Made by a program: the position numbers and the translations under genes | In this document: piece by piece, positions 1 to 64,000 of the stretch | Position numbering within the stretch: the first letter of the stretch is position 1 | Layout of the letters: every line of letters starts with the position of its first letter | Origin: Pristiophorus japonicus | Taxonomy: Eukaryota | DNA length: 64,000 nt | Assembly (NCBI RefSeq): GCF_044704955.1 | Contig: NC_091990.1 | Span: 177,010,001 to 177,074,000 of the forward strand | Reading direction: 5' to 3' | Notes under the pieces: generated by a model | Databases searched by the model: none | Seen by the model: the letters and a program-made list of their open reading frames with translations, nothing else | Told to the model about the DNA's origin: nothing

Positions 1-124
1 TCACACATGGGGGGCTACGGGTACCACTCCAACCAAATATCACGTCGCTATCGAAACCAGGGACACTGCACACTGGCACCACGCTCCTGGGCAATACTCT
101 TCAGCACCACCGGCATAAACAAGA

Positions 125-504
125 GGGGGGGGCAGTTCTGGATTTCGTGTTAGGGAATGGAGTTGGGCAGGTGGAAGGAGTAGCAGTGGGAGAGCATTTT
201 TGTGATAGTAATCATAATTCAGTTAATTTTAGCATAATTATGGATAAGGACAATGAAAAAACAGGAGTAAGGATTCTAAATTGGAGGAAGGCCAATTTTA
301 TTAGGCTGAGCAGTGGGAGGCATTCAAGAGGGAGGTACATGGAGTTCAGGGTAAACATGTTCCCACCAAGAAAAAGGGTAGAAGTGCCAAATTTAGTGCC
401 CCCTACATGGCAAGATGCATACAGGGTACGATAAGGCAAAAAAGTGAAGCCTATATCAGGTATCAGGAGCTCAATACTACAGACAGCCTCGAAGAGTATA
501 GAAA
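125..504 (+). mobile_element. Older CR1 ORF2 fragment (5' part, split by the 505-4839 CR1)
   Basis: VLGN..GQV..V.VGEHF.DS.HNSV.F...LNWRKANF is the end of a CR1 endonuclease; reading resumes at 4840. Confidence 0.75.
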
Positions 505-825
505 GTCGGCGGCAGTCGGGAGCAGCGTTGAGGAGGTGCGTGGAGAGGCCTATAAAAGGCACAGCAGGGAGTCCGGGGCCCAGCGTCGGCGGCAGTCGGG
601 AGCAGCGTCGAGGAGGTGCGTGGTGAGGCCTATAAAAGGCGGGACTTGTGCAGCTACAGGGAGAAGGCAAAAAAGAAGTAGAAAGAAATCAAAAGGTGAC
701 GTCACAGCCAAGAGGGTAAGTGATTGGCTGGTGATTGGTGAGTAGTTTTTCTTTTTTCTCTTCTATATCAGTGAGTAACTTTTAACACTGTTGTTGCCAA
801 TTTAAGTGTATATAAGGGTTAAGTC

Positions 826-1773
826 ATGGCAGGAGAGCTCGGTCGGGTGCTATGCTCCTCCTGTACCATGTGGGAACTCAGGGACACTTCCGGTGTCCCT
901 GACGATTACGTGTGCGGGAAGTGTATCTGCCTCCAGCTCCTGACAGACCGCGTTGCGGAGTTGGAGCTGAGGGTGGATTCACTCTGGAGCATCCACGATG
1001 CTGAGAATGACGTGAGTATCACGTGTAGCGAGTTGGTCGTACCACAGGGAAAGGGTCCACAGCCAGATAGGGAATGGAAGACCAACAGGAAGAGCAGTGC
1101 AAGGAAGGTAGTGCAGGAGTCCCCTGTGGTCATCCCCCTGCAAAACAGATACACTGCTTTGGGTACTGTTGAGGGGGATGACTCATCAGGGGAGGGCAGC
1201 AGCAGCCAAGTTCATGGCACCGTGGCTGGCTCTGCTGCACAGGAGGGCAGGAAAAAGAGTGGGAGAGCAATAGTGATTGGGGATTCAATGGTGAGGGGAA
1301 TAGATAGGCGTTTCTGCGGCCGCAACCGAGACTCCAGGATGGTATGTTGCCTCCCTGGTGCAAGGGTCAAGGATGTCTCGGAGCGGGTGCAGGACATTCT
1401 AAAAAGGGAGGGAGAACAGCCAGTTGTCGTGGTGCACATTGGTACCAACGACATAGGTAAAAAGAGGGATGAGGTCCTACGAAACGAATTTAAGGAGCTA
1501 GGAGCTAAATTAAAAAGTAGGACCTCAAAAGTAGTAATCTCGGGATTGCTACCAGTGCCACGTGATAGTCAGAGTCGGAATCGCAGAATAGCGCAGATGA
1601 ATACGTGGCTTGAGCAGTGGTGCAACAGGGAGGGATTCAAATTCCTGGGGCATTGGAACCGGTTCTGGGGGAGGTGGGACCAGTACAAACCGGACGGTCT
1701 GCACCTGGGCAGGACCGGAACCAATGTCCTAGGGGGAGTGTTTGCTAGTGCTGTTGGGGAGGATTTAAACTGA
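826..1773 (+). CDS. CR1 ORF1p (zinc finger, coiled coil, SGNH esterase-like), intact
   Basis: CSSC...CGKC zinc finger; [14 protein letters not shown] and DGLH esterase-fold blocks. Confidence 0.9.
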
Positions 1774-4742
1774 TATGGCAGGGGGATGGGAACCAATGCA
1801 GGGAGACAGAGGGAAACAAAAAGGAGGCAAAAGCAAAAGACAGAAAGGAGATGAGGAAAAGTGGAGGGCAGAGAAACCCAAGGCAAAGAACAAAAAGGGC
1901 CACTGTACAGCAAAATTCTAAAAGGACAAAGGGTGTTAAAAGAACAAGCCTGAAGGCTTTGTGTCTTAATGCAAGGAGTATCCGCAATAAAGTGGATGAA
2001 TTAACTGTGCAAATAGATGTTAACAAATATGATGTGATTGGGATTACGGAGACGTGGCTCCAGGATGATCAGGGCTGCGAACTCAACATCCAGGGGTATT
2101 CAACATTCAGGAAAGATAGAATAAAAGGAAAAGGAGGTGGGGTAGCATTGCTGGTTAAGGAGCAAATTAAGGCAATAGTTCGGAAGGACATTAGCTTGGA
2201 TGATGTGGAATCTATATGGGTAGAGCTGCAGAATACCAAAGGACAAAAAACGTTAGTGGGAGTTGTGTACAGACCTCCAAACAGTAGTAGTGATGTTGGG
2301 GAGGGCATCAAACATGAAATTAGGGGTGCGTGCAATAAAGGTGCAGCAGTTATAATGGGTGACTTTAATATGCACATAGATTGGGTTAACCAAACTGGAA
2401 GCAATACGGTAGAGGAGGATTTCCTGGAGTGCATAAGGGATGGTTTTTTAGACCAATATGTCGAGGAACCAACTAGGGGGGAGGCCATCTTAGACTGGGT
2501 GTTGTGTAATGAGAGAGGATTAATTAGCAATCTCGTTGTGCGAGGCCCCTTGGGGAAGAGTGACCATGATATGGTGGAATTCTGCATTAGGATGGAGAAT
2601 GAAACAGTTAATTCAGAGACCATGGTCCAGAACTTAAAGAAGGGTAACTTTGAAGGTATGAGGCGTGAATTGGCTAGGATAGATTGGCGAATGATACTGA
2701 AGGGGTTGACTGTGGATGGGCAATGGCAGACATTTAGAGACCGCATGGATGAACTACAACAATTGTACATTCCTGTCTGTCGCAAAAATAAAAAAGGGAA
2801 GGTGGCTCAACCGTGGCTATCAAGGGAAATCAGGGATAGCATTAAAGCCAAGGAAGTGGCATACAAATTGGCCAGAAATAGCAGAGAACCCGGGGACTGG
2901 GAGAAATTTAGAACTCAGCAGAGGAGGACAAAGGGTTTGATTAGGGCAGGGAAAATGGAGTACGAGAAGAAGCTTGCAGGGAACATTAAGACGGATTGCA
3001 AAAGTTTCTATAGATATGTAAAGAGAAAAAGGTTAGTAAAGACAAACGTAGGTCCCCTGCAGTCAGAATCAGGGGAAGTCATAACGGGGAACAAAGAAAT
3101 GGCGGACCAATTGAACAAGTACTTTGGTTCGGTATTCACTGAGGAGGACACAAACAACCTTCCGGATATAAAAGGGGTCGGAGGGTCTAGTAAGGAGGAG
3201 GAACTGAGGGAAATCCTTATTAGTCGGGAAATTGTGTTGGGGAAATTGATGGGATTGAAGGCCGATAAATCCCCAGGGCCTGATGGACTGCATCCCAGAG
3301 TACTTAAGGAGATGGCCTTGGAAATAGTGGATGCATTGACAGTCATTTTCCAACATTCCATTGACTCTGGATCAGTTCCTATGGAGTGGAGGGTAGCCAA
3401 TGTAACCCCACTTTTTAAAAAAGGAGGGAGAGAGAAAACAGGGAATTACAGACCGGTCAGCCTGACATCGGTAGTGGGTAAAATGATGGAATCAATTATT
3501 AAGGATGTCATCGCAGTGCATTTGGAAAGAGGTAATATGATAGGTCCAAGTCAGCATGGATTTGTGAAAGGGAAATCATGCTTGACAAATCTTCTGGAAT
3601 TTTTTGAGGATGTTTCCAGTAGAGTGGACAAGGGAGAACCAGTCGATGTGGTATATTTGGACTTTCAGAAGGCTTTCGACAAGGTCCCACACAAGAGATT
3701 AATGTGCAAAGTTAAAGCACATGGGATTGGGGGTAGTGTGCTGACATGGATTGAGAACTGGTTGTCAGACAGGAAGCAAAGAGTAGGAGTAAATGGGGAC
3801 TTTTCAGAATGGCAGGCAGTGACTAGTGGGGTACCGCAAGGTTCTGTGCTGGGGCCCCAGCTGTTTACACTGTACATTAATGATTTAGACGAGGGGATTA
3901 AATGTAGTATCTCCAAATTTGCGGATGACACTAAGTTGGGTGGCAGTGTGAGCTGCAAGGAGGATTCTATGAGGCTGCAGAGCGACTTGGGATAGGTTAG
4001 GTGAGTGGGCAAATGCATGGCAGATGAAGTATAATGTGGATAAATGTGAGGTTATCCACTTTGGTGGTAAAAACAGAGAGACAGACTATTATCTGAATGG
4101 TGACAGATTAGGAAAAGGAGAGGTGCAACGAGACCTGGGTGTCATGGTACATCAGTCATTGAAGGTTGGCATGCAGGTACAGCAGGCGGTTAAGAAAGCA
4201 AATGGCATGTTGGCCTTCATAGCGAGGGCAGGGAGGTGTTGCTACAATTGTACAGGGCCTTGGTGAGGCCACACCTGGAGTATTGTGTACAGTTTTGGTC
4301 TCCTAACCTGAGGAAGGACATTCTTGCTATTGAGGGAGTGCAGCGAAGGTTCACCAGACTGATTCCCGGGATGGCGGGACTGACCTATCAAGAAAGATTG
4401 GATCAACTGGGCTTGTATTCACTGGAGTTCAGAAGAATGAGAGGGGACCTCATAGAAACGTTTAAAATTCTGACGGGGTTAGACAGGTTAGATGCAGGAA
4501 GAATGTTCCCAATGTTGGGGAAGTCCAGAACCAGGGGACACAGTCTAAGGATAAGGGGGAAGCCATTTAGGACTGAGATGAGGAGGAATTTCTTCACCCA
4601 GAGAGTGGTGAACCTGTGGAATTCTCTACCACAGAAAGTTGTTGAGGCCAATTCACTAAATATATTCAAAAAGGAGTTAGATGAAGTCCTTACTACTAGG
4701 GGAATCAAGGGGTATGGTGAGAAAGCAGGAATGGGGTACTGA
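1770..4742 (+). pseudogene. CR1 ORF2 (AP endonuclease + reverse transcriptase), frameshifted near the 3' end
   Basis: NARS, ITETW, GDFN and SDH endonuclease motifs; PQGSVLGP and FADD RT motifs. There is an extra G at about 3990 and a short deletion at about 4226 relative to the sister copy at 58660-59829. Confidence 0.9.
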
Positions 4743-4839
4743 AGTTGCATGTTCAGCCATGAACTCATTGAATGGCGGTGCAGGCTAGAAGGGCCGAATG
4801 GCCTACTCCTGCACCTATTTTCTATGTTTCTATATTTCT

Positions 4840-6680
4840 AAAGGGGTGAAATTAAGAAGGAAATTAGGAAAGCAAAAGGAGGGCATGAAAAAATACTGGC
4901 AAGTAGAATCAAAGAAAACCCAAAGATGTTTTCCAATTATATAAAGAGCAAGAGGATAACGAACAAAAGAGTAGGTCCTATTAGGGACCAAAATGGTGAT
5001 CTATGTATGAGGGCGGAGGATGTGGGTAAGGTACTAAATTAATACTTTGCAGCTGTCTACAGAAAAAGAGGGGGACGATGCTGACATTGAAGTTCAGGAA
5101 GAAGATCGTGAAATATTGGACGGGATAAACATAGTAAGAGAGGAAGTTTTAAGGGGTTTAGCATCCTTGAAAGTAGATAAATCGCCAGGACCGTATGAAA
5201 TATATCCGAGGCTACTAAAAGAAGCAAGGGATGAAATTGCAGAGGCTTTGACCATCATTTTCCAATCCTCCCTGGCTATAGGAGTTTTGCCAGAGGATTG
5301 GAGAACTGCTAACATTGTACCATTATTTAACAAGGAAGGAAGGGATAAACCGAGTAATTACAGGCCAGTTCGTTTAACCTCGGTGGTGGACAAATTACTG
5401 GAATCAATTTTGAGGGACCGTATTAACCTTCATTTACAAAGACACAGATTAATCAAGGATGGTCAGCATGGATTTGTTAAGGGAAAGTTGTGTCTGACTA
5501 ACTTGATTGAGTTCTTTGAGGAAGTAACAAGGAGGGTCAAAAAGCCAGTGCATTTGATGTAGTTTCCATGGATTTTAGCAAGGCTTTTGAAAAGGTCCCA
5601 CATGGTAGGCTAATCAAAAAAGTAAAAGCCCATGGGATCTAAGGGAGAGTGCCAAATTGGAGCCAAAATTGGCTCAGTGGCAGGAAGCAAAGGATAATGG
5701 TTGAAGGGAGGTTTTGTGACTGGAAGGCTGTTTCCAGTGGGGTTCCACGTGGCTCAGTACTCGGTCCCTTACGTTTTGTAGTATATATTGATGATTTAAA
5801 CTTAAATGTAGGGGGCATGATAAAGAAATTTGCAGATGAAAGAAAATTGGCCGTGTAGTTGACAGTGAGTAGAAAAGCCCTAGACTGCAGGAACATATTG
5901 ATGAACTGGTGGCAGAAAAGTAGCAACTGGAATTCAATCGTAAATGTGTGAGGTAATGCATGTGGGGAGGGGCAACAAGACAAGGGAATACACAATAAAT
6001 GGCAGGATACTGAGTGATGTGGAGGAACAGAGGGACCTTCGAGTATGTGTTCACAGATCCTTAAAGGTAGCAGGACAGGTTCAATAAGGTAATTAAAAGG
6101 ATATATGGAATGCTTTCCTTTATTAGCCGAGGCATAGAATACAAGAACAGGGAAGTTATGCTCGAACTATATAAAACACTAGTTAGGCCACAGTTTGAGT
6201 ACTGCGTGCAGTTCTAGTCACCACATTACAGGAAAGATGTGATTGCACTAGAAAGGGTGCAGAGGAGATTTACGAGGATGTTGCCAGGACTGGAAAACTT
6301 TAGCTATGAGGAAAGATTGGATAGGCTGGGGTTGTTTACCTTGGAACAGAGGAGGCTGAGGGGGGATTTAATTGAGGTGTATAAAATTATGAGGGGCCTA
6401 GATAGAGTGGATAGGAAGGACCTAAATCCCTTAGCAGAGGAGTCAATAACCAGCGGGCATAGATTTAAAGTAGTTGGTAGAAAGATTAGAGGGAAGATGA
6501 GGAAATATTTCTTCTCCCAGAGGGTGGTGGGAGTCTGGAACTCACTGCCTGAAAGGGTGATAGAGATAGAAACCCTCATCACATTTAAAAGGTACTTGGA
6601 TATGCACTTAAAGAGCCGTAACCTACAAGGCGACGGACCTAATGCTAGAAGGTGGGATTAGGCCGGACAACTCTTTTTTG
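4840..6680 (+). mobile_element. Older CR1 ORF2 3' part, degenerate
   Basis: RT fragments (KSPGP, NYRPV.LTS, GVP.GSVLGP, LERVQRRFTR) with stops and frameshifts. Confidence 0.9.
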
Positions 6681-7411
6681 ACCATGAGGGACAAGAGTGC
6701 TCGCAATTACTTTGGAGATAACTTCCATATCTCCCGATCTCGAGCACTCTGGGTGAGATTTTCCGGGGCATCAGCGGGTGTGATCAGTGGCGTGTCGGGT
6801 GGGAAAGTGTTTTTTTCCCCAGCTGGTCGGGACCATGCTGTGAATCCACAGCCACGCATCTTTCCCTGTCAGCACTGAACAGACCCGACACACAGCGACG
6901 GGGGGCCCAATTAAGCTCATTATAACCTTGTTTAGAAATGATTAAGAATATATTTTAGCACACCTTTTGACTTTATGTGCTCACCGATGGGGTCCTCGCT
7001 GCTTGGGGATGATGTCTGTTAAGCTGAGGCGGGAGATGAAAGGCCATTGAAAGGTTGATTACTTGACAGCTTGAAATGTGCTAGAAAAGCTCCCACCTCA
7101 CAGCTCTTCACTTTCCAAGCTCAGAAGCTGTTGCTTACTGCATTTGGAAGACAGATTGAGCTTTATGCATGTTACAAGTGTTTGGAGTAAACTCTCTATC
7201 CAGTGTCACCTCATTGGAACAACCTCTCGCACCATTGACAGAATGCTTCCTGGCCATATTGCTGCCCGGGAGGTGAGGGATTGCCAAAAATTCCCCCTTT
7301 GACGTCTGTAGATAAATTATTAAATTGTTAAAATGGCTGGATCTCTTGCTATGCCATCATGCATATGGTCCCTGAAACCGTTGTCCCCTATTTATAAGGA
7401 AGGAGAAACTG

Positions 7412-8070
7412 AGGGGGCAAAATTTCTCTATTGTGCGTCTCACGTTAGCGTCTCAGGGGGGCACTAATAGGGTGAGAAAGTATTTTCGGCCACGGGGTGT
7501 TGCTACAGGCACCCGCAAATTTGCGCGGGAGTTCGCAGAGGCGCGAATCAAATAGCACCGTGCCCCACTGGTAGGGCCCTGGGCCGATGATGCCTCTGGC
7601 GTGTGCAGTGACTGTTTTCGGCCCCCCGGCAGTCCACCTCCGCCCCATGGGCAGTACATCAATCATGGGGCGAAAGTTGCAGGGGAGGTGCCGGTTGGGC
7701 CATTGTCCAACGATGTCATGGGTTCTGAGCCCGGTTTGTGCAGCCACGGCATCCCACTTTCCTGGTGGCCCAGTGAAGGTCCATCAAAAGGCTTGCAGAG
7801 CTCGCAGCATCCCTCCCCTTTAATGGAGGGGGAGGGGGGTTGAATTGCATCAGCGCTATGTGGAGAGGTCGCGTAGTGCTCCATGATGCGCCCGGGTGGC
7901 GCCCCCGATCCCGCCCCGAAAGGACGTGGAGCACACAACATTGGGCGCCACTTCCTGTGAGGGGCAGTAAGCCCAAATTTGCTTCCGGGGCGTGACTATG
8001 GCGCCAGGTGCAGAATGTCTGGCCTCAGAAGTTATCGACCCCAACTGGGATGATAGCCAATTTCACCCCC
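7412..8070. mobile_element. GC-rich non-autonomous DNA-transposon-like insert (Harbinger-type termini)
   Basis: GGGGGCAAAATT ... AATTTCACCCCC imperfect terminal inverted repeats; no credible ORF. Confidence 0.45.
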
Positions 8071-8099
8071 AGAAAATCTATTGTGGCACTGCTTAAGAG

Positions 8100-11000
8100 C
8101 CCAAGGAATTAATTTGTCAATTCATAGGGGACAAAATTCCATAACTTCCTGGTTGCGAGCAGTAAAAGTTGCAAGACAGGACTTCCTGTGCTAGGTGCAG
8201 AAGTCCTGCCCCGGCAGCTAAATTGGGCTTTCTGCACCTGAGAAGAAGTGGAGCGCAACGTCTCTCGGGCGCCCCTTGCATTTCCGCCAACAGTTCGGAA
8301 TTCAAGGCCTCCACCCTTTGTCCGTAAGCCCCAATATCGATGGCCTTGTCTGAGTCCTCCTCAGCAGGACTCGACTGCACACTCGCCCCCCCCCCCCCCC
8401 CCAGAGAGATGGCACCCAAGGTTCCATTGGCTCTACACCATGCTGCAGTCCCAGTGCTTCATCCAGTGCAGACCACTCTTCTAAATCTAAGTTACCTGAC
8501 CGCATACGCCCAGTATCTGAGCTAGCGCGTGAAACTTGTAAGGGGTGGTCTCTATGAGGGGGTCAGGTTCACTTCTGACCAACTTGAGCGGTTCGAATCG
8601 CTCCCACTCCCTTGGGTTCTAGACTCTGGATTTATTTGGGGGATGTGACAAAGTGCAAAGGACACTGGTTTGATGCAAAAGAACTTTGATTTTATTGCAG
8701 TCACGGAAATACAAACATAAATATTCTAGTAAGAAAATACAATGTCAGACTTACAATCGCTCTAATAAGGAACAATACAAGGAAAGGTACAATATCAACC
8801 TTATAATCACTCTAATAAAGAACCATACACTACACATTCAAAGGGGGTTACAGTAAGATTACACCTCTCACCTCCCAATACCTACTCCTAGCTAGGTTAG
8901 ACCCCAGGGCAGGCAGTGACTATGCTTACCAATCCTTTTGACAGTTAGCGGTAGATCACAGTTTCAGGGTTTGCTGGATGCGGTAGTGTCTGCTTGCCAT
9001 ACCCAGAATGTCGGAGAAGACTTTCTGCTGCGCAATCTTCAGTTGGGTTGAGTCCACTGATGCAGTAAGGCACGTTTTGGATCTGTGGGGTAAGTACCTG
9101 TTTTCTTTGATTAGAAATAATTTTCTACAGTCGTTTAGGTAATGTTTTACCCGTTGGTAGGTCAGGATTAGATTGTAGAGTGGAAACTTTTCGATTCTTC
9201 GGTTTTTCCCCGTTGGAGTTTTGTTTCGAATTTGGTCGATCGCTGTGGTTTTTTTGTTGATACCACATTGGTTGTGGTCGGTTGCTGCCGCGATGGTGAT
9301 GTTCTTCCTTTCTTCAGGACTTTCAGGGCTTCGAGGCTAGAGAAGTTAGTTTACAACTGTCGCGTTTGTTTCTCTCCTTGTCTTGATGACACCAGCGTAG
9401 TGCGGTACTAGTATGTCATCTGAGATAGTAGCAACCTTGTAGCTACTTAGCAACTTAACCTCTGTTGAAAACAGGGGCCAGTTATATGGTTTGAGTGGTT
9501 CTAATCTTGGCGCCAAATCTGTTCAGAATTCTTTGTTTAAATTTGTCGGGCTTCACTCTTCTTTGTAATATTTTGGCGGGCTCGTTAAAAGTTGATATGT
9601 TTTGGGTGGGTTGATGTTTGAAAACTGTTTCCTGATGGAAATATTAGTTTGGTAAATGCAATGTCTTTTTGTGCTTAGTTTTCGCATACAGGCTGGATTG
9701 GGTCTCTTTGTGATGTATATGCTGAAATGGTCTTCCAGATTCATGTTGATGGGTAGCTATCTCTGGACGATTTTGTAATGTTTATGTCTCTTATGGAGAA
9801 GGATTCTCGAATACCCATTTCTCCAGACAGGTTACTTTAGTCCTCACACCCAGGTAGTCTCACTAGTCAGGTTGTCTCCTGTTAGTTCTTTAGGCCTGCC
9901 CACAGCCTGGAATCTGTCTTTTAAAATCCAAAATTTGATTAAAGTTCGTAGTTTCTTCCATAAGCACTTTAGGGTTCCAAACTTTTCGGTAGATAGTCCC
10001 AAATTAAATGTCCTTTCGAATGAGCCCAAACACAGGGGGGGTTCTTGTGAATTTTGCACCCCTCTTCAGAATGTTGTAAGCAGTGACACACTGTTTCTGG
10101 CAGAGCTCTCCCCCTCTCCATCTCTCTCATCCGAGATGCCGCCAAGATCATCGAGGGTGTCAAGTGTCTCCTCCTGACTGTGACTGCCAGTTGCATCATG
10201 GGTGGCTTTGTCACTCATGATGACACAGTGGGTATCATCTGCAAGCATAAAAGGGAGAAGGGTGCTGTGAGGAGCTGCACTGCACCATGCAGCAAGCAGC
10301 TTGCACAGAAGCATAAGCAATAGCCAATTAGGCCAATGAACTGAGGGAGACATGGTATTGCACAAGCGTCTTCACTACCCATGCTGCCCCAGCACCATTG
10401 GAGCAGCCAGCAGCCACAGAGTGACTAACGTGTCCGCTCACTAGCCGCTGCACCCTCTGCTCAAGATCTGTGAGAGGCACATTTTGAGATTTTCCTCCAC
10501 CAGTGGCTTGTTGGTCGGCATGGTTGTGCGCCATCTTGGCCTGCAAAGCAATGAAGGGTTGGCAAGTGGCAGTTTCAAGAGGCCTCGGCAATGAGTGCAA
10601 GTGTGGGTCCATTAAATGCAGCTGTGAATATCAGATGCTAGGCATCCTCCATTGTGAGTGTGAACACATACAGGTCTAGCAATCAACAGGCACTTCAGCT
10701 ACTAAGTAGTGTTGGTGAGAAGCAAGTTAAGGTGAAGGAGAGTGTGGCAGATGTAATGTGAGGACATCATGTACTCACTTTCATCAATTGAATAAGATTG
10801 GTTAGCCTCTTCCTGCAATGGTTCGGGGTCCGTTAATGAATGGAGGTCCCCGAAACTCCCTCCGCTTTCTCCCTCCAGGGTTCGGTGAAGACACCTCGAG
10901 TTGGTCTCCCACCACTCTCAGGGAAGAGTAGCCGCCTCCTTCCGTTCACACCTTCGATGAGAGCCTCGAGTTCTGGGTCGCTGAAGCGCCTCGCTCTCCT

Positions 11001-11268
11001 CATACCTCCCCGTGCAGCCATCTCCTCGAATGCAGGTCCAAATGAACTCAAGACACAGCTGCAAAACCTGCCCTTTAAGAAGGCCAGGGGGCAGCTGCAT
11101 TGTTAGCATGATGGTTTGCATCAAATGTCTAGGAGTGGAATTTTGCAATGCAAACTCCACTCCGCAGCCACACCGCTGGCTTAATACCACCCCATCCATA
11201 TCGGCGGGACCGGACGCTCAAATGTGGTGCATGCTACCCGTTTCGGGCGGGGGGCAATTTCTACCCCA
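8100..11268 (-). mobile_element. PIF/Harbinger remnant: spliced Myb/SANT DNA-binding gene, decayed
   Basis: 10833-11022 encodes RARRFSDPELEALIEGVNGRRRLLFP...W...CRKR, followed by a GTGAGT donor. A second exon reads KMAHN...TGGG...LTDLEQRV. A terminal AATTTCTACCCC motif lies near 11260. Interrupted by 8537-10068. Confidence 0.7.
8537..10068 (-). mobile_element. Large solo-LTR-like insert
   Basis: Starts TGTAAGGGG and ends CCCCTCTTCA. Has a minus-strand AATAAA at about 8691, short internal tandem repeats, and splits the Harbinger Myb gene. No TSD was found. Confidence 0.5.
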
Positions 11269-11641
11269 AAGAGTGTCGGAAAGATAGAGAAACAGATCAG
11301 AAAGCAGATAGGTTAAGCTGAGCAAAATTGAGAAACAGAGTTTAGATGTATGTTCCGGACCCATGTTTTTGATTTAATTTAAAAAAATACTTCACGCGGA
11401 TTTATACAGTGGTGCAGTTGTAGTGGTTTTTCTTACATGTACTTATAGATGTAACTATCGATACTTCTATTCACCGAAGTTCAAGTCTAAAGTCTTAGCA
11501 TGCTCACACTATGTTCCTGTGTGTATTACTTTTTAAATGGACCTGCATAATGTAGTATGTATGAATAACAGCTAAATGTTTCCATCTATTTGTGATATTA
11601 AGGTACTTGTATGCATATTAATGTTTTAAATTATTTTAAAG

Positions 11642-11980
11642 GCACTTTTGAATTGGAAATATTTCCCTCTCCGCTGGAAGTTTCAGTAAATAAAGATGCT
11701 CTTCTAAAATGCAAATACAGTAAACCAGAACCTGACCTCACATATGTAGCTGTTCAATGGCTTTTTGAATCGCAAGCAAACCAGACAGAAGTGTATTTAT
11801 TTAACGGAGGGGAACATCTCCCAACAAGAAAAGGAGCAAAGATTTTTGACGACGCCTTACGGAACGGAAATGCTTCACTTTACCTTCCAAATGTACAACT
11901 TAGCGAAGAAGGAAAATACACCTGCATTGTTTTTGTTACTCCCCATAAAGAAGAAAAGAGTTCAGTAATGCAAGTATCAG
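11642..11980 (+). CDS. Ig V-set exon of an NCR3LG1 (B7-H6)-like receptor
   Basis: AG acceptor at 11640-11641 and GTAAG donor at 11981; 339 nt, phase 1-1. LLKC...VQW...GNASLYLPNVQLSEEGKYTCIVFVTP has the V-set C-W-C core and resembles the B7-H6 IgV motif [26 protein letters not shown] as recalled. The leader exon was not identified. Confidence 0.9.
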
Positions 11981-12189
11981 GTAAGAGAGACAAAATCATT
12001 TACTGATATGTTATATAATTTGGTGTTATGTTCACAGTAGAGAGGATTTGCTGCTATAAGCAATAATATGTGTTTGCTATCTATAAAAGGCAACATTGTG
12101 TTGCAGAGCTTCTGGCTCCCCTGATGACTCAATGAGCTTAACAGTCAGTGACTGAGCCATACACATCATGAAGAATGCAGTCTTTACAA

Positions 12190-13985
12190 AGTTAACTGAC
12201 CTCGGTAAGAGCTACAAAAAGGGAGTGTGAAAAGAAACTTGCAAGGAATATCAAAATCAACACAAAAAATTATATTGGGAAAAAGAGGATGGTCAGGTGC
12301 AATGTGGGCCACTGGAAAAGTAATAACGGTTATTGTAAATGAAAATAAGGAAATAGCGGATTGTTGAAGAATTACTTTATCAGTATATACAGTAGAGAAA
12401 GAGGATAGCATGCCAGACATCCTGGAAACTAAATTGAATCAAGGACAGGAACTCACCAAAATTAAAGTAAACAAAATAACAGTAATGAAGAAAATAATGG
12501 CATTTAAGAGCGACAATTCCCCAGGACCAGGTGGTTTTCATCCCAGGGTTTAACAGGAAGTAGGTGAGTACATTACAGGTGCCCTAACTGTAATCTTCCA
12601 AAGTTCTCTCAATTCAGGAACCGTCCCTTTAGATTTGAAAGTTGCACACTTTGCTCATCTATTTAAGGAAGGTGAACGAGGCAAACCAGAGACTTATAGA
12701 CCAGTTAGCCTAACATCTGTTGTCAGGAAATTACTAGAGTCTATAATTAAGGATAGAGTGACAGAACATCTTGAACATTTTCAGATGATCAGAGAGAGCC
12801 AGCAGAGATTTATAAAGGTCATGCCTGATGAACCTGATTGAATTTTTTGAAGAGGTGACTAAAGTAGTGGACCGGGGAAAGTCTATGGATATTATTTATA
12901 TGAACTTCTAGAAGGTATTCAATAAAGTCCCTCATAAGAGACTGTTAACTCACTAAATTAAAGGCAAATTATTAACCTGGTTAGTAAATAGGCTGAGCGG
13001 CAGGATACAGAGAGTGAGGATAATGGTCAGGTACTCTAATTGTGTGGCCTCAACTATTCACCGTATTTATTAATGAGTTAGATGATGGGATAGAGAGCCA
13101 CATAACCAGGTTTGCAAGGTGTCATAGCAAGAATTGTAGATGGAAGTATAAAAGAGAGATTAAGAGATTAAGTGAATGGGCAAAAATATGGCAAATGGAT
13201 TTCAATGTAGGCAAGTGTCAGGTCATCCACTTTGAACCTTTAAAGGATAGATCAGAGTACTTTGTAAATGGTTAAAAGCTCGAAGCAGTGGAGGTTCAAA
13301 GAAACTTAGGGATCCGTGTACAAAGATCATTAAAATGTCATGGACAAGTACAGAAAATAATCAAAAAGGCTAATGGAATGCTCTGCTTTACATCGAGAGG
13401 ACTAGAATACAAGGGGTAGAAGTAATGCTACAGCTGTACATAGCCCTGGTTGGACCACACCTGGAGTATTGTATTCAGTTCTGGGCAGCAAACCTTAGGA
13501 AGGATATATGGCCTTGGAGGGAATGCAACATAGATTTATCAGAATGATACCTACACTCCAAGGGTTAAATTACAAGGAGAGATTACACAAACTAGGGTTG
13601 TATTCCCTGGAATTTAGAAGGTTAAGGGGTGACGATAAAAGTTTTCAAGATATTGAGGGGAACTGATCGGGTAGATTGAGAGAAACTAATTCCGCTGGTT
13701 GGGGAGTCCAGGACTAGGGGGCATTGTTGAAAAATTAGAGCCAGGCCTTTCAGAAGTGAAGTTAGGAAACACTCCTACACGTGGTAGATGTCTGGAACTC
13801 TCTTGTGCAAACAGCATTTGTTAATTTTAAATCTGAGATTGATATTTTTTTATTAACCACAGGTATTAAGGAATATGCGGCAAAGGCAGGTATATGGAGT
13901 TAGGTTGCAGATCAGCCATGAGCTCATTGAATGGCGGAACAGCCAAGGGGCTAAGTGGCTGACTCCTGTTCCTATGTTCCTATAA
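12190..13985 (+). mobile_element. Degenerate 5'-truncated CR1
   Basis: RT remnants ([25 protein letters not shown]) and a CR1 3' end (cctgttcctatgttccta). Confidence 0.88.
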
Positions 13986-15199
13986 TAGGGCTGTTGATTT
14001 GGCCTCAGTAATTCTGAGTTAAAGAGGGGAAAGTTGGTCTGTGTTTCTGGTCCTGATTACAATGCAGAAACCGCTTCAGGAAGTGTGTGTAAAGTGAAGA
14101 AATACCCATTACTGTCAAATAGCCTGCTAACATTCACAACAATGCTAATTCCAAAATAAATACCATCTGGGGAGTTGCCGGAGGAGGCCAGCACCCATAA
14201 AGTCATGTCCCACCAAGGAGTCAATGTCTTCAGTGAACGAGAGGAGCAAATCACCAGGGGGAAAAGTGGAGAGTGAAAAAACAGGACTTTAACAATAAAA
14301 AAATACATTTGTATAACTTATTTTATGTTCTAAAACATGCCAAGGCACATTACAGGTAGAGCTGTGTTAGGAGGCAATCAAGGAGAAGAGACCTAAGCCA
14401 CGGTAGCAAAGAAGGATTTTGAAGGAGATGAAAAGGGTCACAGTGTTTCAGGGAGAGAGTTCCAGAGTACAGCGCTGTGGTGGCAAAAATCTCTGCCACA
14501 GATGGGGAGGGGGGAATGAGGAAGGCAGAGATGCCCAGTGGATGAGAATTAGAAGACCCAAAGTTACGTGCTGAAATGTAGGGCTGGAGAAGATTGTAAC
14601 AATAATGAGAATTGACACCATGGAGATATCTGAGGATGAGGATAAGGATTAGGAAACTGATTTGCTGGGAGACAGGAGTCTAGTCGGAGCAGCAGCCGGA
14701 TAGTGAAATAGAAACAATGCCTGAGACCTGAAATTTCAGTCAGAAACTAAACAGGATGCCTTTGATCTTGCCAGTGTTGAACTGAAGAAAGTTCTGGTTC
14801 GTTAAGAACTTTAATAAATACATTGTTATATTTTAATCCAACAGCTAAAACTGACAATTTCAATAAAAACATACTTTAAAATTGATAGTTAGATGCTGCA
14901 AGGAAACAAATCTTTCATATAAAATTACACCTGTGGTGAGAGTGTAGTTCTGTCCCTATGAAGAGGGAGCCATTCGATTCTGAGTTAATTCCATTCTATA
15001 TCCGTGCAATGTAATCTGACTTTTCTTTCGTGACATTATTTCCCCTCCTCTCGGCTCCTCTTGAATTGTTTCCAAAGAGCCTGGTCCTCCCTCACCTAAT
15101 GTTCACAGACATATATCTCTGGTCGGGATTACTGAATAGTAATCAGGAGTGGGAAGCCTGGCCGATTTTCTCCTTCCTAACCCAGGGGAGCAGAGACCT

Positions 15200-16810
15200 T
15201 GGGCGAGAAATTGAATAGATTAGTGCCACCTGTTAGTGATGGCGAAGGGCACTAATGGGGTGCTAAAGGACTAGCGCCCGGGGGCAGTGATATTAGTGTC
15301 GCTCGCCAACTTGAATGGTTTTAGCGGCGGCGCAAACACTTAGCGCCCGGGAATGCTGTGCAAATGAGACCGTGACGTCAATGAGTGTGCAACGCCCCGC
15401 TGGTGCACCAATCACAATATTGATTGTTTTGCTGCATTTACCGATCGGCGCAATCTCACCAGCAAAACCAAGTGCTCACACATGGTATTGGCGCTACCAC
15501 GGTGATATAAAAGGCACAGAGCAACTGGGTCATTGGGAGGTCAGATTGATTGCGACCTTCCCAGAGATTGTTTTGAAAGCTTTCAGATTGCGAACAGAGT
15601 TGCTTTGTTTCTGGTGTTACTGTTGGTGCGTGAGCATTTCTCACAAGTTTTGGACTTGCTGCTTTCCCTCAGTCATGGGGGCTGTGCGGCAATGCACCTT
15701 GGCACCCGGCATCTACTGTTAAGGCGGCGGCTGCAGACACAGACCATGCCAATTGGGCCCAGAGGCAGGGGGAGGGCCCATAGACATCGCAACAGGAGGC
15801 CTTACCCTGCCAGGGTTTTCCGGGAGCAGTTCTCATATATTCATAGAGCAGTGCCTTAGAAAGCTACACCAGCACGGAGGTGGTCACAGAGCACGCCACC
15901 TGCTGCACCAAGACCACGAGCCTCATATCAGGAGGAGGACTTCACTCTCAGTGGCACTCAAGGTCACAGTAGCTCTGATTTCTATGCTGGTGGCTCCCTT
16001 CAGGCTACAGCAGGGAATAGAGCAAACATTTCACAGTTCGCAGTCCATTGCTGCATCCGGGATGTAAGAGATGCTCTGTACAGCAGGAGAAGGGACTACA
16101 TCTCATGGAGCATGTCCAGGGAGAGGCAGCAGGAATGCACTTGTGGATTTGCAAGGGTAGTGGGTTTCCCCATGGCTCAGGGTGCTATTGACTACACTCA
16201 CATGGAATTGCAGGCACCTTAGCGCAACACAGAGGTGGGCTGAGTCTGCAGCCGGGCCTTCCCGTGTCTCTGTGTCGCAGTCTCTGTGTCGCAGAGTGAG
16301 ATGCTGCTGCTCCTCATCCTCATACTCATCCTCATCCTCCTCCTCCTCCTCCTCCTCCTCCTCCACATACACCTCTTGAGGTGGACCTGCATTCTCTACT
16401 ATCAGTGCTGGGCCTTCTCAATGGTCAGGTTGTGCAGCATGCAGCACACAATAAAGCAAAGGCTGCCACTCTGTGAATGTTCATTTGGTGTGCGACCACA
16501 GGCAGCTCATCCTCGCCGTCAATGCCCGCTCTCCTGGCAAAACCCACGATTCATTCATCCTGCAATTGACCATTGTCCCGGAACTCTTCCAACCACCACA
16601 TGGTGCTCGCGGATGGCTGCTGGGGTACAAGATTTATGCACTCGCCACCTGGTTGATGACACTCCTCCGTAACCCCAACACTTGTGTTGAGAACGCATAA
16701 AATGAGACGCATGCCACAATCAGGAACCTCATTGAACAGACTATCAGGATGATCAAACAACGGTTCCGATGCCTTGACCGCTCTGGTGGAGCCCTGCAAT
16801 ACTCCCCCGG
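15200..16810 (+). mobile_element. PIF/Harbinger transposase (HARBI1-like) remnant
   Basis: RRPYPARVFR, LSVALKVTVAL, VCDH...VNAR.PG.THDSFIL, WLLG, IEQTI..IKQRFRCLDRSGGALQYSP; multiple stops. Confidence 0.8.
16310..16363. repeat. (TCC/TCA)n microsatellite
   Basis: Directly visible triplet run. Confidence 0.9.
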
Positions 16811-17833
16811 TTGAGTCTCCCTTGTTGATGGGGGCAGCTTGCTGAGGTGACTGTGTCTGAGCTGGGGTCTCCTGTCCTTCGTCCTCATCTCCCTCGTCGT
16901 TCTCGGTGGGAGGCTGAGGGACAGGCTGCTGCTGTGCTGGCTCATCATCTGAAAGCATAAAGGCACAAGTGTGTGGTTCAGTTCAGGGAAGGGGGGCAGG
17001 AAGGGAGCAAGGAATGGATTGGCCAGCAGCACATGCCCCCAGGCAAGAGATGATCATCCAATACAAAGGATGCCCTCCATCTGTATGACCCAATGAAACC
17101 CTTCACGGTCCCTTGCCTTGCTCTCAGACAACCGTTCAGCTAATCTGTAATACCTCTGATATCATCTGTGGAAGAGGACAATTACAAACATTAAACACCA
17201 TATAGTAGGAATGACAGAGGAGGCATTCCTGGAAAGAAATACACAAAAACACAAAATTGCCAGCAAAGTACATGTGTACTACCATATTGTCCTTTCATTG
17301 TGCCCTGCTGCCACTATTACTACTGCCTCTTATCACCGTGACTACCCCTTCTGCCTCAACTCTTTCCATTTATGATCCTAATGTCCTGTGTGGAACTACT
17401 TCAGTGTCATGAAGTTGGGAGATTTGTGTCTGAGACTGTACCAATAGAGCTCCCAAGGACTGAGTTGTCACTCATCTCAGTGAAGCTGATATTCTTGAAG
17501 TTGATTGAGGACAGAGATTAGGTGGCCATCCGGTGGAACTCCTTTTTAACTAATTCCCTTCTTCTACTCTCCATCTGCACCCAAAAATAGATGTAGGCAG
17601 AATATTTGGACATAAAATCATCCCCCACCATGCCTTCAACACAGTCGAGGAAAAAATGTTTTAGAAAATAAAAAAAGGCATGCTGGAAGTAAAGGGCAGA
17701 GGCATTGCAGTAGCTCCTCTGATAAAACGGCTAGGATGTATTTTTCTTGTTTCTCAGATCAAGAATCAGTGAGATCTAGCTTGTTATATGGTGATGTACA
17801 AACAGCTTATATATCCTGTTCTCTCTTCCACAG

Positions 17834-18142
17834 CCCAACCAAAACTCAGCACATCCACACAAAAAGTTGTAAATGTTGCAGAGAGCTTTTTGACATGTGA
17901 TGCTCAGGAATTTTATCCTAAGCAGATCAATATCAGTTGGTTAAAGTTATCAGATGGAAAAGTGGAGTATGTTTCAAAAAATCAATCCACTGAGGATCTA
18001 GTTACGAACAGTGATGGGACATTCAGTGCTTCCAGTAAAATAAAAATTGAACCAACGTTGGATGATCGTACTAAGTACAGATGTGTGGTGCAGCATAAAA
18101 CAGTCACCGGCAATCTTACACTGGAAATTGACCCGGATGAAG
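17834..18142 (+). CDS. Ig C1-set exon of the NCR3LG1-like receptor
   Basis: Polypyrimidine tract plus CAG acceptor (17831-17833) and GTAAG donor at 18143; 309 nt, phase 1-1. C1 motifs: LTCDAQEFYPKQINISW, NSDGTFS, YRCVVQH. Confidence 0.92.
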
Positions 18143-18944
18143 GTAAGATCTGGTTCGAGATCAGGTTTCGCTTATAATTTATTTCCTTCCAGTAGTGAAG
18201 CTCCCATGACATTCCTCACACATAACATCCATAGTTACCAACCATTTTCTTTTGGAGCAGACATTATTAGCTTTTCAGACCCCTAGTCACACTGTTCATG
18301 TGGGGGCTGTGAAAATAGCTGATCTGAGACTAGTTAAAGTTGCCTCACAATATATTGTGGCTTTCTTCCTTGCGTTGACAATGTTTTTCTCCAGCAAACG
18401 GTACGAATGGGACAGGCATCCAATATATTTGTCAGTAAGTTTTAACTTTAATAGATCTTCCCAGCATTGTAGAATAGTGCTACTAGATAAAATGTTCTTT
18501 CACAATCCTTTTTAAACATAGAATTTATGAGGCTCATAAGCTGTGTTTTTTACTCAGGATACTTTAACTCAATTTTTAGGAGAACTTAAGCAATCAGGGT
18601 TGGCTAAAATCAGGGTGTCAACGTTGTCTTGTCCACCTTGTAGAATTTTCTGCTGTTCTATGTATTTTCCAGCTTTATTTGAATCTCTATCTTTCTGTTT
18701 CCCTTACCCAGCTCTTCAGAGAATTAGTAATACTTCAACACAGCTCCCAGTTTGTACGTGACAAGTTTAGGCATAATCTATCTACCACAGCTTGTTTTAA
18801 CACAGTGCACATAAATAGGGAAAGCCAAGGACAAACCAGCAGCTACAATGCCTGAACTCTGGACTCCACACAGGAGTTGTTCATTGAGCACTAGGTGTGG
18901 TTGGAGTTTGAATGTCACTCTTGCTCCTCCTAGCTCCATAGAAA

Positions 18945-19825
18945 GGTTTATAGACAGGCTAAGTGAGTGAGCAAAAAATTGGCAGACAACGTACAATGTG
19001 GGAAAATGTGGGGTTATCGACTTTGGCAGAAAAAATAGAAAAATGAATTATAATTTAAATGGAGAAAAATTGCAAAGTGCTGCAGTACAGAGAGTCCTGG
19101 GGGTCCTTGTGCATGAAACACAAAAAGTTAGCATGCAGGTACAGCAAGTAATCAGGAAGGCAAATGGAATGTTGGCCTTTATTGAAAGGGGGATAGAGTA
19201 TAAAAGCAGAAAAGTCTCTCTGCAACTTTACAGGGTATTGGTGAGGCCACACCTGGAGTATTGCGTGCAGTTTTGGTCTCCGTATTTAAGGAAATATATA
19301 CTTGCATTGGAGGCTGTTCAAAGAAGGTTCACTAGGTTGATTCTGGAGATAAGGGGGTTGACTTATGAAGATAGGTTGAGTAGGTTGGGCCTATACTCAT
19401 TGGAGTTCAGAAGAATGTGAGGTGATCTTATCGAAACAATTAAGATAATGAGGGGGCTCGACAAGTTGGATGCAGAGAGCATATTTCCACTCATAGGGGA
19501 AACTAAAATTAGGGGTCATAGTCTCAGGATAAGGGGCTGCCCATTTAAAACTGAGATGCGGAGGAATTTCTTCTCTCAGAGGGTTGTAAATTTGTGGAAT
19601 TCTCTGCCCCAGAGAGCTGTGGAGGCTGGGTCATTGAATATATTTAAGGCAGGGATAGACAGATTTTTGAACGATGAGGGAATAAAGGGTAATGGGAAGT
19701 GGGCAGGGAAGTGAAGCTGAGTCCATGATCAGATCAGCCATGATCTTAACAAATGGCGGAGCTGGCTCGAGCGGTCAAATGGCCTATTCCTGCTCCTATT
19801 TTTTATGTTCTTACGTTCTTATGTT
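18945..19825 (+). mobile_element. 5'-truncated CR1
   Basis: RT C-terminus (LVRPHLEYCVQFWSP) and a TTCTTATG-type tail. Confidence 0.92.
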
Positions 19826-20296
19826 TTTTAAAACAATGTAAATTTTTTTAAATCACCTTTTGTTGGTGGCTGCAGGAGCCGCTGCAGATTTCTTAGCGAG
19901 GAAGACCTGGCACCTTCACCACTCATCCGAAAGACATTTTCCTGGAGTGAGCCCTTTAACAGGGGCTTGATCCCTAAGCAACATATCCAAGGGGTCGAAT
20001 GCCTGTTTTAGGCGACTGCATGGGATGACTAAAATGTAGGCACAACTAATTTAGCACCGGCCCAAATGCATACGAGATTGGTTGTAGGCTGTCCCACTGC
20101 TAAATTTGTCAGTGTTGCACCCATTTCACACCAGAATAACAGACGCAATGCATGACAATTTCTGCTTCATTTTCTAGCAGCTAATTAACAGATCTGATCA
20201 GTAGAACAGGACAGATATAGATTCTAATGAATATATGTAAATGACAATTTATTTATTGCCAAGCTTTCAAAGAGTTGTGTATGTTTTATACTTTAG

Positions 20297-20401
20297 CAGA
20301 ACAAAAACCAATTGGACCGATTATTGGAGGCATCTTTGGTTCTGCTGTGCTGCTTTGTGCAGTGTGTTTAGGAGTTTGTATCTGGAAGAAAAAATCTAAA
20401 G
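20297..20401 (+). CDS. Transmembrane exon of the NCR3LG1-like receptor
   Basis: Not in the ORF track. TAGCAG acceptor and GTAAAG donor at 20402; 105 nt, phase 1-1. Reads AEQKPIGPIIGGIFGSAVLLCAVCLGVCIWKKKSK, a hydrophobic helix plus basic stop-transfer, with no stop codon. Confidence 0.88.
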
Positions 20402-21179
20402 GTAAAGTCCTTTTCATCTTCATAAAGAACAACCAAAAATTTTAAAGTGAAAACTACTTGGTTATTGGACTCGTATGTGACAATTTGTTTCAAGATGTTA
20501 AGTATTGTTATTGTACTCAACTGTAGAAAAATAATGATTTCTACACAAGTAACCACAATTTGTGGATTGCTCTTTTCTCTCTCTAACAATGATTTTGACG
20601 AACATTAACTGGCCTCATTGTGATAATTATTGGTGTCACTGCAGGCTAGTAATCCTTTCATCACAAGTCTCTATTCTGGTTTGTAGAAATGATTCTAATT
20701 AAATCGACCCAACTCTTCTGGTTCTGCTGCTAACGTTGTGCATTTTAAACAATAACACTTTCCTTTCAGCTAATATTCTGCAAATTCAACACAAGTAACA
20801 CAGAGTAAACATAACTGAATTGTTGGGAAATCATTCTTTATATAGATCTAGTCGTTTTGTATTTGAAGATTCACAATAATCAGCACTTTGCTTCTGGTTC
20901 ATTACACTCGGGCAGTGCACGATGTGAGACATTTTTAATTGAAGACGTATCAAAAATCATTTGGCTCTAACAAGATATCAGTTAAAATGGTGATTAACTA
21001 TTATGGGTTGGTGTTAAAGTTGGGTCTGTCAGCTGGAAACAGGAACCTTTACTTCACTTGGCAGATGTTGACGATATTTCATATGTCGAGGCTTTAATAT
21101 GCTGTTTGCTTACGTTTCAAGAAATAATTTTCCTTATCGTTCATGTGGACATCATTAAAGGCGGAGTGTAAAAATGTGT

Positions 21180-21255
21180 TTTTTTTATTCGTTTCTGCGA
21201 TGTGGCATCGCTGACATGGTCAGCATTTATTGTCCCTCCCTAATTGCCGTTGAAA
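21180..21255 (-). mobile_element. 3' tail of a HER/HE1-type LINE or SINE
   Basis: The reverse complement matches the 3' end of the 40965-42150 LINE (ggga...caataaatgctg...). Confidence 0.55.
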
Positions 21256-21647
21256 GGGATTAAAATTTAAAATCACATGAAAAGCTGCTCCTCTTTTAAT
21301 TATTTGATCAAAGTGAGGACATGAGACATTAATGGAAGAACTGGTGAAATTCATCATTTGAACTATGAATTAAATTTTCCTATTTAAGTTGATAATGTCA
21401 GGATAATTCTGTGTTTTCCATACATACTATAGAGAGCTTAAACTATAAGGATCTAGAATGATGTACTTTTAAAATTGTCACATTCAAATTCCATTTGCTA
21501 TGGATCCAGGTCAGTTTGTGTGCTGGCTTATTTACTTTGACTGCATTGTTGTTTAATGAAAAACAAAACCGAAGGAAAGAGAGGATGTCACTGGCACACC
21601 ACTTCTTGAGGAGAGCCATTCCAAATCTGAAAGAGGAAATTCATTAA

Positions 21648-22250
21648 CCATCATCATCATAGCCAGCCCCTCGAATCGAGGATGACTTGTTTCACGTCAA
21701 AAAGTTCACACGTGTTTCTATGAAGGACCTAAAATTCCAGGTCCCGAACTACATCCTGAAGGGTGGAAGATGCCTGTGCATGGATTTTTTTAACGTGTGG
21801 TGACCGTTGCACACCAGCCACCACACGGGCTTGACAGAGCTAGGTCTTGGTCCAGTAGCAAGGATTAACCAAGACAACCGGAGACCAGCTCTGCTGCACT
21901 GACCTAGTGCGCGCACATATCGCAGTGTAGGCTAGCCCATGCTGCCCCTGGGCCCTTGCCTCTTCTGGGGCCCGAATTCACACCTCTCCTGGGCCCCGAA
22001 CTCACGCCTCTCCTGGGCCCCGATCACATCACTCTACAATCTCTCGCCGTTCCTTCGCCCCGACCTTGCCACTCCTGCTGTACCTGCCCATTCTCCAATC
22101 ACCGACCTGAACCTTGGTGACGTCCCTTTTCACTGCCGTTACTCTCCTGCTCCAGCACGTGCTGCTCTCTGGAGTGGTACACCGCCACACTGCTCCTTCC
22201 GCTCCCGGCCTGCTCCGATGGTGCTCGCAGGCCGGGGGCCACTCAGACTG
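21648..22250 (-). mobile_element. SINE-like element with (ATG)n tail, copy 1
   Basis: Homologous to 44030-44430; catcatcatcatag tail on the + strand and a GC-rich head. Confidence 0.6.
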
Positions 22251-22833
22251 CTGGGCCACTCAAACTTTCATAGTAGCAAATTCTATATTTTATTTCTCTC
22301 GGCACAAAAGTTAGAAGCTTAAGTGTCAGTTTCATCTTCGTAGACTCATAGAAATGCTTCTCTATTTTTTTTTAACAACCAGAATGTTTATGTCAATTGT
22401 AAGATTTCCATTCTTATCAGTGTACTCTGAACACACTCAGCCATATAATCTATAAATATGAGCATCCAGATAACTTCACAATGGATTTGAATGGGAGAGA
22501 GATATTCCAAACTTAATACTCCAGATTCAAAGTTTCCAATGTTGGGACACCATAAAGCAATTTTTCCTCACTTGATATTAAAAGCCCAATTATTGGAAGT
22601 TTTCCTGGAACTAAACAGGTTTTCAACTGCTAAAGACAAAGTCCTTGGACCAGAAATCAGTGCCATTCAACAGGCATGCTATCAGCTGAAAATGCAGTGG
22701 CTTTGCATGCAGAAAATCCACCCCTCCCTTCCCCAGCTCATGGAAACCCGACCTGCAGGAGAACAAATGCCGGTTGTGCTTATGACCAGAATTACCAGCA
22801 GTGAAGACTGATGGAGCAAATACAGTGTGGTTA

Positions 22834-25800
22834 TGTCATGTATTTAACTGTCATTGTAACCCATGTATAAACTGACGAGTTGTACACTGTGAGAACATTG
22901 ACCACTAGGTGGTGAACTTGTGGGAGACACTCCTAACCTGGTCTTTCAGGTATAAAAGGGGAAGCTCCACCCACCTTCATCACTTCAGTGCTGGAATAAA
23001 AGTTGCTGGTCACAGAGTGACCCTCTCTCAAGCATGGACCTTGTGTGCATTTGTACTGTATAGTAAGGACATATCATTGGCGACGAGAAACTAGGATTTA
23101 AACCACGCGAGCATGGCCACTAGCAGCAGGGACGAGAGGTACTGTGTTGATGATGATTGGGACGACTTTATTGAGAGACTACAGCAAAGCTTCATCACTA
23201 AGGAATGGCTGGGACAGGATTCGGTCGACAAACGCAGGGCTCATCTCCTGACCGTTTGTGGGTCCAGGATGTACTCCCTGATGAAGGACCTTCTAGCGCT
23301 AGAGAAGCCTTCGGACAAGACTTTTGAAGAGCTCAGTAAGTTGATCGGGGAACACCTTAAACCGGCGAGCAGCATGCACATGGCAAGACACCGGTTTTAT
23401 ACGCACCGGCGGCGAGAAGGACAAAGCGTTCCAGACTTCATGGCAGACCTCCGGCGACTGGCGAGCCTATGTAAGTTCCCAGATGCATGCAGAGCGGAGA
23501 TGCTGCGAGACATTTTTATTGAGGGCATCGGGCACGCTGGGGTTTTCAGGAAACTGATTGAGACCAAAGACTTGACCCTGGAAACAGCGGCTTTGATGGC
23601 CCAGACATTTATCTCAGGGGAGGAAGAAACCAGAATGATGTTTGACAAAAATATTGGTTTAAATGCAGCAAATGGACAGTGAGTCAACATTGATAACGCG
23701 GCACACAGTTCTCCAGGCAGACAGTGGCAATCGGACATGCCCGAGCATGTAGTCGAATCCAAGGGGGGAATTCAACAGAGACAATGGCTAGCTGAACAGC
23801 GATTCACGCCATCGCAGGGGACAATGCGGCCAGTAATGGGGCCATCAACACCTGTTAATGGTGCGCTTAAGGACAGTTACAGAGACAGTCAGAGATGACC
23901 GACTGGTAATGGGCCTTTTGTTTCCTACAACGGCTCATGTTGGAAGTGTGGAGGCAAACACACAGCCAGAGCTTGCAGGTATCAGCAATACACCTGCAGA
24001 AATTGCAATGTCAGCGGTCACTTGGCGCGTATGTGCAGGAAGCCTGCAGCCAGATTGATGTATGAGGAGGACGGGGACGATGTAAGCCCTACGGGGCCAA
24101 ATGGACACTGGGGGAAATCGCTGGAAGCTGAAGTTCAGCGAGTTCATGTGGAGCACATATACAGTTCATACACCAGGACGCACCAATAATGATGAAAGTG
24201 CTCCTCAATGGAATCCCAGTATCAATGGAGCTAGACACAGAGGCCATCCAGTCCCTGATGAGTATCAAACAGTTCGACAAGTTGTGGGCATCCAAGGCCA
24301 GGAGGCCAAAATTATTGCCGATTGACGCACAGCTATGGACATAAACAAAGGAGATCATTCCGGTGCTAGGCAGCGTCACGGTAGCCGTGACCCACAAAGA
24401 TTCGGAGAACAGGTTGCCACTCTGGATTGTTCCGGGGGACGGTCCCGTACTACTGGCTGGCTGACATCAACTGGAAATGGGGCGATGTCAATGCAATTTC
24501 TTCTGTGGAGCGAATGTCATGTTCACAGGTCCTGGACAAATTTGATTCACTATTTCAGCCTGGCATTGGCACTTTCATGGGGACCAAGGTAGTGATTCAC
24601 ATAAACCTGGACGCCAGGCCAGTACATCACAAGGCCAGAGCGGTGCCGTACGTGATGCGGGAAAATATAGAAGGCGAATAGGACCACCTGCTGAGGGAAG
24701 GCATCATCTCACCAGTCGAATTCAGTGACTGGGCGAGCCCGATTGTGCCGGTGCTCAAGGCGGATGGGTCGGTCAGGCTATGTGGTGATTACAAGGCCAC
24801 CATCAATCGGGTGTCACTCCAAGACCAGTACCCGCTACCAAGAGCAGAGGACCTCTTCGCGACGCTATCCGGTGGCAAACTTTTTTCAAAATTGGACCTA
24901 AACCTCAGCTTACATGACCCAGGAGCTGGTGAGTGAGTTGAAGAAGCTGACCACCATCACGACACACAAGGGGTTGTTTGAGTACAACAGATGTCCGTTT
25001 GGGATTCGCTCGGCTGCCGCGACCTTTCAACGCAATATGGAAAGCCTCCTCAAGTCGATTCCAAGGATAGTGGTTTTTCAAGACAACATCCTCATCACAG
25101 GTTGTTATACTGAAGAACACCTCCACAACCTGGAGGAGGTGCTACGCAGACTGGACTGGGTAGGTCTGCGACTGAAAAAGGCAAAGTGTGTCTTTCTTGC
25201 TCCAGAGATAGAATTCCTGGGGATGAGGGTAGCAGCAGACTGCGTCCAAAACAGAAGTGATCCAAAGAGCACTCAGACCCCGTAACACGACGGAACTACG
25301 TTCGTTCCTCGGGCTCCTGAACTATTTTGGTAACTTTCTTCCCAAATTGAGCATGCTGTTAGAGCCGCTACGTGTGCTCCTACGCAAAGGTCGTGAATGG
25401 GTCTGGGGGGGCAGCCAGGAAAGGGTTTTTGATAGAGCACGAAATTTGTTATGCTCCAACAATCTGTTAACGCTATATGACCCATGTAAGAAACTTATTT
25501 AACGTGTGACGCGTCGTCCTATGGGGTCGGGTGTGTGTTGCAGCATGTGAATGCCAAGGGTCAGTTACAGCCGGTAGCTTATGCCTTCAGTAGTCTGTCC
25601 AAGGCAGAACGGGGCTACGGGACGGTAGAAAAGGAAGTGCTTGTGTGTGTATATGCTGCAAAAAAAAATGCACCAGCACCTGTTCGGCAGGAAATTTGAG
25701 CTGGAGACAGATCACAAACCTCTAACGTCCCTTTTGGCCGACAACAAGGCCATAAATGCAAATGCATTGGCCCGCATACAGAGGTAGGCACTTACGTTAG

Positions 25801-28800
25801 CCGCCTATGACTACACAATTCGGCACAGACTAAGCACTGAAAAGTGCGCTGATGCACTCAGCAGGCTCCCACTAGCCACCACCGAGGGGGCAACCGAGCA
25901 TGCTGCTGAGATGGCCATGGCTGTGGAAGCTTTCAAAAGTGAAGGCTCACCCGTGGCAGCCCGTTAGATCAAATCTGGACAAATAGAGACCCGCTACTGC
26001 CTTTAGTCAAGAAATTTGTCCTTAATGGGGACTGGGCAGTCCCATACGGGGCATGCCCTGAGGAATTCAAACCATTTCACAGGTGCAAGGATGAACTCTC
26101 GATTCAGGCCGATTGCCTACTATGGGGAAACCGAGTAGTCATGCCCCAGATGGGCAGAGAGATGTTCATCAGAGAACTCCACAATAAGCATCCGGGCATT
26201 GTCATGATGAAGGCAATTGTCAGGTCACACGTTTGGTGGCCAGGGATAGATGCAGACCTGGAACATTGTGTTCGCAGGTGCAACACGTGCGCCCAGCTGG
26301 GCAATGCGCCCAGGGAAGCCCCCCTTAGCCTCTGGTCCTGGCCCGCCAAACCATGGTCACGTATCCATGTGAACTATGCAGGTCCTTTCATGGGAAAAAT
26401 GTTTTTGGTTGTAGTCGACGCCTACTCCAAATGGATCGAGTGTGACGTTCTCAATTCAAGCACATCCTCGGCCACGGTAGAAAGTCTACGGGCAATGTTC
26501 GCCGCCCATGGTCTACCTGACGTCTTGGTCAGTGACAATGGCCTGTGCTTTACAAGCATTGAATTCCAGGACTTCATGGCAGGAAATGGTATCAACCACG
26601 TCAGAACGGCATCGTTCAAGCTGGCCTCAAAAGGCCAGGCGGAACGAGCAGTGCAGATAATCAAACAGGGGATGCTCAGAATCCAAGGGGGTTCCCTACA
26701 AAGGCGCTTATCACGCCTCATGTTGGCGAATAGATCCCGACCACACTCGCTCACAGGGGTCCCACCCGCAGAGCTGCTAATGAAAAGGATGCTCAAAACT
26801 AGGTTATCCCTTTTCCACCAACCATGAAAGAAATTGTTGAGAGCAGGCACCAGTCACAATGTGACTACCACGACTGGAATGCGAGGGCGCAATGTATTGA
26901 TGTCAATGACCTTGTCTTTGTTCTCAACTACGCTGCAGGGCCTAAATGGCTCGCAGGCACTGTGATTGCCAAAGAGGGGAATAGGATTCTGGTAGTTAAA
27001 CTTACCGGTGGACAAATGTAAGGGGAGCTTGGGGTGTGGATTCGAATCCACACTCCCCTGGTGTTCTGTATGTGCGATTTATGAGGATGAGTGAGTAACG
27101 AGGCACCAGACACAGTGGGTAAGAGTGCAAAATGGCTAATGTTGTTTATTTAGAATAGTAAACACAAAGATAGAGGGCATAGGAAGAGGTCATAAATAGC
27201 AGTAATGGCACAATCTCACTGAACAACACGAAAAATTCTCGCAACAGGGAAGGGGAAGATAAGAGGTTGAAACATTCCACTCACACATAACCCCACCTCC
27301 CACTTTCACCCTTCTTACCAATTCCTATCCTAAATTGAGTCTGTGAGGGGGTTTGGGCTATACTCACAATCCTATCAACTCCGGGGTTCTGGGGGGCACT
27401 TATTCCAGCTCGGGGTCCCTCTGGGGTGGGCTTTACGTTGTTGGTCTTTTCGGCTTTCCTCCTCGATGTTGCGTCGGTTTCTTCTATTTGCCTCTTGGTT
27501 AGCTCCTAAGCAAAAAGCTGCTGGAGTTAAGCACACCTTCCCCAGAGCGAGGGCTCTGTGAAGGGCTGACTCAACTCCCCTTTAACTCAACTCAACCACA
27601 ACGAAAATGGACTCCCACCTTCTTAACTCAACTCTACAACTCAATGCAAAAGCTGACTCCAACCTCCAACCTCCCAACTCCGACCTCCAACCCCCTTTGT
27701 GTGTTTTTGCAGCTTTTTCTTATCGTCCCTTCATCTTCGCGCCAAAACTGCATGCCATTGTCTTGGGTCTTCCTTGAATAAAAAGGGGTGTGAATGGCAG
27801 TTCGATGTGTATCGATCTGTATGGAATGGGAGATTAGCCACACCTCCTGTATCCTATCGCTCGCTGATGGGGTGAATGAAGATGATTGTTCACTATCTCG
27901 ACAGAGGTACCATTCTGTCTGGGCTGGCCAAAATGATTGCATCAGACCTGTGGGCCTTTGTTTAATTATTCAAACTGATACCCTTTGTGTTGCCTTGTGT
28001 ATTACTGGGGAGATTTTGCCTGGACATGTTGCCCCTTCTGTGAGGGTTTTACACGAAAAGCTAAAATGTAAAGTTGCCTTGTATCCATTTTCCTGGAAGA
28101 ACCGAATGTACACTCTTCCCCCTTACGGTAGCTGGCTCATTCCCCGTCCGGTTCCATGCCCCTGCAACACTGTCTGTTACTGTGCAGGGTGGCCAGAGTC
28201 CCATCATCCTCTGCGGTTTACAGGCTGTTGGCTGCAGTTGGTCATTTTAAACATGGCATCTTCCCATTCTCCCTGCCACATGTCTCTGTGGTTGGTTTTG
28301 CAGAACCTTACACAAATCTGCCGCAAACATGTGGATCAAACACAAAGGAGGTTCAGCAACCCCATAGAAGAAGCAGTGGAAGAACACGATGTAGAGTTCA
28401 CTCCTCCACAGGTGACCGAACACCGGAACCAAGTGGAGGAGAACCCAGTCACAGTGGGCAGTCCGGACAGGTCTGAGGCACCGCAAACAGCAGACACTCA
28501 GGCCAGCGCCCAACAACCGGAGCCCCTACTCAGGCGCTCTACAAGGGACGTAAACCACCAGAGAGACTCAACCTGTGATCGCAATAAGATTTTGGGGGGG
28601 AGGTGATGTCATGTATTTAACTGTCATTGTAACCCATGTATAAACTGACGAGTTGTACACTTTGAGAACATTGACCACTAGGTGGTGAACTTGTGGGAGA
28701 CACTCCTAACCTGGTCTTTCAGGTATAAAAGGGGAAGCTCTACCCACCTTCATCACTTCAGTGCTGGAATAAAAGTTGCTGGTCACAGAGTGAACTTCTC

Positions 28801-28849
28801 TCAAGCATGGGCCTCGTGTGCATTTGTACTGTATGGTAAGGACATATCA
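22834..28849 (+). mobile_element. Full-length decayed Gypsy LTR retrotransposon
   Basis: 243-bp TG..CA LTRs (22834-23076, 28607-28849) with 7 mismatches by eye. TSD GGTTA; PBS TGGCGACGAG (tRNA-Ser-like); PPT at 28594-28606. Gag with two CCHC knuckles, then PR (LDT), RT, RNase H and integrase, all with stops or frameshifts. Confidence 0.95.
27017..28312 (-). mobile_element. 1.3-kb solo LTR inserted in the Gypsy integrase C-terminus
   Basis: TGTAAGG...CCTTACA termini, CAAA duplicated on both sides, and a minus-strand AATAAA at about 27145. The Gypsy frame GQICRKHVDQ is restored when it is removed. Confidence 0.8.
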
Positions 28850-28889
28850 GGTTAGAACTAGTTTCACCCAGTTTGGGTATACTTCAGTA

Positions 28890-29505
28890 GCACCTTAGAG
28901 ATCACCTCATTCATGCCTTTGTTACCTCTAGACTTGACTACTCCAACTCACTCCTGGCTGGCCTCCCACATTCTGCACTACGTAAACTTGAGGTCAGCCA
29001 AAACTCTGCAGTCCATGTCCTAACTCGCACCAAGTCACAAACACCCATTTCCCCTGTGCTTTCTAACCTACATTGGCTCCCGGTTAAACAACGCCTCGAT
29101 TTCAAAATTCTCATCCTTGTTTACAAATCATTCCATGGCCTTGCCCCTATCTCTGTAATTTTTTTCAGCCTCACAACCCCACAAGATGCCTGCATTCCTC
29201 AAATTCTGCCCTTTTGAACATCCCACATCATAACTGCTCAACCTTTGGTGGTTGTGCCTTCAGCTGCTTGGGTCCTGGGCTCTGGAACTCCCTCCCTAAA
29301 CCTCTCCACCTTTCTATCTCTCTTCCCTCCTTTAAGACGCACCTTAAAACCTACCTCTTTAACCAAGCTTTTGGTTTATCTGCCTTAATTTCTTCTTTTG
29401 TGGCTCGGTGTCAAATTTATCTGTTTTATCTTGTTACATTGTTGTGATGCACCTTGGGAGGTTTTACCAAGTTAAAGGCGCTATATAAATAAAAGTTATT
29501 CTTAT
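28890..29505 (+). mobile_element. L2-clade LINE 3' fragment
   Basis: HAFVTSRLDYSNSLLAGLP, LHWLPV, LWNSLP and FKTHLKTYLF motifs; gcgctatataaat tail. Confidence 0.85.
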
Positions 29506-29764
29506 TATCAGTACAACATAGGAAATATCTGCAGAAAGCTCTGTGTCCAGGACAATCGAAATAGAGCACTTGCCTTGAAACAGAAAGGGGCTAATGTAAA
29601 TATTTGCTGAAAGATCTTTTGATCTATGTCTGTGTGCATGTTCCATTGTGCAGAGGGACTGCAAGATGATTGAGTCATCCAATCTTGTGATGCTAATCCT
29701 GATAAATATTGAATTATAAGAACATAAGAAATAAGAACAGGAGTAGGCCATACGACCCCTCGAG

Positions 29765-32700
29765 GTAAAAAAAGGGATGAGGTCCTACGAGACGAATTTA
29801 AGGAGCTAGGAGCTAAGTTAAAAAGTAGGACCTCAAAAGTAGTAATCTCGGGATTGCTACCAGTGCCACGTGCTAGTCAGAGTAGGAATCGTAGGATAGC
29901 GCAGATGAATACGTGGCTTGAGCAGTGGTGCAGGAGGGAGGGATTCAAATTCCTGGGGCACTGGAACAGGTTCTGGGGGAGGTGGGACCAGTACAAACCA
30001 GATGGTCTGCACCTGGGCAGGACCAGAACCAATGTCCTAGGAGGAGTGTTCCTAGTGCTGTTGGGGAGGAGTTAAACTAATATGGCAGGGGGATGGGAAC
30101 CAATGCAGGGAGACAGAGGGAAACAAAAGCAAAAGACCGAAAGGAGATGAGTAAAAGTGGAGGGCAGAGAAACCCAAGGCAAAAAACAAAAAGGGCCACT
30201 GAATATAAAGGGGCTGCAGGAGGGGTCAAAACTAAAAATCATGGTTTAAAAACTAGGATTAAAACACTCTACCTAAATGCACGCAGCATTCGAAATAAAG
30301 TAAATGAGTTGACGGCACAAATCATTACAAATGGATATGATTTGTTGGCCATTAAAGAAACATGGTTGCAGGGTGGCCAAGACTGGGAATTAAACATACA
30401 GGGGTATCTGGCGATTCGGAAAGATAGACAAGAAGGGAAAGGAGGTGGGGTAGCTCTGTTAATAAAGGATGATATCAGGGCAGTTGTGAGAGACGATATT
30501 GGCTCTAATGAACAAAATGTTGAATCATTGTGGGTGAAGATTAGAGATAGTAAGGGGAAAAAGTCACTGGTGGGCGTAGTTTATAGGCCCCCAAATAATA
30601 ACTTCACGGTGGGGTGGGCAATAATCAAGGGAATAATGGAGGCATGTGAAAAAGGAACGGCAGTAGTCATGGGGGATTTTAACCTATATATCGATTGGTC
30701 AACTCCAATCGCACGGGGTAGCCTGGAGGAGGAATTCATAAAATGCATACGGGATTGTTTCTTAGAACAGTATGTAACAGAACCTACAAGGGAGCAAGCT
30801 ATCTTAGATCTGGTCCTGTGTAATGAGACAGGAAAAATAAACGATCTCCTAGTAAAAGATCCTCTCAGAATGAGTGATCACAGTATGGTTGAATTTGTAA
30901 TACAGATTGTGAGTGAGGAAGTAGTGTCTCAAACGAGCGTACTATGCTTAAACAAAGGGGACTACAGTGGGATGAGGGCAGAGTTGGCAAAAGTAGACTG
31001 GAAACACAGACTAAACGGTGGCACAATTGAGGAACAGTGGAGGACTTTTAAGGAGCTTTTTCATAGTGCGCAACAAAAATATATTCCAGTGAAAAAGAAG
31101 GGCGGTAAGGGAAGGGATAACCAGCCGTGGATAACCAAGGAAATAAAGGAGAGTATCAAATCAAAGGCCGATGCGTATAAGGTGGCCAAGGTTAGTGGGA
31201 AACTAGAGGATTGGGAAAATTTTAAACAACAGCAAAGAATGACTAAAAAGCAATAAAGAAAGGAAAGATAGATTACGAAGGTAAACTTGCGCAAAACATA
31301 AAAACAGATAGTAAAAGCTTTTACAGATATATAAAACGGTAAAGAGTGACTTAAGTAAATGTTGGTCCCTTAGAAGATGAGAAGGGGGATTTAATAATGG
31401 GAAATGTGGAAATGGCCGAGACCTTAAACAATTATTTTGTGTCGGTCTTCACAGTGGAAGACACAAAAACCATGCCAAAAATTGCTGGTCACAGGAATGT
31501 GGGAAGGGAGGACCTTGAGACAATCACTATCACTAGTGGGGTAGTGCTGGACAGGCTAATGGGACTCAAGGTAGACAAGTCCCCTGGTCCTGATGAAATG
31601 CATCCCTGGGTATTAAAAGAGATGGCGGAAGTTATAGCAGATGCATTCGTTATAATCTACCAAAATTCTCTGGACTCTGGGGAGGTACCAGCTGATTGGA
31701 AAGCAGCTAATGTAACGCCTCTGTTTAAAAAAATGGGGCAGACAAAAGGCAGGTAACTATAGGCTGGTTAGTTTAACATCTGAAGTGGGGAAAACGAGCA
31801 TGGTGGATAGAGGTGTACCAATGGATGTGGTGTATTTAGATTTCCAAAAGGCATTCGATAAGGTGCCACACAAAAGGTTACTGCAGAAGATAAAGGTACG
31901 CGGTGTCAGAGGAAATGTATTAGCATGGATAGAGAATTGGCTGGCTAACAGAAAGCAGAGAGTCGGGATAAATGGGTCCTTTTTGGGTTGGAAATCGGTG
32001 GTTAGTGGTGTGCTACAGGGATCGGTGCTGGGACCACAATTGTTTACAATATACATAGATGACCTGGAAGAGGGGACAGAGTGTATTGTAACAAAATTTG
32101 CAGATGACACAAAGCTTAGTGGGAAAGCTGGTTGTGTAGAGAGGCTGCAAAGAGATTTGGATAGGTTAAGCGAATGGGCTAAGGTTTGGCAGATGGAATA
32201 CAATGTCGGAAAGTGTGAGGTCATCCACCTTGGGAAAAAAAAACAGTAAAAGGGAATATTATTTGAATGGGGAGAAATTACAACATGTTGAGGTGCAGAG
32301 GGACCTGGGGATCCTTGTGCATGAATCCCAAAAATTAGTTTGCAGGTGCAGCAGGTAATCAGGAAGGCGAATGGAATGTTGGCCTTCATTGCGAGAGGGA
32401 TGGAGCACAAAAGCAGGGAGGTCCTGCTGCAACTGTATAGGGTATTGGTTAGGCCGCACCTGGAGTACTGCGTGCAGTTTTGGTCATTTTACTTAAGGAA
32501 GGATATACTGGCTTTGGAGGGGATACAGAGACGATTCACTAAGCTGATTCCGGAGATGAGGGGGTTACCTTATGATGATAGATTGAGTAGACTGGGTCTT
32601 TACTCGTTGGAGTTCAGAAGGAGGAGGGGTGATCTTATAGAAACATTTAAAATCATGAAAGGGATAGACAGGATAGAGGCAGAGAGGTTGTTTCCACTGG

Positions 32701-33030
32701 TCGGGGAGACTAGAACTAGGGGGCACAGCCTCAAAATACGTGGGAGCCAATTTAAAACCGAGTTGAGAAGCAATTTCTTCTCCCAGAGGGTTGTGAATCT
32801 GTGGAATTCTCTGCCCAAGGAAGCAGTTGAGGCTAGCTCATTGAATGTATTCAAGTCACAGATAGATAGATTTTTAACCAATAAGGGAATTAAGGGTTAC
32901 GGGGAGCGGGCGGGTAAGTGGAGCTGAGTCCACGGCCAGATCAGCCATGATCTTGTTGAATGGCGGAGCAGGCTCGAGGGGCTAGATGGCCTACTCCTGT
33001 TCCTAATTCTTATGTTCTTATGTTCTTATG
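29765..33030 (+). mobile_element. CR1, truncated within ORF1, with an internal deletion in ORF2
   Basis: ORF1 end, endonuclease (30093-31256), RT fragments, a deletion near 31795 and a (TTCTTATG)n tail. Confidence 0.93.
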
Positions 33031-33064
33031 AGCCTGCTCCACCATTCAATAAGATCATGGCTGA

Positions 33065-33712
33065 TGTTGATGGGGGAGAGGGAAGGCTTCTTTTCCCACG
33101 AGCGGGCCCACTGATATAGAGCGTCGACGCTCGCCCCAGCCCACGTAGCAATTCTCGAAGTTAGCAGACAGAGATGGATGGCAAAGTATAACGATCTTTA
33201 TTACGATCGTCCGGGAACATCCCTCATCACAGCCGCCTGCGAGTAGAGATGCTCCCCGAACAGCACAATCGTACAACTTTTATACATTTCAAAAACCCCC
33301 CCGTTCCCTGGTAAGACCTCCCTGGATCTCTAATTGGACTACCTTATCAGTGCTTCTTCTCTAATTGGACTACCTTATCAGTACTACTCCGGATTGACAG
33401 GTCATGAGCACTGACTGACAGGTCATGATCTCGTGACCATCTTAGACCGTTCCCAGAATGGTATCTCTAGGTTGGAATTTGTTATACATTTCCTTTGGTG
33501 CCATGAAGTCTATCTCGGGTCTCTTCGCAAGGACTTATCAATGTCTGTTTAGGTTCCCACATCGTATCCTGTCGGAATATTATTGAATTGATAACTTCTG
33601 GAGCCTTGGTACAAGGCCGAAGAGAGGCCTTATACCTCCTTATGGGTCGGTGCAGGAACCAGCACTTTAACCCTTGTCCCGCTGGTACCCCTAATGCCAA
33701 ATTTCTCTTACA
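33065..33712 (-). repeat. 3' LTR of the env-bearing element
   Basis: On the minus strand it follows the PPT AAAAGGGGGGAAT (33713-33725) and starts TGTAAGAG. It contains duplicated CCAAT-containing 20-mers (33331-33381), TATAAAA at about 33278-33284 and AATAAA at about 33198-33203. Confidence 0.85.
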
Positions 33713-33857
33713 ATTCCCCCCTTTTGGCCCTTGGCTATACGCCAAGCTGGCCATATTTCCCAATAACTATCTCCCTGTAGGCAAGTTCCAGATAGGTCCG
33801 TTCACCTGGGTGGCCATCTCCCAAGCTTCGGGGCCTCCTGAGACCTTTCCCGCAGAG

Positions 33858-35520
33858 TTATATAAGGTAAGTCCTTCCTGTGGGACTGCTTAAATTTTCA
33901 TCCCTTATGGCCTTAATCATAGTGCGTGCCCTGACGTATCGTTTGACCTGTTTAATTCGTGCACATGTTAATCCCATCATGACCATTAGAACCAGGCCCT
34001 GTATTACTACAAGTACATGTGGTATTATTCTTATCCATGGGTGGATCTGAATATCAAGTCCAATGTCCCACAGCTTTGAGTACCAGAGCTGATCAGCCAG
34101 CATCGCGTTAGTGTCTCTCTGTAAGTTGTCTACTTCTTCCATCAGCTGGATATACTGTCGTCTTTGATTCTGGATTCCTTGCACCAAACGTAATTCTTCC
34201 TCATACCTTGTGGTTCCCATACCGCCTCCTTGTACCCCTCTCGGAGGGTATCCGTGACCGTTCCGTGGATGATTTCCGTTGTCTTGGGATGTATGTGGTA
34301 TCCATTTATGTCTATTTTTCCCATGGGCCTGAAACCGAAGTTAGGGTTGGTGATGACACAGGGGGTGACTCCTCCTCTAGTCTTAATCATCGGGTTGGCT
34401 GCTCCTGTGCTCACGCACCAAAGCTCCATTCCCTTGTGGAGCAGCGATTGTTTCGGAATCGTGTTCGAGAGGAGTGATACTCAGCATGCATCCGTTTGTT
34501 TGGTGGAATCTGCAATCATCATTCGTCATTCGTGGCATACCTTGACATAAAAGCACTAAATTATTTTTATAGCAATCAGTTATGTCAATGCCTTTCGTAC
34601 TAGTTTAATTTTAATCACCCATCTGGCAGGCTGACGGTAACGCAACCGAGTTTGATTTCTTTCTTCACCAATATTATCGATCTGGTATAAGAGGTCTCCC
34701 TTTGTTACATCATAGTGTGATATGGACAACATAAATCCGATCATATTCACCCGCCCAGTAATACATCTGAAATTTGGCACCCATGCGTGACTATTCCTTC
34801 GTACCTCGCATTTGTCATTCATTTTTTTATCTGGAGTCCAATTGTTAAGTATGCTGTTCGGGATCCAATCTGGTATGTCGCCATTCTGGAGTTGCTCCAA
34901 GTTATGTTGTACTTCACTTAATCCAGGCCCCATACCTGGAGCGAACTATCTCAGCTTGTAATCGTTTACTTATGTCGTTCCCCATTGAGTGGATCAAATT
35001 TATTGTCTTGGCATGCTTCTGTAATGTATGGGCCACTTGTAACAGTTCCCCTTCCACGCCATCTCCCAACCACGCTTGTAGGGCTTGGTTATCCAAGTCC
35101 CTCCCCAGTAAACCCCTCAAGACTATGCCATTAAGTTGTTAGCCTGGTCGTATATTGCATACAGGTCTATGGAATTCATCGTCGTAATCCCTGCCGCATA
35201 ACCCGTGCCTAGTGTTTCCAGTATTCTCCTTTTTGTTCGACCTTGTCCTGTTCCCTTTCTGAAATTAAATCTCAGGGTAGTGGATTCTGGGCCTTCGAGG
35301 ATCCGTTGTGCCAGGTTCTGGTATAGACTTATAGTTTCATTCCCACAGAAGCTAGGAAGAATGATATCCATTAGATTTAGGTTAAGTAGTCGCTGAAGCA
35401 CCCCAATTATATCCTTTGTTTAGATTCTTTTATTCCTAGCCCCCCTTTGGCTCCAGTCTTTATGGACGGGCTTATGGGGGGACTTGCATGGTTGTGCTGG
35501 GAAGAGTTGTTGTCCCCAGG
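33858..35520 (-). pseudogene. env: Envelope/fusion glycoprotein with F-type architecture, fragmented
   Basis: Furin site RTKR, then a fusion-peptide-like ILETLGTGYAAGITTMNSIDL, a heptad region, a Cys-rich mid-region, HR2, a W-rich stem, TM IIPHVLVVIQGLVLMVMMGLTC and a basic tail. Spread over several frames. Confidence 0.8.
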
Positions 35521-38050
35521 GTGGTTGATGGGGCAGTGGTCCCTTTGGGGCTTGTTTGGTGTCCAAGCCGGAACTTTATTGTCATCTTTCCTCCACACTC
35601 CATCCGTCCCCCTTTTTAGGTTGTATTCCTTCTTGTTTGCGCTGCACATGATCAATACCGGCTTCTCCGTGTTGTTACCGTGTCACGCTTCGGGACATAC
35701 ACCTTATATTCCAGAGACCTCCCTTGGTCTTCATTTTATCCCACTGGCCAGTTTTCCTAAACATCCTGGGGTCCCACTCCACTTTTTGCTCCGTTCTGTT
35801 CCCACCCTTCTGTTTCTTGCGGGGTGGATTTGGCTGCTTGTTTGCAGCTTCGCCCGCCCAGGCATGAGCTTCTAGAGCTGAAATTCCATCCAGTTGGATT
35901 TCTGCGCCCTTCCCCTTTGGTCCTATGAACTTGCTCCTGTCCTCGGAATCTACTGGCGCCCATGGCATCGGCAGCCTGCTGCATTACAACCTTACTTAAT
36001 ACAATATTCATAGCCATGCGTTAAAATAAGTTTTGTCCTTGCTCCAGTCCTTGGCTGCTGGGATGCATTGCGGCAGTTAAATTAAACAAAGCTAGTTCAT
36101 GTAGTTGTGCCTTTCCTGCGTGTGCTATATCTCTCGTAGTCCAACTGTATTATCCAGTGCTTACGTGGGCCTCAAGGTTCCCAGTATCCTGAGTCTCCAG
36201 AGTCGAAGTAGCCGCTGCGGTCCCATCTCGGTGAGTGTTTTATCTGCAAATTTTAAGCAGATAGCCTGGTTGTCACCAGGTGTTAGGTTCTGGTCTACTC
36301 ATCTTTTATCCATGCATGTCGAGGTCACTCTGTGAAATCGGAGGTAAGGGTTAGGTTGGGGTTTGTAGACTACACTTGCCCACCGTGGGGTACATTGGCT
36401 CTATTGCCATAGGTGATGGTGCTATGGCTGCGCACTGCACTATCCGTCTGGCCCCGTTTAAAAAAAAATCTCTTCCAGCTTATTTATCTTAGCTTTTAAC
36501 TCTTTAATTTGTTTTGTTTGAGTATCTTTCTTTTATTTGTATCAGGGGAGTATTATTACATAGGTTCGTTCTGTTTAATTTTAGTCTGACTATCTCACCA
36601 TTTCCTCTATCTGTCAGGTGAGTCTTTTTTATTCTATTAAGAAATCCAAATTAATAATGTCCAGTATAATATAAAACAGCTGTCAATGGAAAGGGTTAAC
36701 TCCTTTACAGGTTTGTGAGAAAGCCTGATGTCATTACGTGACTTCGCGTAATCATCCGAAAAATTCTTTTTTAAGTCTTTGTGCCTTCAAAACTTGCTTA
36801 GAAATTAGGAATCCGTTAAAACAGCAGAAATCATTAGTAAAGCCATCATAATAAAAGTCTTCTCATCAGGAAAGATGACATTTTAGATTAAACTCCAATT
36901 TTTTCTTAACTTCTAATTCAAGTACTTGCCAAAGATTTTTTTAAAAATTGATTTAAAACGAGACCACACATTTTTAATAGCTATTTTGTTTACTGAAATC
37001 CAATTTTCACACAAGCTGTATACATTCCAACATTTCGTTTTTTTTCCCGGTCCTGTTCACTGGGCAAATCTTGTGTTTTATTTCTCTCTCAGCACAAAAT
37101 CTAAACATCCGTGCCAGTTCCATTTTCTATAAGAATTTAAAAATTCAGTAAGATTCTCTAATTCCCAGTTTTTTCTTTCTCTGCTGAGTTTGCATAGCTT
37201 AGATCTTTTCTCCTCGTTATTTTCAAAACCCTCCTGCTTGTTGAGACTGTTCGGGACTTTTCTTGATAAACAACGTCCATTTTGGAAATCTTTCAAACTG
37301 CAGTGGAACTTTCTCGTAATTTAAAATCATTATTAATGGAGAATGTCTTTTACCTCTTCAAATTCTTTTTTTTCTCCAATTAAACCAATATCTTTTTCAC
37401 AGCCGATATCAACTAGTATTTAGTAAGTTATGTCTTTTTCCATCGCAAACACCCCTTTTTTTTCCAGCACCTAATTAGTGCGTTACGTCTTTTTTTTCCA
37501 GATCACCTTTCTTCAAATTAGGTTTTATATTTTACACGGAGGGCTCGTGACTCCGTAAGTTTGTTAATTTAAAATCATCAGACAATCGAAGACACTTTTT
37601 CTTTCAAATTCGTTCAATTTGTTTACTTTCAAAGTGGCGTCTTTATCTTTTTCTTTTCTCCATAACTAGAACGGAGTCTAGCACGTAGGCTTTGAGGGCT
37701 GCTTTTCGTTATCTCAAAAGGTTCCAGTTTCAAGGTCGTTACAATGTTTTTTTCTAAACTGCTAAAGCTTGCTGTTTTAATATTTTTCAAAAGTCCCTTT
37801 TACACCTTCGTAGATAGTTTACCACTCGCCCAGGAGTTTGACCTGATCCCTGAAGGTATTTCTAAATTGTTTCTAAACCTTTTAGTTTTATATCCTCCTT
37901 TTTTCTTCAAGAGATCAGATTTAATTTAATAATTTTTTTTGAATCCATCTCAGTATTTTGCTGTGCCTTCTCTTAATATCTCAAATTTTGTAATGTCAAT
38001 CTTTATCCGAATAAATGCACATCTGCGTTTCTAACTTAAAATGTCTTAAA
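35520..38050 (-). pseudogene. Decayed gag-like / K-E-rich coiled-coil region
   Basis: Lies between the PBS and env. Short A-rich K/E-rich ORF remnants (37078-37296, 35675-35968) and a Pro-rich patch; no diagnostic motif recognised. Confidence 0.35.
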
Positions 38051-38822
38051 ACTTCCCACATACAGGACAACACTACAAAGGGTTAAAAAAACTTTCACTC
38101 TGTTTGGAAAAGTGGGTGGAGCTGCACTATCTTTCCAAACAGGCTTTCAGAAACATGAACAATTCATTCCGCAGTCAGAAAATCACACAAGGACTCTCAC
38201 TCAACGACAGACATTCACAAAAGTCTCTCTTCATTCAACCAAGCCTATTAATTGTTTGGCCGGCTCTATTTTTAAGATAGTCACTATCAGCTTTTTTATG
38301 GTATTACGTAGTTACGCAAGTTACAATTAATGATTGGTTTTATTCGCCTTTTTAATAGCCGTGTTACCCATCTTCTTTGGGGTTATGAGGGTCTTGGGTA
38401 CTCCCTTAAATTCGTGTTAGGTATGCAGGACGCTATCTATATGTCTTCCCTTGGCGCTGTACACTTGTACTGCCACGCTTTGGGTCAATATATCCCGTCA
38501 CTGCCGGGACGTTGTCTCTATGTCCTCACTCTCTCGTCCCTGCACCGTGCGCTCGTACCACTTCAGGTCAATAGACCTTCCTCTATATCTTCCCTTGCGC
38601 GTATCCTCGCACTGCCGTGCTACCTCCACGCGCGCGTTTTCGGATGCACCTTTTGTCCCCCTTTCACCCCTAGATCGTCCTAGTCCTCTGTCTCCGTCCC
38701 TCCGGGACTCACTACAGATGGCTCTTTTGTACGGATGTCATTCCCTTGCGGTTTACAATGCCACAGCTCTAACTTGAAGGTGGTAAATTAAAACATACTC
38801 ACCCCAACAGCTGGGTCATTAT

Positions 38823-38840
38823 ACCCTGCTCGCAGCGCCA
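38823..38840 (-). promoter_or_regulatory. Primer-binding site complementary to tRNA-Ser
   Basis: The minus strand reads TGGCGCTGCGAGCAGGGT two nt after the LTR end. This matches the recalled vertebrate tRNA-Ser(UGA/CGA) 3' end with about one mismatch. Confidence 0.75.
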
Positions 38841-40479
38841 AATGTAAGGGAAAATGGGAAGGCTTCTCCTCCCATGAGCGGGCCCCCTTACAGCTGATCT
38901 GATCATGGACTTAGCTCCACTTCCCTGCCCGCTCCCCAAAACCCCTTATTCCCTTATAATTTAAGAAACTGTCTATTTCTGTCTTAAATTTATTCAATGT
39001 CCCAGTTTCCACAGCTCGCTGAGGCAGTGAATTCCACAGATTTACAACCCTCTGAGAGAAAAAATTTCTCCTCATCTCCATTTTAAATGAGTGGTCCCTT
39101 ATTCTAAGATCATGCCCTCTCGTTCTAGACTCTGCTATCAGTGGAAACATCCTCTCTGCATCCACCTTGTCAAGCCCCCTCATAATCTTATACGTTTCAA
39201 TAAGATCATCTCTCATTCTTCTGAATTCCTACTTAACCTTTCCTCATAAGTCAACCCCCTCATCCCCGGAATCAACCTAGTGAATCTTCTTTGAAATGCC
39301 TCCAAAGCAAGTATATCCTTTCGTAAATATGGAAACCAAAACTGCATGCAGTATTCCAGGTGTGGCCTCACCAATACCTTACATAGACTTCCCTGCTTTT
39401 ATACTCCACCCGCTTTGCAATAATGGCCAAGGTACCATTGGCCTTCTTGATCACTTGCTGTACTTGATACTATTCTTTTGCGTTTCATGCACAAGTACCC
39501 CCAGGTCCCGCTGTACTGTGGCACTTTGCAATCTTTCTCCATTTGAATAATAACTTGCTCTTTGATTTTTTTTCTGCCAAAGTGCATGACCTCACACTTT
39601 CCAACATTATATCCATCTGCCAAATGTTTGCCTACTCACTTAGCCTGTCTATGTCCTTTTGCAGATTTTTTGTGCCTGCCTCACACATTCCTATTCCTCC
39701 CATCTTTGTATCGTCAGCAAACTTGGCTATATTACACTCAGTCCCTTCTTCCAAGTTGTTAATATAGATTGTAAATAGTTGGGGTTCCAGCACTGATCCC
39801 TGCGGCACCCCACTAGTTACTGGTTGCCAACCAGAGAATGAACCGTTTATCCTGACTCTCTGTTTTCTGTTAGTTAACCAATCCTCTATCCATTACCCCC
39901 AAACCCGTAAACTTTTATCTTGTGCAGTAACCTTTTATGTGGCACCTTGCCAAATGCCTTCTGGAAGTCCAAATACACCACATCCACTAGTTCCCCTTTA
40001 TCCACCCTGCTCGTTACATCCTCGAAGAACTCCAGCAAATTTGTCAAACATGACTTCCCCTTCATAAATCCATGCTGACTCTGCCTGACCGAAATTGATA
40101 GCCTGGCTTCTCGCTGAGGGTAACTCTATCAGTGAAACTGCTTTTCGATGCGTGGGTGAGAGTGAGTTAGTGAGTTTCCCCATATTTGATGACATAATGT
40201 GTTATTGTGGCATTGACTCATCAAATATGTAAATTTGGTGAAGCCTGCCCTCCATAATGCTGGCACAGATGTACCTGTGGTCTGTAAGCCAACACCAATT
40301 TGGCTGTTCTTAGAAAATCAGGCTCTGTGTCATGGGGGTGGGGTGGGTTAGGGAGGCGATGGTGGAAGCGATCATGCATGGGAAGCCCTGCAGTAAGTGC
40401 AATGTGTCTGTCAGTTGATTTATAACTGAGTTTCCTCATTATCATTTTACTTCCGGATTTGCCATACAATTAGTGTCAG

Positions 40480-43400
40480 TGGGTGATGACAACGCGCGTG
40501 ACTCGATTTCAACTACAGTATTTGAAGGGATGCTCCAAACAGTTTGGAGTTGGCATGGAGAACCACAGAGCTGCTGGTACAGTGTGGAGACGGGCAAAGG
40601 CTGCGTCCTGCTTTAGTGACACCACCCTGGGTGTGCTGCTGGGGGCAGTAAGGGCCAGGAAGGAGAACCTTTTACTACTGATGGGAGGAAGAAACCTGCA
40701 GGTGACACAAAGAAGCTGTGGTTGGAGGTTGCTGAGGAGGTCAGCAGCAGGAGCGCAGTGCCACACTCCTGGATTCAATGCAGAAAGCGGTTTAATGACC
40801 TAAGCACTGCAGGAAAGTTGAGCACAGTGCCACATTCACCTACATCCTGATATGTGTATCACCCTAACCCCCTCACTCTGCCTTCTCAAGCCTACTCCAG
40901 CACATGACTCCTCACACAAACTTACCTTGCAGGTACCATCCCTCTCTGTCTATGCACTTACTCAGGTTCCACCAGGACCGCTCAGCACCAGACCTCATTA
41001 CAGTCTTGGTCCAAACATGGACAAAAGAGCTGAATTCCAGAGGTGAGGTGAGAGTGGCTGCACTTAACATCAAGGCATCATTTGGCCAAGTGTGGAATCA
41101 AGGAGACTGGTCAATGGGAATCTGGGGGAAAACTTGTCAGGTGTCATACCTAGCTAAAAGGAAGATGGTTGTAGTTATTGGAGGCCAATCACCTCAGCCA
41201 CAGAAGTTCCTCAAACTGTGTCCTAGGCCCAACCACCTCCAGCTGCTTCCTTAATGACCTTCCCTTCAACATAAGGTCAGTGGGGATATTTGCCTCTGAT
41301 TAAACAGTGTTCAGTTCCATTCGCAACTCCTTAGATAATGAAGCAGCCCGTGCCCGCATGCAGCAAGAGCTGGACAACATTCAGGTTTGGGCTGATAAGT
41401 GATAAGTAACATTTGCAAGCAAGGGCCAGGCAATGACCTCCTCCAACAAGAGAGTCTAGCCAATTCCTCTTGGCATTCAACTTCATTACCATTGTCAAAT
41501 CCCCACCATCAACATTCTAAGGGTTGCCATTAACCAGAAACTTAATTGGACTAGTCACTGTGGCTACAAGAGCAGAAGCTGGGTATTCTGTGGCAAGTGA
41601 CTCACCTCCTGAATCCCCAAAGACTTTCCACCATTTACAAGGCACAAGTCAGGAGTGTGATGGAATACTTTCCACTTGCCTGGATGAGTGCAACTCCAAC
41701 AACACTCAAGATGCTCGAAACTATCGAGGACAAAGCAGCCCACATGATTGACACCCCATCCACCACCTTAAACATTCACTTCCTCCACCTCCGGCGTACC
41801 GTGGCAGCAGTGTGCACCATCTACCTGATGCACTGCAGCAACTCGCCAAGGTTTCTTCGACAGTATCTCCAAAACCCACAGCCTCTACCACATAGAAGGA
41901 TAAGGGCAGTTGGTGAATGGGACGACCACCACCTGCAAGTTCCTCTCCAAGTCACACACCATTCTGACTTAGAAATATGTCACCATTCCTTCATCGTCGC
42001 TGGGTCAAAATCCTGGAACTCCCTCCCTAACAGCACTGTGGAGTACATTCAGCATACACACACCAGTATTTCAAGTAGGCGGCTCACCACCACCTTCTCA
42101 CGGGCAACTAGGGATAGACAATAAATGCTGGCATCCCATGAATGTATAAAAAGAATTATTCACATCCCCATCTATCCATCCAACACTGACACTCACATTC
42201 ATCTTCATGCAATGTCATGCCGATCCCTCAGCCGCACTCAACAAATGCTCTCCATCCATTGGGTGAACACATGTCATTACTCTCACTCATAGGTCTCTTC
42301 TTTCCCTCCTTGCAGGAGAAGAGAGCACTGAACACCAGGGAGATGCAGAGAACCAGAGGTGGTCCTCTAGCCATCTCTCAATTAACATTTGCAGAGGAGG
42401 AGTCGCTGGAGATTAGCCGAGTCTCAGCGGTCTGACCTTCGGAAATGGGGAGATGGGGTCCTGCCAGCTACCTGGTGATAGAATTAAATGTCATTGGCCA
42501 ATGTTTACAGAGCATTCATTCTATTGCTCCTGTGCCTCATTCCTTGGGTTTCTGAGAGGTGTCATTGGCCACGATTTAACTGGGTATCCCTTGTCTCCAA
42601 GCAACTAGCCGGTAACTCTGTTTTAAGGTGCGTAGATGTCTGGGAGGGTGGACTGCTGCATGACTAAAGGATCATGACATCTGCCCAGGAATCTTGCACG
42701 CACATGCATAAAGATCTTTTTGTGGTTAAACACTAGTTGCACATTGATGGAGTGGAAGCCTTGTGGTTGACAGACACTCCTGGCTAAACTATGGGTGCCT
42801 TAATTTCTATATGTGTGCACTCGATGATGCCCTGCACATGTCAGAAACCAGTCAGACCTGTTAACCCAAGCGCCCGCTCATTCTGACTTGCATTATCGCA
42901 GGAAAAGTTAACATAATTGCCGGCCCTGGCAAAGAAGCCATCAGTCACCAGTCTTTTGCATTTGTGTGCCGCCAACTGTGAGATCCTGCAAATGTCTCCA
43001 GCAGAGCCCTGGAACGATCCAGAGGCAAAAAAGTTGAGGGCAGTGGTGACTTTGACAGCCACAAGTAAAGCATGCCACCAGGTCCAGTTGACAACAGGGC
43101 TTGGTCCAGCAGCCTGAAAATGTCTGCCACCACCTGACCCGACACCCTGCACCTCCTGAGACACTGGTGTTCTGACATGTCAAGGAAGCTTATCCTCTGT
43201 GTGGACACTGTGTGTGCCGGGTATGGCTTCCTGCAAGCTGCACGTCTCTGTTGATCCCCTCTCTGCTGTAGAGCTGTAGGTCTGTGAGCAGCAGGCTGCT
43301 GCTGATATTGGTGCAGCTGGTACTGTTTCTGCTGCTGTTGCTGCTCCTGCTGCTGCTGTTGCTGCTGCTGGTCATCTTGGTCCTCATGTGAGGTCTAAAG

Positions 43401-43940
43401 TGACACAGCATAAGTGGCCCCCATGCTGATCTGATAGATCAGAGATCCAAAGTGCAGGTCAGACCTACAAACCTCCGAAAGTGTAGATGACACCTCCAAC
43501 GTTTATAAATTCACCTCTCAGCGCATGTACTGTGAACAAATCCTTTCACACAAGTGGGTAAGAAAGTGACTGTGAGGCCTCAGTCCTTCTTGGCATATTT
43601 CCGTGTCGGAGCTTCAGCCCCCTCAGTGACTGCTGTCTTCTCGCCTTGCTTTCAATGGCGAGGTACAGGAAGCCGGGAAACCCATGGACCCAAAGTTAAA
43701 TTGCAAAATCCATGGCAATATTGTTCTAATTGAGCGATTTACATATCGGTGAATACATAACATAATTGACAACGGGCCTCTCCCGAGGGGGTTGTGTGAC
43801 ACTGCCGAAGGCGCTGCAGTGAAATGCGGAAGTCTGCGGGTTGGAGTCAGCTTCCCGACACGCTCGCAATTTTCCAGGATTTAAACCCCCCAACCCCCAC
43901 CCACACCCAAACCCACATGCTCTCCCACGTTAAAATTCCT
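40480..43940. mobile_element. PIF/Harbinger element: Myb/SANT gene (+) convergent with transposase (-), decayed
   Basis: The + strand has FSD..L.VLL.AVRAR...WIQCRKRFNDL (40556-40800) and a second exon EKRALN.RE..RT.GG (about 42315). The - strand has VAVKVTTALNFFASGSFQG..GDICRISQ (42841-43164) and a CAG-repeat N-terminus. Confidence 0.75.
40965..42150 (+). mobile_element. HER-type (CR1-clade) LINE 3' fragment in the Harbinger Myb intron
   Basis: SAPDLIT.LVQTWTKELNSRGEVRV and LSTIYKAQVRSVMEY.PLAWMSA RT motifs; A-rich end. Confidence 0.8.
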
Positions 43941-44029
43941 CCCAATGTGTTTTGTATGGTGTAATCCACATTGCCATTTATAGATGATTAGTTGTGCAGC
44001 TTGAGAACATCGGCCCTGATTTTGCGAAT

Positions 44030-44430
44030 ATCATCATCATCATAGGCAGGCCCTTGAAACGAGGATGATTTGCTTCCACGCCAAAAAAAAAGGGATGAGT
44101 TCGCAGGTATTTCAAATGAAGAACCCGAAGTACATCCTGAAGGGTGGAAGATGCCTGTGCGTGGATTTTTTTAAAGTGCGGTGGCCGTTGCACACCAGCC
44201 ACCACACGGGGCTTGACAGAGCTAGGTCCAGTGACAAGGATTAACCAAGACAACTGGAGATCTGCTCCTCTGCACGGACCTAGTGCGCACACATATCGCA
44301 GTGTGAGCTGGTCTGTGCTGCCCCTGGGCCCCTGGCCCTGAACTCACGCCTCCCCTGCGCCCCGATCACATCCCTCCACAGTCTCTCGCCGCTCCTGCTG
44401 CATCTGCCCACGCTCCAATCACCGACTTGG
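44030..44430 (-). mobile_element. SINE-like element with (ATG)n tail, copy 2
   Basis: Homologous to 21648-22250. Confidence 0.6.
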
Positions 44431-44518
44431 GTGCGATCAGTAGTAAAGGGACGGCACTTGCCGATGATCTCGAAGAAAGCTGCCTGCAAAGATCCAGGGG
44501 GCTCTGTGGTGTCGGTTT

Positions 44519-47500
44519 TAGTGTGTTCCTAACACAGATGAGACTGCACACAGGGAGGTTAAAGTAACAGTGACCTCAGTCATTATTGAGACACTCCAGA
44601 GTGAGAAACAGGCCTTCGGGGCCGGCTTATAGACGGTGTTCCCAAGGGATGCTGGGATCCCTTGGGACTTCAGGGGATGCGCTCCCTGGTGGCGGAACAT
44701 GGGAGTGCATGCTTTACAGATACACACCATCACTCCCCGCAAATTCAAAGTGAAAACTATTTACAAGGTGAGGCGGTCGGGAGCCTTTCTTTCTCTGGTG
44801 GACCGCCTCGGTACAAATGTCTGTTCTGGTGTGTTGGCTGTGCCCTCGCTGGGCTGGCATGTTGTTGGCCCTGCTGGGCTGCTGGGTGAGCCTGGCCTTG
44901 CTGATCTGTTGGGCGTGATGGGTTCGATTTCCTCGTCCTGCGTGGTGTCGTTGATCCTTTGGGTGTGTGTTGTGGGCTCGTAAAAGGTGGTGTCTGCTGT
45001 GGGTTGTTCAGGGCAGTCTGTGAACCGCAGCCTTGTTTGGTTCAGGTGCTTTCTGCAAATTTATCCATTGTCTAGTTTGACTACATAAACCCTATTCCTT
45101 TCTTTAGCTATCACCGTGCCCGCGATCCACTTGGGACCATAGTTTAGCACATACACAGGGTCATTCAGATCAATTTCCTGTGACACAGTGGCGCGACCAT
45201 CGTTTACAATTTGTTGCTGCCGCCTGTTCTCGACCTGATCATGCAGGGTGGGGTGACCCAGCGAGAGTCTGGTTTTAAGTGTCCTTTTCATGAGTAGCTC
45301 AGCCAGGGGCACCCCTGTGAGGGCGTGGGGTCTCGTGCGGTAGCTGAGCAGTACTCGGGACAGGCGGGTTTGAGTGAGCCTTCTGTGACTCGTTTAAGGC
45401 TCTGTTTGATTGTTTGTACTGCCCGCTCTGCCTGTCCATTGGAGGCTGATTTAAACGGGGCCGAGGTGACATGTTTTATCCCATTGCAGGTCATGAATTT
45501 TTTTAATTCGGCACTGGTGAAACATGGCCCGTTATCACTGACCAGTATGTCAGGCAGGCCTTGGGTGGCAAACATGGCCCTCAGGCTTTTAATGGTGGCA
45601 GTGGCGGTGCTTCCCGACATTATTTCACATTCAATCCATTTTGCAAAAGCACCCATCACCACCAGGAACATTTTACCGAGGAACGGGCCCGCATAGTCGA
45701 CATGGATCCTCGACCATGGTCTGGAGGGCCAGGACCACAAATTTAGTGGTGCCTCTCTGGGCGCGTTGCTCAACTGAGCACACACGCTGCATTGCCGTAC
45801 ACAGGACTCTAAGTCAGAGTGGATACCGGGCCACCACACGTGGGATCTGGCTATCGCTTTCATCATTACTATACCCGGGTGTGGGCTGTGGTGATCCGAG
45901 ATGAACGTCTCCCTGCCCTTTTTTGGTAGCACTACGCAGTTACCCCACAACAGGCAGTCTGCCTGAATGGTCAGCTTGTCTTGTCGCTGCTGGAACGGCT
46001 TGATTAGCTCTTGCATTTCAACGGGGATGCTGGCCCAGCTCCCATGCAGTCCAGTTTTTTACTAGGGACAGCAGAGGATCTTGGCTGGTCCAAGTCCTAA
46101 TCTGCTGGGCCGTGACAGGTGATTTATCATTTTCAAACGCTTCCCTGACCATCAACAAGTCTGCGGGCTGCGCCACCATCAACAAGTTTGCAGGCTGTGC
46201 CATTTCCATCCCCGTGGTGGGCAATGGTAGCCGACTGAGAGCATCCGCACAGTTCTCGGTGCCTGGCCTGCGGCGGATGCTGATAGTGCAAGTGCCCACC
46301 TTTGTATGCAGGCTGAGGCATTAGTATTTATCCACTTGTTTTCAGTGTACAGGGATGTGAGGGGCTTGTGATCGGTTTCCAGCTCAAATTTGAGGCCAAA
46401 CAGGTACTGATGCATTTTCTTTACCCCGAACACACACGCTAATGCCTCTTTCTCAATCATGCTGTAGGCCCTCTCGGCCTCAGACAAGCTCCTGGAAGCA
46501 TAGGCGACAGGTTGCAACTTCCCCGCAATGTTAGCTTGTTGTAATACACACCCGACTCCGTACAATGACGCATCACATGTCTCTTACACGGGTTATCCAA
46601 TACAAGCAGCTTGTTGGAGCATAAAATGTTTCTGGCTTTCTCAAAAGCAATTACTTGTTTTTTTCCCCATACCCAGTTCTCACCTTTACCCAATAAGACA
46701 TGCAGGGGCTCTAAGAGAGTGCGTTATCCTGGTAGGAAGTTAACAAAATAGTTGAGGAGTCCCAGGAACGACCGCAGCTCCGTGATGTTCTGTGGCCTGG
46801 GCACGTTCCTGATAGCCTCTGTCTTGGCGTTTGTGGGCCGAATGCCGTCCGCTGCGATCTTTCTCCCCAAAAACTCCACTTCTGTTGCCATGAAGACGCA
46901 TTTCGACCTCTTCAGCCACAGCCCTATGTGATCCAGTCGCTGGAGGACCTCCTGCAGGTTTTGTAGGTGCTCAACGGTGTCCCGACCCGTGACCAATATG
47001 TCGTCCTGAAAAACCACCGTGCGTGATACCGACTTGAGTAGGCTCTCCATGTTTCTCTGGAAGATTGCTGCAGCCGACCGAATTCCAAATGGGCATCTGT
47101 TGTAGACTAACAGTCCCTTGTGCATGTTGATGCAGATGAGGCCCTTCGAAGACTCCTCCAGCTCCTGCGTCATGTAGGCCGAAGTCAGGTCGAGTTTGGT
47201 GAACGTCTTGCCTCCTGCCAACATCGCAAATAGGTCGTCTGCCTCAGGTAGAAACATAGAAACATAGAAAAATAGATGCAGGAGTAGGCCATTCGGCCCT
47301 TCGAGCCTGCACCGCCATTCAATAAGATCATGGCTGATCATTCCCTCGGTACCCCTTTCCTGCTTTTTCTCCATATCCCTTGATCCCCTTAGCCGTAAGG
47401 GCCATATCTAACTCCCTCTTGAATATATCCAATGAACTGGCATCAACAACTCTCTGCGGCAGGGAATTCCACAGGTTAACAACTCTCTGAGTGAAGACGT

Positions 47501-50085
47501 TTCTCCTCATCTCAGTCCTAAATGGCCTGCCCCTTATCCTAACACTATGTCCCCTGGTTCTGGACTTCCCCAACATCGGGAACATTCTTCCCGCATCTAA
47601 CCTGTCCAGTCCCGTCAGAATTTTATATATTTCTATGAGATCCCCTCTCATCCTTCTAAACACCAGTGAATAAAGGCCCAGTTGATCCAGTCTCTCCTCA
47701 TATGACAGCCCAGGCATCTCAGGAATCAGTCTGGTGAACCTTTGCTGCACTCCCTCAATAGCAAGAACGTCCTTCCTCAGACTAGGAGACCAAAACTGAA
47801 CACAATATTCCAGGTGAGGCCTCACCAAGGCCCTGTACAACTGTAGTAAGACGTCCATTCTTCTATATTCAAATCCCCTAGCTATGAAGACCAACATACC
47901 ATTTGCCGCCTTTACCGCCTGCTGTACCTGCATGCCCACTTTCAGTGACTGATGAACCATGACACCCAGGTCTCGTTGCACCTCCCCTTTTCCTAGTCTG
48001 CTGCCATTCAGATTATATTCTGCCTTCGTGTTTTTGCCCCCAAAATGGATAACCTCACATTTATCCACAATATACTGCATCTGCCATGTATTTACCCATT
48101 CACCTAACCTGTCCAAGTCACCCTGCAGCCACTTAGCGTCCTCCTCACAGCTCACACCGCCACCCAGTTTAGTGTCATCTGCAAACTTGGAGATATTACA
48201 CTCGATTCCTTCATCCAAATTGTTAATGTATATTGTAAAGAGCTGGGATATTGGTCCTGTAGCGAGAAACGATTAATAGTTACTTTATAATCGCCGCAAA
48301 TCCTGACCGTGCCATCACTTTTGAGTACTGGAATAATCGGGCTGGCCCACTAGCTGAATTCCACTGGGGAGATGATGCCCTCGCGTTGCAGCCTGTCCAG
48401 CTCGATTTCCACTCTCTCCCTCATCATGTGAGGTACCGCTCGCGCCTTGTGCTGAATGGGTCGTGCCTCTGGGACCAAGTGGATCCGCATCTTCGCCCCG
48501 GAAAAGTTTCCAATGCCTGGCTCAAAAGGGGAAGGAAATTTGTGAAGAACCTGGGTACATGAGGCCTCATCGACATGTGATAGCGCTCGGATGTCATCCC
48601 AGTTCCAGCGGATTTTGCCCAGCTAGCTCCTTCCAAGCAGTATGGGGCCATTGCCCGGGACAATCCAGAGTGGCAGTTCGTGCACGTGCCTTTGTAGGTG
48701 TCCTTGACAATGGCGCTGCCCAGGACAGTGATGAGCTCTTTGGTGTATGTTCTCAGTTTCATGTGAATGGTGCTCAGGGCTGGTCTGAGTGCCTTGTTGC
48801 ACCACAGTCTCTCAAACATCTTTTTACTCATGATGGATTGGCTAGCACCGGTGTCCAGTTCCATGGCTATGGGTAAGCCATTCAATTTTACATTTAGCAT
48901 TATAAGTGGACATTTCATCGAAAATGTGTGCACCCCATGTACTTCAGCATACGCCTCCTCTCTCTGAGGCTCGAAATTGCTTTGATCGACCATGGACCGA
49001 TCTTCCTCTGCCACATGGTGGTTAGCAGGTTTTGCAGAGCTTGCAGCTCACCTGCAAGCTCGTTGGAGGTGCCCCATTGTTCCACAGCTCTTGCAAACAT
49101 ACCCTTTGAAGTGGCATGAATAGGCTGAATGGAAGCCTCCACAATGCCAACCAGGTGTGAATTGCCTTGCATGCATCCTTTGTTGCGGACTCTGAGTCAT
49201 CTGGGTCACTTGAGGCCTGCTGGCAGTTGCAGACTGGTAGTTTTTGCCCTGTACATTTCTGCTCGCAAACACAGTTCCAGTTAATTTATGAACATTGTTT
49301 GCACTTGTGTGCTGAGAGATTTGTTTGGTGTTATCACTGGTGGACATAACCGCCTGTGTCAACGCAATGGCCTTACTGAGGGTCGGTGTCTCTACAGTCA
49401 AAAGTTTTCGTAGGATGGTCTCGTGCCAATGCCCAGTACAAAAAAGTCTCTGGGAATTTGCTCCAAGTAGCCATTAAACTCACATTGTTCTGCAAGTCGC
49501 CTTAGCTTGGCGATGTAGCTCGTCACTTCCTGACCTTCAGATCGCTGGCACGTGTAGAACCGATACCTCGCCATCAGCACGCTCTCCCTCGGGTTAAGAT
49601 GCTCCCGAACCAATGTACACAGCTCCTCATACGACTTATCTGTGGGTTTCACCGGAGCTGGAAGATTCTTCATGAAGCTGTAGGTCGGTGCCCCGCAGAC
49701 CGTGAGGAGGAACGCTCTCCTTTTTGCAGCGCTTCCTTCTCCGTCCAGCTCGTTGGGTACAAAGTACTGGTCTAGCCATTTGACATAGGCTTCCCAGTCC
49801 TCACACTCCGAGAACTTCTCCAGGATGCCCACAGTTTGCTGCATCTTTGCGCTGGATTCGTATACTCGTCGCCAGTTATTGTGTTCCTAACACACGAGAC
49901 TGCACACAGAGAGGTTAAAGTAACAGTGACCTCAGTCTTTATGAAGACACTCCAGAGTGAGGAACAGGCCTTAGGGGCTGGCTTATATACAGTGCTCCCA
50001 AGGGATGCTGGGATCCTTTGGGACTTCAGGGGATGCACTCCCTAGTGGTGGAACATGGGAGTGCATGCTTTACAGATACACAACA
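44519..50085 (-). mobile_element. Full-length decayed Gypsy LTR retrotransposon
   Basis: LTRs at 44519-44729 and 49877-50085, TSD GGTTT, PBS TGGCGACGAG. Gag, PR (LDTGA), RT (FQDD), RNase H and integrase fragments. The RT is interrupted by a CR1. Confidence 0.93.
47249..48247 (-). mobile_element. 5'-truncated CR1 inserted in the Gypsy RT
   Basis: ORF 47328-48218 is a CR1 RT C-terminus; (TTCTATGT)n tail. Confidence 0.93.
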
Positions 50086-51430
50086 GGTTTCCCCGATTAT
50101 GATGTCAGTTTCATTCTAGCGCCTTCTGTGGGGATCTCTGGTGCCCAGGAACAGTGATGTAATTAAGCTGGCTGAGCAGCCAATCAGATTGAAGAATTCT
50201 GACAGACCGCAAACCAGGAAATAAAGAGCACTGATTATAATTTGCATTTTAATCATTTTACATAAAGAAAAAAAAAGATTGGGACATATAAATGGAATAA
50301 GGTTAGAAACTGGAGAATCATAAACAAACTTTTAAAAAAGAAGATAAATAATTTTTATTATTTAAAAAAATGTTTGGGACTATTATCATGGAATGGAGGG
50401 AATGACACTCCAGAATTATTCGATTAGTTTTTCAAGGCCAGAGACATTGTTCAGCAGTAATGATGACTTAGTACACGACTAAAAACTCAATTACACCTCA
50501 TTCAACAAGGATGAACTTTTTCAATGGTCTTTACAGTGAGAATAATGCACAAAAAGTTCACGTCAAATCAGTGATTTCTAATGATTGCATCTGCGAAGCC
50601 TGCAACAGCACACCCTGTGGAGGAGCAGGGTATCGCTGACAGCAACTTCCAGATTTCGCTGTTTATTTGCACATTGAGGACCCCTAAAGTTGCTATCAGT
50701 TTTACACACTAATGACAGCGAAGTCTGACAGATCTGCCATCATTACAACCATAAATTCCGAGCCAATAGGATGCATAAGGCTGCAATTATCTGCAAAAAT
50801 ACACATTTTTGGAAACATTGCTTTCCAGTCTACCTATATACGTCTATCCATCCAACATGACATCAATAAATCAGCTCATCACCCTTGTGCCTTCCCTTAG
50901 TGACTGTCTTGTGTGTGACTGTCTTGTGTGTGCCTTTGCCTATCGTACTGATGTCACACAGTGCTACTCCAGTGGCTACAGCATGGCTGGTGGAAGGCTG
51001 CTGACTTTCAGTGGGGGACACTGCAAATGGCTGTGGAGACAACCTCGAGGAGCCAGTGGCTGGGAGTGTCTAATTGAGTGACAGTGATTCTTTTTCTTCT
51101 TCACTCTTCTCTTCCTTTTCTTGGTCACCACTGGCTGGGCAGGCTGGATTTCTTGGGTGTGTGAAATGAGGAAGGCACAAGGGTGGAATTGTGGTGAGGG
51201 GAGGACGGGAAAGCAAGAGGTGCATGTTTATACCATGTGCACCTTGTAAATCAGAAGATATTGTGTGATGAGGGGGAAGTGGGATGTGGGAAGGAGGATA
51301 ATGAATTAGGATACCAGCATCTTGTAACCTTTCAGCCCTGACACTGGCCAAGGACTTAGTCACGCACCTGCCAAGAATAGTCCATACCGTCTCCTCCAAG
51401 GGGGTGAGGTGAAGCTAGGAATGGGAACTG

Positions 51431-54227
51431 TGTTATGTTTAGAATAACTCCACAAGACTGTTTATCTTAAGCTCAAACTGTTGTGACCTTGGTCTCTTTA
51501 TTGTAACTCCAGAGTGAGGAGGCAGCATGGTAGACTGCCTTTTATACCTGCTTGCCCAGGGTGTGCAGGTGACCCTTGGGTCTCCCACCGGTGCGCCCCC
51601 TGGTGGCAAGTCTTATACATTGGTAATGTTTACGTACATAACATCATTCCCTCCCAAAGTCTTATGTACAAGTTGAGGCGATCCCGGGCTCTGCGTTCCC
51701 GGGTTGATCACCTGAGTTGAAATCCTGGATGGGGGAAGTCAGTCGGATCATTGCTGCACGGCAGCGCGGCTGGTCTGATCAGACTGTCGGGCATGGTGGG
51801 TTCATCCTTGTGGTTGACCGCGAGATCGATTGCTGGTTGGGTGTGTGTGGGTGGATCAATGATGGTAATGTCCTCTTCAAACTGTTCTTGATTGTCAGTG
51901 AACCGCAGTTTGGTCTGATCCAAGTGCTTTCTGCATGTTTGTCCGTTCAAAAGTTTGACAAAAAACACTCTATTCCCCTCTTTGGCTAACAATGTGCCAG
52001 CAACCCATTTGGGACCATGACCATAATTAAGAACAAACACAGGGTCATTAACTTCAATGTTGCGTGATACAGCCGCGCGATCGTAGTACATGTTATGCCA
52101 GTGACGCCTGGTTTCTACATGATCATTGAGATCTGGGTGGACTAAGGAGAGCTTGGTTTTGAGTGCTCTTTTCATTAGCAATTCTGCAAGGGGAACCTCA
52201 GTAAGCGAGTGGGGTTGTATGCGGTAGCTGAGCAGAATCCAAGATAGCCAGGTCTGCAGGGAACCGTCTGTCACGCGTTTCAAGCTCTGCTTGATGGTTT
52301 GGACTGCCCGTTCCGCTTGTTCATTGGATGCGGGCTTAAACGGCGTAGACCTGACATGCTTTATGCCTTTGCAGGTCATGAACTCTTTGAATTCCGAGCT
52401 GGTGAAGCATGGTCCATTGTCACTAACAAGGACGTTGGCAAACCATGGGTGGCGAACATGGCCGGAGGCTTTCAATGGTGGCAGTGGACGTACATGACGA
52501 CATTATTGTACATTCAATCCATTTAGAATAAGCGTCCACTGGTACTTGGAACATCTTTCCGAGAAAGGGGCCAGCGAAATCTACGTGGACCCTTGACTAC
52601 GGTTTGGAGGGCCATGACCATAGACTCAGTGGGGCCTCCCCTGGTGCATTGCTCATCTGTGAGCAAGTTGCATTGGTGTATGCATGACTCCAATTCAGAG
52701 TCAATACTGGGCCACCAAATGGCGACCTGGCGATAGCCTTCATCATGACTAGGCCTGGGTGGGTACTGTGAAGGTCACGTATAAATGTTTCCCTGCCTTT
52801 TTTGGACAAAATTACATGATTCCCCCATAGGAAGCAGTCCGAATAGATGGACATTTTGTCCTTGCGTCGGTGGAACGGGTTAATTTCGACTTGCATTTCA
52901 CCTGGGACCGCCGACCAGCTCCCATTGAGGACACAGCTTTTCACTAGTGATAGCACCGGGTGCTGGCTAGTCCAGGTCCTGATCTGGCGAGCCGTGTCGG
53001 GTGACCCCTCGCTCTCAAAAGCTTCTATTACAAGGAGCAAGTCTGCGGATTGCGCCATTTCCACCCCAGTGGTGAGCAATGGTAGCCGACTGAGGGCATC
53101 CGCACAGTTCTCAGTGCCTGGTCTGTGGCGGATTACATAATCATATGCAGATAACGTTAGTGCCCATCTTTGGATGCGGGACGAAGCATTGGTGTTAATA
53201 CCTTTACTTTCTGAGAACAACGAAATGAGCGGCTTGTGGTCGGTTTCGAGCTCGAACCGGGGCCCAAATAGGAATTGGTGCATTTTCTTAACCCCGTATA
53301 CGCATGCTAATGCTTCTTTTTCAACCATACTGTAGGCTCTTTCAGCCTCAGATAACCTTCTGGACGCATATGCAACTGGTTGCAGTTTGCCTGACCCATT
53401 GGCTTGCTGTAACACACAACCGACACCGTACGAAGATGCATCACAAGCTAGTACTAAACGTTTACACGGGTCTACGATACTTGTTGGAACATAGCAGGTT
53501 TCTGGCCTTGTTAAAGGCTGTCTCTTCAGCTTTAGCCCAAACCCAGTCGTCACCCTTGCGTAGCAATAAATGCAATGGTTCCCCAAATGCACTTCCCCCA
53601 AAAATCCAGCAAATATACACTGTTCCGCAAGGCGTCTTAGGTCGGCGACATAGGCCGCCACATCCTGGCCCTCGGAGCGGTGGTGCATATAAAAGCGATA
53701 CCTGGCCATTAAGATGCTCTCCTTCAGCTTCAGATGTTCCAGAACCAGCGTGCACAACTCTTCATATGTCTTGTCCGTTGGTTTCATCGGTGCTAGCAGA
53801 TTTTTGATGAGGCCATATATCATGGGCCCGCAAAGGGTGAGGAGAATCGCCCTGCGCTTGATCGCGGTTTCTGCCCTTTCTAGCTCGTTGGCCACGAAGT
53901 ACTAGATGAGACGCTCAAGGAAGGCTTCCCAATCATCATCCTCAACAAATCTCTCAAGAATACCAACGGCAGCCATAACTGCATGAAAGTTCATGATCTG
54001 TTATTCATCGCCAATTGTTATGTTTAGAATAACTCCACAAGACTGTATATCTTAATCTCAAACTGTTGTGACCTTGGTCTCTTTATTGTAACTCTAGTGT
54101 GAGGAGGCAGCATGCTAGACTGCCTTTTATATCTGCTTGCCCAGGGTGTGCAGGTGACCCTGGGTCTCCCACCAGTGCGCCCCCTGGTGGCAAGTCTTAC
54201 ACACTGATAATGTTTACATACATAACA
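51431..54227 (-). mobile_element. Internally deleted Gypsy element (PR and RT missing)
   Basis: LTRs at 51431-51643 and 54016-54227; near-TSD AACTG/AGCTG; degenerate PBS. The gag N-terminus is joined at about 53590 to RNase H/integrase. Confidence 0.9.
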
Positions 54228-55619
54228 AGCTGTACCTTGTGTTTGATACAGATTGTTAGTAGTTGAATGATGGGGTGTGCGTGCAATGAGCAGTGTGTGA
54301 GGCAGTGTTGCAGTTGGTAGGGAGCAGCTTTTGAAGATGCATCAATTGACCTTGACCACTTGTTTGAGGTCATGAAGCTTCTTTGGACAGTGGAGCCAGG
54401 TCGCATGGGCAACATTTCTGGCAGTGACAGTCTAGGTGATCTGGTCCCACATCATACTTCCTAGCCCCTGTGGGTAGAGAACCTCTCTTGGAGTTCTGAC
54501 CCCCAGCACAAGGCTAGAGTGCTGCATGCGAGACCCTGGGTGCCCTATCCCCGGCTTGTTGAGCCACTTATGTCAGTGCTGAAGTGCTTTTACTTTTTTT
54601 TAAGGTGTGGGTGGCAGTTCAGCTTTAAGAGCTGAAGCTTTCATTTTGGAAATATTTTTCATGTTTTTTTTTCAGGAGGCAGTTGAGCTGTAATGGCTAA
54701 AAACTGTCTACTTTTAAATTATTTTTGTCCATTTGAGAAGGTAGTTCCCCTGTAAGGGACTGACATTGCTTTCTAAAATGACAGCCTTGGTTTAAGACAA
54801 TGCTGCTCTTGCTCCAGGGATGCTGCGGCCGCATTACATTTGGCCTCCTGCTGAGATTAGTGCCGGAAACCGAGTCGTGTAAGGTTGGTTTAGCGAAGAA
54901 CTATTTTATATTAGCAGGCGGAACAAAAATACCGGTGCTGCATGCGTTATTATTTCAGGCGGCCGTTAACTTTGGCCCGTGGTGGCACTGGCAGGTTTCT
55001 ACCCTACTCCAATTTCTAGGCCTACATGTGGGATTTAACATCCACCACAAACACAACAGTGTAGTTCTTGGCCTCTGCAATGAAACCCTGAATCCTGGTT
55101 TCACCGCTAAAACCTCAACCAACCCGAACACCAGAGAGACACCAATGAGCAGGAACTCTGCTTATCTCTGCACATGTATGTATTAACTATGTATGAGTCA
55201 TGATTGAATCGGCATAGAAAGAAGAAAGACTTGCATTTATATAGCACCTTTCAAGACCACCAGATGTGTCACAGAGCTTTACAGCCAATGAAGAATTATA
55301 GGATTCATCCTGGGTGGAGGTTCCAATACAATCAAAAAAAACAGGTTGGTTTGGGATTAGTTACATTGATAAAAATCTGAATTCCAACCTGAACTCGCTT
55401 CTAACCCGTCCACTTCCAGTTTTAATGGAGGCGGGCCGGGGTGGAGGGGGGGTCAGCCAATGCGCTGCCAGGAGGTGGGGCGTCAATTTAAATATTATAG
55501 TGTGGCTGGAGGCCTCTTCTTTGTTTTTAACTGCAGTTGGATGGGATTTGCACACTTCACAAAAACCTGGCAGTGACAGCAAGGTGGGGTCTGCTGCATA
55601 ACCCACCCAATAATAGGCT

Positions 55620-55860
55620 GGAACTTGCTGAAAAAGTAATGGCGTGTGAATGACACATACCGTTATTAATGAGCAAATCGTCCAGCAGGTTCAGTGGATA
55701 ACGAGATACCCCGTGTATTGCGAATCGCCACAAGTTGCTGGACAATTTGCCGTTAGCTTTGCAAAAACAGTAGCTTACCCTTAACTACCCCGTGTGTTTC
55801 ATGAAGTTCCTGCATTTGCACATTATTTGCCCATTAAACATGCCACAGAAAGTGAAGTAT
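55620..55860 (+). repeat. Copy of the flank that follows each atypical Ig exon
   Basis: gaacttgctgaaaaagt...gagcaaatcgtccagcaggttcagtggataacgagatacccc recurs at 58505-58660 and 63638-63860. Confidence 0.85.
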
Positions 55861-56329
55861 GGTAATTGATTCCTTCAGGTAGTGAATTGTTGGGAGTTTT
55901 GGAAAACATCACATTTTACATTTTTTTTCTTAATTTTCCTTTTATTCCTTTTTTCTCTGTCTCTCTTAATGCAATCTCTTTTCCTCTCTATTTCTCTTTC
56001 TGTATATGACTTTCCTTTAATTTTCCCAATTTTCTTCTCAAATATTCCTGTTTATTTCTCAATCCGTCAATCTCATTAATTAAGGAGCTACACTGTTGGT
56101 CCTCTCGTTCACACAGTTCCCAGCAGCCCTGTTGATCTCGCTGCACTGTTATCAACTCTCACTTCCAGCAATGTGGGGCACAAATAATTTTGAGCTGAAT
56201 GCTCCAGGGAAATGTCTAAATAACAGCGCGCACCCTGAGATGCCCCACTCCATCAAATTCAGGCCCATTATTTCCCCTCAGTATTATGGTGAAATTTGAT
56301 AAGTCTTGAATTGATCAGATGTGTGAAAC

Positions 56330-57400
56330 CACAGCAATAATGAATTGCCCAGAGGTGATTTGATGTTTTATATCAGCACCATAGGAATTACTGAACTGAA
56401 AGCCCTTTTGCAACTTTACATCAGTATCACGCACATCGCAGCTGGAAAAGCTGCCAGAGCCTTGCACATTTGTTGCTGCTCCTCCAAGATCAACCTTTGT
56501 TGATGGCCGTCGATGTTCAGCATCTGCAACCAGTTGGGCAGAGCTTGGAGCACCATGTGCCCTCCGGTGAGGACTCTCCACTGCTGTCCCTGTCTCCAGT
56601 GTCTGCTCGTGCTCCCTTGTGACGTGTGAGCCATCATGTGACAACACCACTCTACATTCTCGCTGGACCCACCGATGTGTGCATATCTGCGCTGGTGCTG
56701 GGTCTGCATGGAGACCCAGAGAATGGAGCTCCCTCTGTGAAGTCGTCTTCGTCCTCCAGCTGGACAGTGTGTGGGCAGGGGGAAGGGTTGCGGGGTGGCA
56801 TTTGATGAACCTGTGGGAGAATAAAGATATGAATTGGACCTGTTATTACAATGTTACAACAGTGCCTACACCCCAATGTTATTTGCAGCTGCACGGTAGG
56901 TTGGTGTGAGGAGTGACGTGCAGGAGGAGGCTGGGAAAGGCAGAGTAATGGGTTTGGGGTGACACGCACATCAGGATGTAGTTGAATGTTGCATTGTACT
57001 CACCTTTCCTGACCTCATCAGATCATTAAATCTTTTCCGGCATTAAATCCAGGAGCGGCTGACAATACCCCTGCTGCTCGCTTCTTGGGGCGATCTCCAG
57101 CCCAGCCCTCTTGGTTTCTCTGGTTGTTCTTTTCTTGCCGCTGCCAGGGACCAAGACCGCCCTGCGTGCTCTGACTCCCTGGGTCAGGACTTCCAGTGAG
57201 GCATCTGGGAACCTGGGTGCAGCGTCTGGTGCTGTGACTCCATCCTACCTGCACCCACACAAATCTCTTCAATATATAGTAATAGCCCCCTCTCCCAACC
57301 ACCTGTATGCCTCCTCCAACAACCTTCAGCTCCGATGTGTGCTCGGCTCCTTTAAATATCTGAGCTGAATGGGAGCCATCAAGACGTCATCAGACTCGTT
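56330..57400 (-). mobile_element. Harbinger Myb/SANT gene remnant
   Basis: CRKRFNDL-type exon end plus a GTGAGT donor at about 57000, with an acidic downstream exon. Similar remnants flank the 51431-54227 Gypsy. Confidence 0.5.
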
Positions 57401-57987
57401 CCATTTAATCGGCCGGGGAACCCGAATGACTATTACAATTGATGTAATGTAGTTAAACGCGCAGTGCAGAACGTGCTGTTAAAAACTTCGGGATGGTGAC
57501 CCGCTGTGGGCACGCACACACTCGCCTCAACTCTCGGGTAAAATCCCGGCCAATGTTTTATTATGGGTTTTGCTGGAAATTTAACCCCCCTCGTAATGGG
57601 TGGATTTTTGTCAAATGGGAAGTTAAAACGTTAACATTCTGAAACACGAACCCAACCCGTCAAGAAACCTACGATCGGTAACCACATCGATTTGGCTGGT
57701 CTCAGAAAATAGGGGCTCTACATTAATAATTTTTTTGTTTTGTGGAAAGGACAGTTTCTGATTTTGTAAGTACAGTGATGTGCTGTGTACGGTAGAATCT
57801 TCATTGCCATTTACAGATGATTAATTGTGCAGTTTAACACCATGACGATGCATAAGGCTGCAATCCTCTGCAATGACACACCTTTTGGAACATTGCTATT
57901 CAGTTTGTACATCATCTCTGAACAAGGATGTACATGAGTGAGTTGGAACATAAAGTTTATTTCACATTGTTTTGTTTTCTGTTGTAG

Positions 57988-58413
57988 ATCCTCCTACAAT
58001 TAGTGATATCACAAAACCGGATAAAATCAATCACAATGAGAAAATCGATCTGAAGTGGGAAGTCACTCTGTTCCGTCGAGAGACGGTGAACATTGTTACA
58101 TCCTTGAAGAGGAAAGGGGAACAGGAAACCAAGAAGCTATTTCACTGGCAAATTCCAATCGGGAGCTTGCCAGCAGAAAAGAGAAAATATATTCCCCTCA
58201 CAAGTGTATTAGAGACCTGCAAGGAAGATGACTCCTTCACTGCTGCGGTGCCAGAATTACAACGTAATGCTGAAAAGAATTTCAGCATATACTGCAGCGT
58301 TACCCTGTGTCCTGATGTATCCAAGGATGATGGCGCTGAGCTAATTATTGAAGTTAAACAGGGCACTTCTGAGAAAGTTTGTACTAAAACAGCAGTACTG
58401 AACGTTACAGCAG
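57988..58413 (+). CDS. Atypical C1-like Ig-fold exon lacking the canonical cysteines (probable downstream exon of the same gene)
   Basis: Strong acceptor ttttgttttctgttgtag and donor CAG|GTAATT; 426 nt open, phase 1-1. DPPTISDITKP...IDLKWEVTLF...RNAEKNFS...LCPDVSKDDGAELIIEVKQ...VLNVTA follows C1 strand spacing, but the B- and F-strand Cys are replaced by W and I. Confidence 0.75.
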
Positions 58414-58659
58414 GTAATTTCAGCATTTTGTATACAACACACATGATGGTGAAAACCTTCAGCTGGAAATCGTGGCACCAACATATAGCTTGAAATAATT
58501 GGCAGAACTTGCTGAAAAAGTGATCGACACACACTGTTATTAATGAGCAAATCGTCCAGCAGGTTCAGTGGATAACGAGATACCCCGTGTATTGCGAATC
58601 GCCACAGAGTGCTGGACAATTTGCCGTTGGCTTCGCAAAAACAATAGCTTGCCCTTAAT

Positions 58660-59829
58660 CACAAGAGATTAATGTGCAAAGTTAAAGCACATGGGATTGG
58701 GGGTAGTGTGCTGACATGGATTGAGAACTGGTTGTCAGACAGGAAGCAAAGAGTAGGAGTAAATGGGTACTTTTCAGAATGACAGGCAGTGACTAGTGGG
58801 GTACCGCAAGGTTCTGTGCTGGGGCCCCAGCTGTTTACATTGTACATTAATGATTTAGACGAGGGGATTAAATGTAGTATCTCCAAATTTGCGGATGACA
58901 CTAAGTTGGGTGGCAGTGTGAGATGCGAGGAGGATGCTATGAGGCTGCAGAGTGACTTGGATAGGTTAGGTGAGTGGGCAAATGCATGGCAGGTGAAGTA
59001 TAATGTGGATAAATGTGAGGTTATCCACTTTGGTGGTAAAAACAGAGAGACAGACTATTATCTGAATGGTGACAGATTAGAAAAAGGGGAGGTGCAACGA
59101 GACCTGGGTGTCATGGTACATCAGTCATTGAAGGCTGGCATGCAGGTACAGCAGGCGGTTAAGAAAGCAAATGGCATGTTAGCCTTCATAGCGAGGGGAT
59201 TTGAGTACAGGGGCAGGGAGGTGTTGCTACAGTTGTACAGGGCCTTGGTGAGGCCACACCTGGAGTATTGTGTACAGTTTTGGTCTCCTAACTTGAGGAA
59301 GGACATTCTTGCTATTGAGGGAGTGCAGCGAATGTTCACCAGACCGATTCCCGGGATGGCGGGACTGACATATCAAGAAAGATTGGATCAACTGGGCTTG
59401 TATTCACTGGAGTTCAGAAGAATGAGAGGGGATCTCATAGAAACGTTTAAAATTCTGACGGGTTTAGACAGGTTAGATGCAGGAAGAATGTTCCCAATGT
59501 TGGGGAAGTCCAGAACCAGGGGTCACAGTCTAAGGATAAAGGCTAAGCCATTTAGGACTGAGATGAGGAGAAACTTCTTCACCCAGAGAGTGGTGAACCT
59601 GTGGAATTCTCTACCACAGGAAGTTGTTGAGGCCAATTCACTAAATATATTCAAAAAGGAGTTAGATGTAGTCCTTACTACTAGGGGGATCAAGGGGTAT
59701 GGCGAGAAAGCAGGAATGGGGTACTGAAGTTGCATGTTCAGCCATGAACTCATTGAATGGCGGTGCAGGCTCGAAGGGCCGAATGGCCTACTCCTGCATC
59801 TATTTTCTATGTTTCAATGTTTCTATGTT
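58660..59829 (+). mobile_element. 5'-truncated CR1, same subfamily as 505-4839
   Basis: Near-identical to 3690-4839; ORF 58789-59727. Confidence 0.95.
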
Positions 59830-62800
59830 TGGGACAGATATCCAGTGTCTCCTGCAAGTGCACCCTTGGTGGTAAGGTAAGAACATAAGAACATAATAAG
59901 AACATAAGAATTAGGAACACGAGTAGGCCATCTAGCCCCTCTTGCCTGCTCCGCCATTCAACAAGATCATGGCTGATCTGGCCGTGGACTCAGCTCCACT
60001 TACCTGCCCGCTCCCCATAACCCTTAATTCCCTTATTGGTTAAAAATCTATCTGTGATTTGAATACATTCAATGAGCTAGCCTCAGCTGCTTCCTTGGGC
60101 AGAGAATTCCACGGATTCACAACCCTCTGGGAGAAGAAATTCCTTCTCAACTCGGTTTTAAATTGGCTCCCCCGTATTTTGAGGCTGTGCCCCCTAGTTC
60201 TAGTCTCCCCAACCAGTGGAAACAACCTCTCTGCCTCTATCTTGTCTATCCCTTTCATTATTTTAAATGTTTCGATAAGATCACCCCTCATCCTTCTGAA
60301 CTCCAACGAGTAAAGACCCAGTCTACTCAATCTATCATAATAAGGTAACCCACTCATCTTCGGAATCAGCCTAGTGAATCGTCTCTGTATCCCCTCCAAG
60401 GCTAGTATATCCTTCCTTAAGTAAGGTGACCAAACCTGCACGCAGTACTCCAGGTGCGGCCTCACCAATACCCTGTACAGTTGCAGCAGGACCTCCCTGC
60501 TTTTGTACTCCATCCCTCTTGCAATGAAGGCCAACATTCCATTCGCCTTCCTGATTACCTGCTGTACCTGCAAACTAACTTTTTGGGATTCATGCACAAG
60601 GACCCCCAGGTCCCTCTGCACCGCAGCATGTTGTAATTTCTCCCCATTCAAATAATGTTCCCTTTTACTGTTTTTTTTTCCCCCAAGATGGATGACCTCA
60701 CATTTTCTGACATTGTATTCCATCTGCCAAACCTTAGCCCATTCGCTTAACCTATCTAAATCTCTTTGCAGCCTCTCTGTGTCCTCTACACAACCCGCTT
60801 TCCCACTAATCTTTGTGTCATCTACAAATTTTGTTACAATACACTCTGTCCCCTCTTCCAGTTCATCTATGTATATTGTAAACAGTTGTGGTCCCAGCAC
60901 TGATCCCTGTGGCACACCACTAACCACCGATTTCCAACCCGAAAAGGACCCATTTATCCCGACTCTCTGCTTTCTGTTAGCCAGCCAATTCTCGATCCAT
61001 GCTAATACATTTCCTCTGACTCCGCGTACCTTTATCTTCTGCAGTAACCTTTTGTGTGGCACCTTATCGAATGCTTTTTGGAAATCTAAATACACCACAT
61101 CCATCGATACACCTCTATCCACCATGCTCGTTATATCCTCAAAGAATTCCAGTAAATTAGTTAAACGTGATTTCCCCTTCATGAATCCATGTTGCGTCTG
61201 CTTGATTATACTATTCCTATCTAGATATCCCGCTATTTCTTCCTTAATGATAGCTTCAAGCATTTTCCTCACTACAGATGTTAAACTAACCGGCCTATAG
61301 TTACCTGCCTTTTGTCTGCTCCCTTTTTTAAACAGAGGCGTTACATTAGCTGCTTTCCAATCCGCTGGTACCTCCCCAGAGTCCAGAGAATTTTAGTAGA
61401 TTATAACGAATGCATCTACTATAACTTCCACCATCTCTTTTAATACCCAGGGATGCATTTCATCAGGACCAGGGGACTTGTCTACCTTGAGTCCCATTAG
61501 CCTGTCCAGCACTACCCCACTAGTGATAGTGATTGTCTCAAGGTCCTCCCTTCCCACATTCCCGTGTCCAGTAATTTTTGGCATGGTTTTTGTGTCTTGA
61601 ACTGTGAAGACCGAAGCAAAATAATTGTTTACGGTCTCAGCCATTTCCACATTTCCCATTATTAAATCCCCCTTCTCATCTTCTAAGGGACCAACATTTA
61701 CTTTAGTCACTCTTTTCCGTTTTATATATCGGTAAAAGCTTTTACTATCTGTTTTTATGTTTTGCGCAAGTTTACCTTCGTAATCTATCTTTCCTTTCTT
61801 TATTGCTTTCTTAGTCATCCTTTGCTGTGGTTACAGGTCATCTCTAGTTATAGTCATGTATAGCATGGTAAGATACAGTTATGTACAGTAGTGTGAGATA
61901 CATGACAATTCCATCGATACTTTCACTGCCGCACTGCCAATAACAAGTGTGAGTTCTTTGGTGTAAGTGGCTTTTGATTCGCCCCCGTGTGCAATTCCAT
62001 GGAGACTGGAATGCCGTTAAGTTTAACTTTTAACATTATCGGAGGGCTTTTGGTGGTGAAGGTGTGTACCCCATACACTTCCTCCTCATCCTCCGGTCGA
62101 GTTGCCTCTCCTGCTCGTTCAGTGTGATCCGCGTTGGATCGGTGGCCCCTGCTGACTCTGCCACATGGTGAGTCCGAGGTCGCTTGCACATTAGCTGGAG
62201 GTGCCCCATTGTTCCACAGCCCTTGCATACATCGTGCTTGAATCAACATTGATGGGCTCTGTGACTGCCCCCGCTGCGCCAGCATGGTGTTAATGGATTC
62301 GCATTAGCACTCCACAGCAGCCTCTGAGTCACCCTAGGCCAGGCCTCTGCGGTCGTGTGGGCTCAACCATGTATAGTTCTGCCTGCTGAAGGCATTATTT
62401 CATGCACAGTACTTGCCGGTGAGCTACGATTCTGTGAAGATAAATGTTTTGTGTTGTCGATCGTGGATATGAAGACCTGGGCTATCGTGATGGCCTTGCT
62501 CAGATCTAAGGATTCAGCAGACAGTAGTTTGCGGAGGATGGCCTCATGGCGAATTCCGAGCATGAAAAAGTCCCGCAACATTTCCCCCAAAGATCCTGCA
62601 AATTTGCACCGTCCTGCAAGGCGTCTTAGGTCAGTGACAAAACTCGCCATGTTCTGGCCCTTGGAGCGATGGTGTATGTAAAAGCGATACCTGGCCATTA
62701 AGACTCTCTCCTTCGGCTGGAGGTGTTCTCGAGTCAGCGCACAGAGCTCTGTGTAAGTCTTGTCCGTTGGATTGTCTGGGACCAGTAGATTTTTGAGGAG

Positions 62801-63117
62801 GCCATATACCGACGACCCACATATGGTGAGGAGAATCGCCTTGCGTTGGTCTCCATCTCAGCTGTGTCCAGCTCGTTTGCCACAAAGTACTGGTCGAGAC
62901 GCTCAATGAAGGCTTCCCAATCATCACCCTCAACAAATCTCTCAAGAATACCAATGGCAGCCAGTTCCGCGTTAAAGTTTGTGATCTGTAACTCGTTGCC
63001 AGTTATTAAGTTCAGAAAAACTCCACGAGACTGCATTGTAAGCTCAAATCATTGTCACCCTAGTCTTTTTAATATCACTCCAAAGTGAGGCAGCAGCATG
63101 GTGGACTGCCTTTTATG
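59830..63117 (-). mobile_element. Truncated Gypsy (gag/protease with partial LTRs), split by CR1
   Basis: Gag (ILERFVEGDDWEAFIERLDQYFVAN, MARYRFY) and the protease start. Degenerate PBS at about 62992-63001. LTR pieces at 59830-59878, 61829-61907 and 63004-63117. Confidence 0.8.
59879..61828 (-). mobile_element. 5'-truncated CR1, same subfamily as 29765-33030
   Basis: ORFs 60040-61272 and 61393-61818; (TTCTTATG)n tail. Confidence 0.95.
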
Positions 63118-63540
63118 CCTACAATTAGTGATATCATGAAACCGGATAAAATCAAACACAATGAGAAAATCCATCTGAAGTGGGACATCACTTTGTTCCG
63201 TTGCGAGACGGTGAACATTGTTGAAGATCCTTGAAGAGGGAAGTGGAGCAGGAAACAAAGAAGCTATTTCACTGGCAAATTCCAGTCGAGAGCTTGCCAG
63301 GAGAAGAGGGACAATGTATTCCTCTCACAAGTGTATCAGGTTTCTGCAAGGTAGATGACTCTTTCACTGCTGAGGTGCCAGAATTACAACGTACTGATCA
63401 AAAGAATTTCAGAATACCCTGCGACATTACCCTGTGTCCTGATGTATCCAAGGATAATGGCGCTGAACTAATCATTGAAGTTAAACAGGACACTCTTAAG
63501 AAAGTTTGTACTAAAAGAGCTGTACTGAACATAACTGCAG
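63118..63540 (+). pseudogene. Disrupted paralogue of the 57988-58413 exon
   Basis: Colinear with 57993-58413. The acceptor and first codons are replaced by a Gypsy LTR (CCT microhomology at 63118-63120). A +2 frameshift occurs near 63222 (gttGAAGAtcc vs gttACAtcc). The donor at 63541 is retained. Confidence 0.85.
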
Positions 63541-63899
63541 GTAATTTCAGCATTTTATACACAACACACATGATGGTGAAAAGCGTCGGCTGGAAATCAC
63601 AGCACCAACATAAAGATAGTTGTAAATAATTGGTCAGAACTTGCTGAAAAAGTAACGACACACACCGTTATTAATGAGCAAATCATCCAGCAGGTTCAGT
63701 GGATAACGAGATACCCCGTGTATTGTGAATTGCCACAAGTTGCCGGACAATTTGCCGTTAGGGCATGCTGCCGTTTATGCGAAGCTAACTACCCCATGAG
63801 TTTCATAAGGTTCCTGCATTTGCACATTATTTGCTCGTTAAGGTCGCATTAGAAAGTTAAACCTGGTCGTTAATAGTGCAAGTACCCTTTTAACACTAA

Positions 63900-63966
63900 T
63901 TATGCACTCCCATGTTCCGCCATCAGGGAGCTCATCCCCTGAAGTCCCAAGGGATCCCAGCATCCT
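63900..63966 (+). repeat. LTR fragment of the 44519-50085 Gypsy family
   Basis: Reverse complement of part of the 44519-44729 LTR. Confidence 0.75.
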
Positions 63967-64000
63967 GTAGAATTTACCAATATCTCGCAAAGATTCCAGG

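Follow-up and report, generated by a model that had tools for sequence, protein, structure and literature searches.

The window, the whole 64,000-nucleotide stretch of Pristiophorus japonicus DNA that was analysed, contains V, C1 and transmembrane (TM) exons belonging to a B7-H6 (NCR3LG1)-like gene and, downstream of them, the first members of a tandem array of immunoglobulin (Ig)-fold exons, here termed X. At least five B7-H6-like genes are clustered at this locus; the human B7-H6 gene is single copy. For a further minus-strand candidate located between two V exons (gene C) no TM of its own was found in the searches, and it was interpreted as a duplicate of the gene B ectodomain. A KCNJ11-like ORF is located at G000:C14:176636818; paralog G is about 0.1 Mb away from it and the window gene about 0.4 Mb. 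The window gene comprises the following features:

G000:C14:177008323, about 1.7 kb before window base 1: leader exon, GT donor
11642-11980, + strand: V-set Ig exon, phase 1-1, Pfam V-set E 2e-12
17834-18142, + strand: extracellular C1-set exon with both cysteines kept, phase 1-1, splice sites present, Pfam C1-set E 5e-13
20297-20401, + strand: TM exon, open, phase 1-1, with a basic KKKSK stop-transfer at its end
21558-21635, + strand: 78-base linker exon, homologue of the one that follows the TM in other sharks, acceptor AT, donor GA
21636-57400, no strand assigned: repeat-inflated part of the intron with LTR-retrotransposon and LINE pieces, Pfam matches to integrase and RNase H
55609-55784, + strand: remnant of an X-unit 3' intron flank, 86% identical to 58494-58658
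57988-58413, + strand: X1, first intact post-TM Ig exon, a derived c1 domain, 426 bases, open, phase 1-1
63118-63540, + strand: X2, broken copy with a frameshift, acceptor absent at the expected position

Exon phase and splice sites bear out the original prediction that the TM exon ends open in phase 1 without a stop; its donor is GT, and its acceptor AG is a NAGNAG site of which the second AG is likewise in frame. This TM exon matches its counterpart in the duplicate gene B at 91% identity. With a signal peptide in the leader exon and a single TM, the window gene encodes a type I protein. When PDB was searched, human B7-H6 was its top single-domain match (43.9 bits), while two tandem-domain CD276 chains outscored B7-H6 on whole sequences in the same comparison; for the close orthologue P0007 (E 9e-25) and for axolotl P0020 (E 4e-36) human B7-H6 was the best match. 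Human B7-H6, the NKp30 ligand, shares with the shark gene the V + C1 ectodomain, the single TM and the KCNJ11 synteny, human NCR3LG1 being described in PMC8065166 as adjoining KCNJ11/ABCC8. The tails differ: the human one is Gag-like, with GAG polyprotein homology and ITIM, SH2 and SH3 motifs described in PMC2715080, whereas that of the window gene is made of Ig-fold exons. The Gag-like tail is a human feature, and the amphibian proteins named NCR3LG1 by NCBI are without it.

The intron between TM and X1 spans 37.6 kb and is filled with repeats; 88% of positions 20402-57987 match other places in the DNA analysed, and collinearity of 21636-57400 with gene B is limited to shared repeats. Exon 57988-58413 had been taken for the next supported plus-strand exon after the TM, and it is intact, but the 78-base linker precedes it. 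Since the acceptor of this linker reads AT and its donor GA, it is likely skipped in the window copy. The remnant at 55609-55784 was likely left behind by a deleted X copy. Between TM and X1 no V or C1 exons were found on the plus strand, and exon scans and a leader search revealed neither a leader-like nor a TM-like exon, which speaks against X being a separate gene with its own leader or downstream TM.

X1 itself is intact and phase 1-1 as predicted, with a pyrimidine-rich AG acceptor and a GTAATT donor. Intact homologues with 56-62% identity occur in other sharks, and thus the open exon is not a product of chance. Profile alignment to the two-cysteine c2 domain of the B7-H6-like family (probability 98.2) confirmed that the canonical cysteines and the core Trp are replaced, with Trp23 and Ile120 occupying the positions of the B-strand and F-strand Cys, respectively, and Thr37 that of the C-strand Trp, and it placed the predicted long internal insertion, which is variable, around residues 55-80. 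The term 'cysteine-less' was nevertheless wrong, as four further cysteines are present at 77, 102, 107 and 131 and the canonical pair alone is missing. Pfam gave no Ig family match for X1, only one weak PH_29 match under the cut-off, and its ESM Atlas matches, prokaryotic look-alikes below 0.9 only, were set aside. Structure prediction of the 142-aa domain, one of the checks originally proposed, yielded an Ig beta-sandwich with a pLDDT of 82.8 and a Z of 11.6 to Ig domains. The closest structural matches were V-type domains at 9-11% identity, likely owing to extra strands in the insertion.

In total, 18 tandem X copies were counted, 15 of them intact and three broken; 16 lie beyond the window, 14 of these intact. 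All exons are phase 1-1, so that X copies can come, go or be skipped with the frame unbroken. Seven copies are identical and recur with a 3.8-kb period; either the array expanded very recently or the assembly could have introduced an artefact here. The small exons of the window copy are decaying, with mutations in the linker splice sites and the spacer donor. No public protein of the window copy was present among the matches of a search whose range excluded products of more than 2,000 aa.

The connection of TM and X across the long intron is supported by gene B, an inverted duplicate in which the equivalent intron measures 6.3 kb. The two genes are 91% identical over 4.0 kb of C1-TM-linker and 87% identical in X1 plus its 5' flank, and the 3' end is common to both. 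Each of the paralogs B, D, E, F and G has Ig exons after the TM, the order TM-then-X is found in public models from five shark species, and in a tree the window ectodomain clusters with three such TM-then-X shark models (support 100/99). The homologue search that had been suggested likewise recovered chondrichthyan and amphibian NCR3LG1-like proteins with Ig domains C-terminal to the TM. With the layout found in orthologues and paralogs and an Ig fold predicted for X, the window gene very probably has the proposed V-C1-TM-[Ig]n organization, and as judged from these comparisons its product is probably expressed with TM spliced to X.

A V-C1-TM-(C1)x4-8 layout is present from chimaera to amphibians. 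Members of this ancestral type include axolotl XP_069479877 and Rhinophrynus KAM4723194, both named NCR3LG1 by NCBI, further models from coelacanth, sturgeon, reedfish, chimaera, ray and shark, and paralogs F and G at the locus. The sturgeon-type P0066 (784 aa, V-C1-TM-c1-c4) is encoded in full by a single Logan contig of 2,754 bases, as would fit a spliced transcript, and in a full-length paralog model the tail formed six folded domains, with the c1 loop disordered. Identity between cartilaginous fish and sarcopterygians is 0.28-0.38 for the ancestral tail domains and 0.37 for the ectodomain. X descends from a C1-set domain, namely c1, which opens the tail in the V-C1-TM-(C1)n ancestor: it nests inside the c1 clade (35 rows, 96/92), it has the above profile match to c2, and Pfam C1-set is matched by c1 of paralogs F and G (E 2e-3 and 1e-4). 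Ancestral-type and X-type genes have the same ectodomain, one TM and Ig domains behind it; they differ in that the former carry c1..c7, whereas the latter carry c1 only, in 1-15 copies, plus short charged spacer exons. X is without the core Trp and the B-strand Cys, the latter being kept by c1 in 67%. The motif [DE]xxx[LIM][LI] occurs in the c1 insertion of 18/39 proteins (2.9 expected from shuffles), in 1/16 X copies here and in 0/22 X repeats of other sharks. What is new in the shark lineage is that c1 alone was kept, lost its canonical cysteines, core Trp and dileucine-type motif, and was amplified. Labile tails had been assumed for this family; the Ig tail, however, is an old family state and not a sign of lability in the shark lineage alone. 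Amniote or teleost members numbered 0/41 among the matches of one search and 0/22 among those of another (top 7,996 candidates scored each time). No description of an Ig tail on B7-H6 was found in the literature searched, which covered part of the specialist sources.

Of 57 homologous proteins (isoforms counted), 51 have a single TM followed by Ig domains, and none has two TMs. The post-TM side is the more positive one in 49 of the 51 TM-bearing homologues, and this charge bias speaks in favour of a likely cytosolic location of the X array as deduced from topology. Behind the TM, N-glycosylation sequons show no depletion (observed/expected 0.3-1.5 there vs 1.2-1.35 in the ectodomain). The original argument that disulfide loss marks a cytosolic domain holds only partially: X is without the canonical pair, but in 97-100% of the 39 proteins compared, c2 and c3 of the ancestral tail still have the two cysteines. 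In c4, c5 and c6 mostly one of the two is retained.

In the dN/dS check on the X copies no purifying selection was found. Omega was 1.82 for 16 distinct copies (2dL 12.8 against 1) and 1.81 over eight deep lineages, whereas flanking introns read as triplets gave control values of 0.80-1.21. The X core alone reached 1.4, not significant (2dL 3.4), and the insertion 4.0 in a segment picked after its variability had been seen. Gene conversion between tandem X copies may distort tree-based omega. The ectodomain value was 0.77 (three sequences, not significant). Thus, the X modules likely change faster than the adjacent non-coding DNA, which would fit a host-pathogen arms race.

Several other readings were weighed against these data. 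It is improbable that the window copy is a decaying gene, or one for a short-tailed V-C1-TM protein, with the array as left-over, recently amplified DNA. The repeat-filled intron, the dead linker splice sites, the mutated spacer donor, the three broken and seven identical X copies and the 14-residue tail that read-through of the TM donor would yield, as read from the sequence, are what such a copy might present; however, the exons for leader, V, C1 and TM as well as 15 X exons are undamaged and have canonical sites. At least 8/13 deep lineages being intact has a P of 0.02-0.11 under neutral point mutation (indels uncounted), a flank of 249 bases shows 1.2 frame-breaking indels per pair, and dead DNA should not give omega above 1. 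Extracellular action of the tail domains in TM-skipping secreted isoforms, as a soluble NKp30 decoy with the domains mere passengers in the membrane form, is very improbable. The TM exon is indeed skipped in the paralog isoforms P0047 and P0051 of two lamniform sharks, each with a TM-bearing isoform beside it, and the paired cysteines of c2 and c3 and the undepleted sequons would suit the outside of the cell. Against this, most models contain a TM, c4 to c6 mostly have one canonical cysteine and X has neither, and no TM-skipping X-type model was found among the models retrieved.

A real layout with the array as a host-side scaffold or spacer for trafficking, cytoskeleton or signalling adaptors, changing fast through copy turnover rather than pathogens, appears unlikely. 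Conservation of the ancestral tail is similar to that of the ectodomain, and the sorting-type motif of c1 suggests host adaptors, but this motif is gone from X, and X omega exceeds 1 while the neutral flanks stay near 1. On balance, we favour as overall explanation a V-C1-TM protein whose tandem X array would serve as a decoy or docking tail; a decoy or evasion role as such is put forward tentatively. The type I protein would show its V-C1 ectodomain, predicted to bind NKp30, to NK-type cells, and would extend into the cytosol a tail of up to 15 Ig modules that lack the disulfide. In the ancestor, the dileucine-type sorting motif of the flexible c1 loop would govern the amount of ligand kept at the surface. 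The shark lineage would then have dropped the remaining tail domains and the motif while c1 multiplied and diversified, and intracellular proteins, likely of viral origin, that attempt to remove the ligand from the cell surface would meet in the X array a variable surface on which they dock or are decoyed. More speculative, and rather doubtful, is the idea that the array, positively selected in a paralog specific to sharks, is a germline-diversified intracellular Ig repertoire which binds viral proteins directed at ligand removal and couples this contact to surface display of B7-H6, with the human Gag-like tail as a later convergent bait at the same position.

C1-set domains are usually regarded as extracellular or lumenal, as in antibodies, TCR, MHC and tapasin. 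Titin and obscurin are intracellular Ig proteins of the I-set; as would be the case for the X array, their Ig folds function in the cytosol with no reliance on disulfides, but none of them is the tail of a B7 ligand or derives from C1-set domains in that way. A paper on echinoderm NLRs (PMC13133943) uses the phrase 'intracellular Ig domain'. In the X-type genes the diversifying signal sits in X and not in the receptor-binding ectodomain, which points to an intracellular interface. A C1-set tail on B7-H6 from chimaera to amphibians alters the view of the ancestral NKp30 ligand, and with an Ig tail as the ancestral state the Gag-like tail of humans becomes a replacement.

The exons of gene A, the B7-H6 (NCR3LG1)-like gene of the window, were read as listed below; its leader exon lies 1.7 kb upstream of the window start.

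Exons of gene A
11642-11980, + strand, V-set exon, phase 1-1, canonical splice sites
17834-18142, + strand, C1-set exon (outer, extracellular C1), phase 1-1, canonical splice sites
20297-20401, + strand, TM exon, phase 1-1, canonical splice sites
57988-58413, + strand, X1, first copy of the repeated post-TM Ig-fold exon X, open, phase 1-1

X1 was intact and comprised 142 codons, as originally noted, and the observation is real. Pfam yielded no Ig family match for X1; its AlphaFold2 model is a beta-sandwich (pLDDT 82.8) resembling Ig domains (246 Foldseek hits with E <= 0.001; Z 11.6), and the proposed structure prediction on the 142-aa domain thus recovered an Ig fold. X1 also aligned (probability 98.2) with the two-cysteine profile of c2, one of the tail Ig domains c1 to c7 behind the TM in ancestral-type V-C1-TM-(c1..c7) proteins. 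In this alignment Trp23 and Ile120 occupy the B- and F-strand cysteine positions and Thr37 that of the core Trp, confirming the replacements claimed for these residues. The term ‘cysteine-less’ holds for the canonical pair, but not for the domain as a whole, which has four cysteines elsewhere.

Ig domains C-terminal to the TM in NCR3LG1-like proteins, as had been proposed, were found from sharks to amphibians. Sequence searches gave 57 distinct homologues, isoforms counted, from sharks, rays, chimaera, sturgeon, reedfish, coelacanth, frogs and salamanders, those of axolotl and Rhinophrynus being named NCR3LG1 by NCBI. Of the 57, 51 have a single TM followed by Ig domains and none carries two TMs; the six lacking a TM are fragments or TM-skipping isoforms. 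The majority layout is V-C1-TM-c1..c4/c7, with every domain position alignable between lineages. The homologue P0066, which clusters with sturgeon models, is encoded completely on a single 2,754-base Logan contig, which fits a spliced mRNA. The model of P0039, by eye a match to paralog G, contains V, C1, one TM helix and six folded domains; its c1 loop is disordered. X-type models (TM followed by 1-8 X) occurred in five shark species, and in midpoint-rooted trees of 54 and 33 rows, with a single model for each gene, the gene A ectodomain clustered with three of them (support 100/99), while X fell within the c1 clade, separate from c2, c3 and outer C1. A third cysteine in outer C1, found in 39/39 ancestral-type proteins, is missing from the window C1 exon.

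By ectodomain and synteny, gene A is assigned to the B7-H6 family. It sits in a paralog cluster adjoining a KCNJ11-like gene, a neighbour that human NCR3LG1 shares (PMC8065166). At least five B7-H6-like genes (A, B, D, E, F, G; the doubled ectodomain of B taken as one gene) occupy G000:C14:176.72-177.62 Mb (chromosome coordinates of NC_091990.1), with extra V or C1 matches at 176910103, 176712687 and 176671780. Paralogs B, D, E, F and G have a basic-ended TM exon followed by Ig exons, at a gap of just 1 kb in F. Gene B (G000:C14:177352116-177378885, minus) is an inverted duplicate of gene A: the two are 91% identical over C1-TM-linker and 87% over X1 plus the adjoining 5' sequence, and they share the 3' end. 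It shows an apparent V-C1-V-C1 before the TM, with a stop in the second V; the skate models P0015 and P0017 are likewise V-C1-V-C1-TM.

The TM-to-X distance is 37.6 kb in gene A versus 6.3 kb in gene B, and 88% of the gene A intron matches elsewhere in the chromosomal DNA compared; this is the intron of gene B swollen by repeats. Exon and leader searches of this interval detected neither V nor C1 exons, nor any resembling a leader or a TM; no exon of a separate gene with its own leader or downstream TM turned up. Mobile elements of the window, at 823-3995, 23095-26827, 45288-49886 and 51708-53901, comprise a LINE whose ORF1 is of the esterase type (Pfam Lipase_GDSL_2) and several LTR retrotransposons in decay, in which integrase and RNase H were matched. 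On the minus strand, 33858-35983 carries broken frames with a basic site of furin type and, towards the C-terminus, a hydrophobic segment; it had no match in a Pfam search and may be what remains of an envelope-like part of an LTR element. We infer that the TM exon of gene A is spliced to X. The rival reading, that gene A is a decaying copy, draws on its linker exon (21558-21635), where both splice sites are lost, and on a spacer exon, where the donor is lost; both count against the health of the gene. The array itself comprises 18 X copies on the + strand, from X1 to window coordinate 164,600, 15 of them intact and three broken. Seven DNA-identical X exons at G000:C14:177112328-177143317, with a period of mostly 3.8 kb, reflect either very recent amplification or an assembly artefact.

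A cytosolic array is likely, given the signal peptide, the single TM and the charge bias (positive charge higher after the TM in 49 of the 51 TM-bearing homologues). The argument that disulfide loss fits the cytosol stood in part: V and outer C1 have the canonical pair in all 39 proteins and c1, c4, c5 and c6 mostly retain one cysteine, but c2 and c3 retain both. Since the cysteines agree only in part, neither side of the TM stands out by sequon counts, and a paralog has two isoforms that leave out the TM exon, we keep this placement at likely. By the alternative view, the tail domains act in secreted form; the skipping isoforms, P0047 and P0051 from two sharks, are public models of a G-type paralog predicted to be secreted as V-C1-c1-c4.

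The suggested dN/dS test was run on genes A, B and D, where 23 equal-length copies out of 24 intact ones (a copy with a 3-base deletion was excluded) gave 16 distinct sequences. With three frequency models, none allowing for gene conversion, omega came to 1.82-2.02 (2dL versus omega 1, 12.8-16.9) and 1.81 across eight deep X lineages, against 0.80-1.21 for flanking intron read as triplets (six tests, 14 copies each); pairwise counts gave dN >= dS in 17/19 pairs. The insertion alone reached 4.0 in a window picked after the data were seen, and the remainder 1.4, not significant. A dileucine-type motif in the c1 insertion, present in 18/39 ancestral-type proteins versus 2.9 from shuffling, occurs in 1/16 X copies here and 0/22 repeats of other sharks. 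Linker exons of X-type genes, including 21558-21635, end by eye in a Thr-containing dileucine-like stretch, which might substitute for the lost c1 motif.

Human viruses strip B7-H6 off the cell surface. NK ligands are reportedly the subject of a cytomegalovirus study (PMC5367895). In the mechanism we propose, the ancestral tail would regulate surface display via the c1 loop; in the X-type lineage the c1 domain would have been multiplied and diversified, and the array could counter intracellular antagonists by offering a docking or decoy surface. Alternatively, the array may be a host scaffold. The gene A product is predicted to bind NKp30.

Human B7-H6 has a Gag-like tail (PMC2715080), whereas gene A and its ancestral-type relatives have Ig domains instead. 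The literature searched, with the most relevant specialist papers outside its scope, held no description of an Ig tail on B7-H6, and the family layout may already be familiar to specialists. What the window newly adds is a variant with c1 only, amplified and under positive selection.

Follow-up and report, generated by a model that had tools for sequence, protein, structure and literature searches.

The window analysed here, 64,000 nt of Pristiophorus japonicus contig NC_091990.1, contains an LTR insertion on its minus strand (33065-38892) that an initial annotation described as a complete provirus with an F-type, lokiretrovirus-like envelope and no pol gene. The locus raises the question of whether such an element is one deleted provirus or a member of a family moved by a helper, and of what kind of virus its envelope came from. 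In our reading it is very probably a damaged copy of a pol-less family that spread as a non-coding passenger RNA, with proteins supplied by a full-length gag-pol-env family that shares its genome.

Table 1. Parts of the insertion, in element order; positions count from the first nucleotide of the window.
Feature	Position	Strand	Remark
TSD, 5′ side, GCTGA (plus strand)	38893..38897		
5′ LTR stub, 50 nt	38843..38892	-	First ~6-9 nt of LTR plus last ~45 nt of U5
PBS	38823..38840	-	Complementary to tRNA-Ser(UGA) 3′ end
Leader and first ~12 gag codons	38336..38822	-	85-88% identity to helper; gag ATG at 38371
Leader ATG and splice donor	38797..38819	-	Donor GGTGAGT at 38797-38803
AT-rich insert (~66% A+T)	36623..38335	-	No recognised gene; common to pol-less family, missing from helper
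Short gag scrap, then ~580 nt without assignment	35866..36622	-	Helper gag residues ~72-132
Four scraps (33-52 nt) of RNase H end/integrase start	35538..35865	-	Family-diagnostic junction
Env relic	33858..35537	-	Helper env codons ~167-731; signal peptide gone
RTKR (furin site)	35228-35239	-	Within env relic
Membrane anchor	about 33963-34028	-	Within env relic
PPT	33714..33725	-	
3′ LTR, 648 nt	33065..33712	-	TG...CA, AATAAA
TSD, 3′ side, GCTGA (plus strand)	33060..33064		

The window sequence bore out the signals first annotated, namely a 5-base TSD, PBS, splice donor, RTKR site, PPT and 3′ LTR (Table 1). The TSD duplicates a CR1 3′-end site, the unoccupied form of which occurs three times in the window. 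The tRNA end complementary to the PBS is found at 72 places in the genome; ARAGORN called tRNA-Ser(UGA) at one of three of these loci (His at one, no call at one) and at 3/3 loci carrying a one-base variant. The integrant is not complete as described, since ~600 nt of the 5′ LTR are gone. The junction within the resulting stub has a single occurrence genome-wide and is therefore private to this copy, which rules out the stub as a subfamily trait. As annotated, the element yielded no sequence for RT, protease or the catalytic part of integrase. Tiny scraps of RNase H and integrase do survive. The env relic differs from a helper frame by eight frameshifts and one stop. The window copy itself is junk, a damaged member of a multi-copy family.

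The K/E-rich sequence taken for decayed gag was reassigned: against the helper only two short gag scraps remain, and ~1.7 kb of AT-rich sequence lies within the 5′ end of gag. A Pfam search of all six frames of this insert, with stops written as X, gave no match, and an SMC-like or capsid gene there was rejected on that basis. We also rejected G-to-A or otherwise hypermutated helper gag/pol as its source; the alignment score of 165 was equalled by 1 of 40 shuffles, and the best alignments landed at differing places from helper to helper.

The full-length family encodes gag with zinc knuckles, protease, RT, tether, RNase H, integrase and env, is ~8.5 kb long and uses a tRNA-Ser primer. A 20-mer from its RT occurs at 70 places, marking at least 70 loci. 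Pol-containing relatives with the same PBS and LTR type, which the initial annotation had proposed to look for, thus exist. PBS, leader ATG and donor are of identical type in the two families, and the ages overlap (helper LTR-pair divergence 0.011-0.047 in 10 pairs; TSDs of 4 and 5 bases here too). Identity of the window LTR to the sampled helper LTRs is only 81-87%, so the exact helper sublineage of the core family is not among them. Two long LTR pairs (10.9 kb and 8.1 kb) considered as helpers were rejected as pol-less copies with CR1 insertions. The helper env frame, of ~730 codons, has no ATG of its own. The phase of the leader ATG and donor fits an acceptor predicted at the env start, suggesting a spliced signal peptide. 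The predicted Env would then consist of this peptide, a ~270-residue N-subunit, furin site, fusion peptide, long helix, beta-rich domains, second helix and membrane anchor; the part after the furin site comprises 462 residues and ends in a short cytoplasmic tail. In this frame the furin site lies ~269 codons in, not near the N terminus as annotated, and the first ~166 codons are lost in the window family. The short-F2 layout of the window env is therefore partly a deletion artefact.

We examined the placement of the helper backbone by RT phylogeny and motifs. A clade uniting helper RT with lokiretroviruses was rejected (AU p=0.0014); two metagenome records (L163, L164) stood for loki, identified as such by a motif given in the accessible part of the PMC7947760 supplement and by a PF00523-hitting env, and tree groups were named after a first tree had been seen. 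The RT and RNase H motifs of the helper match the snakehead rows, not the loki rows, of the same part of that supplement. Lokiretroviruses are further marked by an RNase H that groups with that of foamy viruses and by an integrase near CGIN1. By eye, the RNase H motifs of the helper fit orthoretroviral/snakehead rows, and the best PDB match was MLV RT-RNase H (355 bits). Identity to snakehead retrovirus RT (L134) is 42%, the best among named references. The snakehead virus was not sister to the helper in the free tree, and a helper-snakehead constraint was not rejected (p=0.21), with a reference set excluding ERV-L/ERV-S and CmiERV. A search for longer proteins with RT returned a gamma-like match only (n=1), and the loki motif occurred in none of the viral contigs. 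According to the accessible portions of PMC4422223, PMC4977317 and PMC12193657, snakehead retrovirus and SnRV-like ERVs, including elephant-shark CmiERV lineage I, have these RT and RNase H motifs in common with the helper. The combination of an RT in the foamy clade, a PF03408 Env and a Gag without zinc knuckles, used here for Spumaretrovirinae, was not found; unlike foamy viruses, the helper has no PF03408 match, an Env of ~730 rather than ~990 residues, no long foamy leader peptide, zinc knuckles in Gag and Pol directly after Gag. By these trees and motifs, helper RT is not loki and falls in the snakehead/foamy-side basal grade. We place the helper among basal retroviruses, apart from both the loki and the gamma/epsilon clades, with motifs like those of snakehead retrovirus. 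This supports the earlier suggestion of a poorly described fish retrovirus lineage.

The F-type assignment of the envelope held. Using a weak structure model of a helper copy, not the window copy (pLDDT 62, pTM 0.30, TM-scores 0.2-0.4), Foldseek listed 33 matches, all of them pneumovirus or paramyxovirus F or foamy Env (best E 9e-7), and the best VIA-align row was foamy Env (Z 7.6, rmsd 12.2, 271 aligned). Language-model neighbours of env fell in the PF00523, PF12259 and PF07253 clusters. The helper Env is thus predicted to have the paramyxovirus/pneumovirus F and foamy Env type of fold, the likeness (PMC11468914, accessible part) being in the post-furin subunit. Direct sequence searches were negative, which counts against the assignment: Pfam gave no F-family match above cut-off for window env fragments, long helper env frames and 31 env relatives (one relative, P0073, had a weak Baculo_F match, E 0.0011), PDB sequence searches with env gave nothing significant, and an env fragment found no match when proteins were searched by word index. 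Profile comparison by hhalign, on the other hand, matched shark env to loki-type env (96.6%, E 6.5e-10) and more weakly to snakehead retrovirus env (58.7%, E 9.5e-5). The loki match persisted when a single sequence was used (E 0.002-0.009) or when frog rows were left out of the profile (E 4e-6). On this evidence shark env is homologous to both. It has the F similarity (PF00523 type), RxKR site, fusion peptide, coiled coil and TM segment expected of lokiretrovirus env, without a direct Pfam match. Like snakehead retrovirus, the helper has an env frame lacking its own ATG, no CX6CC and a homologous post-furin subunit; it differs in its ~8.5-kb length, tRNA-Ser primer, ~730 versus 1134 env codons and short cytoplasmic tail. 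CX6CC, the motif named earlier as speaking against an F-type envelope, is absent from the helper env frame and was found in 11 env frames of comparison records. Gamma-type Env combines this motif with an ISD in a short TM subunit, whereas the post-furin part of the helper Env has 462 residues.

These data bear on the possibility that the parent was a lokiretrovirus, the first in a cartilaginous fish, or a recent chimera with a loki-derived env. Of 139 frames compared, loki-type envs indeed scored highest as retroviral relatives of shark env, and as described in the accessible part of PMC7947760, lokiretroviruses likewise have an F-type env with an RxKR site, a tether plus RNase H, and non-autonomous derivatives. 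Against this stand the rejected RT clade, the differing RNase H motifs and the Gag zinc knuckles, and shark env forms its own deep branch at ~20% identity to loki env, in a tree whose deep branches lack resolution. The same part of that paper reports lokiretroviruses in 0/6 chondrichthyan genomes. We consider a loki parent unlikely; the lokiretrovirus-like label does not extend beyond env.

Bhikhari, ENS-1 and IAP 1-delta-1 are precedents for another reading, in which a pol-less family kept a working Gag and/or Env and thereby contributed to its amplification. Most copies retain ~1.7 kb of env, the AT-rich insert sits within the 5′ end of gag, and one locus (L085) has long gag and env frames although its pol is deleted. 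NG86 dN/dS across all pol-less env pairs is 0.45, not 1, a value attributed to mosaic copies and transition bias. Nearly all copies, however, have lost the signal peptide and the env splice acceptor (in 47/48 the env sequence begins at helper codon 163-169), carry a frameshift near codon 185 (46/48) and have a stop at codon 210 (47/49, versus 0/27 helper copies). Many lack further pieces of env, and the 5′ half of 45 other pol-less copies contains no frame of at least 150 codons. In a core set of 22 copies, picked from the tree after the fact, the third/first-second position divergence of env was 0.97, compared with 1.9-2.5 among and between helper lineages. By this codon pattern the pol-less env drifts neutrally, and env and gag were dead or absent before the family amplified. 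A coding family is accordingly quite improbable, and for env largely refuted. Of the gag-env family with a helper proposed earlier, the pol-less, multi-copy nature and the pol-bearing relative stand, and the coding capacity does not. Zebrafish Bhikhari, by the accessible text of 10.1101/2024.03.25.586437, retains a working gag, whereas nothing is retained here.

The junction 20-mer occurs 124 times in the genome, marking at least 124 loci, and the junction region was matched along its whole length at 40/40 scored loci; not one of the 45 copies examined contains RT within the element. One further stretch (L078), which lay to the wrong side of its element, was left out. Of 27 two-LTR copies, 19 are flanked by exact TSDs of 4 or 5 bases at differing sites, as anticipated by the initial annotation for a family. 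Duplication or recombination at the DNA level, instead of retrotransposition in trans, might account for a tandem LTR-internal-LTR-internal array (L094), for the 3/27 two-LTR copies without a TSD and for the discordant LTR ends of the window copy. It is highly improbable as the main source of copies, whose flanks and TSDs differ across many chromosomes and whose own 5′ and 3′ LTRs lie within 1.4-6.6% of each other (divergence 0.014-0.066), while LTR subtypes are far more divergent. The copies are thus many independent insertions with one common defective structure. A one-off deletion in a single provirus, to which two apparently private features of the window copy, its truncated 5′ LTR and a leader deletion of ~310 nt, might point, is refuted by the junction at those 124 or more loci.

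Indirect support for spread in trans comes from mosaic copies. In 10/49 pol-less copies, windows of 3′ env approached the helper more closely by 5 points or more; mosaics are overrepresented in this sample (3/39 clear mosaics among copies picked by junction alone). Two pol-less copies (L037 and L127) have helper-type LTRs, matching LTR pairs and exact TSDs. By analogy with mouse VL30/ETn, mosaics with helper 3′ env and LTRs point to co-packaging. We infer from sequence that pol-less RNA would be packaged, reverse-transcribed and integrated by helper proteins, that the common leader may act as the packaging signal (38336..38822 is likely the packaging region), and that template switching with co-packaged helper RNA would generate the mosaics.

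Helper-dependent ERVs are known as a kind, and foamy viruses and lokiretroviruses are already known to have F-like envelopes. The shark helper is predicted to combine this fold with a backbone that belongs to neither group, and it has relatives in frogs and in snakehead retrovirus. We lean towards a third F-type retroviral branch, comprising a basal shark/amphibian lineage and the exogenous snakehead retrovirus (filed under Orthoretrovirinae). If F-type Env sits on three deep branches, the ancestral envelope of retroviruses would have been of this type, with the gamma/beta-type TM hairpin as its later replacement, and this genome would also record a non-coding parasite swapping 3′ ends with such a virus over millions of years. 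The envelope type of the first retrovirus becomes testable by sequence and structure. We found no statement of these points in the literature searched; Repbase/Dfam, subscription papers and bioRxiv supplements may already describe this family or the fold of snakehead Env.

As summarised in the accessible part of PMC6466679, VL30 with MLV, ETn with MusD and a non-coding ERV-beta4 derivative are trans-mobilised LTR elements that outnumber their helpers and keep the LTRs and the 5′ and 3′ internal ends of a coding relative around a middle without retroviral homology. The pol-less family is a clear fish parasite of this type, with dated copies and with recombinants consistent with co-packaging. 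Unlike mouse VL30/ETn, it occupies a cartilaginous-fish genome, has a basal retrovirus as its helper, has a 3′ part made up of a long, dead relic of an F-type env and visibly swaps 3′ env and LTRs with that helper.

The element studied in the window is an LTR element sitting in the 3′-terminal part of a CR1-type LINE and flanked on both sides by a 5-base target site duplication (TSD), the empty target motif of which occurs three times in the window. The polypurine tract (PPT), 3′ LTR (648 nt), primer binding site (PBS), donor, and RTKR motif lie where the initial annotation placed them, but its description of a complete integrant does not hold, since the 5′ LTR is a mere 50-nt stub. The junction of this stub occurs once in the genome, and the U5 end of the stub belongs to a different LTR subtype from the 3′ LTR; these discordant ends are possibly a heterozygous-virion product or the result of later recombination. 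Short tandem duplications in U3 differ among LTR subtypes. The tRNA 3′ end that would pair with the PBS is present at 72 genomic places, and ARAGORN named tRNA-Ser(UGA) at 4 of 6 loci examined (two pattern variants of the PBS-matching tRNA end). Two CR1 LINEs lie tail to tail around the element, forming long inverted repeats (75 to 80%).

Coordinates of the element, its surroundings, and two further loci
Feature	Position	Strand	Remark
LTR element	window 33065-38892	minus	
5′ LTR stub	window 38843-38892		50 nt
3′ LTR segment compared with stub	window 33065-33112		
U3 tandem duplication	window 33327-33388		31 nt
U3 tandem duplication	window about 33395-33430		about 18 nt
CR1 LINE	window 30081-32975	plus	
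CR1 LINE	window 38893-40125	minus	
Second pol-deleted derivative (locus L085)	G000:C11:78890500-78900400		
Second F-type env (locus L084)	L084:7713-8888	minus	adjoins helper copy

Compared with a full-length gag-pol-env family of the same genome (the helper), the element comprises, in order, the leader and gag start, ~1.7 kb of AT-rich DNA that is foreign relative to the helper, a gag scrap, a further stretch, four pol scraps of 33 to 52 nt, and env from helper codon ~167 onward. At least 40 relatives of the window LTR (84 to 96%) are present in the genome. Seven copies with two LTRs run colinear with the window element, all without pol; the two long ones contain CR1 insertions. A 500-nt sequence spanning the junction diagnostic of the family, at the pol scraps, matched end to end at 40 of 40 scored loci. 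We fetched the 39 other scored junction loci and six earlier copies. None of these 45 copies contained RT inside the element, four gave weak matches to RNase H/integrase scraps, and six had pol matches only in their flanks, unrelated to the element. A junction 20-mer, found in 35 of the 45 copies, has 124 occurrences in the genome, which is a lower bound. These counts bear out a multicopy family with a common pol-less junction. Among 27 two-LTR copies, 9 had exact 5-base TSDs, 10 had exact 4-base TSDs, 5 had near matches, and 3 had none; their LTR divergence (median, 0.037; range, 0.014 to 0.066) would correspond to ~85 million years at the assumed shark rate (2.2e-10) versus ~8 million years at the mammalian rate, both quoted in PMC4422223, so that the age may lie anywhere between these values. 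At one locus (L094), the family has a tandem LTR-internal-LTR-internal arrangement.

The genes of the pol-less family were dead before it spread. Env starts at helper codons 163 to 169 in 47 of 48 copies, and 46 of 48 have in common a frameshift near env codon 185; other frameshifts, near codons 306, 374, 480, 541, and 614, each occur in 20 to 28 copies, while no frameshift was common to four helper-type copies (n = 27). A stop at env codon 210 is present in 47 of 49 pol-less copies versus 0 of 27 helper copies. With CpG sites masked, the ratio of third- to first/second-position env divergence was 0.97 in 22 core copies (a subset picked from the tree) and 1.34 over all pol-less copies, against a value of 1.27 for the youngest clade of helpers and 1.9 to 2.5 among and between helper lineages. 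The NG86 value over all pol-less env pairs (0.45) counts against this reading; we ascribe it to mosaics and transition bias. The 5′ half contained no frame of ≥150 codons in 45 copies, except leader repeats and LINE insertions, and its six frames had no Pfam match. Given the late env start, the common lesions, and this 5′ half, the gag-env coding family proposed initially is untenable; the feature is real, with the window copy one unremarkable, decayed representative of a noncoding parasite family.

A genome search with a natural env fragment gave at least 150 matches, many within long open frames, and DNA upstream of 19 matches was mostly of LTR-leader-gag-pol-env layout (about 8.5 kb), encoding zinc knuckles, protease, RT, tether, RNase H, and integrase. 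A helper RT 20-mer, carried by 14 of the 18 loci fetched, occurs 70 times in the genome. PBS, leader ATG, and donor are the same in the helper as in the window family, and the helper is a pol-bearing relative of the sort that had been sought. Its env frame lacks an ATG and has an acceptor-like site near its start in a phase matching the leader ATG/donor; judging from the sequence, leader-to-env splicing would give Env its signal peptide. LTR pairs diverged by 0.011 to 0.047 in 10 copies, ages skewed young because the copies were picked for intact env. L085 is a second type of pol-deleted derivative with a different junction and a true gag-env layout (529-codon gag frame, integrase tail, and 540-codon env frame). 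The diverged second env at L084, ~50% identical to that of the helper, belongs to another related retrovirus family in the genome.

The helper env frame has about 270 residues upstream of the furin site, 462 downstream, and one membrane anchor; it lacks CX6CC, and Pfam and PDB sequence searches gave no match. The best-matching database protein (93%) carries a sawshark annotation, pointing to a cartilaginous fish as host, and relatives at 20 to 30% come from other sharks and frogs (10 of 34 matches looked up). For one natural frame, the post-furin part was modeled with AlphaFold2 (pLDDT, 62; pTM, 0.30); the model has a long helix, a beta-rich middle, a second helix, and the anchor. Foldseek returned 45 matches at E values up to 0.001; the 33 listed had low TM-scores, and all of them were foamy Env or the F protein of metapneumovirus, respiratory syncytial virus, measles virus, or PIV5. 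VIA-align ranked foamy Env first among 48,161 chains (a modest Z of 7.6). A language-model search, uncalibrated for protein parts, led to PF00523, PF12259, and PF07253 clusters, as did, with a low recognition score, the env of L134, the record taken as snakehead retrovirus (SnRV). When an env profile was scanned against 139 frames from gamma-type, foamy, lokiretrovirus (loki)-type, and L134 records, two loki-type envs ranked highest (E values of 5e-17 and 7e-16), followed by L134 and foamy envs; without frog rows, loki-type envs scored 4e-6. Because of these structure, language-model, and profile comparisons, the F-type assignment stands. A horn-shark fbxo15 isoform (P0073) is annotated with a C terminus composed of the membrane-proximal part of this env family, a possible exonization or annotation artifact. 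Env-like frames of 610 to 739 residues with no database name, from a bamboo shark and two frogs (P0059, P0072, and P0082), may reflect recent activity or capture by the host; one frog has 32 cluster members of a long env-like frame.

L134 agrees with the SnRV length of 10,688 nt (PMC12193657) and matches the snakehead RT row in the PMC7947760 supplement. By eye, its RT and RNase H motifs are the same as those of the helper, whereas those of loki rows differ. In an RT tree of 33 of 80 rows, with which a quick tree of all 80 was concordant, the helper joined proteins of sharks and fish in a basal grade that also contains L134 and the foamy viruses; its position was outside the gamma/epsilon clade and distant from loki. 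Constraining the helper with loki was rejected (P = 0.0014), while constraining its grade with L134 was not (P = 0.21). Therefore, the helper resembles loki or foamy viruses in entry and belongs to neither; it is likely SnRV-like. Published work already describes SnRV-like ERVs from a chimaera, loki and foamy viruses with F-like env, and noncoding helper-dependent mouse ERVs (PMC4422223, PMC4977317, PMC12193657, PMC7947760, PMC11468914, and PMC6466679). In the literature searched, including parts of 10.1101/2024.03.25.586437, 10.1101/2023.10.26.564294, PMC13709493, PMC9967133, 10.1101/2021.11.23.469661, and PMC12583693, we found no F-type env ascribed to snakehead-like or shark ERVs. The helper, whose F-type envelope is carried by a backbone neither loki nor foamy, is the part of most value.

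Mobilization in trans by helper proteins is our best reading of the pol-less family. Helper Gag would package an element RNA that retains LTRs, PBS, leader, and PPT; with tRNA-Ser as primer, the helper's RT would copy this RNA and its integrase would insert the product. TSDs of 4 and of 5 bases occur in both families. Ten of 49 pol-less copies hold the family 5′ junction followed by helper-like sequence in 3′ env, although clear mosaics made up only 3 of 39 unbiased, junction-picked copies. Three of four mosaics checked closely (L037, L127, and L063) group with helper LTRs in a FastTree LTR tree; in L037 and L127 the two LTRs match each other and the TSDs are exact, in keeping with a template switch that preceded integration. 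At three loci (L015, L035, and L082), in both pol-less and helper elements, a leader unit of ~90 to 100 nt is multiplied in tandem.
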